Notes under the pieces: model-generated
The model's database searches: none
What the model was told of the DNA's origin: nothing
What the model saw: only the letters and a program-made list of their open reading frames with translations
Source: a virus
Lineage: Duplodnaviria > Caudoviricetes
Length of the DNA: 48,634 bases
Direction: 5' to 3' (one strand)
IMG/VR virus record: IMGVR_UViG_3300035548_000645
Location: 1-48,634 of that record
Made by a program: the position numbers and the translations under genes
Shown here: one piece after another, positions 1-48,634 of the stretch
Layout of the letters: every line of letters begins with the position of its first letter
Position numbering within the stretch: the stretch's first letter is position 1

Positions 1-1755
1 ATGGACGAGAAAGACCTTGCCCGTTCGCTGCTGGCCCGGTTCGAGGGGCTCGAGGAACTCCGCCGCCCCTGGGTGGACTCCTGGCGCGAGCTGGCCGAGT
101 ACATGCTGCCGAGGAAGAACAGCTTCCTCACCACCACCGCCACAACCTACAACCGGGGGCGGGCCGGGGATGAACGCATCTTCGACTCCACCCCCATGCA
201 TTCCCTGGAGATGCTGGCCTCGTCCCTGGGCGGGCTGCTGACCGACCCGGCCGCCACCTGGTTCGACATCCGCGCCCGCGACCCGGAGACCGGCGACTCG
301 GCCGAGGTGCGCGCCTTCCTGCAACAGGCCCGGGAGCGCATGGGTGCCGTGTTCAACAGCCAGGACACCGGGTTCCAGTCCAACGTGCACGAGCTTTACC
401 TGGACGTGGCCCTGCTGGGCACGGCCGTGATGTACGTGGAGGCGGACCCCGGGCAGGCGGTCCGTTTCTCCACCCGGCCCCTGGGCGAGGTCTTTGTGGC
501 CGAGTCCCCGCGCGGCATGGTGGACACGGTTTACCGGCGCTACGAAATCCCGGCCCGCCAGGCCCTGCGCGAGTGGGGCGACGGGCTGTCGGACGAGGCG
601 CGGCGCAAGGGCGCGGACAACCCGGACGAGCCCGTGGAGATCCTGCACGCGGTGTTCCCGCGCACGGACCGCGACCCCATGGGGCTCGGCGCGGCCAACT
701 TCCCCTACGCCTCGGTCTACCTGGAGGTGGCCACCGAGCACGTGCTGGAGGAGTCCGGGTACCTGGAGATGCCCTACCTGGTGCCCCGCTGGGCCAAGGC
801 GGCCGGGGAGATCTACGGGCGCGGGCCGGGCCAGACCGCCCTGTCCGACACCCGCGTGCTCAACGCCATGGGCCGCACCGCGCTCATGGCCGCCGAGAAG
901 ATGGCCGACCCGCCGCTCATGGTGCCGGACGACGGCTTCCTGGGCCCGGTCCGGTCCGGGCCGGGCGGGCTGTCCTACTACCGGGCCGGGTCCTCGGACC
1001 GCATCGAGTCCCTGCCCGTGCGCGTGGACCTGGCCGCCACCGAGGAGATGATGAACCAGCGGCGCGAGTCCATCCGCCGCATCTTCCTCAGCGACCAGCT
1101 CGCGCCCGAGGGGCCTGCGGTCACGGCCACCGAGGCGGTCATCCGCCAGGCCGAGAAGATGCGCGTGCTCGGGCCGGTCCTGGGCAGGCTCCAGACCGAG
1201 TTCTTGAGCCCGCTCATCCGGCGCGTGTTCCGCATCCTGCTGCGCGCGGGCGAGCTGCCCCGGTTCCCGGACGGGCTTACCCCGGACGACGTCGAGGTCC
1301 GCTATACCTCGCCCATGGCCCGCGCCCGCAAGCAGTCCGAGGCCCAGGGGCTGACCCGGACCATGGAGTACCTGGCCCCCCTGGTGGGCGGAAGCGACCC
1401 CTTCGGGATCATGGACAACTTCCGCACGGACCGGGTGGCCCGGCACGTGGCCGAGCTGTTCGACACCCCGTCGGATTACCTCAACTCCGAGGACGAGGTG
1501 GCCCAGGCGCGCGCGGGCAAGGCCAAGGCCGGGCAGTCCGCCCAGACCTCGCGCATGGTTGCCGACGTGGCCGCCATCGCCAAGACCCTGTCCGAATCGT
1601 ACACGGACCGGCCCAACGTGCTCACGGAACTGTGGGGGCTGCTCGCCCGGCGCGGCCAGCCCGGCCAAACCACGCCCGTGCCCGATCCCGTGCCCGATCC
1701 CGTGCCCGATCCCGAGGCCGCACCCGAAGCGCAGGAAGGCGTCCATGGAAACTGA
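1..1755 (+). CDS. T7/BPP-1-like portal (head-to-tail connector) of a resident phage-like element outside the prophage
   Basis: 584-aa ORF with podovirus connector motifs (RIFDST, GTAVMYVE, PYLVPRW..GEIYGRGPG, TATE..RQAEKMRVLGPVLGRLQTEFLSPLI). Confidence 0.9.
   Translation: MDEKDLARSLLARFEGLEELRRPWVDSWRELAEYMLPRKNSFLTTTATTYNRGRAGDERIFDSTPMHSLEMLASSLGGLLTDPAATWFDIRARDPETGDSAEVRAFLQQARERMGAVFNSQDTGFQSNVHELYLDVALLGTAVMYVEADPGQAVRFSTRPLGEVFVAESPRGMVDTVYRRYEIPARQALREWGDGLSDEARRKGADNPDEPVEILHAVFPRTDRDPMGLGAANFPYASVYLEVATEHVLEESGYLEMPYLVPRWAKAAGEIYGRGPGQTALSDTRVLNAMGRTALMAAEKMADPPLMVPDDGFLGPVRSGPGGLSYYRAGSSDRIESLPVRVDLAATEEMMNQRRESIRRIFLSDQLAPEGPAVTATEAVIRQAEKMRVLGPVLGRLQTEFLSPLIRRVFRILLRAGELPRFPDGLTPDDVEVRYTSPMARARKQSEAQGLTRTMEYLAPLVGGSDPFGIMDNFRTDRVARHVAELFDTPSDYLNSEDEVAQARAGKAKAGQSAQTSRMVADVAAIAKTLSESYTDRPNVLTELWGLLARRGQPGQTTPVPDPVPDPVPDPEAAPEAQEGVHGN
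1675..1715 (+). repeat. 12-bp tandem repeat (CCCGTGCCCGAT x3 plus partial) encoding PVPD repeats in the portal C-terminus
   Basis: Read directly from the sequence. Confidence 0.95.
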
Positions 1756-1890
1756 TCCGCTGGAACTGCACCGCGCGTACAAGCGGCTCTTTGACTGCGC
1801 CGACGGGGAGACGGTCATGCGCGACCTGGAAAAGCGGGGGTGCTTTCTGCGCTCCACCTTTTCCACCGACCCCGGCAGGACTCAGTTCCA
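1745..1890 (+). pseudogene. 5' part (codons 1-49) of a Bbp19-like small head gene, split by the prophage
   Basis: METDPLELHRAYKRLFDCADGETVMRDLEKRGCFLRSTFSTDPGRTQF overlaps the portal stop. The Y..LF....G..V..DL motif is typical of the gene after BPP-1-type portals. It continues in frame at 45730. Confidence 0.85.
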
Positions 1891-1912
1891 TAACGGACGC
1901 CGCTTGTGTCTA
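1866..1912. other. attL, core dinucleotide CA at 1889-1890
   Basis: Joining 1890 to 45732 restores the host ORF. The phage arms form an imperfect inverted repeat around CA. Confidence 0.85.
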
Positions 1913-1917
1913 AATCC

Positions 1918-3717
1918 TTAACCACGGCCCATCCCCTCGCTGTCTATGGGCAACCCCATGCGGTGCGCCCTGAATCGTCTGTAGTTCTCCAACGCCTCGT
2001 CCTCATTGTAATATCTGTTCTTCCCTGACTTCTTGGCCGCATCGATGTAGATGCCCTGCTGCACCTTGTGACAGAAGCCGGACACCGCCTCTCCATACGC
2101 CTTGGCCAGGGCGGTGGAGGTGTACTCGCCGCCGGGCTCCAGCCCCAGCTCCTCGATGGTCACGTCCTCGACGAACCGGAACACCGGCTCCACGTCCATC
2201 TCCATGGGCAGCGCCATGCGCACCACGCCCTCGACCGTGACGTAGAACTTCGGCCGCAGCGCCTCCAGCAGCTCCCGCTGCTCGTCGTGCGACCAGAATG
2301 GAAATTCACTGAACGCCGCAGCCAGGTTCCTGGCGATATCTTCCTGGGCGTCCATGTCCAGGTCCTTGGCCTCCTGGGTCAGCACGCGGATCCGCGCCTC
2401 GATGCCGTCGGCCTCGCGTTGGATGTCCTCGACTTTGCGGTCGAGATCCGCCTTGTCGAAACTGCCGTCGATGTAGAGCGCCAGCACGCGCCGCTTCTTG
2501 GCAGCCGCCTTGTCGCGCCGTTCGAGCAGCCGGGCCATTTCGGCCTGCCGTCGCTCCACGCCGTTGCGCTGGCGGATGTTCTCGATCTGCTCCCGCAGAT
2601 ACTCCTCGCTGGCCAGCCTGGTGGCAATGAACCGCAGCAGCAGCTCCTCCAAGGGCGCCTTGCGGAATTGGGTCGGCGATTCGCAGACCAGCCCCTTCCG
2701 TATGCCCCAGCTCGTGTGCGCCCTGCACCTGTAGTAGCCAAGCCCCTGCTTGGGCTTCTCCCGGCCCCCGGTGTACATGGGATGCCCGCACACGCCGCAA
2801 CGCACCATGCCGGCGAAGAGGTAGCGATCGCCCACGCCGGACTGCCGTTGAACAAAGATATTCTTTTTGTTGAGGATGTGCGCCTGCACCCTCCAGAACA
2901 GCGCCTCGTCGATGAGCGGCTCGTCGAACACCTTGACCCGGATCACGTCCTCGGGCGCGCGCTTCACCCTGCGCCGCCCCGCCTGCCTCCCGTCCTGCCG
3001 CACATACCGCTCGCCGCGTTTATAGGTGTCGTACACCCGAAACCCGATGTAGATCTCGTTGGTCAGGAGGCCTTTGGTCTGCCGCCGCCCCAGGCCCAGC
3101 CGCCGCCCGATCTCCGTGTAGTTGTGGACCCCGCCGTCATAGAGCGCGAACGCCTCGGCCACCAGCTGGGCGTCTTCGGTATACGACCAGGTCCGCGTCT
3201 TCTTGTCGTAGGCCACGCCCATGGGCAGTATGTGCGCACCACCGGCATGCTCCCCGCGCCGGCGCATGGCCTCCTTGGCCTCCATGGACCGCTTGAGGAT
3301 CTGCCGCCGCTCGTTGCCGGCCATGAGCGACTGGATGCCGCCCATGAGGAATCCCGCCTGGCTGGCCAGGTCCACCACCTGGTCGGGCATGTAGATCCGC
3401 GCCCCGGTGTCCTGGATGTCCTGGAGCAGCCCGAACGATCTGAAGTCGTCCGCGCGCAACAGCCTGTCGAAATCGGCGACCACCAGACCTTTGGCCCGGC
3501 CGGAGCGGAGGAGCACGAGGATGGCGGCCATCTCGGGCGTGTTCGCCGCGCAGGTGCCGGACACGTCGACCAGCTCCACGTGGTCGACCACGACCAGCCC
3601 ATGGCGCTCTGCGGCCACCCTGCAGGCAGCCTGCTGCCGGGCCAGTCCGGCCTTGCCTTCCACGGCCTGCTCGGCCGTGGAGACGCGCAGGAACTCCACC
3701 ACCGGAATATCAGGCAT
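1918..3717 (-). CDS. int: Large serine recombinase (integrase), 599 aa
   Basis: Start MPDIPVVEFLRVST (catalytic Ser), DRLLR motif, recombinase domain, zinc ribbon CGVC...YYRC...C, coiled coil. The ORF-track start at 3834 is probably too long. Confidence 0.95.
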   Translation of the reverse strand: MPDIPVVEFLRVSTAEQAVEGKAGLARQQAACRVAAERHGLVVVDHVELVDVSGTCAANTPEMAAILVLLRSGRAKGLVVADFDRLLRADDFRSFGLLQDIQDTGARIYMPDQVVDLASQAGFLMGGIQSLMAGNERRQILKRSMEAKEAMRRRGEHAGGAHILPMGVAYDKKTRTWSYTEDAQLVAEAFALYDGGVHNYTEIGRRLGLGRRQTKGLLTNEIYIGFRVYDTYKRGERYVRQDGRQAGRRRVKRAPEDVIRVKVFDEPLIDEALFWRVQAHILNKKNIFVQRQSGVGDRYLFAGMVRCGVCGHPMYTGGREKPKQGLGYYRCRAHTSWGIRKGLVCESPTQFRKAPLEELLLRFIATRLASEEYLREQIENIRQRNGVERRQAEMARLLERRDKAAAKKRRVLALYIDGSFDKADLDRKVEDIQREADGIEARIRVLTQEAKDLDMDAQEDIARNLAAAFSEFPFWSHDEQRELLEALRPKFYVTVEGVVRMALPMEMDVEPVFRFVEDVTIEELGLEPGGEYTSTALAKAYGEAVSGFCHKVQQGIYIDAAKKSGKNRYYNEDEALENYRRFRAHRMGLPIDSEGMGRG

Positions 3718-3886
3718 CGTTGTCCTTGGGCAGGCCGCAGATCTCTCGGGCCAGGGCGATAGCCATGCGCTGATCCTTCTCCTCGAAGGCCTTGCGCATG
3801 GCGTCAATCTTCTCGCTCCGCTTCCGGGCCACACTCAGCGCCACGGCCGCCACGCTGCCCTGGGGATTCATTTCGGTATTTTCCAT
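3694..3886. repeat. Direct repeat copy 1 (about 193 bp): 58-aa gene plus first 8 integrase codons
   Basis: About 90% identical (about 19 mismatches by hand count) to 7812-8004, offset 4118 bp. Confidence 0.95.
3710..3886 (-). CDS. 58-aa protein overlapping the integrase start; candidate recombination directionality factor (copy 1)
   Basis: MENTEMNPQGSVAAVALSVARKRSEK...KDNDA with AGGAG RBS; its stop overlaps the int start (ATGCCTGA). RDF role inferred from position only. Confidence 0.7.
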   Translation of the reverse strand: MENTEMNPQGSVAAVALSVARKRSEKIDAMRKAFEEKDQRMAIALAREICGLPKDNDA

Positions 3887-3961
3887 GCCTATCTCCTTTT
3901 GTCGCAGTCCACGTGTTTCATTTCGCCATTCATTGATTTGACGGCCAACGTCCCGGGGAGA

Positions 3962-4342
3962 ATGACTCTGTGACAGACAGAGCAGATTTCGCACCCAGAC
4001 GGTTTTACCGTGCTGCTGGGCTGGCCCAGATCCGTCCAACGCGGTCCCGGCGGCGGCAGCCCGCGCGCGATCCTGACGCCGCGCCTTGCCGACTACCTCG
4101 CGGCCCATTGCCACGCCCCGGCCACCATCGACTTGCCCATAAGCCGAACCACCATCAAGCGACTGCGCAAGCTGCTCGGGCAGGATTGGACGCTGGACAA
4201 CGAGCAATGGTGGCACGACCACAAGGCCGACCTGCTGGCGTCCACGCTGGCCCAATTTTGTCAGCGCCATGGCAAAAGCCAGGGCGCGGCCAGCCAGTGG
4301 CGTGCGGTGTTTGGTGGCAAACGGTGCAGTCATAAGTCTTAG
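3962..4342 (+). pseudogene. Possible HTH-type protein with an in-frame TGA at codon 4, or an intact 110-aa gene from GTG 4010
   Basis: ATG ACT CTG TGA then an open frame QTEQISHPDGFTVLLGWP...; HTH-like segments (ISRTTIKRLRKLLG, FCQRHGKSQGAASQWR). Confidence 0.4.
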
Positions 4343-4400
4343 TCCTTATCGCCTTCGGAAATATTCTCAGTTATTGTGTGTGTCGCCAGCACGCACAAGG

Positions 4401-4631
4401 TCATTTGTGTGTGTTGGGATTATCAGTTTGTATTATCGCGTCGGACAGCATGACCGAATTGTCGATCTCATCAAGCCGAGCAATGCGTTTACCGAAAGAG
4501 GATTCCCATAGGTCAGACTGTGCCGTCAGTGATGTTTCTGCATCGCCATAATCTTCGGCCACAATGTACGCCGTTCGATTGTAGTGGGCGTAAGGTCCGG
4601 ACTCTAAAATGGCTTTGAATAATTTCATCAT
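4401..4631 (-). CDS. Hypothetical protein
   Basis: Small ORF in a tightly coupled lower-GC leftward operon. Confidence 0.6.
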   Translation of the reverse strand: MMKLFKAILESGPYAHYNRTAYIVAEDYGDAETSLTAQSDLWESSFGKRIARLDEIDNSVMLSDAIIQTDNPNTHK

Positions 4632-4813
4632 TCACCTTCTTCGGTTGTATTCTGCGACTTTTCCAACTCTGCCGCTTTTTCAGCTAATTCCTTTGCCATT
4701 TTAATGGCTTCCAGTTTCATTTTGTCCGTCACGTATGACCAGACCATGACGACTGAAAAAAGTAGAAACGCGAAACCCAAGAGGGCAATAAATTCGCACG
4801 TTGTATCACTCAT
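4628..4813 (-). CDS. Small membrane protein
   Basis: One hydrophobic helix; stop overlaps the next start. Confidence 0.6.
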   Translation of the reverse strand: MSDTTCEFIALLGFAFLLFSVVMVWSYVTDKMKLEAIKMAKELAEKAAELEKSQNTTEEGE

Positions 4814-4837
4814 TGGCTGCCTCGGCGGTATTCGTGG

Positions 4838-5074
4838 TTATTTGCCATTTCCGCGTCGTATCAGGTTCCGCGCAGCCCAGACTATGTAAACGACGAAAAG
4901 GCCGTGCAGGGGAGCCGTGATGCGCGAATCAACCCACTTGGTTTCAACCATGTGGACCCATCCGGCCTGTCCAATGTAATCCTGATAGAGTCCCATGAGG
5001 TTGCCATAGAGCATAGCCCCCAGGAGCATAGCCCACAGAACGGCCTTGGTTGGTGTATTTACTTTTTCAAACAT
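4838..5074 (-). CDS. Small membrane protein with two predicted TM helices
   Basis: Two hydrophobic segments. Confidence 0.6.
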   Translation of the reverse strand: MFEKVNTPTKAVLWAMLLGAMLYGNLMGLYQDYIGQAGWVHMVETKWVDSRITAPLHGLFVVYIVWAARNLIRRGNGK

Positions 5075-5095
5075 GGCTAAATCTCATGTGAGTGG

Positions 5096-5353
5096 TTAAT
5101 CCGGCATCTTGCACAGCGGATGGGCGGGGCCGGATCGCGTGGCCATCTCCATCACCTCATTTGCGTACTCTGTATCGTCCTGGGCGGCCGCATTTGCATA
5201 AGATACCAGCGCTGCCTGGGCGTACTTGTCCTTGAGCTTGATGACGAAAAATTCATCTTCTGGCGTGTCGCCGTGTTGTGTTTCTCCGGTCCGGTTGTTG
5301 ATAAGAGAATACTTGCCCTTGCCGTCGTCGTTGACATTCCTGTCCAACTTCAT
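5096..5353 (-). CDS. 85-aa phage protein, possibly an Acb4-like cyclic-nucleotide sponge
   Basis: AGGAG RBS; pattern KY.LIN..TG...FFVI..KD..A.AAL..YA. Family resemblance is from memory and unverified. Confidence 0.5.
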   Translation of the reverse strand: MKLDRNVNDDGKGKYSLINNRTGETQHGDTPEDEFFVIKLKDKYAQAALVSYANAAAQDDTEYANEVMEMATRSGPAHPLCKMPD

Positions 5354-5376
5354 GTTTATCTCCTTATGCTGAGTTC

Positions 5377-5619
5377 CTAGTCCAACTCGTCAACGCCCAT
5401 TGACGGCTTACGCAAATCGGCGGACTTAAATCGACTCTGGAAGGATGGACAGTCGGTAATGTCTTCTCCGTCGTCGTTACGGAACGCCGGACCATCAACG
5501 TCAATTTCCTGCCCTGTCTCACCACAGTACCCGCAGGGGATGATTCCCATAAGATAATCCTCGCGCTGTTCCCATTCGGGTTCATGGACGCACTGGTTGC
5601 ATCTGCTCATTTCTTTCAC
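5377..5619 (-). CDS. Small Cys-rich (CxxC...CxxC) protein
   Basis: CNQC and CGYC motifs; first gene of the leftward island operon. Confidence 0.6.
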   Translation of the reverse strand: MKEMSRCNQCVHEPEWEQREDYLMGIIPCGYCGETGQEIDVDGPAFRNDDGEDITDCPSFQSRFKSADLRKPSMGVDELD

Positions 5620-5660
5620 CTGTTTCCCTATTTTTTGACGTTTGTTTATAACTATACATT

Positions 5661-5676
5661 TTTATTACATAATAAA
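5661..5676. promoter_or_regulatory. AT-rich palindrome TTTATTA-CA-TAATAAA, operator-like
   Basis: Perfect 7-bp inverted repeat in the divergent intergenic region. Confidence 0.5.
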
Positions 5677-5700
5677 TCTGCAAAAAAACGAAATTACTTG

Positions 5701-5738
5701 TTGACTTTGACCCCGCTTGTCCCTATATTGAGGACAAG
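5701..5738 (+). promoter_or_regulatory. Sigma70 promoter TTGACT-17-TATATT with inverted repeat CTTGTCC/GGACAAG straddling the -10 box
   Basis: -35 at 5701-5706, -10 at 5724-5729, repeat arms at 5716-5722 and 5732-5738, AT-rich upstream region. Confidence 0.8.
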
Positions 5739-5785
5739 AACAACGCAGAAGGGCAACCGCTGCAAAAACATGGAGGGAAACCCCA

Positions 5786-6151
5786 ATGACCAACCCCACG
5801 CAAATCCCCAACAACACCATCCGCGAAGTAGCCTGGAACGCTGGCGTCCTGAAGCAGTTTACCATTCCCGGTTTTTTTGGTCTTGAACTGACCGGGACTG
5901 ACAAGCAAGTGGAGTTTACCGCGTCCGTCATCACCAAGTGGGCCGAAAAGCTCGACAGGGTTATGCCTGACTATCCCGCCGACGGCCTCGGCGAACTGCT
6001 TCGGGCTATGCCGCTGGATTGCTCTTGGTGGCTCGACAACCGCAAGTGGATATTGCATCAGACTCTACCGGGCACCCTGGAAATGGCGGCGAAGCAGGGA
6101 GTCATAGATATCCCGACCATCCAGGACATCATCACCCGTTACGGTATCTAG
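5786..6151 (+). CDS. Hypothetical protein (121 aa), anti-defence candidate
   Basis: GGAGG RBS; first gene after the operator-bearing promoter. Confidence 0.75.
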   Translation: MTNPTQIPNNTIREVAWNAGVLKQFTIPGFFGLELTGTDKQVEFTASVITKWAEKLDRVMPDYPADGLGELLRAMPLDCSWWLDNRKWILHQTLPGTLEMAAKQGVIDIPTIQDIITRYGI

Positions 6152-6158
6152 ACATAAC

Positions 6159-6182
6159 AGGGAGAGTCGAGAGGCTCTCCCT
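6159..6182 (+). other. Intergenic RNA hairpin with GAGA tetraloop
   Basis: AGGGAGAGTC-GAGA-GGCTCTCCCT; no strong U tract. Confidence 0.5.
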
Positions 6183-6229
6183 TAACCCGCCCGGAGGGAA
6201 ACCCCGGCAAACCAATGGAGGGAAACCCC

Positions 6230-6535
6230 ATGCACACGACCAAGTACAACAACATGATGGCAGCGTATGATGGATTTAAGGGCCACGTCACCGTGGCCGC
6301 CGTCCGTGCACAAATCCCGGACGAACTCACGGACCGCTTAACCGGCCATGAGCTGGGCCTCGTCATGAGCGCCATCAACTCGGCATACCACAATGGCAGG
6401 GCGTCTACCGGGGCCGAGGTCTACGACGCCAATCCGGTGGACGGGGCCGTCTGGATCAACGCCATCAACCGCTCCGTCGAGTGGCGGCAGATTGACGGCG
6501 ATCTCCAGTGCATCGCGCTCCCGGAACACCAATAA
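6230..6535 (+). CDS. Hypothetical protein (101 aa), anti-defence candidate
   Basis: GGAGGGAAACCCC RBS then ATG 6230; small, mildly acidic. Confidence 0.75.
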   Translation: MHTTKYNNMMAAYDGFKGHVTVAAVRAQIPDELTDRLTGHELGLVMSAINSAYHNGRASTGAEVYDANPVDGAVWINAINRSVEWRQIDGDLQCIALPEHQ

Positions 6536-6548
6536 CCTCGGAGACAAC

Positions 6549-7343
6549 ATGATCTACGACATCACGGCAGAGGAGGCGGCCCGCCGTATCCAGGTCCATG
6601 GCTCCACCTTGCGCGGGGCAATCCAGCGCGGGCTTTGTCAGGGCGAGGAGGTTGACGGCCACTGGTACACGTCGGAGGCCGCAGCAAGCGCCTGGAAGGC
6701 CTCACACTACCGCAAAGCCGACGCCGGGCTCCTGCTCTCCCCCACGGCCCATACCAAATGGACCGAAGGGGACCTTGAGAGGCTCCGCCGTCTCAAAACG
6801 GATGGGGCCAGCAATGCGGACATCGCCAAAGAGCTTGGCCGATCCGAGGCATCCATCAAGACCAAATGGAGCAAGATGGACAAGACTGGCCCGGCGGCCA
6901 CCAGGGATGATGCCCGCCAGAGGGTTGTCCGGGAGGCCAAGGCGGTCCTGTCGGCCAGCAAACCGGCCAAAGACCGGTATCAAGAGCGTCGGCAAATGGA
7001 GCGCGAGGGCCGCGTGCGCCTCCGCATGCACCCGGATGCCGTGGCGATCCTTGGGCGCGAGGCGCGCCGGCGCGGCGTCAAACTCGGTCGTTACCTCACC
7101 TTGGCCTATTGCGCGGCCATGGCCGATCCATCGCTCTTTGCCCTTGGACGGGCCGAGGCAGAGCAACAGGTGATCCGGACGCTTGAGTCCAGGGCGGACC
7201 GGTTGAGGATAGACCTCGATCCGGTCACCAAAACCATGATCCAATCCAGCGCCGAGGCACTGGGCGTCAGCCTGTCCAGGCTCATGACCGAAGCTGGCTT
7301 TGCCGTCTTGATCAGGCCCGACACCATCAACATAAGGACATAG
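6549..7343 (+). CDS. Multi-domain DNA-binding protein (winged HTH, Myb/GcrA-like HTH, two RHH-like units), 264 aa
   Basis: GGAG RBS then ATG 6549; segments ITAEEAARRIQVHGSTLR, WTEGDLERLRRL...ADIAKELGRS, VRLRMHPD...GVKLGRYL, LRIDLDP...GVSLSRLM. Confidence 0.7.
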   Translation: MIYDITAEEAARRIQVHGSTLRGAIQRGLCQGEEVDGHWYTSEAAASAWKASHYRKADAGLLLSPTAHTKWTEGDLERLRRLKTDGASNADIAKELGRSEASIKTKWSKMDKTGPAATRDDARQRVVREAKAVLSASKPAKDRYQERRQMEREGRVRLRMHPDAVAILGREARRRGVKLGRYLTLAYCAAMADPSLFALGRAEAEQQVIRTLESRADRLRIDLDPVTKTMIQSSAEALGVSLSRLMTEAGFAVLIRPDTINIRT

Positions 7344-7347
7344 TAGC

Positions 7348-7665
7348 ATGGCGATACCGCAACAGACACTGGCAACACTCCCGGGCGACGCTCCGGCAGC
7401 CGTCCGCGCACTCTACGCGGCTGGCGAATACCTGCACGGCGAACAGTGGCGCAGGCCGCTGGCCTATTCCCTGGGACCGTACTACCCGGATGGCCCGCGC
7501 GAGCGCATTGACCCTCGCCTGGTATCCAGATGGGCGGCCGGTCAACGCGATATACCCATGTGGGCATTGCGCGGCCTGCGCAAATTGCTGGAGAGCAAGT
7601 CCAATGACATAGCTCAAATCCTTGCGAAATTGGACGCCGTACCCGGCATCCAAGAAGGGGTCTAG
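7348..7665 (+). CDS. Small HTH protein, Aca-like regulator candidate
   Basis: HTH-type motif IDPRLVSRWAAGQRDIP; last protein gene of the operon. Confidence 0.65.
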   Translation: MAIPQQTLATLPGDAPAAVRALYAAGEYLHGEQWRRPLAYSLGPYYPDGPRERIDPRLVSRWAAGQRDIPMWALRGLRKLLESKSNDIAQILAKLDAVPGIQEGV

Positions 7666-7694
7666 TCAACAATCCTATGCAATTATCAGAGAGC

Positions 7695-7723
7695 TTGACG
7701 GCCAGGCCATGGCCGTATATCAG
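7695..7723 (+). promoter_or_regulatory. Possible promoter for the small RNA: TTGACG, weak -10 (TATATC or TATCAG), inverted repeat ACGGCCA/TGGCCGT in the spacer
   Basis: Near-consensus -35 at 7695-7700; palindrome 7698-7716; -10 imperfect. Confidence 0.45.
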
Positions 7724-7729
7724 GGACTT

Positions 7730-7802
7730 GTCGCATCACTGCGAGGATTGAAACACCCGTATGCTTTTTTCTTCAAGGCCGGTTAATCCCGGCCTTTTTT
7801 TT
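7730..7802 (+). ncRNA. Solitary type I-C CRISPR-repeat-like unit (GTCGCATCACTGCGAGGATTGAAAC, 7730-7754) plus 20 nt and terminator; candidate Racr/crRNA mimic
   Basis: 5' GTCGC, hairpin TCGCA/TGCGA and 3' GGATTGAAAC match the I-C repeat layout; single copy, intergenic, no cas genes in the window. Confidence 0.7.
7775..7802 (+). terminator. Rho-independent terminator
   Basis: AAGGCCGG-TTAATC-CCGGCCTT followed by a T run. Confidence 0.85.
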
Positions 7803-7811
7803 CGCATGTCG

Positions 7812-8004
7812 CTCCACCACAGGAATCTCAGGCATCGTTGTCCTTGGGCAGTCCGCAGATCTCGCGCGCCAGGGCCAGGGCCAGGCGCTGGTCCTTCTTC
7901 TCGAAGGCCTTGCGCATGGCGTGTATCTTCTCGCTCCGCTTGCGGGCCACGCTCAGCGCCACGGCAGCCACGCTGCCCTTGGGGTTCATCTCGGTATTTT
8001 CCAT
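7812..8004. repeat. Direct repeat copy 2, ending in an integrase stub MPEIPVVE
   Basis: Matches 3694-3886; similarity stops after integrase codon 8. Confidence 0.95.
7828..8004 (-). CDS. 58-aa protein, paralogue of 3710-3886 (candidate RDF copy 2)
   Basis: MENTEMNPKGSVAAVALSVARKRSEKIHAMRKAFEKKDQRLALALAREICGLPKDNDA, GGAGG RBS; absent from the ORF track. Confidence 0.8.
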   Translation of the reverse strand: MENTEMNPKGSVAAVALSVARKRSEKIHAMRKAFEKKDQRLALALAREICGLPKDNDA

Positions 8005-8015
8005 CTCTCCTCCCG

Positions 8016-8243
8016 TTATTCATCGTCCCGGACAGGACGGTCCTGGACCTGTATCTTCACCTGACGCACGACCACGCACCACCCCTTGCAGAGGCGGCAA
8101 ACCGCTTCCTCCTCCCGGTCGCTGTCCCTGGGCTCGACGCCGAACCCCTCGCACCTGGGACAGACCACCCGCCCCTCGAAACACCCGGCCTTGGAGTTCA
8201 GCAGGACGTCCCGCCGTTCCTTTTCCAGTTCTGGCATGCGCAT
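8016..8243 (-). CDS. Small zinc-finger protein
   Basis: CPRCEGFG and CRLCKG motifs (DnaJ-type CxxCxG). Confidence 0.7.
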   Translation of the reverse strand: MRMPELEKERRDVLLNSKAGCFEGRVVCPRCEGFGVEPRDSDREEEAVCRLCKGWCVVVRQVKIQVQDRPVRDDE

Positions 8244-8258
8244 CTTCCAACCCCTTGT

Positions 8259-9125
8259 TCAGTTGACCGCCCTCATGAGCGGCAAAATGTTCGCGTCCCG
8301 GATCTCGGCCTCTCGCCGGAGCCGTTCCTCGCACCTCGGCGAGATCCACAGGCTCTCGGTCCGCCTGGCCGCACGTTCGGCCCAGCAGTCCCGGTCCACC
8401 CGCGTCCAACCCCTGAACCATTCGTCGTAGGCATCACACCGGTATCCGGAGAGCACCACCATGCCCTGGGCCTGCCGAAGCGTTCTGGCCAGGATCTCGT
8501 GGTCGACCACGGTCATCTCATGCCGGTAGCTCATGGTCTGGCTCGCGATCCGGGTCTCCGGCATGTACGGCGGGTCCACGTAGATGAGCGCGTCCGGCTC
8601 GTCGTAGCGCTCCACGACGTCCAGGGCGGGCTTGCATTCGATCGTGACTCCGGCAAGACGCTCCCGGAAATACTCGACATGGGGGGGGTATGCCGCAAAT
8701 TCGTAGGCGGGCGACTTGAAGTCCGGACGCTTGGACCGAAAGCCGTTCTTGTAGGGGCAGGTGGCCGAGTTCGCCCCGAAGCCCATGAACGCCCGCACCA
8801 GGTAGCGCCGGGCCATCTCCACCGGATCGGAGCAGACCGCATAGGCCGCGTCGAACTCCTCCCGCGCATAGGGCGTGAGCCGCAGCTCGTCGGCCAGCCT
8901 GGTCGAGGCCACCGGGTCGCGCATGACGCGGTAGAGGTTCACGATCTGGTGGTCCAGGTCGTTGAGCACCTCCAGGTCGGCCCGCTCCTTCTCCAGGAGC
9001 ACGGACGCCATCCCGCCGAACGGCTCGATGTACACCCGATGCGCGGGAAAGTGCTCGATCACCCAATGGCGGAGCTTGAACTTGCCGCCGTGGTGCAGGG
9101 CCATGGGCCGCTTCATGTTGCTCAT
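8259..9125 (-). CDS. DNA adenine methyltransferase (Dam/D12 class)
   Basis: GGK, YIEPFGG.ASV, NDLD and DPPY motifs. Confidence 0.93.
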   Translation of the reverse strand: MSNMKRPMALHHGGKFKLRHWVIEHFPAHRVYIEPFGGMASVLLEKERADLEVLNDLDHQIVNLYRVMRDPVASTRLADELRLTPYAREEFDAAYAVCSDPVEMARRYLVRAFMGFGANSATCPYKNGFRSKRPDFKSPAYEFAAYPPHVEYFRERLAGVTIECKPALDVVERYDEPDALIYVDPPYMPETRIASQTMSYRHEMTVVDHEILARTLRQAQGMVVLSGYRCDAYDEWFRGWTRVDRDCWAERAARRTESLWISPRCEERLRREAEIRDANILPLMRAVN

Positions 9126-10081
9126 CGATGTGCGCCCTCGACGCCTTCAAGCAGCGGAAGCCCCTTAGGGATCGCTCCGATTTTCCGACGCCTGCTGCCA
9201 GGCTCGAAGTCGGCCCAGGAGCAACTCTTGAACGTCCACATGCGATTGACCCACTGGGCAAAATCCTTCTGTTCCTGGGTGGGCTCCGCGTTGGTGTGAA
9301 AATCCCGGAAGGGCTGGGCGAAGGGCGTCACATTGAGGGTGCGCAGGAACTCGACGCGCTCCAGGGCATCCTCCACGTCCTTGACCAGCACGTAGACGAA
9401 ATATTCCCCCACCTTTCCGGACTCCTCACGAATCAGATTGATGGCATTGGCCACAGCAGGCATCTGCTCCAGATGGTCGCAGGCGAACCGGATGAATCGA
9501 ATCCACTTGATCCTGGCCAGGACCTTGGCCACGGGGCGATCCACCAGACGCGCATCAAGGCCCTGGTTGCAATCCAGCTTGACCGGCAACCCGGCAATCT
9601 TTTCGAGCTGCCGGATGCCATGGGGGTGAGCGAGATTATTGTTGTCCAGGAGCACCAGCTCTTTCTGGCCGCTCCAGAACTCCTCCACATGCGCATGGGG
9701 ACGGATACCGCCTTCCTTTTCCGGGACAATGCACCCTTCACACCGCCTGATGCACCCTCGCGTGGTAAACCCGTAGGCGCGGTCCTTGAGATTGTAGATC
9801 GAATAGTCCGGGCACATGTGCTCCACCTCATTGGGAAGCGTGGCCATGATGTTGTACCCCGGACCGCCGAACACCACCCGCTCGTCCCGTGGCAAGTAAG
9901 GGTCCATCGGCGTGAAGGCCATCACCTTGCTGGAATAAATCCGGTGATAAGGCCGTGCCCTGTCCACCAGGGCGTTGAATCTCTCCACCTGATCCCCCTG
10001 CGCCCTGTGAAAGGCCGCGAGCTTCATCAGCGCGAGATTGGGAAATCTGGTGTCGTCCGCGTCGTGCAATGCAATCCTCAT
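9122..10081 (-). CDS. Phage radical-SAM-like Fe-S protein
   Basis: TTRGCIRRCEGCIVP (CxxxCxxC), FPNLALMKL, LLDNN, NQGLDAR; start MRIALHD with GGAGG RBS. Confidence 0.8.
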   Translation of the reverse strand: MRIALHDADDTRFPNLALMKLAAFHRAQGDQVERFNALVDRARPYHRIYSSKVMAFTPMDPYLPRDERVVFGGPGYNIMATLPNEVEHMCPDYSIYNLKDRAYGFTTRGCIRRCEGCIVPEKEGGIRPHAHVEEFWSGQKELVLLDNNNLAHPHGIRQLEKIAGLPVKLDCNQGLDARLVDRPVAKVLARIKWIRFIRFACDHLEQMPAVANAINLIREESGKVGEYFVYVLVKDVEDALERVEFLRTLNVTPFAQPFRDFHTNAEPTQEQKDFAQWVNRMWTFKSCSWADFEPGSRRRKIGAIPKGLPLLEGVEGAHR

Positions 10082-10091
10082 TTTCCCTCCC

Positions 10092-10577
10092 TTAAACAAA
10101 GTCCATCAGCGACGGCGTACTCCGCCTGGCTCGCCGTACCGCCACAACCCGTCCGGACGCCCGCACCTTGGGCGCGGCCCGGCCCAGGACCGAATAGGCC
10201 CACTCCACCAGCTTCTCGAACAGGTCGTCCGGAAGCCTGCCCGTGTACGAGTGGCCGGAGTCCTTCCACTTGCGGTTCGCGTACCGCAGGAGCCGGAGAT
10301 ACCGGGCCACGGCGGACCGCAACGCCGCCTCGCGTGTGGCGAAAAATTGCTGCTTGTAGATGTGTCCCTGGGACATCCACCGGCCGTCCTGCAACCCGAC
10401 GATCCACACCCGCTTCAAACGGTCCTGGATGTGCTCGATCCGCCGGTCGTCCAGGTCCTCGTATGCTCGGTACTCGTCGTCCCGCATGGGCCAGAAATGG
10501 CCGTTGTAAGGCCCGGTGCCGTCAACCCGGTACAGCCCCCAGGGGTTGGCGTGGAGATCGGTGTAAATATCGCTCAC
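10092..10577 (-). CDS. Hypothetical protein
   Basis: Coupled ORF in the early operon. Confidence 0.7.
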   Translation of the reverse strand: MSDIYTDLHANPWGLYRVDGTGPYNGHFWPMRDDEYRAYEDLDDRRIEHIQDRLKRVWIVGLQDGRWMSQGHIYKQQFFATREAALRSAVARYLRLLRYANRKWKDSGHSYTGRLPDDLFEKLVEWAYSVLGRAAPKVRASGRVVAVRRARRSTPSLMDFV

Positions 10578-11788
10578 GCCGCCACCTCCGCAGCGGCGTA
10601 CAGCCCGCGGTCAACCCGCAGGAGCTGCCCCTTCCTGACCAGGTCGGACAGGGCCAGGGAAATACCGAGCTTCACGGCCTTGTTCCCCTTGATGTGCGGC
10701 CAGCCCGCCTGCTGGATTTCGTGCGCCGAAAACGCCCCCGGGTACCGCTGGCCGATCTCCAGGACCTTGTCCCGCACTTCGCCGGGAGTGGAGTAGCCGT
10801 GCAGATCCCGCTCGGCCTTCTTGGTCCTGGCGCTGAGCTGCCCCAGGGCGGCCATGGCGGGCTTGGCTTCCTTTTCCACCTCGCTGAATCCGAGCCTGGT
10901 CATCTCCAGGGACTCGGCCCGGGTGAACAACCCCAGGTTGTCCAGGGAGCAGTTGAGCTTGTCCCCGTCCAGGAAGCGGATCACGTGATCCGGCGGCACC
11001 GGCCCGTTCGCCTGTTCCCACACCCACACGTGCTTGTGCTTGTAGCGGGTAGGGAAGCCGGTATAGGGATCGGTCTCCGGCACCTTCATGAGGATGAACC
11101 CGTCCTTTGAACAGATCCGCTCATCCCACAAAGGCTTCCGATTCGGGGGGATGCTTCCCTTCTGGAAGCTGCCGCTGTTCGGCTTGCACACCCCCTTGCC
11201 GGCGAGGCCGTCGTTCCAGACCTTTTGGCCCTTCTCGAAGCACCCGGTGCGCCCGCTCCGGATCTTGTAGTTGTTCAATGTCGCCTTGAGCTGCTGCACG
11301 GTCTTGTCCAGACCGAACTCCGCATTGAAGGCAGCCAGCAGTTCCTGTTGGCCCATCCTCGGGTAGTTCTCGCGCAGGAACGCGAGCTGCTCGCCGGTGT
11401 ACTGCCGCCGCTCGCCCACCTTGAAGCCGGTCTTGCGGCCGCACCGGATCTTGTGGTTCTGGAGCGTCGATTTGATCTGCTTCTCGGTCTTGTCCGTGCC
11501 GAACCGCTCATTGAAGCGGCGCGTGAGCTCGGGCAGGCGGTGGGCCTTGTACCCTTCGCGCAGGAAGTCGAGCTGCTCGTCGGTGTACTGCCGGCGGTCG
11601 CCCTTTTTGAAGCCGCCCCGGCGGCCGCACTTGATTTTGCGGTCGTTGAGCGCGTACCTGATGGAGCGCTCGGGACGATCCTGATCAAAGACGTAGTTGA
11701 ACGCCTCGGTCAGCTCGTCCAACGCCATCTGAGGCCACCACTCCCGCAGGAAGGCGATCTGATCCTTCGTGTACCTAGCCCGGGCCAC
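10574..11788 (-). CDS. HNH endonuclease with three N-terminal helical repeats
   Basis: KHVWVWE...GPVP...IRFLDGDKLNC.LDNL; three repeats of about 60 aa starting YT.EQ..FLRE. Confidence 0.85.
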   Translation of the reverse strand: MARARYTKDQIAFLREWWPQMALDELTEAFNYVFDQDRPERSIRYALNDRKIKCGRRGGFKKGDRRQYTDEQLDFLREGYKAHRLPELTRRFNERFGTDKTEKQIKSTLQNHKIRCGRKTGFKVGERRQYTGEQLAFLRENYPRMGQQELLAAFNAEFGLDKTVQQLKATLNNYKIRSGRTGCFEKGQKVWNDGLAGKGVCKPNSGSFQKGSIPPNRKPLWDERICSKDGFILMKVPETDPYTGFPTRYKHKHVWVWEQANGPVPPDHVIRFLDGDKLNCSLDNLGLFTRAESLEMTRLGFSEVEKEAKPAMAALGQLSARTKKAERDLHGYSTPGEVRDKVLEIGQRYPGAFSAHEIQQAGWPHIKGNKAVKLGISLALSDLVRKGQLLRVDRGLYAAAEVAA

Positions 11789-11791
11789 CGG

Positions 11792-12043
11792 CTAGTCCTC
11801 GCCGCCCTGGTCGATGCACAGCATGTCGGGAGCCTTCATCTTGCCGCCGATGGCGTTGGACGCGGCCACCTGCGCCTTGAGTATCAGGTTGGCGTTGGAG
11901 ATAATCTCCTTGGCAACGTTGGTCACGGCGTGGGAGCGGTTGATTTCCTCTTCCAGCTTCTCGCCTTCGAGTTCCTCGTCGCCCAGGCGTTCCAGTTGCG
12001 CGAACAGGTGGTCACTCAGGTCGGTGAGCTTGTTCTTAGCCAT
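11792..12043 (-). CDS. Conserved phage protein usually found before this HNH family
   Basis: [20 protein letters not shown]...EEEINRS. Confidence 0.8.
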
Positions 12044-12521
12044 GGTATTCCTCCATTTTCGTCTTTTTGGGCAGGTAAAGAGGGTGCTTGGGGCTGCCGT
12101 CCTGGTTCCGGCCGAGGCAGTGCAGCGCATGGCCGGCCAGCAGCTCCACGACCTCACGGTCACGGCCGCCAACGTTGAACGCACCCCAGCAGCAGATGAT
12201 GGCGTCGGCCTTTTGCGCGGCCTCCAGCAGGTGATGATCGTTGTCGCCAAGGGGATCGGACACCCGCAGCAAGTCCTCCGGATGCGGGGAGACCAGCCCG
12301 AACAGGTTGCAGGTGGTCAGCCCGTCGAATCCCAGGTCCCTGGAAAAGGCGACCATGCGCCGGATGGTGGGGTCGTCCATGTTCTCGTCAGCAGTGGACG
12401 GGTTCAGCCCTATCCACAGCAGCATCCTGCCGGTCCCCCAGCGCCGCCAGAGCTTGTACCGGTACCGCCGGTCCTGGGAGAGGGTCGCTCCCCGGTCTTC
12501 CTGGACGTAGGGCTTAAGCAT
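12036..12521 (-). CDS. DUF1643 family protein
   Basis: [18 protein letters not shown]...DDPTIRR, PKHPLY. Confidence 0.9.
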
Positions 12522-13182
12522 CCGGCCACCCCTCCGGCTTGGCCGTGCGCTCGAACTCGTACACCCACACCCAGGGGCTCTCGTCCCATCCATAGCCGCG
12601 CTTGGCGTTCAGGCAGTCCCACAGGGCGCGGAAGGTCCCTTCAAGGTGCGACCCGTTCTGGAAATGTTTGCCGTGGTCGGGAAGCTCCCCGACGCCTTCG
12701 GCCAGGCAATCCTTCATGCTGATGTCCCGCAGCCACTCGGCCCGGACATTCGTGATCTTGAGAAAGATGCGGCAGTGTTTCTTGGGCATGAAGATCGAGG
12801 GGCGCCAGATGCTTTCGCCGTCGTCTTGATCAGCTCGGTAGATTGGGCATCCGTGCGGAGGGCAGCCGCAAGGGGCGTCAGAACATCCGCACTCGTCGAT
12901 GCTGTCGAACTCGCGCCACGTCTCGCGCACCCAAAGGACGTCGCCCGGCTTGTGCGCAGGGAAGAACGGCTCCGTCGAGTTCCAGCACCCGGCGATGCGG
13001 CAGTAGTAGGCCTTGCCCTGTTCGGGGTTGCCCGTGCAGTAGTCGGCCACCTGCTCGACCATCGGGAGCCGGGTCTTGCAGTCCTGCGGCTGGGGCTTGA
13101 TCACCCGCCGCGTCTGCGTCTTGGCCCCGGCCAGGATCGCCCGCACCATGGGGCCGCTGAAAAGGATGGGCTTAACCTTCAT
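12514..13182 (-). CDS. ASCH/PUA-like phage protein
   Basis: PILFSGPMVRAIL.G.KTQTRR, LWVRETW, WRPSIFMP, PWVWVYEF. Confidence 0.85.
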   Translation of the reverse strand: MKVKPILFSGPMVRAILAGAKTQTRRVIKPQPQDCKTRLPMVEQVADYCTGNPEQGKAYYCRIAGCWNSTEPFFPAHKPGDVLWVRETWREFDSIDECGCSDAPCGCPPHGCPIYRADQDDGESIWRPSIFMPKKHCRIFLKITNVRAEWLRDISMKDCLAEGVGELPDHGKHFQNGSHLEGTFRALWDCLNAKRGYGWDESPWVWVYEFERTAKPEGWPDA

Positions 13183-13978
13183 CGGTCTGCTCCCGCCTGG
13201 CGGTCTCCATCAGCTCCCACCCCTTGCGAATGTAGTTGAACAGGTCGCCCAGGTGCTCGGCCACCTCGTCCAGATCCCCGGCGTCGCAGGCTGCCAGGTA
13301 CTTGTCGGCGTGGTGGTACAGTTCGGCCTTGAGGTCCTCCGGCGAGGGCACCCAGGTGGCGAAGTCGCCCTTGTGCGCGTTCGCCGTGAGCTCGGCCAGG
13401 GACCGGGCCACGAGCAGCGCATGCCCGGCATCCTGTTGCTGCCCATCCAGGTACTCCGGCCCATGGTGAACCCAGTCGATGGGCATCAGGCTGATGTCTA
13501 TGACCGGGATCACGGGGCAACCGTGCGCATGCTCCCCGCCCATCTCGCCGCACGCGCGGCACTGTTCGCCCTCGTGGGACAGGTGCAGGGACTTGACGGC
13601 AGCCGTGCGCATGGCCTTGACCATGTCCCGCAGCCGTTCGTTGTCGGTTTTGAGCTCATCCAGCTTGGCAGCGGAATTCCCCGGTGCTTCCGGACTCAAG
13701 CCCTGTCGTGCCCTGGCAACCGAGGCCGAGGCCTCGGCGCACATCCGAACGATCCCTTCCCGTCCGGCACCCTCGCTCATGGCTTCGCCAATCTTGTCGA
13801 AATATCTCTCGATCCTACGGAGGCTGTCCGTGGTCGCGGCAACCAACTGCTCTTTCCTCGCGATCTGATGATCACGAGCCTTGCAGACATCCCTGAACCA
13901 CTCGATCAGAGTCGACTTGGTGTGCCGGTTCATTTCCTTGACCCATTCATCGTCATACAACGCTTTCTGCTTCGTCAT
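13172..13978 (-). CDS. Hypothetical coiled-coil protein
   Basis: GGAGGG RBS before MTKQK; upstream part of the ORF-track call is probably a spurious fusion. Confidence 0.65.
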   Translation of the reverse strand: MTKQKALYDDEWVKEMNRHTKSTLIEWFRDVCKARDHQIARKEQLVAATTDSLRRIERYFDKIGEAMSEGAGREGIVRMCAEASASVARARQGLSPEAPGNSAAKLDELKTDNERLRDMVKAMRTAAVKSLHLSHEGEQCRACGEMGGEHAHGCPVIPVIDISLMPIDWVHHGPEYLDGQQQDAGHALLVARSLAELTANAHKGDFATWVPSPEDLKAELYHHADKYLAACDAGDLDEVAEHLGDLFNYIRKGWELMETARREQTDEG

Positions 13979-13989
13979 TGCTCCCTCCG

Positions 13990-14134
13990 TCATTTGCCCA
14001 TCATCACCACGGCCACGTTGAGCAGCGCGCCGGACAGGTAGTAGACCGCCCTCCAGGTCAGGCCGTGGATCAGGTCCACGACGCCGGCTCCCCCCCATGA
14101 GGAGAATGAGGACGATCGGGAAAAGGTTCGCCAT
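13990..14134 (-). pseudogene. 47-aa two-TM protein with a +1 frameshift in a G7 run
   Basis: Removing one G at 14090-14096 gives MANLFPIVLILLMGGAGVVDLIHGLTWRAVYYLSGALLNVAVVMMGK*. Confidence 0.6.
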
Positions 14135-14136
14135 GC

Positions 14137-14376
14137 CTACACGTCCACGATGCCCTCGGCGGGCCTGTTGCCGGTCTCCTGCAGGGTCACCGGATCGATC
14201 CGCCGGTTGCAGTACCGGGCGCGCTGCGGCCGCCGCAGGGCCAGCCAAGTGAACCGGCCCAGCCCGAGCTGGTGTTCCGCCCGGGCGCAGCCGGACTCCC
14301 AGGACGGGCAGTCCTCGTCCGCGCACCGAGCCCGGTCCGGGGCCAGGTCTCGGCTTTTCATTTCTTGGGCTGCCAT
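14137..14376 (-). CDS. Small Cys-rich protein
   Basis: RCADEDCPS..SGC motif shared with the upstream gene. Confidence 0.6.
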   Translation of the reverse strand: MAAQEMKSRDLAPDRARCADEDCPSWESGCARAEHQLGLGRFTWLALRRPQRARYCNRRIDPVTLQETGNRPAEGIVDV

Positions 14377-14576
14377 CGATCCTCCTTGCTGTCGAAGTAG
14401 GCGCAGAACGGTCCGTCACCCCGGTTGCGCTTGAAGTTGTGGGGTTCGCCCGGGTTGCCAGGCCGCCGGCACTTGTCGCGGGACGGGCAGTCCTCGTCCG
14501 TGCATCTCAGGGGCTTGTGCAGGCAGCCGCGCTCCGGCCGCCGCGCCAAGGTGGTGGGGGAGGCGATGCCGATCAT
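14358..14576 (-). CDS. Small Cys-rich protein
   Basis: RCTDEDCPSRDKC motif. Confidence 0.6.
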   Translation of the reverse strand: MIGIASPTTLARRPERGCLHKPLRCTDEDCPSRDKCRRPGNPGEPHNFKRNRGDGPFCAYFDSKEDRWQPKK

Positions 14577-14962
14577 GCGACCTCCTCGTGCTGCATGACC
14601 GTGAAGCTCGGGTCGCCCCAGGGCATGAACTCAGGGGCCCCGTGCAGGGCCTGGAAATCGACGTGCAGGGACTCCCCGGTCTTGGCCCCCACGAACATGG
14701 CGGCCGCCGCGTTGAGGCGCAGCACGGCGAATTCCCGGTGGGTGCCCTTGGACTCCAACCCCACCGTCAGGCTGGGGTGCTTCTTCACCCAGGAGGCGAA
14801 GGCGGCATAGGTGCGGAACCGGGCATCCGGGTGGAGCATCTCGCGCCCGAACGCCTCATACAGCCCCGGCAGCGAGAGGTCGCCCATGCGCGACCGGAAG
14901 CAGCGCAGCAGCAGCTTGGCCAGGGCCAGCGACCGCTCCATGTAGATTTCATCACGAGTCAT
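14573..14962 (-). CDS. Hypothetical protein
   Basis: GGAGG RBS before MTRDEIY. Confidence 0.65.
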   Translation of the reverse strand: MTRDEIYMERSLALAKLLLRCFRSRMGDLSLPGLYEAFGREMLHPDARFRTYAAFASWVKKHPSLTVGLESKGTHREFAVLRLNAAAAMFVGAKTGESLHVDFQALHGAPEFMPWGDPSFTVMQHEEVA

Positions 14963-15071
14963 CGGACTTCCTCCCTTGCTTGTCGCAGGCCCCATGGATC
15001 GCGCCCATGGCCACCAGCGCCAGACCGACCACGAACATCATCTCGCCGACCATGCTCCAGTCCCAGGTCAT
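14952..15071 (-). CDS. 39-aa single-TM protein
   Basis: MTWDWSMVGEMMFVVGLALVAMGAIHGACDKQGRKSDDS; fills an operon gap. Confidence 0.5.
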   Translation of the reverse strand: MTWDWSMVGEMMFVVGLALVAMGAIHGACDKQGRKSDDS

Positions 15072-15073
15072 GA

Positions 15074-15478
15074 CTATGCGTCCTCTTCCGCTGCTTCCAT
15101 GGTCTTGAAGCGATGCCAGCGGACCACCTGTTCACCGCCGATCCTGGCGGGCTTGAGCTTCCTCTCCAGCTGCTCGATCATCTCGTCGCGCATAGGCAGC
15201 CCCTTCACTTCGTGCTTCTCCCACCACTTCCTGGCGGCGGAAACCACGTCGGAAAAGGCAAGGTTGTGCGCGTCGTCCTGGACGATCTCCTGCTCGATGA
15301 ACACGTCCAGGGGATCGTCTTTCCGGAATTCCTCGTCGAACTCGATGCGCACGGGCTGATAGATCAGATGTCCGACAGTCCGGGCCTCCTCTGCCGTGGC
15401 GCAGATCGTGATGGTGATCTCGCCCTCTTTTTCCTTCTCGGTGTAGTTGCTGCTGGGGCTGAATCGAATAATTTCCAT
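15074..15478 (-). CDS. Hypothetical protein
   Basis: GGAG RBS before MEIIRF. Confidence 0.65.
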   Translation of the reverse strand: MEIIRFSPSSNYTEKEKEGEITITICATAEEARTVGHLIYQPVRIEFDEEFRKDDPLDVFIEQEIVQDDAHNLAFSDVVSAARKWWEKHEVKGLPMRDEMIEQLERKLKPARIGGEQVVRWHRFKTMEAAEEDA

Positions 15479-15598
15479 GGTCTCTCCCGTTTGTTCAAGG
15501 GGGCCGCTCCAACCCCCAGCTTGAAACCGTTCCGGACGTTCGTCCGTATGCAACCCGGCGGAGCGGGCCGGACCGTTCCGGCCGCCGGGCGAAATTCG

Positions 15599-16048
15599 CT
15601 ACTGCCGCGCCGCCGCGCCGTCCTGGCCAGCGGGCTGCTTGGCCGGGATCCGGATCTCGACGGCCGGGTTGATCGCCTGCATGCGGGCCACCAGGTCCTC
15701 CATGTGGAGGTCGTCCAGCTCGGCGCGCACGTCCGCCTCGATCTCGGCCCGGAACGTGGCCGCGTCGATGGCGTGGCCGGCCTGGTTGGACGGCACCGCG
15801 AACCGGTGTCCGCACTCGTCGCCCTCCAGGATCCAGTCCGGGGAGTACCCGGTCCGCCGCCAGATGGTGAGCAGCCACCCGTCCGGGATGGAGCACCTCC
15901 GCTTGGCGTCGGATATGGACGACTGCCGCACGCCGAGCTGCTCGGCCAGCTGCACCTGGGTGCGCACGCCCAGCACGTCCTTGATGCGCTGGATCCGCTC
16001 CTCGAAGATCTGCTCTTGGGTCTTTTCCGTCATTTCCGTCTTGATCAC
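15599..16048 (-). CDS. HTH protein of the 186/P2 CI N-terminal type
   Basis: TQVQLAEQLGVRQSSISDAKRRCSIP..W...GYSPDWILEG. Confidence 0.85.
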   Translation of the reverse strand: MIKTEMTEKTQEQIFEERIQRIKDVLGVRTQVQLAEQLGVRQSSISDAKRRCSIPDGWLLTIWRRTGYSPDWILEGDECGHRFAVPSNQAGHAIDAATFRAEIEADVRAELDDLHMEDLVARMQAINPAVEIRIPAKQPAGQDGAAARQ

Positions 16049-16066
16049 GGCTACCTCCGGTCTGTT

Positions 16067-16294
16067 TTACCTGTCCCCAACGGGCAGGCTGAAATCCATT
16101 CCGCCGTCCTCCGTCGCCATGGCGCTCACCCGCGCCTTGCGCTGGGCCCCGTCTTCCACGACCGACCGCACGAAATAATGGGCCATGCTCAACTTGCCGA
16201 CACCCGGCACCGCTCCCGGACAACGCCTGGCCAGGGACAGGATGTCCCCCAGCTCGGCCTCCACCGCGGCAATCCGTTCGGCAATGGTCTTCAT
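16067..16294 (-). CDS. Hypothetical protein
   Basis: Coupled to the CII-like gene; GGAGG RBS. Confidence 0.65.
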   Translation of the reverse strand: MKTIAERIAAVEAELGDILSLARRCPGAVPGVGKLSMAHYFVRSVVEDGAQRKARVSAMATEDGGMDFSLPVGDR

Positions 16295-16758
16295 GGCCGC
16301 GCCCTCCGATTCGCCATCTGCCGCTTGAGTTCCGCCTTGGCCACTTCGATGAAACCGACCATCGCGGTCACGCCGTCCTGTCCTGTCTCGATAAATCGCT
16401 GCAACTCCCAGGCATCGACTTTGCCGTCCTCCAGGGCGTGTTGAAACGAACGCATGACCTCGCCGAATTTGCCGGTGGCCGTCATGGCCTCCTGCCCCAC
16501 CTCATTCAACCCGCCCACACCGGCAGGAACTTCGAGCACCACGCACCCGAACTGCTCGGCAATCCAGTGCAGCGGGCGCAGGTCGCCCGAGGCCTTCATG
16601 GCCGGCACCAGCAGGTCGAGCCCCGCCTTGTTCCGGTCGTTCATGGGGTTGAGTTCGTTGAGCAGCAGGTTGAGATCCTTGCCGACCATCCCGGCCAGTT
16701 CCTTGGAGCTCTTGGCCTCGATGACCAGCTTGTGGACCTGCGCTGTTAGCGTAGACAT
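16291..16758 (-). CDS. Phage regulatory CII-family protein
   Basis: KELAGMVGK...LLNELNP...KAGLD.L, PLHWIA..FG, ALEDGKVD..E. Confidence 0.8.
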   Translation of the reverse strand: MSTLTAQVHKLVIEAKSSKELAGMVGKDLNLLLNELNPMNDRNKAGLDLLVPAMKASGDLRPLHWIAEQFGCVVLEVPAGVGGLNEVGQEAMTATGKFGEVMRSFQHALEDGKVDAWELQRFIETGQDGVTAMVGFIEVAKAELKRQMANRRARP

Positions 16759-16831
16759 GAATTATTCCTCGGGTTTAATGTTGCAGTAGGCGCGAATGTC
16801 TGAAATTCCTGACACGATTCGAGAGCCTTAG

Positions 16832-17116
16832 TCAGGCGGGGCAGCCGCACTCGCGTTTGAGCTCGGCATTCTCGGCGCGCAACGCCTCGACTTCGGCCAG
16901 CAGTTCCGCCTTGGTCCGGGTCGGTTCGGGCAACAAGTCTTCGGGGATGCCTGCCTTGCGGCAGGCGTCAAGAAATCCGGCGGGTGCTGTCTCAGCCGCA
17001 AAGAGATATCGCCATGCGGCCTGCTTGGAGCAGTCGTAGGTCCGTCCCAACTTCGTGGTGGTGATCTTCGGGTGGTCGATGAACCACTTCTTGAGCTCTT
17101 TCTTGCGGTCAACCAT
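16832..17116 (-). CDS. Cro-like HTH protein
   Basis: ITTTKLGRTYDCSKQAAWRYL...GIPEDLLP; divergent from the repressor and upstream of CII. Confidence 0.7.
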   Translation of the reverse strand: MVDRKKELKKWFIDHPKITTTKLGRTYDCSKQAAWRYLFAAETAPAGFLDACRKAGIPEDLLPEPTRTKAELLAEVEALRAENAELKRECGCPA

Positions 17117-17144
17117 TTTTTGACATACCTTGTTAAAAATTAAA

Positions 17145-17462
17145 CTACCGTAGCTGTTGGTAGTAGGATTCGACGGCACGGAGGACTTCATCCAGTTCAT
17201 GGGGACCGTTTTCGGAAAGGATCGGGATTGCGTGCGGAGCGCTACGCCCCTTGAACCGGAACGGATCATGAAAGGACACAGCTATGAAGGGCGGGGGTAA
17301 GTAAAAATAAAGACGGGTAAAGCCCTTGAATGAGTTGGGATCGTCATACACGCGAGTCCAGCCCCAAAGACCATCCAGCTGATATCCGTACCTCTCGGCG
17401 ATGTCTTGCACGATCGCCACTGCTTCTTCCTGGCGGCTTTGATTGGAAACAACCTGACTCAC
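17145..17462 (-). CDS. Hypothetical protein between CI and the Cro-like gene
   Basis: GGGAGG RBS then GTG 17462; lower GC. Confidence 0.55.
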   Translation of the reverse strand: MSQVVSNQSRQEEAVAIVQDIAERYGYQLDGLWGWTRVYDDPNSFKGFTRLYFYLPPPFIAVSFHDPFRFKGRSAPHAIPILSENGPHELDEVLRAVESYYQQLR

Positions 17463-17499
17463 GACTTCCTCCCTTGCTCGTTGGTGGTCGCTGTCGGGG

Positions 17500-17565
17500 A
17501 TAGAAATAATGAAACAAACGTGAAGTGTCAAACAAAAATCGTGAACTATGACGAAAAAACGTGAA
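17500..17565. promoter_or_regulatory. Lysis/lysogeny switch region: leftward TTGACA and three phased CGTGAA direct repeats
   Basis: TTGACA on minus at 17526-17531; CGTGAA at 17519, 17540 and 17560, each preceded by an A tract. Confidence 0.55.
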
Positions 17566-18222
17566 GCTAGCGACATAAAAGATGTCACAATAAAGACATT
17601 TCATCATAGATTAGAAGATGTTATAAAGGAACTTGGCGTCTCAAAAAAAGAATTCGCCAAGGCCGGCGGGGTTACGCCGCAAGCCCTGAGCGGCTACTTG
17701 GCGGGCAAACGCAGACCAGACTATGAAACAGTCGCGAAGTGGGTTCGCGAATACAACCTCAACGCCAACTACCTGCTCATCTATCGAGGGACAATCTTCC
17801 GCTCCGCTGCAGACAATCGCCATCCAATGGACATATCCGAGGCAGAGACAGCAGGCACGGCCCAATCGCCGACTACGCCCCTTGGTCCCGTCACCATGGC
17901 CGTGGCCTCCATGGAACAGGCCCACCTCGCCATGGACCCGGACGCCACGGAGACGGAGGTCATGGAGGCGATCCTCCGCGCCATGAACAACCGGCTGCAA
18001 AAGATCGCGCCCAAGTATGGTTCCCGGCTCACCGCCCGCGAGACGTCCTTCCACGAGTCACCGGCCCAATACCCCGGAGGGTCAGCCGAGGACGACCAGA
18101 TGGTCAGCCTGCAGGGCGACGCCTGCGGCATCGACCAGGATCCGCCGACACCGCGCGAGCAGTTCCTGGTACCCGGTAGGGACCGCAAACTTCAGGCTCA
18201 GGACACCAAGTCAAACAAGTAG
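17548..18222 (+). CDS. CI-like XRE-family repressor
   Basis: SKKEFAKAGGVTPQALSGYLAGKRRP...LNANYLL; divergent from the lytic operon. Confidence 0.85.
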   Translation: MTKKREASDIKDVTIKTFHHRLEDVIKELGVSKKEFAKAGGVTPQALSGYLAGKRRPDYETVAKWVREYNLNANYLLIYRGTIFRSAADNRHPMDISEAETAGTAQSPTTPLGPVTMAVASMEQAHLAMDPDATETEVMEAILRAMNNRLQKIAPKYGSRLTARETSFHESPAQYPGGSAEDDQMVSLQGDACGIDQDPPTPREQFLVPGRDRKLQAQDTKSNK

Positions 18223-18305
18223 GGGAGGGGGATGAGGACGCGGACGATCTTTTTTTTTGGATGCAATGATAGAAAAGACGTATTCCCGACACCAAAGGTA
18301 TAAAT

Positions 18306-18677
18306 ATGAAGCTCAACACCCCCGCCTTCTTCCCGCGCGACTTCCGTACTCCCGACAAGATCCTCGGCCCCATCGAGATCGAGGAGGAGACCCGTTTCGG
18401 CGGCTCCCTGGCCACCAGCTGCTTCCTGTATGGGTGGGACGTGGTAGGGCCGCGCGAGCTCACGCTGTTCGAGGTCTTCATGGAGGAGCACGCCGGGCGG
18501 ATGATCCAGGGCTGGCTCCATCCCGGCGAGGACGTCCCCGGCACGGTCATCCTGTCCGACCTCAAAGTGGACGAGGACCGCATCCGGACACGAAGCGGTG
18601 AACCGACTCACCTCTACGGCGTGACCATCGCCGCCTTCATCATCCAAGGCGCTACGGACGACGCCGACAGGCAGTAG
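18306..18677 (+). CDS. Hypothetical protein (lysogeny-strand cargo)
   Basis: 123-aa ORF downstream of the repressor. Confidence 0.7.
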   Translation: MKLNTPAFFPRDFRTPDKILGPIEIEEETRFGGSLATSCFLYGWDVVGPRELTLFEVFMEEHAGRMIQGWLHPGEDVPGTVILSDLKVDEDRIRTRSGEPTHLYGVTIAAFIIQGATDDADRQ

Positions 18678-18679
18678 CC

Positions 18680-19081
18680 ATGCGCCCGGCAGCGGCCTTC
18701 ATCCTCATCCTGTTCCTGGCCGTCCCGGCCCAGGCCGAGGAGGCATACGTCCTGCGGGTCATCGACGGCGACTCCCTGCGCATCGAGCTGCGCGGCCTGG
18801 AGATGGATCTGCGGCTGCTCGGCGTGGACGCGCCCGAGTGGGACACTCCGGGCGGACCAAAGGCAAAGGAGTTTGTGCAGGCATGGGTGGACAAGGCGGG
18901 CGGCGTCATCGACCTGGAATTCGACCGCCACCGCTACGGCAAGTACGGCCGCCTCCTGGCCTGGGTCTGGCACGACGGCCATCTGCTCCAGGAGGACATG
19001 ATCCACGCCGGACATGCCGAAATTCGTTGGCTGAAAAAGGACAACAAACACTACTCGCGGTTGGCGGCCGCAAAGGAGTGA
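18680..19081 (+). CDS. Secreted thermonuclease (SNase family)
   Basis: Signal peptide ending AQA; RVIDGDS, RLLGVDAPE, KYGRLLA motifs. Confidence 0.9.
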   Translation: MRPAAAFILILFLAVPAQAEEAYVLRVIDGDSLRIELRGLEMDLRLLGVDAPEWDTPGGPKAKEFVQAWVDKAGGVIDLEFDRHRYGKYGRLLAWVWHDGHLLQEDMIHAGHAEIRWLKKDNKHYSRLAAAKE

Positions 19082-19378
19082 CTACTCAGGCAACAACGGC
19101 CACGTCACCGCTTCCGGGAACCCGACCTGTTGCGGCACGTCACGGAGCGCCTGGACATAGGCGTCCAGAGCAACGATGTCGTCGGTGGGCGTAAGGGCCT
19201 GCCGGACCTCGGACTCATACCGTTGGACTCTCCACATGATGGCGGCGATCCGTTGGTCACGCTCGGCCCGGGCAGTTGTGGCAAGTTGACCCATGGTCGG
19301 TGCGCGCGAGGCTTCCAGCGCCGCAACGTCGGCAGCAGAGATTTCAATTCGTTCGCCATTCGTTATTTTGGTAGTCAT
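19082..19378 (-). CDS. Tail fibre assembly chaperone
   Basis: RAERDQRI...YVQALRDVPQQ.GFP..V.WP. Confidence 0.85.
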   Translation of the reverse strand: MTTKITNGERIEISAADVAALEASRAPTMGQLATTARAERDQRIAAIMWRVQRYESEVRQALTPTDDIVALDAYVQALRDVPQQVGFPEAVTWPLLPE

Positions 19379-20619
19379 TAGTTTAACGCCCTCCTAAACA
19401 TTTCGATTTTCCCACCAGCGAGATCCCCAGACGATGCGTGGAACCGAACCGCTGTAATTGTTTTCACTGTATCATTGTATCCCGTATGCCCCATAAAACT
19501 CACATTTCCCGCCATTGTATTTATTTGGAAAGCTGGCCGCGTCCCCTGGACAAGATAGCCAACAACTGACCCGTGTACTCCAGTTCCAGTGTCGTAGAGC
19601 ACATCAGTCAGTTTGGCAGTTGTAGCCCACGTTCCGACCCCAGTGTGCACTCCACTAGAATCTACTCTCGATATCGACGTTGACAAAGACAAGCCCCAAG
19701 TCGGGGTTGCCCCATACCCAATCGCCATCTGTAAATCTAGCGGGCCGGATGATGCTGAACGTATATTCGTCAATTCCCATCTGTAGGCATACCCGGCAGC
19801 AAGGTCCGTAAACTCAACGGTGGCGTCGCTGGAGATGTCTGCCTTTGAGGCAAACTCCCACATGCCACCATCATCCAAGTCCGCCTCGTCCATCATAGCG
19901 AGTTCGCCAAGGCCAAGATCGGTTGCGTCTGTGTAGATTTCATGCCCATCCCACGTGGCACTGCCATTGACATACAAACGCATTTCTTTGCGGTTACCAG
20001 CATCATCAAAAACAGCAAAAGTGACATAATCGTGGCCATCCCACGTGTAAATATGCGCAGCCGTCAGTCCGTTTGCTTGCTCAAACTCAAGGACGCTAAA
20101 TTCATCACTGCTTTTGATTGTAAGATAAGATTCTACATCTGTGTCGATATCCTTCCGAGCATACCTTGCATCAAGTCCGAGGCTTGCAATCATTCCTGAT
20201 GCGGTATTTTTGTACATTTCATCGGCATCGCTACTGTAGAAAACACTGTCGGCAACACGTGTTTGTACCGCATGTTGCACTACAATATAGTCCCCAATAA
20301 ACTTTTTCGCGATCAAATCACTAGATGGAGTACGGCGTGGAATAGTTGAGGGGGACGCGCCTTCGGTTGTGCTAAAGCCGCCCAATTTTTCTGAATTCGC
20401 AACCGTGATGGCATACGTCGAGGCCAGGTCACTCCACGTCCCACCGGAGGCGTCGTAAATCTCGAACTTGGACGAGCTGCTATTCCAGCGGATCGTGCCG
20501 TCCGGGAGGTTCGTGCCGGTGCCGTCGAACATCTTAGCCGCATCCTCAAACTTGGCGTTGATATAGGCCAAAACGTTGGCATACAGGTCCGATACTGAGG
20601 GTAAGCTCCAATTCGCCAT
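19378..20619 (-). CDS. Tail fibre / receptor-binding protein
   Basis: Lies between the tail tip and chaperone genes; lower-GC C-terminal region. Confidence 0.75.
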   Translation of the reverse strand: MANWSLPSVSDLYANVLAYINAKFEDAAKMFDGTGTNLPDGTIRWNSSSSKFEIYDASGGTWSDLASTYAITVANSEKLGGFSTTEGASPSTIPRRTPSSDLIAKKFIGDYIVVQHAVQTRVADSVFYSSDADEMYKNTASGMIASLGLDARYARKDIDTDVESYLTIKSSDEFSVLEFEQANGLTAAHIYTWDGHDYVTFAVFDDAGNRKEMRLYVNGSATWDGHEIYTDATDLGLGELAMMDEADLDDGGMWEFASKADISSDATVEFTDLAAGYAYRWELTNIRSASSGPLDLQMAIGYGATPTWGLSLSTSISRVDSSGVHTGVGTWATTAKLTDVLYDTGTGVHGSVVGYLVQGTRPAFQINTMAGNVSFMGHTGYNDTVKTITAVRFHASSGDLAGGKIEMFRRALN

Positions 20620-20623
20620 GATA

Positions 20624-23600
20624 TTATCCTCCCTGGATCACGCCGCGAGTCGTCCAGCCTATGGTCACGGGCAGGGTCGCGGCAGTGCCGTCAAGATTAA
20701 ACAGATACACGTCAAACCCGGTAGGGTTGGGCACGTCGGCGAAGTCTGCCACCGCAACAAGCGGCGTCGTCCCGCCAGGGGTGACCACCGGTTGCTCGGC
20801 GTCGAGGTACACGTTGTTGAAAGCCACGGTCTGGCCCTGGCTGGTGATGGACACGGTGCCGGAGTCCACGGCCCGCTTGACCCGCAGCGACACCGACACG
20901 GCGGACACCACGGCTTGCGACGCGTCGTCGCTGGCGGCAAAGGTCACCAGCAGCCGTGCGTAACGAAAGTCAGTCGCGTAGACCTCCCACTGCCCCGCCG
21001 CCTGGGTCGTCCAGGCGTCCCCGGACGCCTCTTTGGTGTAGATTTGGGGGGTGACCGTCACGCCGTCGTCCAGGGTTGTGAGGTCGATATCGGCCACGAT
21101 CCGGCATCCGGCGATAACCGCCCCGGCGTCGTAGTCTTCCTGGTAGGTGGCGACGGACGGGTTCGGCTCGCACCAATAGGTGTACCCGGCATCGATCAGG
21201 TCCTGGATAGAGGTCGCCCCGGTGTTGCTAAAGTGCTCGGCCCACGTCTCCGTGGTGTTGACCGGCAGCAAGAGCTGGCCGGTGGTCATGGTGTGGATGT
21301 TGGACATGGTGGCCGTGTCGAAATCGCCCTCGAATTCAGCATACAGCACAAAGTCCGGCGGCTCGTCCACGGTAGTCGTGGCGCTGGCCGTCGTCCCGGT
21401 GTTGCCCGCCGCGTCCACCGGTTCGATGAAATATTGGAACGTACCCGATGCCGTCTCGTCCACGACGGTAAAGGTGGTATCCGCTGTACCGACCAGATGG
21501 TCCTCGTCCACCGCGCCGCGATAGACGTTGTACCCGGCAATCGGCAGGCTGCCAGCCGCGCCTGTCCAGCGCATGAGCACGGAGTTGTCGATAACCTGGA
21601 GCGTCAGGGCCGAGGCCGAGGGCAGGACCACAACCGCGTCGATGCTGACCGGCGTGCCCACGTTGCCGTAGGCGTCCACCGCCGCAACCCACCACGTTTG
21701 TGTGCCGCCCCAATCAACGGGGTACTGCGCCCGGGTCGCGTCCACCTCTCCCATGGCCGTTGCCGTGGCCCAGGTCGGCCCGCGCCTGACCTGATACCCG
21801 GAGATCGAGTAGGATGCCTGCACGCCGGTCCAGCTCAGTTGCACGACTGACCCCTGGCGCACGCTGGCCGTGAGGTAGTCGGCGGCCAGTCCGGTCAGGC
21901 CCGGGGCGGTGACGGTGATGGAGGCCGAGGCGGACGCCGAGGAATAGTGCCCGGTCGTGTCCAGAGCGCGGATGTAGTAGGTGTGCGTACCGGCGGCAGC
22001 CATGGGCAGCGGCACGGTCGATCCTGCGCCGCTGGCGATTTCGTTCCCGTCGCCCCACCCGGAATCCGTGGCGCGGATCTCGTAGCGGGCAACGTCAAGG
22101 TCGGCAACCTGGCCCCATGTGGCCGTGATCCCGCTGTCGGCGGCAGCGAGAGCGAACACACTCACGTCGCTGGGGTTGCTCGACTTGCCGACCACCGTGT
22201 GTCCGAGTTCCTCCACCCATCCCGAGGCCACTCCAGCGACGGTCACAGCACGAACGCGTATGTCGTAGACGCTGCCGTCCTCCACGCCGGTGATGATGAC
22301 CGGGTCGCCCGCGATGACGCTGGGCGCGCTGGTCCATCCGACATCTCCGTCACGGCGATACTGCGCCTGCACCGTGGAGGGCAGCACCGCTCCCGTACCC
22401 AGGGAATAGTTCACCATGATGCGCGATACGAGCGTCCCGTCGGCACCACGCACCAGCACGCCCTCGTCGCTGCGAACATTGGTGATGGTCGGCACGGGGA
22501 GCGTCGTTCCCCTGGTCACGTCGAGCCGCACGGGAGGCGCGTAGGCGGGGATCTCGCCGGACACGGACGCCTCGATCTCGTCCATGGCCGAGGGGATCAA
22601 CGTCAGCTCCGCAGTAAGGTTCTGGCCGGGCGTGATGGCGGACACGAGGTATTCGTCGTACTCCTCGCCAAGGATGGACACCGAGCACAGCGCCCCGAGC
22701 TGCGGCGACGGCTTCGAGGTGATCACGTAGGAAAAACGGAGCACGTCGTTTTCCTCGCCGTATTCGGGCGCGATCTCGTAGGTGGTCAGCCGCGACGTGT
22801 TGTCCCGGATGGCGATGCCGTACCGGGCCGGGGCCGGATCGGAAAAGATGACCGTGTCGTCGATCTGCACGCCGACGGGCACGAGCGGCTCGTCGTCCTC
22901 GCCCAGGGGGATGTCCTCCGCGCGCCCGACGAGCACCTCCCCATTGTCGAACACAATCCAGGAATCCGGGATCTCGTCACCCATCTCGGCCAGGGCATCT
23001 TCACCAATGTCGAACAGCAGCCGCAGGATGCGGGCCGAGCCGAACACGTTCATCAGCACGTCCGAAGCCACCCCGACCAGGGCGCCGCGATGCGCGGCCA
23101 GCCACTCCCAGTCCGTGGACAGGGTGATGCCCAGCTGCCGGTGCAGGATCTTGGCCAGGTGCCGCCGGCCCATCTTCCAGATGGCGCCCCAGTTGGTGAC
23201 GCCCGGGTAATCCCAGGACACGATGTCCACGGCGTTGTCCTCGTCGTAGCCGTCGGCGTAGACGAAGCCCTCCTTGGTCTCGTAGTCGTCGTCCTCGTCC
23301 ACGTAGGAGACGCGCAGCGCGTGCGGCAACTCCATGAACCCGCGCTTGATCTTGCATCCCCAGGAGTTGCGCGGGGTGAAGAGCTGCTTGATGGTCTTGC
23401 CCGGCTGATCGATGGTCGCGCCCCACAGCCCGTCGACGTCCGTAGTCACGGCGGCCCGGCCGGCGGAAAGGATCTGCGTCAGCCGCTCCCACACCCGGGT
23501 CTCGCTGTCGCAGACGTAGTTGAATTCGTGCCCCTGGGCGGCACACCACTCGGCGAGCTCGGCCAGGGTGGTGTCGTCCATCTTCGTCTCGGTGTATGGC

Positions 23601-25039
23601 TTGGCCATGCCGCTCCGCGTGGTGAGCAGGTAGCGCATCTGGTCAGCGGGGTTGGCGGTCTCGGCCACGGTCTCCCACCCGGTCCCGTCCCAGGACGGCA
23701 GGTTCGACGAGCACAGCGCGTTGAAGTCGTCGACGTATCCGGACAGCTGGTCATTGGCCTTGATGCGCAGCTCGGACACACAGATCGGCACCGGCGTGTT
23801 GAACGCGGCCTGATTCAGGATGGCGCGGGAAACAGACCAGGTGGCCTCGTCGTAGATGTACTGGCTGTCGCTGTCGGCAGTGGTCCGGCGGATGCGCATC
23901 TCGTAGTCGGCCCTGGCCAGGTCATCGATGCGGAATGACTCCACGGCGGGCGTGGATTGCGCCCGTGTGGCGGAGATCGCGCCCAGGCCGGAATCGATCC
24001 AGGTGGAGGTGCCGACCTCGCGGTACTGCGCCTCGAACTGAACAGTGCAGTTTCCTCGGCTGCCGTCGCTGGTGGATATTTCGGTCAACCCGGACTGGAA
24101 TGCGATGTCGCAGCAGATGGCCTCGGCCTCTCCGATGGTGCGCGTTACCCATCCGCTTTCTTCCGACAGAAGCGCGCCAACGGACTGCTCGTTGTACGAC
24201 TTGGCGAACAGCGTCAGGTCGTCCCCGGTAGTGGCCTGGTGGAATTCGTGGGTGACGTCGGTGAACTCGTCCAGGGACGTCTCATCGATGCGGAAGTCGG
24301 AGACCACGATGTCCTTGTGCCCCCAGACCACCAGCATGTTGAAGAACTGGTCCTCGCCTTCCCACACGGTCCAGCTCTTCGCGCCCAAAGGCGGCGTGTG
24401 TCGATGGGTGCCGAGCACCAGCGGGACGTACCCGTAGAGGTTCGCCGAATTCCTGGCCCCGGTGATGGAGTAGGTCGGTGACTCGCTCCCCGCGTCGTAG
24501 GTCGACGAGCTGATCGACGGCGCGGCCTGGCCGAACAGGGCTCCGGTGACATACGACCCGACCATCATAAGTCCGCCGGTCACGGCCGCCGTCATCCATG
24601 AGGAAATGTAGAACTGCCCGGCGGCCAGCGGGCCGACGAAACCGGCCTCGACGCCGCCCAGGGCTCCAAGGATGGCCGGGGCGGCATAGGACGCCACCGC
24701 CATCACCGCGATGGCCGCGATCATGCCGACCGGGCTCTTGCCGCCGCCTCCACCGCCGCCGCGCACCGTGCGCAGGACCTCGATGCGCGCGCCGGGAACG
24801 GGCCGGGTCTCCGCCCAGCGTTTCCTCGGGATCTCCACGCCGTCCACGCGGCATCGGGCGTAGCGCAGCAGGGAGCGCGCCTGGGCAGGGGTGTACACCC
24901 GGTCCCGGCGCAGCCGTCCCACGGCCTCCTCGACCACGGTCTCCAGCGTCGTCCCGGCCATGGCTTCGAAAAAGACCGGGCGTGTGGAGTCGAAGCGCCG
25001 CCCCATGACGGCGACGGTCTGGTCAGCGCGCATCGACAT
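20624..25039 (-). CDS. Tail tip / host-specificity protein (gpI-gpJ-like fusion with FN3-like repeats)
   Basis: 1471 aa; GGGGG linker, PTYSITGARN...YVPLVLG, FTPRNSW, FN3-like C-terminal repeats. Confidence 0.9.
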   Translation of the reverse strand: MSMRADQTVAVMGRRFDSTRPVFFEAMAGTTLETVVEEAVGRLRRDRVYTPAQARSLLRYARCRVDGVEIPRKRWAETRPVPGARIEVLRTVRGGGGGGGKSPVGMIAAIAVMAVASYAAPAILGALGGVEAGFVGPLAAGQFYISSWMTAAVTGGLMMVGSYVTGALFGQAAPSISSSTYDAGSESPTYSITGARNSANLYGYVPLVLGTHRHTPPLGAKSWTVWEGEDQFFNMLVVWGHKDIVVSDFRIDETSLDEFTDVTHEFHQATTGDDLTLFAKSYNEQSVGALLSEESGWVTRTIGEAEAICCDIAFQSGLTEISTSDGSRGNCTVQFEAQYREVGTSTWIDSGLGAISATRAQSTPAVESFRIDDLARADYEMRIRRTTADSDSQYIYDEATWSVSRAILNQAAFNTPVPICVSELRIKANDQLSGYVDDFNALCSSNLPSWDGTGWETVAETANPADQMRYLLTTRSGMAKPYTETKMDDTTLAELAEWCAAQGHEFNYVCDSETRVWERLTQILSAGRAAVTTDVDGLWGATIDQPGKTIKQLFTPRNSWGCKIKRGFMELPHALRVSYVDEDDDYETKEGFVYADGYDEDNAVDIVSWDYPGVTNWGAIWKMGRRHLAKILHRQLGITLSTDWEWLAAHRGALVGVASDVLMNVFGSARILRLLFDIGEDALAEMGDEIPDSWIVFDNGEVLVGRAEDIPLGEDDEPLVPVGVQIDDTVIFSDPAPARYGIAIRDNTSRLTTYEIAPEYGEENDVLRFSYVITSKPSPQLGALCSVSILGEEYDEYLVSAITPGQNLTAELTLIPSAMDEIEASVSGEIPAYAPPVRLDVTRGTTLPVPTITNVRSDEGVLVRGADGTLVSRIMVNYSLGTGAVLPSTVQAQYRRDGDVGWTSAPSVIAGDPVIITGVEDGSVYDIRVRAVTVAGVASGWVEELGHTVVGKSSNPSDVSVFALAAADSGITATWGQVADLDVARYEIRATDSGWGDGNEIASGAGSTVPLPMAAAGTHTYYIRALDTTGHYSSASASASITVTAPGLTGLAADYLTASVRQGSVVQLSWTGVQASYSISGYQVRRGPTWATATAMGEVDATRAQYPVDWGGTQTWWVAAVDAYGNVGTPVSIDAVVVLPSASALTLQVIDNSVLMRWTGAAGSLPIAGYNVYRGAVDEDHLVGTADTTFTVVDETASGTFQYFIEPVDAAGNTGTTASATTTVDEPPDFVLYAEFEGDFDTATMSNIHTMTTGQLLLPVNTTETWAEHFSNTGATSIQDLIDAGYTYWCEPNPSVATYQEDYDAGAVIAGCRIVADIDLTTLDDGVTVTPQIYTKEASGDAWTTQAAGQWEVYATDFRYARLLVTFAASDDASQAVVSAVSVSLRVKRAVDSGTVSITSQGQTVAFNNVYLDAEQPVVTPGGTTPLVAVADFADVPNPTGFDVYLFNLDGTAATLPVTIGWTTRGVIQGG

Positions 25040-25430
25040 GCCTGAGCACCCTCGAAAGTCTGCGGCCCCACCGGGCCGTGTCGTACCGTTCCTCGGCGAC
25101 GGCCATGCCGTCCACGACGTGCAGCATGGTGCCGGGCCGCAGGTAGAGCCCGACGTGGGCCTCCACCCCGGCGCGGCGAAAGATCATCACGTCCAGGGGA
25201 CGCCACGACCCGTCGGTCACGTCCACGTTCCAGGACTCCTCGGCCACGCCGTCCACCAGGTGATCCACCTCGCCGCGCGCGTAGGCGTCGGAGTATCGGT
25301 CGCCCAGGTCGGGCATCCCGATCCCCAGCTCCTCGCGGTAGACCAGATGCACCAATCCCCAGCAGTCGCATCCGTTGCGGTCCGTGCCGTGGTCCACGAA
25401 GGGGATGCCGATGTACTTGCTCGTGTTCAT
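25023..25430 (-). CDS. NlpC/P60 tail-tip protein
   Basis: YIGIPF...G.DCWGLV, HVGLY...MLH. Confidence 0.9.
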   Translation of the reverse strand: MNTSKYIGIPFVDHGTDRNGCDCWGLVHLVYREELGIGMPDLGDRYSDAYARGEVDHLVDGVAEESWNVDVTDGSWRPLDVMIFRRAGVEAHVGLYLRPGTMLHVVDGMAVAEERYDTARWGRRLSRVLRHVDAR

Positions 25431-25438
25431 GCCGCCGC

Positions 25439-25954
25439 CTAGTCGAAGAGGTTGGGGAAGTACGCCGGGACGAACCGCAGCCAGGGCATGGGCTCGTTGG
25501 AGGCGATGTTGTTGATGATCGTGACGTCGGCCATGGAGGCGTCCCACTCGGCGCTGCCGAGCTCCATCTCCGGCCAGGAGACTTCGACCTCGTCGGGCGT
25601 CTCCGCGTTGACGAACTCCAGGGTGATCCGGGGATACTCCTCGTCCACCATCTTGAGATACGGCGTGACCATGCGGCCCACGTTGGCGAAGGAAACCTTG
25701 CCCTCGGGCGGGCTCTCGTCCGACGACGTTGGCAGGGACGCGCTGATGGGCACGAACAGGTACTGTCCGCCGCGGCTGACGGTGCCCATGATCGGCTCGC
25801 CGGTGTCCGCATCGTTGTACAGCCATTCGGTAGGGTCGGTGGACAGCCGCACCGGCTCGGTCCAGGAGTCGTGGGTCATGGTGATGAGCACGATGTCCCG
25901 GTCGGACGTATCCTGCGCCATCATGGCGGTGGTGGTTCGCGGGGAAAGAGCCAT
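25439..25954 (-). CDS. Minor tail protein (DUF1833-like)
   Basis: Position plus LITMTH...PVRLS and F.PAYFPNLF motifs. Confidence 0.8.
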   Translation of the reverse strand: MALSPRTTTAMMAQDTSDRDIVLITMTHDSWTEPVRLSTDPTEWLYNDADTGEPIMGTVSRGGQYLFVPISASLPTSSDESPPEGKVSFANVGRMVTPYLKMVDEEYPRITLEFVNAETPDEVEVSWPEMELGSAEWDASMADVTIINNIASNEPMPWLRFVPAYFPNLFD

Positions 25955-25963
25955 GCCTGCCTC

Positions 25964-26344
25964 CTACGTCAGCGGCGCGTCGGGCCAGTATTTGATGGTC
26001 AGGCCGATGATCCACTTTCGGGTGAGGCCATGCGGATCCTGGGTGTACAGACCGGAGTCCGCCGGGACGATCTTGGCCCGAACGTACCCTTCAAGATGGG
26101 GGTGCGGCCAATCGAACCACAGCGAGCCGTCCAGAATGACGTCCCTGCAGAACGTCTCCAGAGCGGTGACCTGGTCGGAGGACATGGAGTACCGGACCGT
26201 CACCTGCCTCGGCTTGGGTCCGCGCCGACGGGTCTTGTCGTCGCCGGAGTCCATGGACAGCGTCAGCAGCCGGTTCGGATAGGGATTCGAGAACCCGTCG
26301 TACAAAGGGTCCTGGGGAAGCGTTGCGGGCCAGACGGACGCCAT
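25964..26344 (-). CDS. Distal tail protein
   Basis: WPATLP...MDSG..KTRRR...GSLWFDWPHP; follows the tape measure gene. Confidence 0.8.
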   Translation of the reverse strand: MASVWPATLPQDPLYDGFSNPYPNRLLTLSMDSGDDKTRRRGPKPRQVTVRYSMSSDQVTALETFCRDVILDGSLWFDWPHPHLEGYVRAKIVPADSGLYTQDPHGLTRKWIIGLTIKYWPDAPLT

Positions 26345-26347
26345 GCT

Positions 26348-28768
26348 CTACCTCCTGACAACCTGTTGTTTCGCACCTGTGCTGGAACGCATGGCCCGGT
26401 TGAGCGACGAGCCGGGCGTGGCGAGCTGCTTGGCCGCGGCGTCGCCGATCATGACGTCGAGCCGGGAATTGCCGTAATTGTCGGTGCTCTTGCGCGTGGT
26501 CACCGCCTGTCCCGTACCGTTGTGGATGTTCACCTGGACATTGCCGCCGCCACCGTTGCCGCCGACGGCCTGCACGCCGAGATCGCCGGAGGCCGTCCTG
26601 GCCAGCGGGAACACGCCTTCCGTGCCGGCCTCTCCGAGTACGCCGCCGTTGGCGAACCTGGAGTAATGCCGGTCAAACCCGAAAAAGGTGGGGCTGCTGT
26701 ATATCCCGTTGGACAGCGAGGAGATGCCCCGGCCGGAAAGGACGTTGCCCTGGGCGGACCCGAGCAGGCCGTCAAAGATATCGCCGATGCCGCCGGTGAG
26801 GAATCCGGCAACGGGTTGGGCGATCTTGATTTTGACCATCTCGGCATACACCGCGTTGAAGAAATCCATGGCCGAGATCTTGGCCCCGGTGAAGGTGTTG
26901 GTGATGGTGGACTCCAGGCCGCCGTAGACGGTCCGCGCCATGTCGGCCTGATCCTGCATGGCGTCCATGGAATCCTCGGCATAGACCTGCCATGCCGTGC
27001 GGCTCTTCTTCGCCGCTTCGACGGCGGCCTGCGCCGCCCGCTTCGAGGCCTCGATCTGCTCCTGGTTGATGGCGGCTATCTGCCGGGCGAGCCCCGCATC
27101 GAGCGCCGCGGTATCCAATCCAGCTTCGGTGGCCTTCTCCTTCAGGTCGTCGTAATAGCGCGTGGCCTCGCGCCGCCGGCATTCGTACTCGTCCAGGGTG
27201 TAGCGTTCGATCTCCCGGCTTATCTCCTGCTGCGCGGCCGTGGCGTCCGCAACCTTCTGCGCATTGGCCTTGGCCTCCTCGTCGGCGATGGACGCCAGAG
27301 ACAGGCGGCGGCGCTCCCCGGCCTGGGCGATCAGCTCCTCACTCTTGCCGGCGATCTCCAGATCCTTCTGGTAGGTCCGCTCGTCCTCGGCCCTGGCGAA
27401 GGCGTACTGGTCAAGGGTCAACCGCTGGATCTCGCGGGTCAGGCTTTCCTGAAGCTTGAGCTGCTGGTCGGACAGAGGGGTTGGAGGGGTGACCGGCTCG
27501 GTCCACGGCGTTGGGCGCGCACCGGAGTATTCCTTGTTGCGCGGGTCAACGGACTCCGAAGGGGGGCTGGCGATGAGGAGCGATTTCGGGAGGGATTGTC
27601 CCTTGGCGGCCTCAAGCGCCGCCTTGTAGTCGTCGGTCATCTTTCCGGAGAAGTCGTTCTTCCCCGACAGGACGCCCGGCAGGATTTTCCACATGAATTC
27701 ACGGTAGCTCTTGTCGATAGAGCCACCCGGCATGAAGTCTCCCAGCGTCGTATCCTTGTACCCCTCGGGAGCGGCCATCAGCAGCCCGGACTTCTCGGCC
27801 GCGATCTCCATGATCTTTTGCAGTTCATCCGTTCCGCGCTTGATGACGTAGAGAGCCGATATGATCTTGGCAGGCCCGAAGGATCCGAAAAGCTTGTATC
27901 CGATGTAACCGAGTCCGGCGGTTTGCAACAGGCCGCTGTCCGCAGCGCCGGACACGACCCCCTTGAAGCTCTTGACCTGTTCGATCGTTCGCCGGACGTA
28001 GTCGGGCACATCCTGGGTAAGCAGTTCCCGGTTCGCTCTGACCCATTCAAAGGTTCCGTTGGCTATATCGATGATGTCGGGGGACAGCTCGGCCAGGGTG
28101 GACCGCAGGCGGGCCTTGATCAGCATCTCCATCTTGGTCAGCTGGTCGTTCGCCTTTTCGGAGCTGCGCACCAACCGTTCTTCGACGACCAGGCCGAGCT
28201 CGTTGGCCTCGCGCCGCATGCCGAGCAGCTGGGCGGACCCGCCGCGCAGCATGTTGACCAACGCCGCGCCCTCGCTGTCGAACAGCTTGAAGGCGATGCG
28301 CAGGGCCTCCTGGTCGGACTCGGCGTTCTTGATCACCTCGGACCAGTCGCCGAGCAGGTCTATGTTGGAACGCATAGACCCGTCGGCGTTGCGCAGCTCC
28401 ACGCCGTACTGCTTGGACGTCTTGAGCAGTTCGCCCTGGCCCTGGGCCACCTCGCCCAGTCTCCGGGAAAACCGCTGCATGCCCATGTCCAGCTGGTTCT
28501 GCGCCACTCCGGCCAGATTGGCCGCGTAGCGCAACTCCTGGAGCTGGTCCGTGGTCAGGCCGACCTTGTCCGCCACCTTGCCGATCTTGTCCGTGGCCTC
28601 GATGGACTGCCGGACCATGGCCGCCATGCCGGCCACCGCTCCGCCCATCAGGGCGTTGCGCATGGAGAACAGCTCGCTGGTCAGGTTGCGGCTGACCAGC
28701 CCGATCCGGCGCATGGTACTGGTGGCCAGGTCCTTGGCGGATACGATGATCTGTGTCTGTGCGGCCAT
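26348..28768 (-). CDS. Tape measure protein
   Basis: 806-aa Ala-rich helical protein with lambda-type C-terminal FANGG...GEAG.EGVFPL. Confidence 0.92.
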   Translation of the reverse strand: MAAQTQIIVSAKDLATSTMRRIGLVSRNLTSELFSMRNALMGGAVAGMAAMVRQSIEATDKIGKVADKVGLTTDQLQELRYAANLAGVAQNQLDMGMQRFSRRLGEVAQGQGELLKTSKQYGVELRNADGSMRSNIDLLGDWSEVIKNAESDQEALRIAFKLFDSEGAALVNMLRGGSAQLLGMRREANELGLVVEERLVRSSEKANDQLTKMEMLIKARLRSTLAELSPDIIDIANGTFEWVRANRELLTQDVPDYVRRTIEQVKSFKGVVSGAADSGLLQTAGLGYIGYKLFGSFGPAKIISALYVIKRGTDELQKIMEIAAEKSGLLMAAPEGYKDTTLGDFMPGGSIDKSYREFMWKILPGVLSGKNDFSGKMTDDYKAALEAAKGQSLPKSLLIASPPSESVDPRNKEYSGARPTPWTEPVTPPTPLSDQQLKLQESLTREIQRLTLDQYAFARAEDERTYQKDLEIAGKSEELIAQAGERRRLSLASIADEEAKANAQKVADATAAQQEISREIERYTLDEYECRRREATRYYDDLKEKATEAGLDTAALDAGLARQIAAINQEQIEASKRAAQAAVEAAKKSRTAWQVYAEDSMDAMQDQADMARTVYGGLESTITNTFTGAKISAMDFFNAVYAEMVKIKIAQPVAGFLTGGIGDIFDGLLGSAQGNVLSGRGISSLSNGIYSSPTFFGFDRHYSRFANGGVLGEAGTEGVFPLARTASGDLGVQAVGGNGGGGNVQVNIHNGTGQAVTTRKSTDNYGNSRLDVMIGDAAAKQLATPGSSLNRAMRSSTGAKQQVVRR

Positions 28769-28815
28769 CTATTACCCCGATTGACTTTTGATATCCCGTG
28801 ACCTATTTGTTGATC

Positions 28816-29034
28816 ATGAAGCCGATCAGCCCCGGAGACACCTACACGCGCGAGCAGATGCTCGACCCGAAGCTGCACGAATCGCCCACTGCGGGCGAAT
28901 TGCTTGATGCGTCGTTCGACGCTGCGGGGAAGGGTGCCAAGGCCGGATTCGGAGCTGTCGGGAAGATCCTCAAGTTCATCTTCTGGACCGTCATCTTCCT
29001 GGCCGCGCTCAAGTTCCTGCTCCCGCTCTTGTAG
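28816..29034 (+). CDS. Counter-oriented moron, 72-aa membrane protein
   Basis: C-terminal TM helix; TTGACT-17-TATTTG ends 6 nt before the ATG. Confidence 0.65.
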   Translation: MKPISPGDTYTREQMLDPKLHESPTAGELLDASFDAAGKGAKAGFGAVGKILKFIFWTVIFLAALKFLLPLL

Positions 29035-29377
29035 CCCGCCGCCGCTCTTCCATCCGTTCCGCCTGCCGTTCCAGCACGGCCCCTTCCAGGACCTGGACCT
29101 TTGCGAACGTGCGCGGGGTGCAACGCACCGGCGGCATGAGCATGGCCGCCGTCTCGCGGATGACCGAGTAATCCAGCCCGGTGACGCCGAAGCCCGACGA
29201 CCGCCACTGCGTGGACAGGCCGCACCACAAGCGCCACGCCGCCGCGTTTTCCGGCCAGAGCTCCGGCCCCTGTCCGTACTCGCACGCCTCGCACTCCGCC
29301 CCGGATTCGCCGCACGTCCGGCAGTAGTCTAGTCGGTCCGGGTCGGTTCGCCATGCCCAGACCTCGTGAAGTTTTTT
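29009..29377 (-). CDS. Tail assembly chaperone gpT-like part (DUF1799-like), reached by -1 frameshift
   Basis: LWPEN..AW.LW...STQWR...GLDY; no own start codon; slippery A AAA AAC at 29371-29377. Confidence 0.8.
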   Translation of the reverse strand, partial: KKLHEVWAWRTDPDRLDYCRTCGESGAECEACEYGQGPELWPENAAAWRLWCGLSTQWRSSGFGVTGLDYSVIRETAAMLMPPVRCTPRTFAKVQVLEGAVLERQAERMEERRRATRAGAGT

Positions 29378-29625
29378 ATTTCGTCCCGCAGCCCGAAGGT
29401 GGCCATGGTGATCATGGCGTTCAGGGTGTTGACGTCGCGGGTGGACGCTTTGAGCTGCGCGTAGACGTCCTCGCCGTAGGCCGTTTCGATAACCCACTGG
29501 GCCACTTCGAGCCCCTTGATCGGGTCGCCCTTGGCCTCGGCCTCGCGGCGCAGGTATTCCTTGGAGTCGTCCACCCCCAGGGTCAGGCATTCGTCCGGGT
29601 TTTTGGGAAAGGTGAATTCGCTCAT
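29329..29625 (-). CDS. Tail assembly chaperone gpG-like
   Basis: Between tail tube and tape measure genes; EIKN at the slippery site. Confidence 0.8.
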   Translation of the reverse strand: MSEFTFPKNPDECLTLGVDDSKEYLRREAEAKGDPIKGLEVAQWVIETAYGEDVYAQLKASTRDVNTLNAMITMATFGLRDEIKNFTRSGHGEPTRTD

Positions 29626-29628
29626 GTG

Positions 29629-31068
29629 CTACTCCGTCCAGGTTTTGATTTCGTTCTTGAGGGTGACCACGATGGCCGATCCGGACACGCCGGTGTCGTA
29701 AAACGCCCGGTACCCGAACTCCTCCTTGATCCCCTTGGGACCGGGGAATCCGGGCGTCTTGCGCTCGATCTCGGTCTCCTCCATGGACACGGTCAGGCCG
29801 TACCCGCCTTTGTACCAACCGAATTGCAGGGGGGTGCAGGTCTCGGCCTCGGCCCGGTCCAGGAACCGGGTGGAGGTGAACAGGCCGGAGATGTTGCCGG
29901 ACAACCCCATGATGCCTTCGGGCAGGGCCACGCGGCGGCCGCCGGACCCGATGGTGTACTGGTCGTCGCCGTCGTCCAGGTCGGCGTTGATGCTCAGCGT
30001 CAGGGAATTCATCCGGTTGCCGATGGTCTCGCCGTTGTCGACCACCCGGGCGTCCCCCTGGCTGAAGCGCACCATCGGGTACTGCACGGCCACGTCGCCC
30101 TCATCGACGTCGAAGGGATCGGAGCTCTTCTGCTCGTCCACGCCGACCAGGGACAGGGACACGCTCACCACGCCGGAGCCGCCCGCCGACAGATCGGCGG
30201 ATCCCACCTTGAGCCCGTAGGCGTGCAGGTACAGCGGGATGTCGGGGAACCGCTTCTCCACGGTGATGGACGGCATCTCGAAATCGAGCGAGTCGTCGAT
30301 GACGTAGACGTGCTCGTAGAACAGGCAATCCGCGACCTCGTCGCCGTTCAGGGTTTCGGCCGCATAGGTCGCGGTGACCGCGATCACGCTGGTCGTGGTG
30401 CCGCGCTTGATCGTGTAGGTCGCGTCGTAGTTGTCGGTCCCGGCCACGGTGATCTCTGCGCCCACGGGCAGGCCGTGGCCGGCGCAGGGCAGGCCGACCA
30501 GGCCGCCGCCGATGTCGGTCACCGGTTCGGCGTCCAGGGTCACGCGCCGCGCCGGCGTCACGGTGTCCGACGAGGACACCAGTTCGGCGGCGTAGGTGGC
30601 GGTGATGACCAGCTGGTTCGCAGAGGTTTCCGGGGCCAGGGTGTGATAGCCGTCGTAGCCGACAGTGCCGTCGATGAGCACGGTCGTCCCCGGCTCGAGC
30701 CCGTGCGCGGTGGCGGGCAGCCCCACCTTTCCGCTGCCGAGATCCACGGCGTTGTCGTCGTCCAGGTTCACCGCGCCGACCACGGTGGTGGAGGGCGCGC
30801 CGAAAAGCGCCTTGAGCCACAGGCCGATGGCGTGGGCATCCACCGGCACGGTCGCGGGGCCGGATTCGTCGATGTTGCCGCGCACCGGAGCCGAGGGGTT
30901 CCGGCTGCCGCGGATCAGCGGATCGTCTTCCAGCGCCTGGCTGGCGCTCGGCTCGAACGTGTTGAACGGGATCAGGTACGGTTTCCGGGTCCCCTTCGCG
31001 TTGATCGCGCCGAAGGCCGTCTCGAAGCCCATCAGGGCCTTGCCCTTGAATCCTTTTGCCTGAGTCAT
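29629..31068 (-). CDS. Major tail tube protein with a two-repeat insertion
   Basis: GFETAFG N-terminus, PSITVEKRF, IVVTLKN C-terminus; internal HGL..G repeats. Confidence 0.85.
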   Translation of the reverse strand: MTQAKGFKGKALMGFETAFGAINAKGTRKPYLIPFNTFEPSASQALEDDPLIRGSRNPSAPVRGNIDESGPATVPVDAHAIGLWLKALFGAPSTTVVGAVNLDDDNAVDLGSGKVGLPATAHGLEPGTTVLIDGTVGYDGYHTLAPETSANQLVITATYAAELVSSSDTVTPARRVTLDAEPVTDIGGGLVGLPCAGHGLPVGAEITVAGTDNYDATYTIKRGTTTSVIAVTATYAAETLNGDEVADCLFYEHVYVIDDSLDFEMPSITVEKRFPDIPLYLHAYGLKVGSADLSAGGSGVVSVSLSLVGVDEQKSSDPFDVDEGDVAVQYPMVRFSQGDARVVDNGETIGNRMNSLTLSINADLDDGDDQYTIGSGGRRVALPEGIMGLSGNISGLFTSTRFLDRAEAETCTPLQFGWYKGGYGLTVSMEETEIERKTPGFPGPKGIKEEFGYRAFYDTGVSGSAIVVTLKNEIKTWTE

Positions 31069-31077
31069 GGTCGCCTC

Positions 31078-31536
31078 CTAAAGCCCCAACGTGTTGGGGA
31101 TGTTGACGGTGATGAAAATGTGCCGCTCGAAGTAGCCCCTGCCGGGGTTGGACTTCTCGGCCTGCCAGTCCGACAGGGGGTATTCCAGCGCGGACAAATA
31201 GCCGCGGACGATGGCTTCCATCCGTTTGAGGGTCTGGCCGCCCAGGTAACGAACGCCGCGCCCGTCGTCATCGGACGTCTTGGCTTTGTCATTGATGCCC
31301 AGCACCACCATGACCACGTGCGCCCCTATCTCGATCTCCTCGCCGTCCCGGTCCGAAATGGGGATGACCCCGATGAAGGGCGCGTCGCGGCTGCCCTCCG
31401 GATCGCGCGGATCGAAATCCAGGAAGAGGCTCGGCTTGCATCCGAACTCCGCTTCGCAGAAATCGTTGACCTCCACGGACGAAAGCAAACCTTCGTACCA
31501 GGCGGTGGCGATGTCGCAGCTGTCGGTAAAGTCCAT
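31078..31536 (-). CDS. Probable tail terminator/completion protein
   Basis: Acidic 152-aa protein just before the tail tube gene. Confidence 0.6.
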   Translation of the reverse strand: MDFTDSCDIATAWYEGLLSSVEVNDFCEAEFGCKPSLFLDFDPRDPEGSRDAPFIGVIPISDRDGEEIEIGAHVVMVVLGINDKAKTSDDDGRGVRYLGGQTLKRMEAIVRGYLSALEYPLSDWQAEKSNPGRGYFERHIFITVNIPNTLGL

Positions 31537-31545
31537 GTCCGTCTC

Positions 31546-32181
31546 CTATGCAGCCTTGCCGAAGCGGCTTTCGCTCCGGCCAAGGTATTCGGAAATCTTC
31601 GTCTCGATGCGCCGCCCGATCTCTTCACGGGAGTCCTCGAACACGGGGCGGATCAGCTCGCGCCCCTTGGTCTCGATGGTGGCGCCCTTGGGGATGCCCA
31701 GCCCGGAGGCGGCGAAAAAGCGTTTCATCTTGCCCGTGACCTGGGTGGAGAACCCGGCTTGCAGCTTGGCCGCCTTGGAGGCGGCGGACGACGACAGCCA
31801 CCCGACCCGCACCCGCATGAGCGTCTTGTCGCGCTTGTAGCCGACCGCCTTGACCAGGGCGCCGAAGGCATGGGTGGCCGGGGTGCGGAGGCTCTTGCCC
31901 AACCGTTCGCGCTTGACGTCGTCCAGGGTGCGCAACCGTTGGATGTCGGACAGCGGCGGCCAGTTGGTATGCGGCGGATTCTCCTCGTAGGCCGCGTCCT
32001 GAATGCGTTTGCGCAACCACCATCCGACCGACCCCAGGGCCTTGGTGAATTCCTTGGGGAACGACTTGGCCAGGTAGGTCAGAAACGGCGTGACCCCGTC
32101 CTGCACGGTGACCATGGTCCCGGTCTTGGCGTCGCTGAACGAGTAGTTCCGCCCCTTGATGTTGACGGTGTCCAGGCTCAT
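31546..32181 (-). CDS. Probable neck/tail completion protein
   Basis: Basic protein in the head-tail joining position. Confidence 0.6.
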   Translation of the reverse strand: MSLDTVNIKGRNYSFSDAKTGTMVTVQDGVTPFLTYLAKSFPKEFTKALGSVGWWLRKRIQDAAYEENPPHTNWPPLSDIQRLRTLDDVKRERLGKSLRTPATHAFGALVKAVGYKRDKTLMRVRVGWLSSSAASKAAKLQAGFSTQVTGKMKRFFAASGLGIPKGATIETKGRELIRPVFEDSREEIGRRIETKISEYLGRSESRFGKAA

Positions 32182-32525
32182 CGGAACGTCCCCCGCTGAT
32201 CGGCCACGCCGTAGAGCACCCACCAGACCTTGTCCGGGCCGGTCTCGGGCGTGGCCTTGGCCGCCCGCACCTCGAACTCGCGGCCGTCAAAGGTCACGGT
32301 GTCGCAGTACTGCGGCTCAGCCTCCAGCCGCCCGTAAGGAATCCTGAACTCCACATACCGGGCCTGGCCCTCGAAAAAATCCGAGTCCCACCCGGACGGC
32401 GGCATGCCGAACCCGTGATCCTTGACCAGGGCGTCATGGCTGCCCGCCTCCCCCTCCTTGGGGGTGTAGACGATGGGCTGCCCCTTGCGGGCGAGCAGGG
32501 CGCTGGAGACGTGGTCGAGGCTCAC
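32178..32525 (-). CDS. Head-tail joining protein (gpFII-like)
   Basis: G.PIVYTP, P...DTVTFDG..FEV. Confidence 0.7.
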   Translation of the reverse strand: MSLDHVSSALLARKGQPIVYTPKEGEAGSHDALVKDHGFGMPPSGWDSDFFEGQARYVEFRIPYGRLEAEPQYCDTVTFDGREFEVRAAKATPETGPDKVWWVLYGVADQRGTFR

Positions 32526-33106
32526 TTGGAACCCCCGAACAATTTTCCAGCCAAACCAGAGACCAAGCCGGAAGACTCGCCCGCCTCGACGCGCTGCTTT
32601 TTGCCACGATGCCAGGAGGCTACGCCGAGGATCGCGCCGGGAATGGCGAACAGGGTGGCAAATGCCGCCACCACCTCCGGAATCATTTTCAAGGCGCCCG
32701 CATCACGACTCGCAACGGCGTCAAAAGCCAACCAGCAGCACAGGCCACACACGAAAAGAAACGCTACCGCCGAGGAAAACCCCCAGAACGGACGCCAGCG
32801 CCTGGTCCACGGGTCCTCGGATTTAGCCTCGGTCTGCATGGTCTTGTTGACCGTGCCTATGCGCTTGGTCTCCTCGCGGAAAAATTCCAGCTCGATCTCG
32901 CGGCAACGAGTCTCGAACTGCACCAGGAGCGCCGGGTCGTTTTTGAGCGCCTCGGCGGCGGTCTCGGGATCGCGGGAACCGGTCACGGTTTCCGCGACGT
33001 CGAGCAGCTTTTCGCCGATGGATTTGTCCTTGGCATCGTCGCCGGTGAAGCACTCCACCACGGACGGCACCAGGGACAGGAGCGGGAGCAGAGCCGGAAG
33101 CATCAC
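32522..33106 (-). CDS. Holin (3TM family)
   Basis: TMQTEAKSEDPWTRRWRPFWG motif plus TM helices. Confidence 0.8.
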   Translation of the reverse strand: MMLPALLPLLSLVPSVVECFTGDDAKDKSIGEKLLDVAETVTGSRDPETAAEALKNDPALLVQFETRCREIELEFFREETKRIGTVNKTMQTEAKSEDPWTRRWRPFWGFSSAVAFLFVCGLCCWLAFDAVASRDAGALKMIPEVVAAFATLFAIPGAILGVASWHRGKKQRVEAGESSGLVSGLAGKLFGGSK

Positions 33107-33519
33107 GCCACCTCCTCGATGATGGTGAGCTGGAATTCATCCACGCCCTCCAGGATTTTCATGAATTCGGTGTGAGCCTCGCGGCTCCGCCAGACGGCCG
33201 GAACATCTTCGGCCCTGGACATTCCGAGCAGCACGCACCCGTCGGTGTTGCTCGGGTAGTTGCCCCAGTGGAAAAGGATGTGCGTCCGGCCTTCCACGTC
33301 CGCGATCTCGAACGTCAGGCCGTAGGTCGGCGACACCACCACACGGCAGCGGTACGTCTTGGCCGGGATGCAGGACACGTTGTGCCGGTTGTCGAGCCAG
33401 GGATTCTCCAGGGTCTCGAACCGGGCCACAACGGCGTCGATCTCGTCGTAGAGGAAAATCTGTCCCAGGGAGCAGCGCTCGTCCTGGTGGTCGCGGATGA
33501 GCTCGGCGCGGAAGATCAC
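33103..33519 (-). CDS. Endolysin candidate (DUF5675 family)
   Basis: TLENPW..N...SCIP...Y, GRTHILFHWGN...TDGCVLLG; GTG start overlaps the upstream stop. Confidence 0.8.
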   Translation of the reverse strand: MIFRAELIRDHQDERCSLGQIFLYDEIDAVVARFETLENPWLDNRHNVSCIPAKTYRCRVVVSPTYGLTFEIADVEGRTHILFHWGNYPSNTDGCVLLGMSRAEDVPAVWRSREAHTEFMKILEGVDEFQLTIIEEVA

Positions 33520-33794
33520 GAATCCACCCCTCGGTCGTTCAAAACCTTTTCCTTTTCCTCCGCGCTCATGTCGGAATGAATGACCAGTGCCCTGACCATC
33601 CTGTAGAGAACCTGGCGCGCTTCTTTGTCGTCGGCGTGCTGTTTGTCGCAAGCCTCCTGTTCGGCGGTGTGTCGTTTATCGCAGTCGGTGCAGGTGACGT
33701 ACTTTCTACCGCGCCAGAGCGGGATCAATACGCCGGAGACCACGGCAACCAGCAAGGCGGCGAGGGAGGCTTCTACAGGAGTAACGATCATCAT
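33516..33794 (-). CDS. Small N-terminal TM protein of the lysis cassette
   Basis: TM helix then YVT...C...H, L.RMVRALV. Confidence 0.7.
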   Translation of the reverse strand: MMIVTPVEASLAALLVAVVSGVLIPLWRGRKYVTCTDCDKRHTAEQEACDKQHADDKEARQVLYRMVRALVIHSDMSAEEKEKVLNDRGVDS

Positions 33795-33879
33795 CTCTCT
33801 CTGGGTTTCCCCCTCCTCGGGGCGGCTCGGCCAATGACGGTAAGCCGGGCCGCCCCTTCGATGAGGAGGTTGTTCGTGA

Positions 33880-34278
33880 CTATTTGTCGGCCTTGGTCGC
33901 CGCCCGGAGCCGCTCCTGGATCTCGGTGACGGAATCCTTGAGACTCGGGGCCTCGGGGTCCAGTTCGAGAACGGCCTCGGTCAGGGTCTGGATGCCTTTC
34001 TCCGCGATCAAAGCGAGGTTGGCGGAGCGCTGCGCAGACGCCTTGACCTTCTTCAACTCGGCCTGCATCTCCGCGACCTTGGCCTGGGCTGCCTTGACGG
34101 CCTCGTTTTCCAGGGTGTCGACGTTGACGATCTTGCTCGGGTCCATTGCATGGCCTGCTTCGATCATCTTGTCAGCCTCCGCAACAGGCACGGGGACAGT
34201 CGAACCAGGCAGATGCGTATCGCCCTTCTTGTCCACGTAGGAGACGGCCAGGAGTATCTTCTTGTTTTTAGCTGCCAT
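33880..34278 (-). CDS. Hypothetical head-associated protein (gpFI position)
   Basis: GGAGG RBS before MAAKNKK; directly after the capsid gene. Confidence 0.65.
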   Translation of the reverse strand: MAAKNKKILLAVSYVDKKGDTHLPGSTVPVPVAEADKMIEAGHAMDPSKIVNVDTLENEAVKAAQAKVAEMQAELKKVKASAQRSANLALIAEKGIQTLTEAVLELDPEAPSLKDSVTEIQERLRAATKADK

Positions 34279-34288
34279 GACGTTCCTC

Positions 34289-35299
34289 CTAGCCGGTGAC
34301 CTTGACGTACACGAAGGCGTCGGGTTGCTTGTTCCAGGGCAGGGGTCTGGTCTCGCTGATGAACTCGACCTGCGAGGGGTCTTTGATGATGTTGGACTTG
34401 GTGAAGTATTCGGTGGGGCCGTCGCATTCGAGATCAGTGGGGCGACCATGCACAATGGTATTCTCGGAGTAGGTGCAGCCCAGGAGCACGTAGTTCGGGT
34501 CCATGAGCTTGACCAGACTGCCGGCATCGTCCTGGTAGGTGCCGCCGTAGCGGAAGACGTCCACACCCTGGACATGGCCCTGGTACGCCTTGCCGACCAC
34601 GGGCGAATAGCTGCCCAGGTCGATGCGGCGGTTGTCCAGCTCGGCCTGCACTTCCGCGTCGGTGCGGAAAACCTTGTGGGCGTTGATGCCGCAGACCATG
34701 GTGTCCACGGTCAGGCCGCAAGAATCGAGAACCAGGTCGGCCCACGTCTGCATGTTTTCCAGGATAGAGACGCCGGAATCGCCCCACTGAGCACCTGCGC
34801 CCAACACGATGATGTTGGCAGCCGGCATGCGGAAGTCGATCTCGAAGGCGATGTTGTCCTGGCTCGCCTGGATCTTGCCGCCGCACAGGGCATTGGCGGC
34901 CATGTACTCAACGGTGATCTCGCAGCGGTCCTTGGTATTCTGCAGGTCACGGGCGATGGCGGTCTCGACGCGGTCGTCGGTCACGCCGGCCTTGACCTGG
35001 CAGGGCTCGCCGGGCTTGACGGTCTCCAGCAGGTCGGCGGCGCTGAACACCTCCTTGGGGCGCAGGCGCGGCGTCTTGACGGTCTGGGCCTCGCGGGTGG
35101 TGCCGTCCACCAGAGTGCCGCCCTCGATGTCGGTGACAAAGGGGATCAGCTTTTTGCCGCCGATCACAGTGTGGATCTCGGCGGTGGTGGTGTCGAGGGT
35201 TTCGCGGTCGGGCTTGAAGAACAGCTCCTTGAACAGGCCCGGCTTGTGCGGGCGTTTGTTGATGACCCCGGTCAGGGTCTGGCGTTCAAACTGGATCAT
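34289..35299 (-). CDS. Major capsid protein (lambda gpE family)
   Basis: 336 aa; IDF.MP, DPS......TRPLP motifs; lambda head gene order. Confidence 0.92.
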   Translation of the reverse strand: MIQFERQTLTGVINKRPHKPGLFKELFFKPDRETLDTTTAEIHTVIGGKKLIPFVTDIEGGTLVDGTTREAQTVKTPRLRPKEVFSAADLLETVKPGEPCQVKAGVTDDRVETAIARDLQNTKDRCEITVEYMAANALCGGKIQASQDNIAFEIDFRMPAANIIVLGAGAQWGDSGVSILENMQTWADLVLDSCGLTVDTMVCGINAHKVFRTDAEVQAELDNRRIDLGSYSPVVGKAYQGHVQGVDVFRYGGTYQDDAGSLVKLMDPNYVLLGCTYSENTIVHGRPTDLECDGPTEYFTKSNIIKDPSQVEFISETRPLPWNKQPDAFVYVKVTG

Positions 35300-35311
35300 G
35301 ATGAAGTCTCC

Positions 35312-35686
35312 TTATTTGACGTAGATGCCCTTGGCTTCCAGGGTATCGTTAATGGTCACGACGTCGGCGGCATCGGCGGCCGGATCGTAGGTCAGACCGC
35401 TTTCACGGAACTCGCCGTGCCGGTAGGCCACGGACTTTTCGTCTCCGGCTGCCGGAATCGTGACGTCCTCGGCCAGGATGAGGTCGGCGGTCTCGGTGCC
35501 GTCCGCGTTGGCCAGGATGCACTGGTCATGCTTGCCGGAGGCGGTCACCTTGCCGAGAACGGTACCAGCCACGAGTTCACGCTCCGTGCCGCTGGAAACC
35601 AGGGTGATGGCCTTGGTCAGCGGCGGATGGCCGCCCATGAAATTGTTCTGCGACAGGGTTTCGCTGGCGCTGTAATCCTTGGTCAT
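35312..35686 (-). CDS. Head decoration protein (lambda gpD family)
   Basis: L.AGTVLGKVTASGK...DGTE.A..ILAED, Y.HGEF. Confidence 0.88.
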   Translation of the reverse strand: MTKDYSASETLSQNNFMGGHPPLTKAITLVSSGTERELVAGTVLGKVTASGKHDQCILANADGTETADLILAEDVTIPAAGDEKSVAYRHGEFRESGLTYDPAADAADVVTINDTLEAKGIYVK

Positions 35687-35698
35687 GATTCATTCCTC

Positions 35699-36982
35699 CT
35701 AGAATTTGGACATCCGCTCGATGGCGGCGGCACGCTGCTCTTCCTTGGTGGGGGCGGACTGGCCGCCCGGAGCGACGTCTTTCTGGTCGGCCTGCTTGAG
35801 CCCGTCCAGAATGGCCTGGCGGGATGCCTTGTCGCCGGCGTCCGCGTCGGCAGCGGCGTCATTGCCGCTGTTGTCCTGGCCGTCCTGGGCGGGAGTCATC
35901 GCCTTGGCGATTGCCGTGGCCTGGGCGATTCCGGAATCCGCCTTGAGCACGGGTTCCATCTTGGCCTTGGCCTCATCGCCAAGGACCACGCCGACCAAGG
36001 CCAGGGCTTCATCCGTGGCCTTGGTGGTGGCCTCGGTCACTGCGGTGGCCTTTTCCTTGTCCGCTTTTTCGAGCGCGGCCTTTTCGGTCGAACTCACGAT
36101 TTCCTGCACAGCCTCGGGATGGTCATTGCGGAGCTGTGCTGCCGTTTTAGTCATGGCGTCCTCCTTTAGGGATGCTATGAGTTCCTGCCGGGTCTTGATG
36201 CCATGCACCAGCCCCAGCTCCTGACCGACGGATGCACGGAAAAACTGGCCGTCCGCCCATGCGGAGACCTCTCCCATGTCCAGCCCGAGGTATCGGGCCA
36301 CGTCGGAGGTGAAGATGTCGTAGGCCTGGTCCAGGCGCTCCTGGAAATAGGCCTTGTCGTCCTTGGAAAGTGGTTCGTCGGGGTTTCCGGCCGCCTTGCG
36401 GCTGCCCGCGTGGAGCCATGTCGGGTTGATGCCCCACTGCTCGTTGAACTTCGAGAAGTCCAGGTGCAGCTGTATGACGCCGATGGAACCCACCAGAGTC
36501 ATGGGGCTGACGGCATACACGCTGTCCGCTGCGGAGCCGATGTACTGAGCCGCGCTGGTCATCCCGCCGTTGGCCAGGGCCGCAACGGGCTTGACGCCCC
36601 GGACCGAGTGGATGAACTCGGCCAGCTCGCGGCAGCCGTCCACGGTCCCACCGGGCGAATCGATGTCCAGGATCACGGCGTCCACCGAAGAGTCGTCAAG
36701 GACTTCCTCCAGGGTGGCCCGGACCGCCTCGTAGGAGGAGACCTCGAACCCGCGCGGGGTGGAGATGGGCCGCTTGATCAACGGTCCGAAGACGTCGATC
36801 ACGGAAATGTTGTCGTAGTCGTGCCTCGGGGCGGTCGTCTGCGGTGCGTCCCACTCCATGCCGAAAAATTGGGAGCCGCCGTCCGGGCCTTGCTTGGCAC
36901 CGTTCATGAAGCGGACCAGGGTTTCCATCCCGGCGTCCGAGATGAACCAGGGCTTGCCCAAGAGGGATATCCAGTCGTTCAT
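35699..36982 (-). CDS. S49 family prohead protease with C-terminal scaffold (lambda gpC/Nu3-like)
   Basis: LDIDSPGG, SAAQYIGS, VGSIGV; probable internal start MTKTAAQL with AGGAGG RBS near 36154. Confidence 0.92.
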   Translation of the reverse strand: MNDWISLLGKPWFISDAGMETLVRFMNGAKQGPDGGSQFFGMEWDAPQTTAPRHDYDNISVIDVFGPLIKRPISTPRGFEVSSYEAVRATLEEVLDDSSVDAVILDIDSPGGTVDGCRELAEFIHSVRGVKPVAALANGGMTSAAQYIGSAADSVYAVSPMTLVGSIGVIQLHLDFSKFNEQWGINPTWLHAGSRKAAGNPDEPLSKDDKAYFQERLDQAYDIFTSDVARYLGLDMGEVSAWADGQFFRASVGQELGLVHGIKTRQELIASLKEDAMTKTAAQLRNDHPEAVQEIVSSTEKAALEKADKEKATAVTEATTKATDEALALVGVVLGDEAKAKMEPVLKADSGIAQATAIAKAMTPAQDGQDNSGNDAAADADAGDKASRQAILDGLKQADQKDVAPGGQSAPTKEEQRAAAIERMSKF

Positions 36983-38496
36983 GTCGCTTTCTCCTCCTCA
37001 GCGAGGCCGAGTTCCAGGTCCCGCCTGCGCTCGGCCGCGCGGATCTCGGCCACTTCTTGGCCGTCGCCGCCCTGTTCGGCCACCACGTCGGCGTGGGTCA
37101 TGATGTTGGCTTCCATGCCCCTGATGGAGGCCACGATCTCCTTGACGGGATCGATATAGCCCCGGGCGGGACCGATCCAGCGGGTGCCGAGATAGGCGTG
37201 CTGGGCGTCGTAGAAATCCGGAGCGCCTGCCGGGAGCGTCCAGAGGCCGCGCAGGAACGCCTCCTCCTGGACCATGGCCCAGTTGATCTGGCAGAAGTGG
37301 GCACCGGCCCAGGAGCGGTAGATCAGGTAGACCCGCCACGCTTCGAGCAGGGCGGCCCTGGCGCTGGAGTAGTTGGTCTGCGAGAAGTCCTTGGCCAGGA
37401 CCTCGTAGGGCATGCCCGTGGCCGCGGCCATGGCGCGCAGGACCAGGCGGGCGAATGCCTCGAAATTGTTGCCCGGATGATTCGATTCCAGAATGAACGG
37501 CTTTTCGTTCGGCGACCCGTACAGGATGGAGCCCGGCGCATAGTTCTTGTGGTACGCCGGGTTGGGGTTGCCGTCTTCGTCGTAGGGTTCGGGGGCGGTG
37601 TAAGCCCCGGCAGCGGCCGCCGCGTTGGGGTCCTGCGAGGCGATGAACACCGGGATGGACGCGGCCATGATCTGGCCGATGAGGCTGTAGTCGAACGAGT
37701 CGTCCAGGAGCCGGTAGAACTTCATGGCCGGAGACAGGACGCTGCGACCCCGGTACTGCTCCTCGCGGGTAAGGCGGAACCCGTGCAGCATGCCGGGCCG
37801 GTGCCCCTTCCTGGCCGGAATCCGCGAATAGCTGGAGCTGGAACGCAGCTCGCCGCCGTCGAACCGGCTGGGGTTGCTCACCCAGTAGGCTATCGGGCGG
37901 CCGTCGTCGTTGACCTCCACGCCGTCGATGACGTTGTCCCTGTCGAAGAACTCGAACGGGGTGGACAGCCGCGACGGGTGAATGTCCTGCAGGGCATAGG
38001 AGAACGTGCGCTCCGGATACGTCTTTTCGTCGAGCATCCGGGGCAGAAAGAGGAATTCGCCCTTGGTCAGCACGGAGTGCAGGGCGAGGAACTGCAGATC
38101 GTTGAAGGTGGCCAGCCCTCGGGAGTGGGCCTCGGTGTTCCAAATCTTCCAGACGCGCTCCATGCTCTCCTGGAGTTCGTTCGCCTGGTCTTCGGTCAAC
38201 CCAAGGGCCTTGCGGTCGACCCGCGCCTGCGGCTTGAGGCCCGGCCCGACCACGTTGACCGTCATGGAATCGATGACGGACGCGGCGTTCGGGTTGTTGT
38301 CTACGAGGTCTTCGGCGCGGCGGGCGATGACTTCACGCTCGCGCGCCTCGCCGTCCTGGGTGGTTCGCGGCGAGTGCCAGTTCGACATCGTGCCCCGGAA
38401 GGTCCCGGCGGCGGAACGGACCCGGCCAAGGCCTCGCGGCTTGACGGTCCTGCGGCGGGCGGCGGCCTGGGATCGGGCGGAAGGAAAACCGGTCAT
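36979..38496 (-). CDS. Portal protein (lambda gpB family)
   Basis: RAEDL..NNP, GVE....GRP.AYW, NYSSARAALLE, YIDPVKE. Confidence 0.95.
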   Translation of the reverse strand: MTGFPSARSQAAARRRTVKPRGLGRVRSAAGTFRGTMSNWHSPRTTQDGEAREREVIARRAEDLVDNNPNAASVIDSMTVNVVGPGLKPQARVDRKALGLTEDQANELQESMERVWKIWNTEAHSRGLATFNDLQFLALHSVLTKGEFLFLPRMLDEKTYPERTFSYALQDIHPSRLSTPFEFFDRDNVIDGVEVNDDGRPIAYWVSNPSRFDGGELRSSSSYSRIPARKGHRPGMLHGFRLTREEQYRGRSVLSPAMKFYRLLDDSFDYSLIGQIMAASIPVFIASQDPNAAAAAGAYTAPEPYDEDGNPNPAYHKNYAPGSILYGSPNEKPFILESNHPGNNFEAFARLVLRAMAAATGMPYEVLAKDFSQTNYSSARAALLEAWRVYLIYRSWAGAHFCQINWAMVQEEAFLRGLWTLPAGAPDFYDAQHAYLGTRWIGPARGYIDPVKEIVASIRGMEANIMTHADVVAEQGGDGQEVAEIRAAERRRDLELGLAEEEKAT

Positions 38497-38714
38497 CGCA
38501 CGATCTTCCCCTGGACCGCCACCGGGCCGGAATTGCCGTCATAGGCGTCCAGCTCGCGCTTCAAATACTGGAGGTTCGCCCGAATCTTGTCCGGATCCTT
38601 GTATTCGACGCTGTCCCCGTCAACGGTGTTGTTGGGAGAAAGGGCCTGCATGAGAGCCGTCTTGTTGGCCTCAATCTGCTCTACGATCTCCTCTCTGCTG
38701 CTCCAGATAGACAT
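38493..38714 (-). CDS. Head completion protein (gpW-like)
   Basis: 73 aa between terminase and portal; DG.SVEY motif. Confidence 0.7.
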   Translation of the reverse strand: MSIWSSREEIVEQIEANKTALMQALSPNNTVDGDSVEYKDPDKIRANLQYLKRELDAYDGNSGPVAVQGKIVR

Positions 38715-38718
38715 GCCC

Positions 38719-38781
38719 CGACATTAATCCCGCCTCCGGATTAATGTCGTGGACGTCATGGACGTTATGGACGTCATGGAC
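38719..38781. promoter_or_regulatory. Candidate late promoter/operator: 12-bp inverted repeat plus 3.5 copies of TGGACGTYA
   Basis: CGACATTAATCC/GGATTAATGTCG at 38719-38749; 9-mers at 38750, 38759, 38768 and a partial copy at 38777. Confidence 0.65.
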
Positions 38782-38817
38782 AGAAATGTGTGCTTTTTGC
38801 GAAAAACACACCTTGGG

Positions 38818-39015
38818 CTACGCCACTTTCTGTTTCTCCAGGTAGGCATCGATGTCTGCTTGCGGCACACGAATCCCCTTGCTTTTCCCAAGGCGGAACG
38901 CATTGGGGAATGCCCCGCCGTCCACCAACTGGTAGAACATGGACTTGGAACACCCCAGCTGTTTGATCGTCTGCTGCCAGTTCAATGCCGGGCCCAGATC
39001 TTTCTTCTCTTCCAT
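38818..39015 (-). CDS. AlpA/Xis-like winged-HTH protein, candidate late regulator
   Basis: LNWQQTIKQLGCSKSMFYQLV..G.FP.AFRLG...IRVP. Confidence 0.8.
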   Translation of the reverse strand: MEEKKDLGPALNWQQTIKQLGCSKSMFYQLVDGGAFPNAFRLGKSKGIRVPQADIDAYLEKQKVA

Positions 39016-39024
39016 GCTGTCTCC

Positions 39025-40983
39025 CTATTTGCCGAACCATCCCGGACGCCAACCGCCCAGAATATCCGCTTGCGTTACAGGTCGTTCCTTCACTACCGCC
39101 GCCTTCTTCCGTTTTATCTTCGGGGGCTTCCGGTTGGCCCCGCCCAGGTGGTACCAGGCCGCCCGCCCGTAGTTCTCGCAATCCCAGTAGTCCACCTTCT
39201 TCCCCGAGGGCTGCACCCACACCTGACGCTCATCGTCGAAATACTCGGCGCACATCTGCGCGGCATAGTCGTGCGGCATCTCCTCCTTGTTGTAGAGGTG
39301 GAAACCGCCGGGGTCGCCCGGCTCCACCGACATGGCCGTGGACAAGTCGTCCTTGAAGAATTTGTTGTTGATGTTGACCAGCGTGATGCCGCCCGGAATC
39401 TTTTTCTTGGTCTTCGGGAAATACTCGATGTTGGAAAACGTCAGCGGCGCATTGAGCGTGTCCCGGCCACGGATGGGCAGCATCTTGCCGCGATGCTTTG
39501 CCGCCAGCTGATAGATTTCCTTGGTCCGGTGTCCCATCGAGTCCCAAAAAGTCAGCTCGACCGGGTATTCATTGCCTTCGCTGTCCCGATACATCTGCCC
39601 CCAGAGAATCTCCTCCATGTTCGCGATGGTCAGCCCGAGACCTACCCGCACCCTCCATGATTCTTCGGCCTCTCCGAATCCAAAGGCCAATATGACGTAG
39701 GGCAGGCTCCTGTCCTGGGTGTCCACCCCGGCCACCAGTCCGGCAACACGCGGCACTCCGTCAACCGGCCCGGGCACCACCATGCGGGGCCGGTCATCGC
39801 ACATGGCCCACACCTTGTCCTCATCCCGTTGCACTTGGACCTCTTCCCACGGCTCGGCCTCGTATCCGTTCTTGAAATCCTTGGCCTTCTGCTTCCAGTC
39901 CGCGCCGCCGTACTTCTTTGTGCCGCGCAGGAACGCCGCCAGGACCTCGGACAGCGATACGAACCTGGACAGCCAAGCCGGGGTGTGGAACCCGATGCGC
40001 CGGGGCCGGTACTCCCGCAAGTAGGCGAACATCTCCTTGCCTGTGACCAGGTCGCGGTACTCTCCCATGGCCACGGCGCGGTCGCGGTCATGGTCATCCC
40101 ACTTGCAGCCCATGTTCTCGCATTCGTACCAGCCGAGCAGCTCGGCCTCGATCTTCTCCGGGTCGCGCACGTCCACCGGCATCTTGAACTGCTTGAAGTG
40201 CATCCGCTGGTACGCGCCGCAATGGGGACACCTGACCATGTAATGAAAAACGACCTGCGCCCCCTGGAGCGCCTGCCAGATTTCGCCCTGGGGGATGGTC
40301 GGTGAGGAAATCTTGAAAATCTTGCGTGACCACTTGTAGGTCCTTGTCCGCTTCTCGCCCAGCGAGATGGGGTCGGCTTCCTTTTTCGACGCCACCAACG
40401 GATACTTGTCCACCTCGTCGAAGATGATGATCTTGACCGGCTTGTTTGCCAGGGATGACGGCGACTTCGCCCAGGCCGTGTAGATGGCCATGTGCTGCAG
40501 GTTGATGCGCGACGACGAAAAGTCGTCCTCGCTGCCGGTCAGGAACGACGACAGCCGGGCGCTCGGTTCGAGCAACCCCTTGCGGATCCGCTTGGTGATG
40601 TTGTGCTTGGCCGTCTCCCGGTCGGGATAGACGAGCATGGCCGGGCCGGGATCACGGTCGATGGCGTAGCCGAGCAGGGTGTTGACGGCCTCGGTCTTGC
40701 CCACCTGCGGCGCGGCGCACCAGTCCACCTCCTGGACACCGGGGACATAGGCCGCGTCGAGAATGCCGGTCACGTAAGGGGCGGTGTCATTCTTCCACGG
40801 TCCGGGCAGGGCGGATTCTTCGTTGAGAACACGGTGCCTTTCCGCCCACTCACTCGGCCTGATCCGCTTGCGCTTGCGGAGCTGCTGCCGTTCAGCCTTG
40901 CACGGAGTTATGACCATCTGGTCGCCGACGTGGCCGCCCGGGATCCACTTGGGGTCGATGAAGATTTTGCAGTTAACCTTCAT
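39025..40983 (-). CDS. terL: Terminase large subunit (lambda GpA family)
   Basis: SEWAE..R, APQVGKTE Walker A, FDEVDKY Walker B, SSP, CPHCG, AGVDTQ, DYWDCE.Y. Confidence 0.96.
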   Translation of the reverse strand: MKVNCKIFIDPKWIPGGHVGDQMVITPCKAERQQLRKRKRIRPSEWAERHRVLNEESALPGPWKNDTAPYVTGILDAAYVPGVQEVDWCAAPQVGKTEAVNTLLGYAIDRDPGPAMLVYPDRETAKHNITKRIRKGLLEPSARLSSFLTGSEDDFSSSRINLQHMAIYTAWAKSPSSLANKPVKIIIFDEVDKYPLVASKKEADPISLGEKRTRTYKWSRKIFKISSPTIPQGEIWQALQGAQVVFHYMVRCPHCGAYQRMHFKQFKMPVDVRDPEKIEAELLGWYECENMGCKWDDHDRDRAVAMGEYRDLVTGKEMFAYLREYRPRRIGFHTPAWLSRFVSLSEVLAAFLRGTKKYGGADWKQKAKDFKNGYEAEPWEEVQVQRDEDKVWAMCDDRPRMVVPGPVDGVPRVAGLVAGVDTQDRSLPYVILAFGFGEAEESWRVRVGLGLTIANMEEILWGQMYRDSEGNEYPVELTFWDSMGHRTKEIYQLAAKHRGKMLPIRGRDTLNAPLTFSNIEYFPKTKKKIPGGITLVNINNKFFKDDLSTAMSVEPGDPGGFHLYNKEEMPHDYAAQMCAEYFDDERQVWVQPSGKKVDYWDCENYGRAAWYHLGGANRKPPKIKRKKAAVVKERPVTQADILGGWRPGWFGK

Positions 40984-41518
40984 CGCCGAGCACCACTTCG
41001 ATATTCTTCATGCTGGCGTACCGCGTCGCGATATCGTCGAACATATTGGTCAACTCCCGGATCAGGTCTCCCGTCTTCCTGGGATCACCGCCCACCAGCT
41101 CGATGAACTCCGCTCCCCGTTTCTGGACCTCGGACTTGTACTCGGACGACATGATCCCGGCCCGTGCGCCTATCTCGATTTCGACCCGCCCCCGATCAAT
41201 GAGCTTGGCCTCTTTCTTCTGCCGCTCAATCCGCAGAATCTGCGCCTTCTCCTGCGCCTGAATCAGTTCCGCATCCGCCTTGGCGTCGGCCCGCTCCCTA
41301 TCCTCCCGGCTCAACGTCTTCCTCGACTGGATCAACTTGACGTGGTTCTTCGCGTATGCCTTCAGGACATCAGCCTCGAACACGCCATCGGCAGACTTGC
41401 CGACCTTTCCTTCGTTGGTGTGGCGGCTGAAATTCGACCTGTTTGAGGCATACCCCTCGTCCACCAGGAACGCGATTGCCTCCGTTTGTGTCTTGAACGT
41501 GCGGCGATCCTTAACCAT
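40973..41518 (-). CDS. Probable terminase small subunit
   Basis: N-terminal HTH plus coiled coil; overlaps the terL start. Confidence 0.7.
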   Translation of the reverse strand: MVKDRRTFKTQTEAIAFLVDEGYASNRSNFSRHTNEGKVGKSADGVFEADVLKAYAKNHVKLIQSRKTLSREDRERADAKADAELIQAQEKAQILRIERQKKEAKLIDRGRVEIEIGARAGIMSSEYKSEVQKRGAEFIELVGGDPRKTGDLIRELTNMFDDIATRYASMKNIEVVLGDEG

Positions 41519-41804
41519 GCTGATCCTCCTGAGCCGGCAGCCGCAGCCGTTTGATGTTGACCGATTTCTTGACCCCGTAACCAAACACGTCCACGTACAG
41601 CGCTTTCTTTCCGCCCTTGATCTCGCGCTCGTACGGTTCCCCCTCGCACATGACCTGGACCCACTGCATCCGTCCGCCCACCTTGGCGGTCATGGAACAC
41701 CGGACACCCCTAAATACTCCTGTTTCGTCAGGAACTTTTAGACCCTTGCCGCTCAACACGGCGTCCAGCTCCTCGGCCGTCAGCTTGATGTCTTCCGTTT
41801 TCAA
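41511..41804 (-). CDS. Hypothetical protein
   Basis: Coupled between primase and terS. Confidence 0.6.
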   Translation of the reverse strand: MKTEDIKLTAEELDAVLSGKGLKVPDETGVFRGVRCSMTAKVGGRMQWVQVMCEGEPYEREIKGGKKALYVDVFGYGVKKSVNIKRLRLPAQEDQHG

Positions 41805-43231
41805 GACGAGACCTCCAGCGGCTTCATGAAGTTCCGGCTGTTGACAACCAACTCACCCACCTCCTGGATCCACTTCCTGACCACAGGCCGGTGGGCCAGT
41901 ACGGCAACCCAGCCGTGATATTCCTCAGGTCCCTGACACCCCAGCAACGCGCCGGATTCTCCGACATGGATGTCCGTTCCGCTGACGGACAGGATGACGC
42001 GCAATTCCTCGATGTCGTCGGGGATCTGGTATTTCTTCGCCGTAGGCAGAGGCGCACTTTCTACCGTTCCTTTGGGGGCCAAGGCCGACACGTCGATGGC
42101 CGGCGCAGTCAGGGACCTGAGCCAATCTCCCAGGGCGGCGCGGCCGAGCTGCTCGACCAGTTCACCGGGATCCTTGCCCACGGGCACCGGAGTGCGACGG
42201 CACTGCGGAAACCGCTCACCCCACCAATGGCGGAACTTGTTTCCATGCTTCTCGCCTTTCCCTTGCGGCTCGAAGTCCAGGGCGTTGAGGATGTGCCTGG
42301 CTCCCGATAACCACTCAGCCGCCTGGATGTCTGGGTATGCTGTCAGAGTGCCCATGGAGCAGAAGCCGACGCCGTCTACCTTAGCGGCTGCGATGGCCAG
42401 CCCGTCCAGGGCGGCTTCCACCACAACGTAGTCCCGGGCGTTAGGTGTGATCATGGTCACTTTCTGGTTTGACCCAGCCACAAGCTTGTACTTGTCGTCG
42501 TCCGGCGGCACGTCAGAATTGGGACGTCGCACGCGCACGGCTGCCAGTTCGCCATCCCGAAAATTCGGGATGACCAGCCCCCGGGGCAGCCAGATGGATT
42601 TAGGCCGTCCGTTGTCATTGAGAATGCGCGACAGTCCCCACCCCTCTCGGCTGCGGTAGTCGCAGGGTGGACGGTTGTTTCGCTGCGGCTTGCCGGCGTG
42701 CCACCCCAACCTGGATTCTCGGGCGATGGAGAGCGGCACTCCACGGCCTTCAAGCCACTGCACCAGGTGAGGGTTGCGCTCCAGCTGCGCCGCGCACTCG
42801 TTCACGAACTTCAAGGCGTGCTCCCGCCATTTCTCCGGCGGCAGCTCCACGGGCAGCAGATCGGCCAGCTCCCGTCCGACCCTTGCCTGCTGCGGCGCCG
42901 GTCTCGGCTTCGGCATACTGCGTTGCGCCGGGGCCTCGCCCTCTACCCCGAGAAACTCGAAAATTTTTGTCCAATCCCACCCTTCGATGTCCACCAACCA
43001 CTGAATGTAGTCGCCGGAGATGTCGCACTGGCGGCACCAGTACCCGCCACGCGCCCCGGCCTTCACGGCCAGCTCGCCGGAGGGCTCCTGGTCTGGAAAG
43101 ACGCGGAAGCGATCCTTGCCGCCGCAGACGGGACACGGCCCCTGGTATTCCCCGCGGCCGCCGACGGGGGCCTGGAAGCCTGTGCCACCCACCCGCGCCC
43201 GCACCAGATCCACCAGCTCCGGAGCCATCAC
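41801..43231 (-). CDS. DNA primase (zinc-binding domain plus TOPRIM-like domain)
   Basis: GPCPVCGGKDRF, YWCRQC...GD, VVVEA.LD, ALDF, GKDPGE. Confidence 0.88.
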   Translation of the reverse strand: MMAPELVDLVRARVGGTGFQAPVGGRGEYQGPCPVCGGKDRFRVFPDQEPSGELAVKAGARGGYWCRQCDISGDYIQWLVDIEGWDWTKIFEFLGVEGEAPAQRSMPKPRPAPQQARVGRELADLLPVELPPEKWREHALKFVNECAAQLERNPHLVQWLEGRGVPLSIARESRLGWHAGKPQRNNRPPCDYRSREGWGLSRILNDNGRPKSIWLPRGLVIPNFRDGELAAVRVRRPNSDVPPDDDKYKLVAGSNQKVTMITPNARDYVVVEAALDGLAIAAAKVDGVGFCSMGTLTAYPDIQAAEWLSGARHILNALDFEPQGKGEKHGNKFRHWWGERFPQCRRTPVPVGKDPGELVEQLGRAALGDWLRSLTAPAIDVSALAPKGTVESAPLPTAKKYQIPDDIEELRVILSVSGTDIHVGESGALLGCQGPEEYHGWVAVLAHRPVVRKWIQEVGELVVNSRNFMKPLEVSS

Positions 43232-43239
43232 GCCACCCC

Positions 43240-43500
43240 CCGCTGCCTATCGTCCGCATGGTCCGCTATGGTCCAGCCAAAGGTCCACGCCTTGAAGCAA
43301 GGTGTGGCAACGGTTCCGGGAAATATGGGACTATAGGGACCAAATTCTTTTTTCATCTTTTTGAGACCTTTCTGATTCAAGATATTTTTGTATAAGGGGT
43401 TATACTCCCTACGCTCCCTTGCACGTATCCATTACCCCTGATTTCAGGGGGTTGAGACCCGGACCATAGGCCGGACGATAGGTGGACGATGCGGACCTTT
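43240..43500. other. Candidate replication origin
   Basis: Intergenic AT-rich core flanked by oppositely oriented GTCC / GGAC-containing repeats. Confidence 0.65.
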
Positions 43501-43503
43501 GCG

Positions 43504-45345
43504 CTAATCTTCCGGGTGGAACCCATCCTGGTGTTGCTGTTTGAGCTGGAGGCCTATGTAGACCATCGTCCCGGACTTGATCCGCTCGAACCCCTTGTCA
43601 TTCATCCAGTTCCCGAACTTTTTCTGAGCGGGAGGAAACTTGCCGACCCGCTTGTGGTACCACTCCTCGAAAACGCTATAGACCTTGGACGCGCCGACCC
43701 TGAGGTTCTCGCCGATCTCACAGCACTCGAAGAGAAATTCGCCCAGGGTGTCCTCGCCTTCACGGTACTTGTCCGTCGCCTCAGTCACGACCCGAGGCGG
43801 GCAGAGTCCGAATTCCTTCCACGCCAGGTACCCCTCGACCAGCCAGGCCAGAATCCCAGGCAGGCAAGCCGCCAGCTTCTTATCCAGATCGGGATCTATT
43901 TTCCGCTCCCATGGCTGGGTCGGTTCGCCATGGACGAACGAGATCCGGTGCGGGATGGCCATGACGCGCTTCCAGAACGCGTAGTCCGTGGCCGGCGCTG
44001 AAGGCAGGTTGTTCGTCAGCAGGAACATGAGGTGGGTCGGGTCGAACGTCGTCGGATACTTGTCGTTCGGATGGCGGCCGGTCAGCGGGTCGCCGCCCGT
44101 CAGCCACTTGACCCGCTCGATGGAGAACTTGCGCCCTTCGGCGGTCTCCGATGCCCAGGCCAGGCGCAGCCCCTTGAGGGACATGATCGACGGCGTCGGC
44201 GAATCCGCCGAGCGGTTCACGCCCTGGTCGAGCAGCAGCTCGGCGGGCAATCCTCCGGCCAGCGGCCCGAGCACGGAATAGATGGTGTTGAGCAGCGTCG
44301 ATTTACCGTTGCGGCCGCGGCCGGTCAGGATCGGCAGGATGTGGTGCGGGGTGGCCCCGAGCAACGCATAGCCGAGCAACCGCTGGACAAACTTGATCAA
44401 TTCCGTCTCGACCTCGTTTGTCTCCGGGTTGGTGTAGACGCCGTTCAGAAATTCGATCCAGGGTTTGCGGTCAAAACCCGCCCCCCTCCACTCCACAGGC
44501 GCTGCGCGAACCATCCAGTCCTCCGGACTGCCTGCGCGGAACTTGCCCCCGTCCTCCAGGTCGATGATGCCGTTGGCCACGGGCAGCAGGTGGGGGTTGT
44601 TGTCGAGCCAGCTGGACTTGCAGTTGAGCGGCATGCCCGTGATGGAACGGGCCTTGGTCAACACTCCGGACTCGCGCGTCGGCGACCGCAGCTGGCTGAT
44701 CCGCTTCTTGACGCTCTTGGTCCGCTCGGCGAGCTGGCTTTCAAGGGAGTTGATGTCGCCCTTGATGTGCGCCTTGACTGAATCTTCCGTGGCCTGCTTC
44801 AGGTCGTTCTGGAGGACCTCGATCCGCCGCCGGAACATGGAGACCGTCGTCACCTGGTGGGCGTGCCAGTAGGCAAGCGCCACGTGTTCCACCAGGGAGT
44901 GGGCGAAGACGCTGGCCTCGTCCATCTCCCAGTGATGGCCGTTGAACCGGAGGGTCTCCGGAGTCTTGCGGTCGCCGCCGGTGGTGATGTTGATGGCCAT
45001 CTGCCCCCGGTGCATGGCCGCGTAGAGCTCGGCGTCTCCGGTCACGTTGCGGCTCATGCACTCCAGGATGAACGACGGATCGAGGTTCACCCAGGGCGCC
45101 ATGAGTTCCGTCTCCACAGGTCCGCCATTCGGCTCGACCGGATCGGCCGCAGCCGGTGCCGGAGAGATCAGCGCTTCCAGCTCGGCCCGTAACCGGGTCA
45201 GCTCGCCGAGGGTTCTCTCGTCGTACTTCGCGCCCGGCTTGACGCAGACGTCCCACACCCCGTCATCGGTCTGCCGAAGCTCAAATCCTTCTGGGAGCTC
45301 CAAGTCAGGCCGCTTCAGCATGCTCTTATCGTCAGACACGAACAC
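43504..45345 (-). CDS. P4-family/D5-like SF3 helicase-primase subunit
   Basis: D5_N region (LLPVANGIIDL), Walker A GRGRNGKS, LKGLRL..ASE, VKWLTGGD, TNNLP. Confidence 0.93.
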   Translation of the reverse strand: MFVSDDKSMLKRPDLELPEGFELRQTDDGVWDVCVKPGAKYDERTLGELTRLRAELEALISPAPAAADPVEPNGGPVETELMAPWVNLDPSFILECMSRNVTGDAELYAAMHRGQMAINITTGGDRKTPETLRFNGHHWEMDEASVFAHSLVEHVALAYWHAHQVTTVSMFRRRIEVLQNDLKQATEDSVKAHIKGDINSLESQLAERTKSVKKRISQLRSPTRESGVLTKARSITGMPLNCKSSWLDNNPHLLPVANGIIDLEDGGKFRAGSPEDWMVRAAPVEWRGAGFDRKPWIEFLNGVYTNPETNEVETELIKFVQRLLGYALLGATPHHILPILTGRGRNGKSTLLNTIYSVLGPLAGGLPAELLLDQGVNRSADSPTPSIMSLKGLRLAWASETAEGRKFSIERVKWLTGGDPLTGRHPNDKYPTTFDPTHLMFLLTNNLPSAPATDYAFWKRVMAIPHRISFVHGEPTQPWERKIDPDLDKKLAACLPGILAWLVEGYLAWKEFGLCPPRVVTEATDKYREGEDTLGEFLFECCEIGENLRVGASKVYSVFEEWYHKRVGKFPPAQKKFGNWMNDKGFERIKSGTMVYIGLQLKQQHQDGFHPED

Positions 45346-45454
45346 TCCTCATCGAATCAGCCGCACCGGCATTCACATCAACACAGCCACCACATCCACA
45401 TAGAATCACAGCGAATTTCCCATTTTCCCACCCAACCAAAAAAATCAACACGCC

Positions 45455-45510
45455 CACCCCCCGCGCTGATGGTGACCCCTGTATCTGAGGCCTTAGGAAG
45501 GACCCGTAAG
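45455..45510 (-). other. Candidate cos site (cosQ-like GGGTCCT plus cosN-like segment)
   Basis: Minus strand TTACGGGTCCTTCC...TACAGGGGTCACCATCAGCGCGGG resembles lambda TTACGGGTCCTTTCC...TACGGGGCGGCGACCTCGCGGG. Confidence 0.6.
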
Positions 45511-45662
45511 GGCAGGGCGGCCCCATTGGATGATTGGGATGATTCTCTGTGGGGGAGGGAGAGGGGCAGCGGATGGCGGCAACCCCCCATGAAGAAATAA
45601 GGATGCGACCGTCCCGGTCGCGATGATGGAACGATGCTGACCAGGCCCTGCGGGGAAGGCAC

Positions 45663-45686
45663 AAAAAAAGCACCGATATATCGGGC
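45663..45686 (-). terminator. Probable minus-strand terminator just inside attR
   Basis: Palindrome CCGATATATCGG (45673-45684) followed by T7 on the minus strand. Confidence 0.6.
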
Positions 45687-45707
45687 TGTTCTGGTGTGTG
45701 AACGTTT

Positions 45708-45752
45708 CTAATACAAGAGACTGCCGCTACAGGAGGGTCGGCGCTCACTGGT
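45708..45752. other. attR, core CA at 45730-45731
   Basis: Left arm is an imperfect inverted repeat of 1891-1909; the right side resumes the host gene. Confidence 0.85.
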
Positions 45753-45813
45753 GCTGCACGTCAAACACATGACCGACGAAACCAACTTCATCGACAAGGA
45801 GACACAACGATGA
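45730..45813 (+). pseudogene. 3' part of the split Bbp19-like gene (QEGRRSLVLHVKHMTDETNFIDKETQR*)
   Basis: EGRR.LVL motif typical of the family; its stop overlaps the scaffold start (ATGA). Confidence 0.85.
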
Positions 45814-46667
45814 CCAAGAAGACCAAGAAAATCGAAAATATGGAAGAGAACTGGCTGGCGACCCTGCCCGAGGACATGACCGTGGCCCAGGTGGGCGAGG
45901 ACGGCAAGACCGTGGAGATTCCCCTGCGCGACCACCCCTCGCTCAGGGACTACAAGTCCAAGGACGAGGCCGTGAAGGCGCTGGTCCACGCCCAGAAGCT
46001 GCTGGGCAAGACCCCGGAGGGATACGTCCAGGTGCCGGGCGCGGACGCGGACCCGGATCAGGTGAACGCGTTCCACGCCGCTATGGGTCGCCCCGACGTT
46101 CCTGAAGGGTACGAACTCCCGGAGATCGACCTCCCGGATGGGTTCGAGTTGCAAGAGGCCATGATCGAGGGGTTCCGTGCCAAGGCGCATGAGCTGGGCC
46201 TGACGCCCGGCCAGGTGTCCGGCCTGTTCGAGTGGTTTTTGCCCGTGGTCCTTGATTCCCACCACGCGCTGGAGGCCGAGGCCCGCAGGCTCAAGGACAC
46301 CGAGCTGGAGTCCCTGCGCTCCGTGCACCGGGGCGACACGCCCATCATGCTGGACAACGCCCTGCGCGCGGCCGAGGCCGTGGGCGGCACCGAGCTGCTG
46401 GAGGCCCTGAACGCCACGGGCGCGGGCAACCGGGCCGCAGTGATCAGCGCCTTTGCCAAGATCGCGCCCCTGGTCCTGGAGTCCGGCCTGCGCGGCTCGG
46501 CCCGGGGCTGGGGCGAGGAGCTGTCCAAGGAAAAGCTCATGGAGATGATGCGCGACCCGCGCTACGCCGATCCGGCCCAGCGCGACGACGGCTTCGTGAA
46601 CAAGGTCCGCGAGGGTTTCAAGATCCTCTATCCCGGCGAATACATCCCCGGCAGCCGCACGGTCTAG
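45810..46667 (+). CDS. Capsid scaffolding/assembly protein of the T7/BPP-1-like element
   Basis: WLATLPED, KALVHAQKLLG, MGRPD.PEGYEL, AHELGLTP.Q; follows portal and Bbp19-like gene. Confidence 0.75.
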   Translation: MTKKTKKIENMEENWLATLPEDMTVAQVGEDGKTVEIPLRDHPSLRDYKSKDEAVKALVHAQKLLGKTPEGYVQVPGADADPDQVNAFHAAMGRPDVPEGYELPEIDLPDGFELQEAMIEGFRAKAHELGLTPGQVSGLFEWFLPVVLDSHHALEAEARRLKDTELESLRSVHRGDTPIMLDNALRAAEAVGGTELLEALNATGAGNRAAVISAFAKIAPLVLESGLRGSARGWGEELSKEKLMEMMRDPRYADPAQRDDGFVNKVREGFKILYPGEYIPGSRTV

Positions 46668-46682
46668 GCTGTCCGTAAAAAC

Positions 46683-46710
46683 GGGCCGGGGAGGTGACAT
46701 TCCCCGGCCC
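46683..46710. terminator. GC-rich 10-bp hairpin
   Basis: GGGCCGGGGA/TCCCCGGCCC; U tract only on the minus strand. Confidence 0.5.
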
Positions 46711-46730
46711 CAAAATAAAGGATAATTTAT

Positions 46731-47885
46731 ATGTTAGGAATGTTGAATACTGACAATTACACCTCTTTGCATTACAATCCGAAAACCGGCGTCAACAGCC
46801 GGGAGTGGATACGCTACGCGGACAACACGTTCGAGCCGGTGCGCCGGTTCGGGAGCGTGAACCGGAAGTCCCGCAACAAGCCCGGCGCGCCCGACTGGTG
46901 GGTCACCGAGCGCCCCCTGGACTGGGACCCGCGCGACAACGGTCACCATGTCACGCTGAACCACGACTACGGCGGAAAGGCCAAACCGGCCTACGACAAG
47001 GATATGGAGAACATGCCGCCGCGATACACCAAGCTGCCGTATTACGAGACCGACGGGTTCCGTTTTGCCCAGCCGGTCTCCGACTCCGGAGGCGGCTCGG
47101 AAGGGTCGGACGGCTCCGAAGGCGGGAGCAAGGACGAAAGCCCTTCCGGGGACGGCCTCGATGAGGAAAAGGGAAAGACCCCCAAAGGCGGCGGCTCGAC
47201 CCTGACCCAGGGCAGCGAAGGCTTCTGGGAGATGCGGGCGCGGGAGAAGGCTGCGGAACAGGAGAGTGCTTCGGGGGACAGTGATCCCCGGCCCCATGTG
47301 TTCCGGGGAAAAGTCGGCCCCTCGCAAAAGGGGAGCATGCTGGATCCCTACGGCAACCAGCCAGAATGGTGGCAGTTGGCCCAATCCTCACGGGCATCGG
47401 GCCACAAGGGCGACGGCAACCTGGTGTTTGCGGACAACTCGAACTACAAGGGTGAGAGGTCAAGGGGAGAGTATGCCGGACATAAGGTCCGTAACGGCAA
47501 AGCCACCCACGGAACTGACAGCTCGAACAATCAGATGGTTCAAAAAGAGCTGGTTGATGTCGTGAACCACATGCTCGGCAAAGATGGCGTGCCGGGTCTG
47601 AAAAGCATCAACATAAACAGCACGAACAGCGGCACACACAGTGAGAACAGCCGCCATTACAAAGGCGGTGCCATTGATATCAATCGGATAAATGATGCTT
47701 CGGTCACCAGGGCCGATAGGGATTTGGTGAAGAAAATAAACCAATGGCTGATCGACAATGGCTATGGAGCCGATAACGGATGGGAAAACCTGAACCCGAA
47801 AACCGATCCGGAAGACCATTCCAACCATTTTCACTTGGGGATGCCCCGAGAACGGTTGAACAAACAATGGAAAAGATACAAATGA
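46731..47885 (+). CDS. Protein with C-terminal M15/Hedgehog-type Zn peptidase domain (putative peptidoglycan hydrolase effector)
   Basis: SRHYKGGAIDI (H-x6-D) and HSNHFH (H-x-H); Ser/Gly/Glu linker; no signal peptide. Confidence 0.7.
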   Translation: MLGMLNTDNYTSLHYNPKTGVNSREWIRYADNTFEPVRRFGSVNRKSRNKPGAPDWWVTERPLDWDPRDNGHHVTLNHDYGGKAKPAYDKDMENMPPRYTKLPYYETDGFRFAQPVSDSGGGSEGSDGSEGGSKDESPSGDGLDEEKGKTPKGGGSTLTQGSEGFWEMRAREKAAEQESASGDSDPRPHVFRGKVGPSQKGSMLDPYGNQPEWWQLAQSSRASGHKGDGNLVFADNSNYKGERSRGEYAGHKVRNGKATHGTDSSNNQMVQKELVDVVNHMLGKDGVPGLKSININSTNSGTHSENSRHYKGGAIDINRINDASVTRADRDLVKKINQWLIDNGYGADNGWENLNPKTDPEDHSNHFHLGMPRERLNKQWKRYK

Positions 47886-48634
47886 CCAAATTGACACTCG
47901 TCTGTCTTTGGATGCTGATTCTCAGCGCACCGGCCATGGCCGGTGCGCTGACCGTGGAAGAGATCAAGGACCCGGAGGCTGTGGGCTTCCTTTGCGGCCT
48001 GGACGACTATCGCTATTTTATCAATGATTACCACTACGATGTCAGTTTTCGTTGTCTGTTGTCCCGAGAAGCGGACCCGGCACATCGGGGGGGCGTTTTC
48101 TGTCAAAACGAGAAGCCGTATGTGTTCATACGCTGCCAGGGAAAGAAGGCAGTCTTTCCATTGCCGAGGGCCTGCCGCTGGCTCTATGGCCGCAATCAAT
48201 ACGGTGCCGGAGAAGCGGAGCCGACTCCTGGAGAAACAACCTTCACGCTGGAGAAACACGGATACGGCGAGGGCGCGGAGGCTCCCGTAAAGCCGTCGGA
48301 GATAGTGTATAAGATTGATGCGAGGGGACCGGAAATTATTCTAATTTCTCAGGAGTATTATGATATTTCCCATCCGGAGTTGGAGACGCCTGAGATACCA
48401 GTCACGCCTACTTTCAACGAGTACATTTGTGCCTTTGAAAATGCGTTGCTGGAGCATGCTTATGTTGATGAAAGCCATACCATTCGACTCATAGTCGGAA
48501 ATTTTAATTTGCCGAGCCTGATTGTCAGGCATCACGAATCCAATTGGCACAGCCTCATCGTCGCCATCAGCGAAAATGAAGCACCGTACCGCAAGAAGGC
48601 GTTCCTGATTCGGGAGGGGGCATCGTTCTGGCTT
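47882..48634 (+). CDS. Signal-peptide protein, candidate immunity protein (runs off the window)
   Basis: ATGA overlap with the peptidase stop; MTKLTLVCLWMLILSAPAMA-GALTV...; frame open for 251 codons to the end; absent from the ORF track. Confidence 0.7.
   Translation, partial: MTKLTLVCLWMLILSAPAMAGALTVEEIKDPEAVGFLCGLDDYRYFINDYHYDVSFRCLLSREADPAHRGGVFCQNEKPYVFIRCQGKKAVFPLPRACRWLYGRNQYGAGEAEPTPGETTFTLEKHGYGEGAEAPVKPSEIVYKIDARGPEIILISQEYYDISHPELETPEIPVTPTFNEYICAFENALLEHAYVDESHTIRLIVGNFNLPSLIVRHHESNWHSLIVAISENEAPYRKKAFLIREGASFWL

What the first reader, a model, noticed from the sequence alone, without database searches (positions are those of the whole stretch)
1745..45813. Phage inside a phage: integration splits a head gene of a T7-like element and excision restores it
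Seen: recombination at CA (1889-1890 / 45730-45731) gives ...ACT CAG TTC CAG GAG GGT CGG CGC..., a clean 75-aa ORF overlapping the portal stop and the scaffold start. The matching attP (TAATACAAGAGACTGCCGCTA-CA-TAACGGACGCCGCTTGTGTCTA) is an imperfect inverted repeat, 13 of 19 symmetric by hand count. Lysogeny truncates the gene and separates portal from scaffold by 44 kb. Inference: the siphophage disables a rival or domesticated particle (possibly a gene transfer agent; the Desulfovibrio GTA Dd1 is T7-like in shape), or acts as an excision-controlled switch for it.
Basis: partly seen in the sequence, partly recalled or inferred. Interest (0 to 1): 0.8.

Follow-up and report, generated by a model that had tools for sequence, protein, structure and literature searches.

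The report
Phages landing in domesticated particle genes
A 44-kb temperate phage sits exactly inside a small gene of a phage-derived gene set that nearly all Pseudodesulfovibrio species inherit as their own (likely a gene transfer agent), a sister phage splits the capsid gene of the same set, and more distant relatives land in the DNA-uptake gene comM, so these phages likely switch off their host's gene-exchange machinery.

Summary
A 43.8-kb lambda-like prophage with a large serine integrase splits a Bbp19-like gene at a CA core (1889-90/45730-31). Empty sites in relatives and in two other runs match the junction.

It is not a phage inside a phage. The flanking genes belong to a scattered short-tailed-phage gene set: portal, capsid, terminase and nozzle occur in 40-41 of 42 genus genomes, under purifying selection, congruent with rpoB, behind one shared promoter-like box. 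This is a domesticated, likely GTA-type particle.

New here: the closest integrase (74%) splits the capsid gene of the same set, and the next (49-50%) abuts a capsid fragment at another codon. The three form one clade nested among 15 integrases that sit at comM. Best reading: a comM-targeting lineage moved to the host's particle genes and silences gene exchange. DNA packaging and any benefit are untested. The same box precedes Rhs-type genes, so protein delivery is a real rival.

The scan earlier noted this gene set (e1-3054822) and phages in GTA-like genes of other phyla (e1-7450368, e1-4332223), but no comM link that I found.

The parts
1..1755 (+). Portal (T7 gp8-type head-tail connector) of the domesticated particle set
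   Evidence: PF12236 E 4e-151, phrog_332; orthologue in 41 of 42 genus genomes
1745..1890 (+). 5' part (48 codons plus core) of the Bbp19-like gene; in the lysogen the frame runs on to a stop at 1919-1921 (58 aa)
   Evidence: PF25181 positions 1-37
1889..1890 (+). attL core dinucleotide CA; phage arm about 1891-1912
1891..45729 (-). Lambda-like long-tailed prophage (43,841-bp circle if excised): primase, TerL, portal, protease, decoration, capsid, holin, tube, tape measure, J; no sheath hit
   Evidence: Pfam and PHROG hits
1918..3717 (-). Large serine integrase, 599 aa, ending 27 bp from the attL core
   Evidence: PF00239, PF07508, PF13408; 74% to the G176 integrase
45730..45731 (+). attR core dinucleotide CA; phage arm about 45708-45729
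   Evidence: empty-site contigs diverge exactly at 45730
45732..45813 (+). 3' part of the Bbp19-like gene
45810..46667 (+). Scaffold/protease-like gene (role inferred from position), cut off from the operon's promoter-like box
   Evidence: phrog_3742, phrog_458; box upstream of 0 of 30 orthologues against 28 of 29 portal operons
46731..47885 (+). Polymorphic protein: conserved ~87-aa N-terminus, variable C-terminus (here M15-peptidase-like); candidate cargo
   Evidence: PF08291 E 0.008, below cut-off; Atlas look-alikes
47882..48634 (+). ORF with a hydrophobic N-terminus, cut by the window end; candidate immunity partner (inference)
   Evidence: translation; no Pfam hit

Best explanation
A temperate phage sits at a two-base core inside the Bbp19-like gene of a host-inherited phage-particle gene set that is likely a gene transfer agent, and its integrase lineage likely moved from comM to these genes because blocking particle assembly would cut the gene exchange that can delete prophages. 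Shown: the precise split; genus-wide vertical conservation of the set; a sister prophage inside the capsid gene; the nesting of these integrases among comM-targeting ones. Inferred: insertion damages Bbp19 and strands the scaffold gene 44 kb from the operon's promoter-like box, so no heads form; excision would restore the operon, most likely only as a by-product of lytic induction. Inferred and untested: the particle carries host DNA, and the phage gains from silencing it (less curing by recombination with empty-site DNA among kin, no host lysis by particle release, no packaging of phage DNA into host particles).
For: Portal 41, capsid 41, nozzle 41 (strong) and TerL 40 (orthologue level) of 42 genus genomes, nearly all single-copy and open. 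Dispersed: in G176 portal 2,653 kb, capsid 2,431-2,474 kb, TerL 2,897 kb, nozzle 2,957 kb; neighbours are housekeeping genes such as rlmN. In 23 genomes median pairwise dN/dS is 0.165 (portal), 0.095 (capsid), 0.227 (bbp19), maximum 0.43; 0 of 12 supported splits conflict with rpoB, 8 are shared. Shared box before the portal operon (28 of 29), capsid (29 of 31) and nozzle (11 of 12), against rpoB 0 of 29. G176: a 74%-identical integrase heads a 42,003-bp prophage that splits the capsid gene at a GA core; its attP arms are 12/24 and 14/24 identical to the window's. G101: a 49-50% integrase abuts the capsid gene from about codon 62. Of 9 family genomes with this integrase type, 7 sit at comM and 2 at the capsid gene. 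The three particle-targeting integrases plus two of unknown site form one clade (100/99) nested among 15 comM rows. comM is present with a full-length open frame in G176, G101 and G001. Serine integrases are enriched in competence genes and 12.4% target the Mg-chelatase gene (PMC10083194, passages); ComM also serves RcGTA DNA integration (PMC12378983, passages).
Against: No particle, packaged DNA or expression has been shown. Only three cases; G101 is half-shown (the first ~61 capsid codons were not found in that draft), and two clade members have no context. A GTA acts through donors, so silencing production protects a prophage less directly than breaking comM in the recipient (reasoning). 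The lysogen's 58-aa product keeps the GRR motif, so some Bbp19 function may survive. The same box precedes Rhs-type genes in 4 of 9 genome-wide hits, which points to protein cargo. TerL has the 5' part of the box (12 of 12) but not the -10-like part (0 of 12). Single frameshifts occur in TerL (G261) and nozzle (G260, G270), and G277 lost most of the set, so the set is dispensable. Three nucleotide trees on 14 genomes showed 1-3 conflicts with rpoB, which vanished in protein trees on 23.
Confidence: 0.5

Rival explanations
1. The domesticated particle mainly carries or co-releases antibacterial polymorphic proteins (Rhs-type and others), and its production lyses the cell. The phage lands in its genes to stop this costly programme, not to stop gene exchange.
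For: A conserved ~87-aa N-terminus with unrelated C-termini occurs in 32 of 42 genus genomes, mostly right behind the scaffold or capsid module among the loci held. The same domain is fused to an Rhs/YD core in G176 and G281. Rhs genes follow the particle box in 4 of 9 genome-wide hits. A holin-like gene follows the box too.
Against: TerL and portal, the DNA-packaging parts, are as conserved as the capsid. 10 of 42 genomes have no match to the domain, and G277 keeps it without portal or capsid. Toxicity is not shown; the peptidase hit is below cut-off. It does not explain descent from comM-targeting integrases.
Confidence: 0.22
2. Neutral landing site: conserved but dispensable genes are safe, lasting targets, and the integrase drifted to look-alike sequences with no benefit from the disruption.
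For: The two mapped attB sites are moderately alike (8-10 of 24 per arm). The set is dispensable (G277). The sample is three.
Against: About 14 genes, roughly 0.3% of a 3.7-Mb genome (my estimate), took all three mapped sites, in two genes and both orientations; two further independent hits by chance are of order 1e-5 if site changes are independent (inference). All other mapped sites of the wider clade are in comM.
Confidence: 0.15
3. Excision-controlled switch (active lysogeny, or helper-embedded timing): the prophage excises when the particle programme starts, restores the operon and so gates or exploits particle production.
For: Excision restores the gene exactly. Precedents: helper-embedded satellites delay the interrupted late gene until excision (PMC10111431, abstract); Listeria comK prophage (listed in PMC12378983; mechanism recalled).
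Against: The prophage has its own head, tail, lysis and replication genes, so it needs no helper. It is rare (1 of 42 genus genomes has the integrase) while the set is intact in the rest, so it is no standing part of the circuit. It lies opposite to the operon here but in the same direction in G176.
Confidence: 0.1
4. One reading: a phage inside a second, T7-like prophage that is a rival.
For: Contiguous prophages of this type exist in six genus genomes.
Against: Their portals are only 29-30% identical to this one; the window's portal is 87% identical to the single-copy host orthologue of L001, and the orthologues follow the rpoB tree.
Confidence: 0.03

Closest known systems
Serine-integrase elements that disrupt comM and other competence genes (PMC10083194 passages; PMC12378983 passages; PMC12637031 passages)
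   Same: Large serine integrase, two-base core, symmetric attP, insertion into a gene-exchange function; direct relatives of this integrase sit at comM.
   Different: This subclade has left comM and uses three sites in two genes of a phage-derived particle set, i.e. the donor side of exchange if the particle is a GTA.
Helper-embedded PICIs (Tommasini, Mageeney and Williams 2023, PMC10111431; abstract and passages)
   Same: One integrase clade that repeatedly evolves new sites in phage late genes; precise excision restores the gene.
   Different: Here the inserted element is a complete 42-44-kb phage with a serine integrase, not a satellite; the target is a host-inherited, scattered gene set, not an inducible helper; orientation varies. 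The words 'serine' and 'GTA' do not occur in that paper's main text.
Gene transfer agents: RcGTA multilocus genome (PMC11409702 passages), podovirus-like FpGTA (PMC12946183 passages), Desulfovibrio desulfuricans Dd1 (putative island Ddes_0702-0725, PMC5701242 passages; predicted TerS Ddes_0720, PMC6854486 passages)
   Same: Intact structural and packaging genes, several loci, vertical inheritance, no integrase or replication gene seen beside the modules examined.
   Different: More scattered; no particle or packaged DNA shown; homology to Dd1 untested; Rhs-type genes share the box.
MuF polymorphic toxins of temperate phages (PMC5576092; search listing only, the rest recalled)
   Same: Conserved N-terminus with variable C-termini encoded beside head genes, followed by small variable genes.
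   Different: The N-terminal domain has no Pfam hit, MuF included, and belongs to a domesticated set.

Membership tests
Gene-disrupting large-serine-recombinase prophage | LSR with resolvase, recombinase and zinc-ribbon domains next to an att site | tested here: met
   gene ends 27 bp from the attL core
Gene-disrupting large-serine-recombinase prophage | Shared two-base core, imperfect inverted repeat in attP, exact restoration of the target gene | tested here: met
Gene-disrupting large-serine-recombinase prophage | Excision occurs in vivo | tested here: inconclusive
   No branch at either junction in X1 or X2, but contigs drop rare variants
Gene transfer agent (target set) | Intact head, tail and packaging genes | tested here: met
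   a small terminase was not identified
Gene transfer agent (target set) | Vertical inheritance under purifying selection | tested here: met
   23 genomes
Gene transfer agent (target set) | No own replication or integration genes | tested here: inconclusive
   None recognised among ORFs flanking the modules, read largely by eye; no genome-wide test
Gene transfer agent (target set) | Particles package near-random host DNA and deliver it | not testable with these tools
   needs purified particles
Dd1 of Desulfovibrio desulfuricans | Homology to Ddes_0702-0725 | not tested
   No sequence of that island was reachable (searches give locus tags only)
Helper-embedded PICI | Small satellite lacking a full virion gene set | tested here: not met
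   Full lambda-like morphogenesis module
Helper-embedded PICI | Target late gene lies in an inducible helper prophage, co-oriented | tested here: not met
   Target set is scattered and host-inherited; window prophage is opposite in orientation
Active lysogeny switch | Regulated excision without lysis that restores the host function | not testable with these tools
   needs culture

The most novel reading that the evidence does not exclude
Pseudodesulfovibrio keep a domesticated short-tailed particle that moves DNA and also carries polymorphic toxins, and one phage integrase lineage has switched from the recipient-side gene comM to this donor-side machine. Integrase target switching would then be a predictive tool for finding GTAs and would put GTAs inside the conflict between hosts and prophages.
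Probability: 0.25. Interest if true: 0.88.

Novelty: new variant of a known kind. Interest (0 to 1): 0.7.

Why it matters
Why hosts keep GTAs is an open question. If phages evolve to break them as they break competence genes, the particles must harm prophages, which supports the curing hypothesis and can be tested with a natural lysogen/empty pair. The finding also points to an unstudied particle system that is core in a widespread genus of sulfate reducers, and gives two serine integrases with mapped attB and attP.

Tried and rejected
Single-protein scans of viral contigs with the integrase found no relatives; an alignment found 4 loci. AlphaFold model of an intact Bbp19 orthologue (pLDDT 89, three helices): no Foldseek match at E 0.001, best VIA Z 5.4, Atlas returned only Bbp19 clusters; no function gained. 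Two presumed ejection proteins of the contiguous prophage L082 matched 0 of 5 genomes, with no positive control, so uninformative. No RNA holder listed. No excision branch in X1/X2 contigs: shows nothing. No sigma-70-like promoter directly before the stranded scaffold; one weak site at 45378-45406. The first congruence run kept only 14 genomes and used nucleotide trees; redone on 23. The first integrase tree (40 rows) finished only as a quick tree; the careful tree has 20 rows, leaving out duplicates (L129, L130, L142), partial or frameshifted rows (L125, L134-L136, L138-L141, L144, L145), L016 and P0003, P0006-P0026. Of 17 metagenome loci, 10 showed comM, 7 had no readable target; of 4 viral loci, 1 comM, 1 capsid (same as G101), 2 none. 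Literature searches without a hit: Desulfovibrio + GTA + BPP-1, Bbp19 + portal, Pseudodesulfovibrio + gene transfer agent. One search gave 9 papers (8 listed), none about prophages in GTA genes by title or abstract start; I read passages of one. Supplementary target tables of PMC10083194 and PMC10111431 were not read and could hold such sites. Passages of PMC6006170, PMC12724379, PMC9662315 and PMC11841831 added nothing decisive.
Full report
Observation. The window is one virus record of 48,634 bases with no further genome. It starts at a T7-type portal gene (1-1755; PF12236). A gene starting at 1745 matches the Bbp19 family for 48 residues and is broken at CA 1889-1890; its remainder resumes after CA 45730-45731. 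The join gives 75 codons. Many other joins give open frames too, so the frame alone proves little; the homologues decide. 13 of 15 related loci carry the whole gene, the closest 89% identical with the same codon at the junction, and 30 of 30 further portal loci are intact. In runs X3 and X5, contigs match from 45730 on and continue leftward with window 1859-1888 bar one base: the empty site exists in near-identical strains. The phage arms are symmetric at 13 of 19 positions; 26 of 20,000 random pairs reach 12.

The inserted element. 1891-45729 is a lambda-like phage with terminase, portal, protease, decoration, capsid, tube, tape measure, J, holin and primase, and a 599-aa large serine integrase ending 27 bp from attL. 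In the lysogen the broken gene reads on to 1921: 58 aa, keeping GRR but losing the last 27 native residues, within the third predicted helix (residues 43-63). The next gene shares ATGA with the Bbp19 stop and has no promoter-like box of its own (0 of 30), so the insertion is predicted to be polar.

The target is not a prophage. Named relatives place the host in Pseudodesulfovibrio (87% portal identity to L001). In 42 genomes of that genus the portal is found in 41, the capsid in 41, the nozzle strongly in 41 and TerL at orthologue level in 40. G277 lacks portal, capsid and TerL. In the family sample the capsid is in 42 of 251. The genes lie singly or in small groups among housekeeping genes, nearly contiguous in some genomes (G261, G240, G004) and hundreds of kb apart in others. 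In 23 genomes all usable pairs have dN/dS under 0.45, distances follow rpoB (rank correlation 0.63-0.81, 0 of 500 permutations as high), and no supported split conflicts with rpoB. Six genomes also hold a contiguous prophage of this type with a 29-30% identical portal. The best named capsid relatives are Pelagibacter and Vibrio phages at 33-42%; that these are short-tailed, and that Bbp19 is named from Bordetella phage BPP-1, is recalled. An earlier scan note (e1-3054822) pointed to a shared promoter. I found a two-part box before 28 of 29 portal operons, 29 of 31 capsid genes and 11 of 12 nozzle genes, and 0 of 29 rpoB genes (the pattern was drawn from these same upstream regions). Genome-wide, 9 of 9 exact hits in five genomes precede particle or Rhs-type genes; a looser pattern gave 7 hits in two genomes, one without such a gene, against 2 control hits.

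The integrase family. Nine family genomes carry this integrase type. G176 (74%) has an intact bbp19, but a 42,003-bp prophage splits its capsid gene near codon 214 at a GA core, fixed by attP symmetry (12 of 19), with arms homologous to the window's. In G101 (49-50%) the integrase abuts the capsid gene from about codon 62; the start of that gene was not found in the draft. The other seven sit at comM (Mg-chelatase family), as do 10 of 17 metagenome loci and 1 of 4 viral loci; the rest had no readable target or duplicate G101. In a 20-row tree rooted on five deeper comM rows, the three particle-targeting integrases and two of unknown site form a clade (100/99) among 15 comM rows. comM has a full-length open frame in G176, G101 and G001, so the move was not forced by its loss.

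How it likely works. Insertion blocks head assembly of the host's particle; excision at induction would restore it. The simplest reason for moving from comM to three sites in particle genes is that both serve gene exchange, which can delete prophages. That prophages target competence genes is published (PMC10083194, PMC12378983, PMC12637031; passages read); the extension to a GTA is my inference (0.5). The weak links are that no DNA packaging is shown and that silencing donors protects a prophage only indirectly.

A rival that arose on the way. The ORF at 46731 has a conserved ~87-aa N-terminus and variable C-termini, occurs in 32 of 42 genomes, and is fused to an Rhs core behind the particle box in G176 and G281. 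The particle may therefore carry or co-release antibacterial proteins (0.22). Against: packaging genes are fully conserved, and G277 keeps the domain without a capsid. Neutral landing (0.15), an excision switch (0.1) and a rival prophage (0.03) follow.

Comparison. It works like comM- and comK-disrupting serine-integrase prophages and meets their sequence criteria. It shares the late-gene tropism of helper-embedded PICIs (PMC10111431, abstract and passages) but fails membership: full phage, no helper. The target meets the genomic criteria of a GTA but the defining one is untestable here; identity with Dd1 is open. Searches showed no paper on this set or on prophages targeting GTA genes; the library lacks most subscription papers and I read no supplements. 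Scan notes e1-7450368 and e1-4332223 report phages in GTA-like terminase and capsid genes of other phyla; these are unchecked leads, not support. A look-up for a comM link returned nothing.

Verdict. Real and precise; a new variant of a known kind. Interest 0.7.

Noticed in passing
window 46731-48634; L199, L203, L196, L197: Polymorphic proteins with a conserved, unnamed ~87-aa N-terminal domain sit behind the particle modules; in two genomes the domain is fused to an Rhs core. Short Rhs genes also follow the particle box.
   Followed up: partly
window 2758-2798, runs X1 and X2: Loose ends that look like CRISPR repeats (recalled as type I-C) flank a match to the integrase gene, so a spacer against this phage likely exists in those samples.
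   Followed up: no
window 1949-2067, run X3 record 26: A low-depth contig of a related integrase 3' end with a different flank, resembling the G176 type; its target was not visible.
   Followed up: no
G277 (L198): The one genus genome without portal, capsid and TerL still has the tube A gene behind the shared box, a 61-aa nozzle remnant and the polymorphic domain: a natural loss mutant.
   Followed up: partly
L081 (G101) and L010: Here the shared box lies directly before bbp19 itself, so the gene stays in the regulon when parted from the portal.
   Followed up: no
L126, L132, L133: Deeper integrases of the family abut the C-terminal part of comM in the same orientation, unlike the rest: a second site or orientation within comM.
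   Followed up: partly
L082 (G002:C1:2124001-2144000): A contiguous prophage of the same type as the domesticated set, with a 29% identical portal; similar ones in five other genus genomes.
   Followed up: partly
window 8262-10099: The prophage carries an adenine methyltransferase next to a radical SAM gene.
   Followed up: no
window 1677-1715: Short tandem repeat at the 3' end of the portal gene (proline-rich tail), variable among relatives.
   Followed up: no

Follow-up and report, generated by a model that had tools for sequence, protein, structure and literature searches.

The window, i.e. the whole stretch of 48,634 nucleotides that was analysed, represents a provirus of about 76% completeness whose head and tail genes are of the lambda type and which also encodes a serine recombinase. 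The best named matches of the flanking gene at 1-1755 are found in Pseudodesulfovibrio (72-83%), and from these matches the host is taken to be a member of the Desulfovibrionaceae, probably a Pseudodesulfovibrio-like one. Plasmids of Nitratidesulfovibrio vulgaris (N. vulgaris), a representative of this family, carry type I-C CRISPR systems. The flanking gene itself encodes a T7-type head-tail connector (PF12236). It occurs as a conserved gene on Pseudodesulfovibrio chromosomes and has no relationship to the lambda-type portal (36979-38496) of the prophage. Searches for relatives of the provirus through its integrase or through a duplicated 58-aa protein returned none.

The feature under study lies near the right end of an accessory island (3887-7811) with a GC content of 56.4% versus 63.3%, which is located between two 193-nt direct repeats (3694-3886 and 7812-8004; 90% identical in DNA), each coding for the 58-aa protein. 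The duplicated gene thus flanks a 4.1-kb low-GC island, as if the island had entered, or can leave, by recombination, and its left copy overlaps the start of the recombinase gene. An operon on the plus strand occupies 5701..7343 plus 7348..7665 of the island, and a repeat-guide unit closes it. The operon promoter (5701-5729) carries a 7-bp inverted repeat around its -10 element (5716-5722/5732-5738), and we take this arrangement across 5716-5738 to be like an Aca operator. Four genes follow on the same strand, namely a small gene without an assigned family (5786-6151), a second small gene for a 106-aa protein (6215-6535), a gene for a helix-turn-helix protein (6549-7343) and, directly upstream of the unit, a gene for a 105-aa helix-turn-helix-like protein (7348..7665). 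The 106-aa product has 18 database matches, one of them its own cluster, and a conserved helical core, but no family or fold match, and by position only it is a candidate anti-defence protein. The structure neighbours of the 105-aa protein (Atlas) belong to HTH/Cro-C1 and Aca2/YdiL-like clusters with TM scores of 0.60-0.73, all below the bar for naming, and Foldseek returned nothing from the PDB at E<=0.001, so that this protein is Aca-like by position and fold class only. Small genes combined with helix-turn-helix genes form a layout that resembles acr-aca loci. The surroundings of the unit are anti-defence-like, but no gene of the operon matched a named Acr or Aca.

In front of the repeat lies a TTGACG box (7695-7700) that, together with a weak -10 element (7716-7723), forms a candidate promoter (7695..7723, plus strand). 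Two -10 candidates were read from the sequence, TATCAG with a 17-nt spacer and TATATC with a 15-nt spacer, each agreeing with the consensus at four of six positions, and the 17-nt spacing would put the transcription start near 7730. This promoter was absent from the list produced by the promoter scan. A 6-bp inverted repeat (CGGCCA/TGGCCG, 7699-7715) lies between the -35 and -10 elements and is a possible operator, and the twelve bases from the operon -10 onward resemble positions 7716-7727, just before the repeat, at nine of twelve positions. The shortened type I-C repeat of 25 nt (7730..7754, plus strand) consists of a hairpin of 4-5 bp and a predicted 11-nt 5' handle (7744-7754), the first base of which, an A in place of T, is able to pair into the stem. 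When compared with the 32-nt I-C repeat of N. vulgaris, its first five bases and 13 of its last 14 bases are identical. The stability of the repeat hairpin is ordinary by itself (z -1.42), and an I-C-like motif occurred in none of 300 Markov-simulated windows. The repeat is followed by a 20-nt guide (7755..7774, plus strand), whose reading frame spells T-R-M-L-F-S-S and which fits the coding strand of cas3 behind a TTC PAM, and then by an intrinsic terminator (7775..7802, on the plus strand only) with a hairpin at 7775-7796 (8-bp stem, 6-nt loop) and a T-run to 7802. The scan gave eight terminator-like sites where shuffles give 5.1, so the terminator of the unit is not significant alone. Contigs of two runs, which are oil-field metagenomes and may be the source of the record, carry this stretch without any difference.

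Much of this anatomy had been recognized in the preliminary description, and the single intergenic unit with its 20 nt and terminator, the TTGACG box with its palindrome and the assignment to a shortened I-C repeat all stand. The same holds for its statement that the window contains neither a second repeat nor cas genes: no further repeat unit occurs elsewhere in the window, no Cas Pfam match was found among the 37 larger open reading frames, and a Cas5 search of the whole record was empty. Rfam at the gathering threshold gave nothing in the window. What had been missed is that the 20 nt after the repeat would serve as a guide, a reading that the sequence comparisons support. A TTC-flanked partial target of 7755-7774, as that description had proposed to look for, was indeed located, inside type I-C cas3.

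This site emerged from a scan of the JGI metagenomes with TTC followed by guide positions 1-16, positions 6 and 12 being left free, in which 56 of 64 parts were scanned. At least 120 matches were obtained (about 140 estimated). Among the 120 matches listed, thirteen fall within type I-C cas3, and every one of them sits at one and the same motif, F-T-R-M-L-F-S-x-L-[VI]-D-[AS]-D, in which the Asp is presumably a metal ligand of the Cas3 nuclease. They account for 11 of the 97 distinct clusters among the matches listed, and any other shared protein family was represented by at most two. Guide position 17 also fits in all thirteen cas3 matches, although it was outside the search pattern. The guide differs from them at position 6 (12/13), at positions 12 and 18 (13/13 each) and beyond. 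The TTC PAM is the Phe codon of the motif, and positions 6, 12 and 18 are the third (wobble) bases of the Arg, Leu and Ser codons. Within Cascade, one guide base in six stays unpaired, and since these positions fall on wobble bases, a single guide would still fit host strains that differ by synonymous changes. The target lies at cas3 codon 173 and onward (N. vulgaris numbering), about 520 nt after the start codon. In the protein, the motif follows the region matched by the Pfam HD family (39-121), precedes the helicase match, which begins at 257, and aligns with the solved I-C Cas3 chains 8ZNS and 8G9U. A 7-base seed run next to TTC, TTA or TTT occurs nowhere in the window itself, and a PAM-flanked self-target there is thereby rejected. 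Contigs of four runs (X1-X4) align piecewise at 80-90% with a cas3-cas5c locus (L305), some of them spanning the target site, and in one X1 contig the depth equals that of the prophage contig (10.2); depth being no measure of copy number, neither observation was given weight.

A library of seventeen I-C loci, picked by Cas homology and not by the guide (138,243 bases, 5,517 TTC sites), was used for null tests; two of these loci, the N. vulgaris locus and L112, had been scanned with the guide once beforehand. At a TTC site the guide matched with at most one mismatch in 15 in two loci, with at most two in three loci and with at most three in six loci, one of the six not being traced to the motif, and none of the seventeen independent loci matched at 15/15. 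The counts at two and three mismatches were reached by none of 19,446 20-mers from the window and none of 5,000 shuffles, and by one and two, respectively, of 150,000 random guides, while the guide score was reached by none of 141 real spacers. Only 39 of the 5,517 library TTC sites are as conserved as the cas3 target. In N. vulgaris the cas3 site consists of TTC and a match of 14/20, with mismatches at seed position 3 and at position 15. Of the sixteen loci in which the motif was located, only five have TTC in front of it, and the fit of the guide is thus limited to a subset of I-C systems. As far as sequence can tell, the assignment of the guide to cas3 is strongly supported. A repeat-like hairpin, degenerate and lacking the GATTGAAAC end, was also observed upstream of N. 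vulgaris cas3 (L122, 12930-13000).

The feature is real. The reading that we favour, with a probability of roughly 0.6, is that a crRNA-like RNA guides the host Cascade onto cas3 as a transcription roadblock, silencing being its most likely function. The unit would be transcribed from its own promoter or from that of the operon, and Cas5c is predicted to cut the transcript at 7743/7744, leaving the 11-nt handle on an RNA of about 42-59 nt. In the available text of bioRxiv 2024.12.27.630466, one-repeat I-C crlRNAs likewise receive their 11-nt handle through Cas5c cleavage and have a hairpin at the 3' end, and the Nezha crlRNA mismatches its target at position 6. The processed RNA would then load into a short Cascade, for which the PAM of the D. 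vulgaris I-C complex is TTC according to the accessible part of bioRxiv 2022.06.15.496202. I-C Cas3 contacts form only with a full R-loop of about 35 nt, as stated in the portion available of bioRxiv 2023.08.05.552134, so an R-loop of 17-20 bp should be too short for Cas3 recruitment and should give binding without cleavage. The guide reads in the same sense as the mRNA and would pair with the template strand, with the PAM facing the oncoming polymerase, which would reach the PAM side first and stall about 520 nt inside cas3. Cas3 would fall as a consequence, and Cascade as well if the genes are co-transcribed. In addition, the RNA of the unit may compete with immune crRNAs and consume Cascade, and such titration probably happens as well, as reported for CracrVA1.

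For I-E Cascade, about 5-fold silencing was obtained with full-length guides against the template strand of an ORF, an effect weaker than that of targeting a promoter (PMC4288158, as excerpted), whereas in the part of PMC4288209 available only non-template targeting was effective in the transcribed region, so the strand rule for ORF silencing is disputed between these two sources. RNA polymerase coming from the PAM side is stopped by dCas9 as well as by dCas12a (PMC9758054, in the text at hand). By analogy a roadblock is plausible rather than established, and polymerase may push a 20-nt R-loop off, which counts against it. More tentatively, and at slightly less than even odds, the guide may have been built by the phage with no host regulatory RNA to copy, with a Phe codon as the PAM, the unpaired positions on wobble bases and a near-invariant Cas3 motif as the target. 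In that case a single gene of 75 nt would silence the nuclease in many strains of the host, whose only ways out would be the few synonymous changes left (the Phe PAM codon, Thr at guide position 3 and Phe at 15) or an altered Cas3. The D. vulgaris type I-C Cascade, from the presumed host family, has already been reconstituted, which makes the prediction sharp and cheaply testable.

Among the described RNA-based systems, the unit would work most like a Cracr. As far as the accessible text of bioRxiv 2024.10.29.618823 goes, Cracrs are likewise viral and have a PAM-flanked partial target in a cas locus and a guide of about 20 nt (17-21 nt in I-F Cracrs), CracrVA1 likewise combines a single repeat, a short guide and a terminator, and I-C candidates are listed; the 219 candidates tabulated there may include a similar case. 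The present unit is located on a mobile element outside any CRISPR-Cas locus (a provirus in which no cas gene was found), combines a repeat-like unit, a short guide and a terminator, and has a TTC-flanked partial target in cas3 of the same subtype, I-C. The difference lies in the target. Cracrs mimic host CreR/CreA, are aimed at promoters and were discovered by likeness to those RNAs, as that source presents them, whereas the recurrent target found here is not a cas or creT promoter and lies within the cas3 ORF from codon 173 onward; the unit is hence filed as a Cracr variant and not as a member. No host CreR/CreA counterpart, with which a Cracr guide has at least 9 PAM-proximal bases in common, was found for it with one exact pattern in the GTDB species genomes, a pattern that a degenerate handle would escape and that returned only two array spacers. 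The I-C crlRNAs that control Nezha, Gabija and CRISIS likewise possess one repeat, an 11-nt handle, a 3' hairpin and a TTC PAM, and their match of about 16 bp with a mismatch at position 6 recalls the guide of the unit; in the excerpt available (bioRxiv 10.1101/2024.12.27.630466), however, they are host-encoded inside cas operons and promoter-directed, whereas the unit is phage-encoded and aimed at a nuclease gene. Viral mini-arrays against related viruses are likewise phage guides that use the host effector; in the portion of the review at hand, which covers decoys and anti-virus mini-arrays (PMC11656645), their repeats are identical to those of the host and their targets are other viruses, in contrast to one shortened repeat with a target in cas3. 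Regulatory mini-arrays of viruses are promoter-directed in the available text of bioRxiv 2023.03.03.530964. The literature searches, with most subscription papers and the Cracr candidate table outside their coverage, found no published viral guide inside a cas ORF. If the favoured reading is true, phages can silence CRISPR immunity by natural CRISPR interference within a cas gene, a route that adds to the imitation of promoter regulators of the host and to the sequestration of Cas proteins. Searches based on CreR/CreA similarity or on promoter targets would overlook such guides, so viral solitary repeats merit rescreening against cas coding sequences.

A pure RNA decoy is the rival that survives best, and we regard it as unlikely. 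The unit would then act as a Racr that sequesters Cas5c/Cas7c, and the cas3 match would be a trace of its origin from a repeat and a self-acquired spacer in a host array. Viral solitary repeats do act as Racrs, RacrIC1 beside acrIC5 among them, and the unit resembles them as a solitary intergenic repeat in a provirus, without cas genes and behind small accessory genes (PMC10651486, in the part accessible); the repeat of the unit was absent from the nine text files of its supplement. Units of this kind are also common. A first scan of IMG/VR gave 111 I-C repeat loci, 110 of them solitary and mostly from one phage lineage, and a second gave at least 120 further loci (about 180 estimated), among which were 98 distinct units, 84 of them solitary. 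A short solitary I-C repeat is by itself ordinary, not rare, and most viral solitary units have no target found: 105 other viral guides were compared with 26 loci, and none matched at a conserved cas site, six having isolated matches. Acquisition at a TTC-flanked site would moreover account for the PAM and the register, as a spacer once acquired from cas3 would show both without any function. Against this, 15 of 15 non-wobble positions within 1-17 still fit real cas3 alleles despite the loss of 7 nt from the repeat and the trimming of the spacer to 20 nt, and only a few of the library TTC sites (39 of 5,517) are this conserved. The mismatches sit at wobble positions, which in matches chosen on positions 1-16 suggests selection on pairing. 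Racrs are described, in that same excerpt, as sequestering Cas proteins and not as guiding them, whereas the unit has a target in silico. A decoy needs no target, so a cas3 match beyond chance makes the pure decoy less favoured. Of the two functions envisaged in the preliminary description, a Racr decoy or a short regulatory guide, the second is thus strengthened, and the first is less supported as the sole function.

A guide that provokes cleavage or primed acquisition in the cas locus of the host, so that lysogens would lose or damage cas3 and not silence it, appears improbable. The target is a conserved essential motif with the correct PAM, but a cut chromosome is usually lethal to the lysogen. 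In type I systems an imperfect target can suffice to prime acquisition (PMC10651486, as available), while the guide of 20 nt falls short of the R-loop of about 35 nt needed to recruit I-C Cas3 (bioRxiv 2023.08.05.552134, in the same portion). A real target in a promoter of the host or of another phage, as for a classical Cracr or an inter-phage guide, with the cas3 match being secondary, is about as improbable. The described Cracrs are aimed at cas or creT promoters (bioRxiv 2024.10.29.618823, in the accessible text), the guide contains the -10-like hexamer TATGCT, a few non-cas matches at 17-19/20 occur among the matches listed (L327, L264 and L272), and the provirus is only partly complete. 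These matches are, however, unrelated single clusters, about one of which is expected by chance among 120 (an estimate), the window offers no PAM-flanked seed site, and the GTDB species genomes gave no host-type repeat with the guide. Least probable of all is a non-functional relic of a captured repeat-spacer unit, in keeping with the single occurrence, the weak -10 and four capsid-related viral records that lack such a repeat (11-41% complete, and thus possibly not covering the region), since handle, hairpin and terminator are intact, in register with a guide of Cracr length and at the end of an accessory operon.

The exact repeat has no match in IMG/VR, and no second viral unit with the same guide was found in this collection, from which near relatives may be missing: the handle with the guide returned only four unrelated array spacers, and its relaxed forms returned none in one case and, in the other, 64 matches with none behind a repeat. 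A blastn search of 7690-7810 against phages and plasmids gave only chance matches at the level of the terminator. A strict terminator finder was positive for only 4 of the 84 other viral solitary units, and -35-like hexamers 30-40 nt upstream showed only a loose enrichment in 85 units; a fixed architecture of the class is accordingly not claimed.

The lineage that dominates the first scan (L001-L111, with L148 and L149) comprises about 100 records with an I-C repeat of 25-27 nt, the first 20 nt being conserved and the 3' part occurring in two alternative forms, and we take it to be Bacteroidales-like from its promoter motif. No target was found for it in two Bacteroidales I-C loci, and the idea that the common viral guide of the Bacteroidales type is aimed at cas7 was not supported. 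In five other viral loci (L161, L193, L196, L241 and L254) a sequence located 19-36 nt upstream, with TTC or TTT in front of it, recurs in the guide. Such upstream copies were found for 5 of 95 distinct solitary I-C repeats against 0.3 expected from shuffles, and they represent either repeats inserted at a protospacer with duplication or guides directed at their own promoter.
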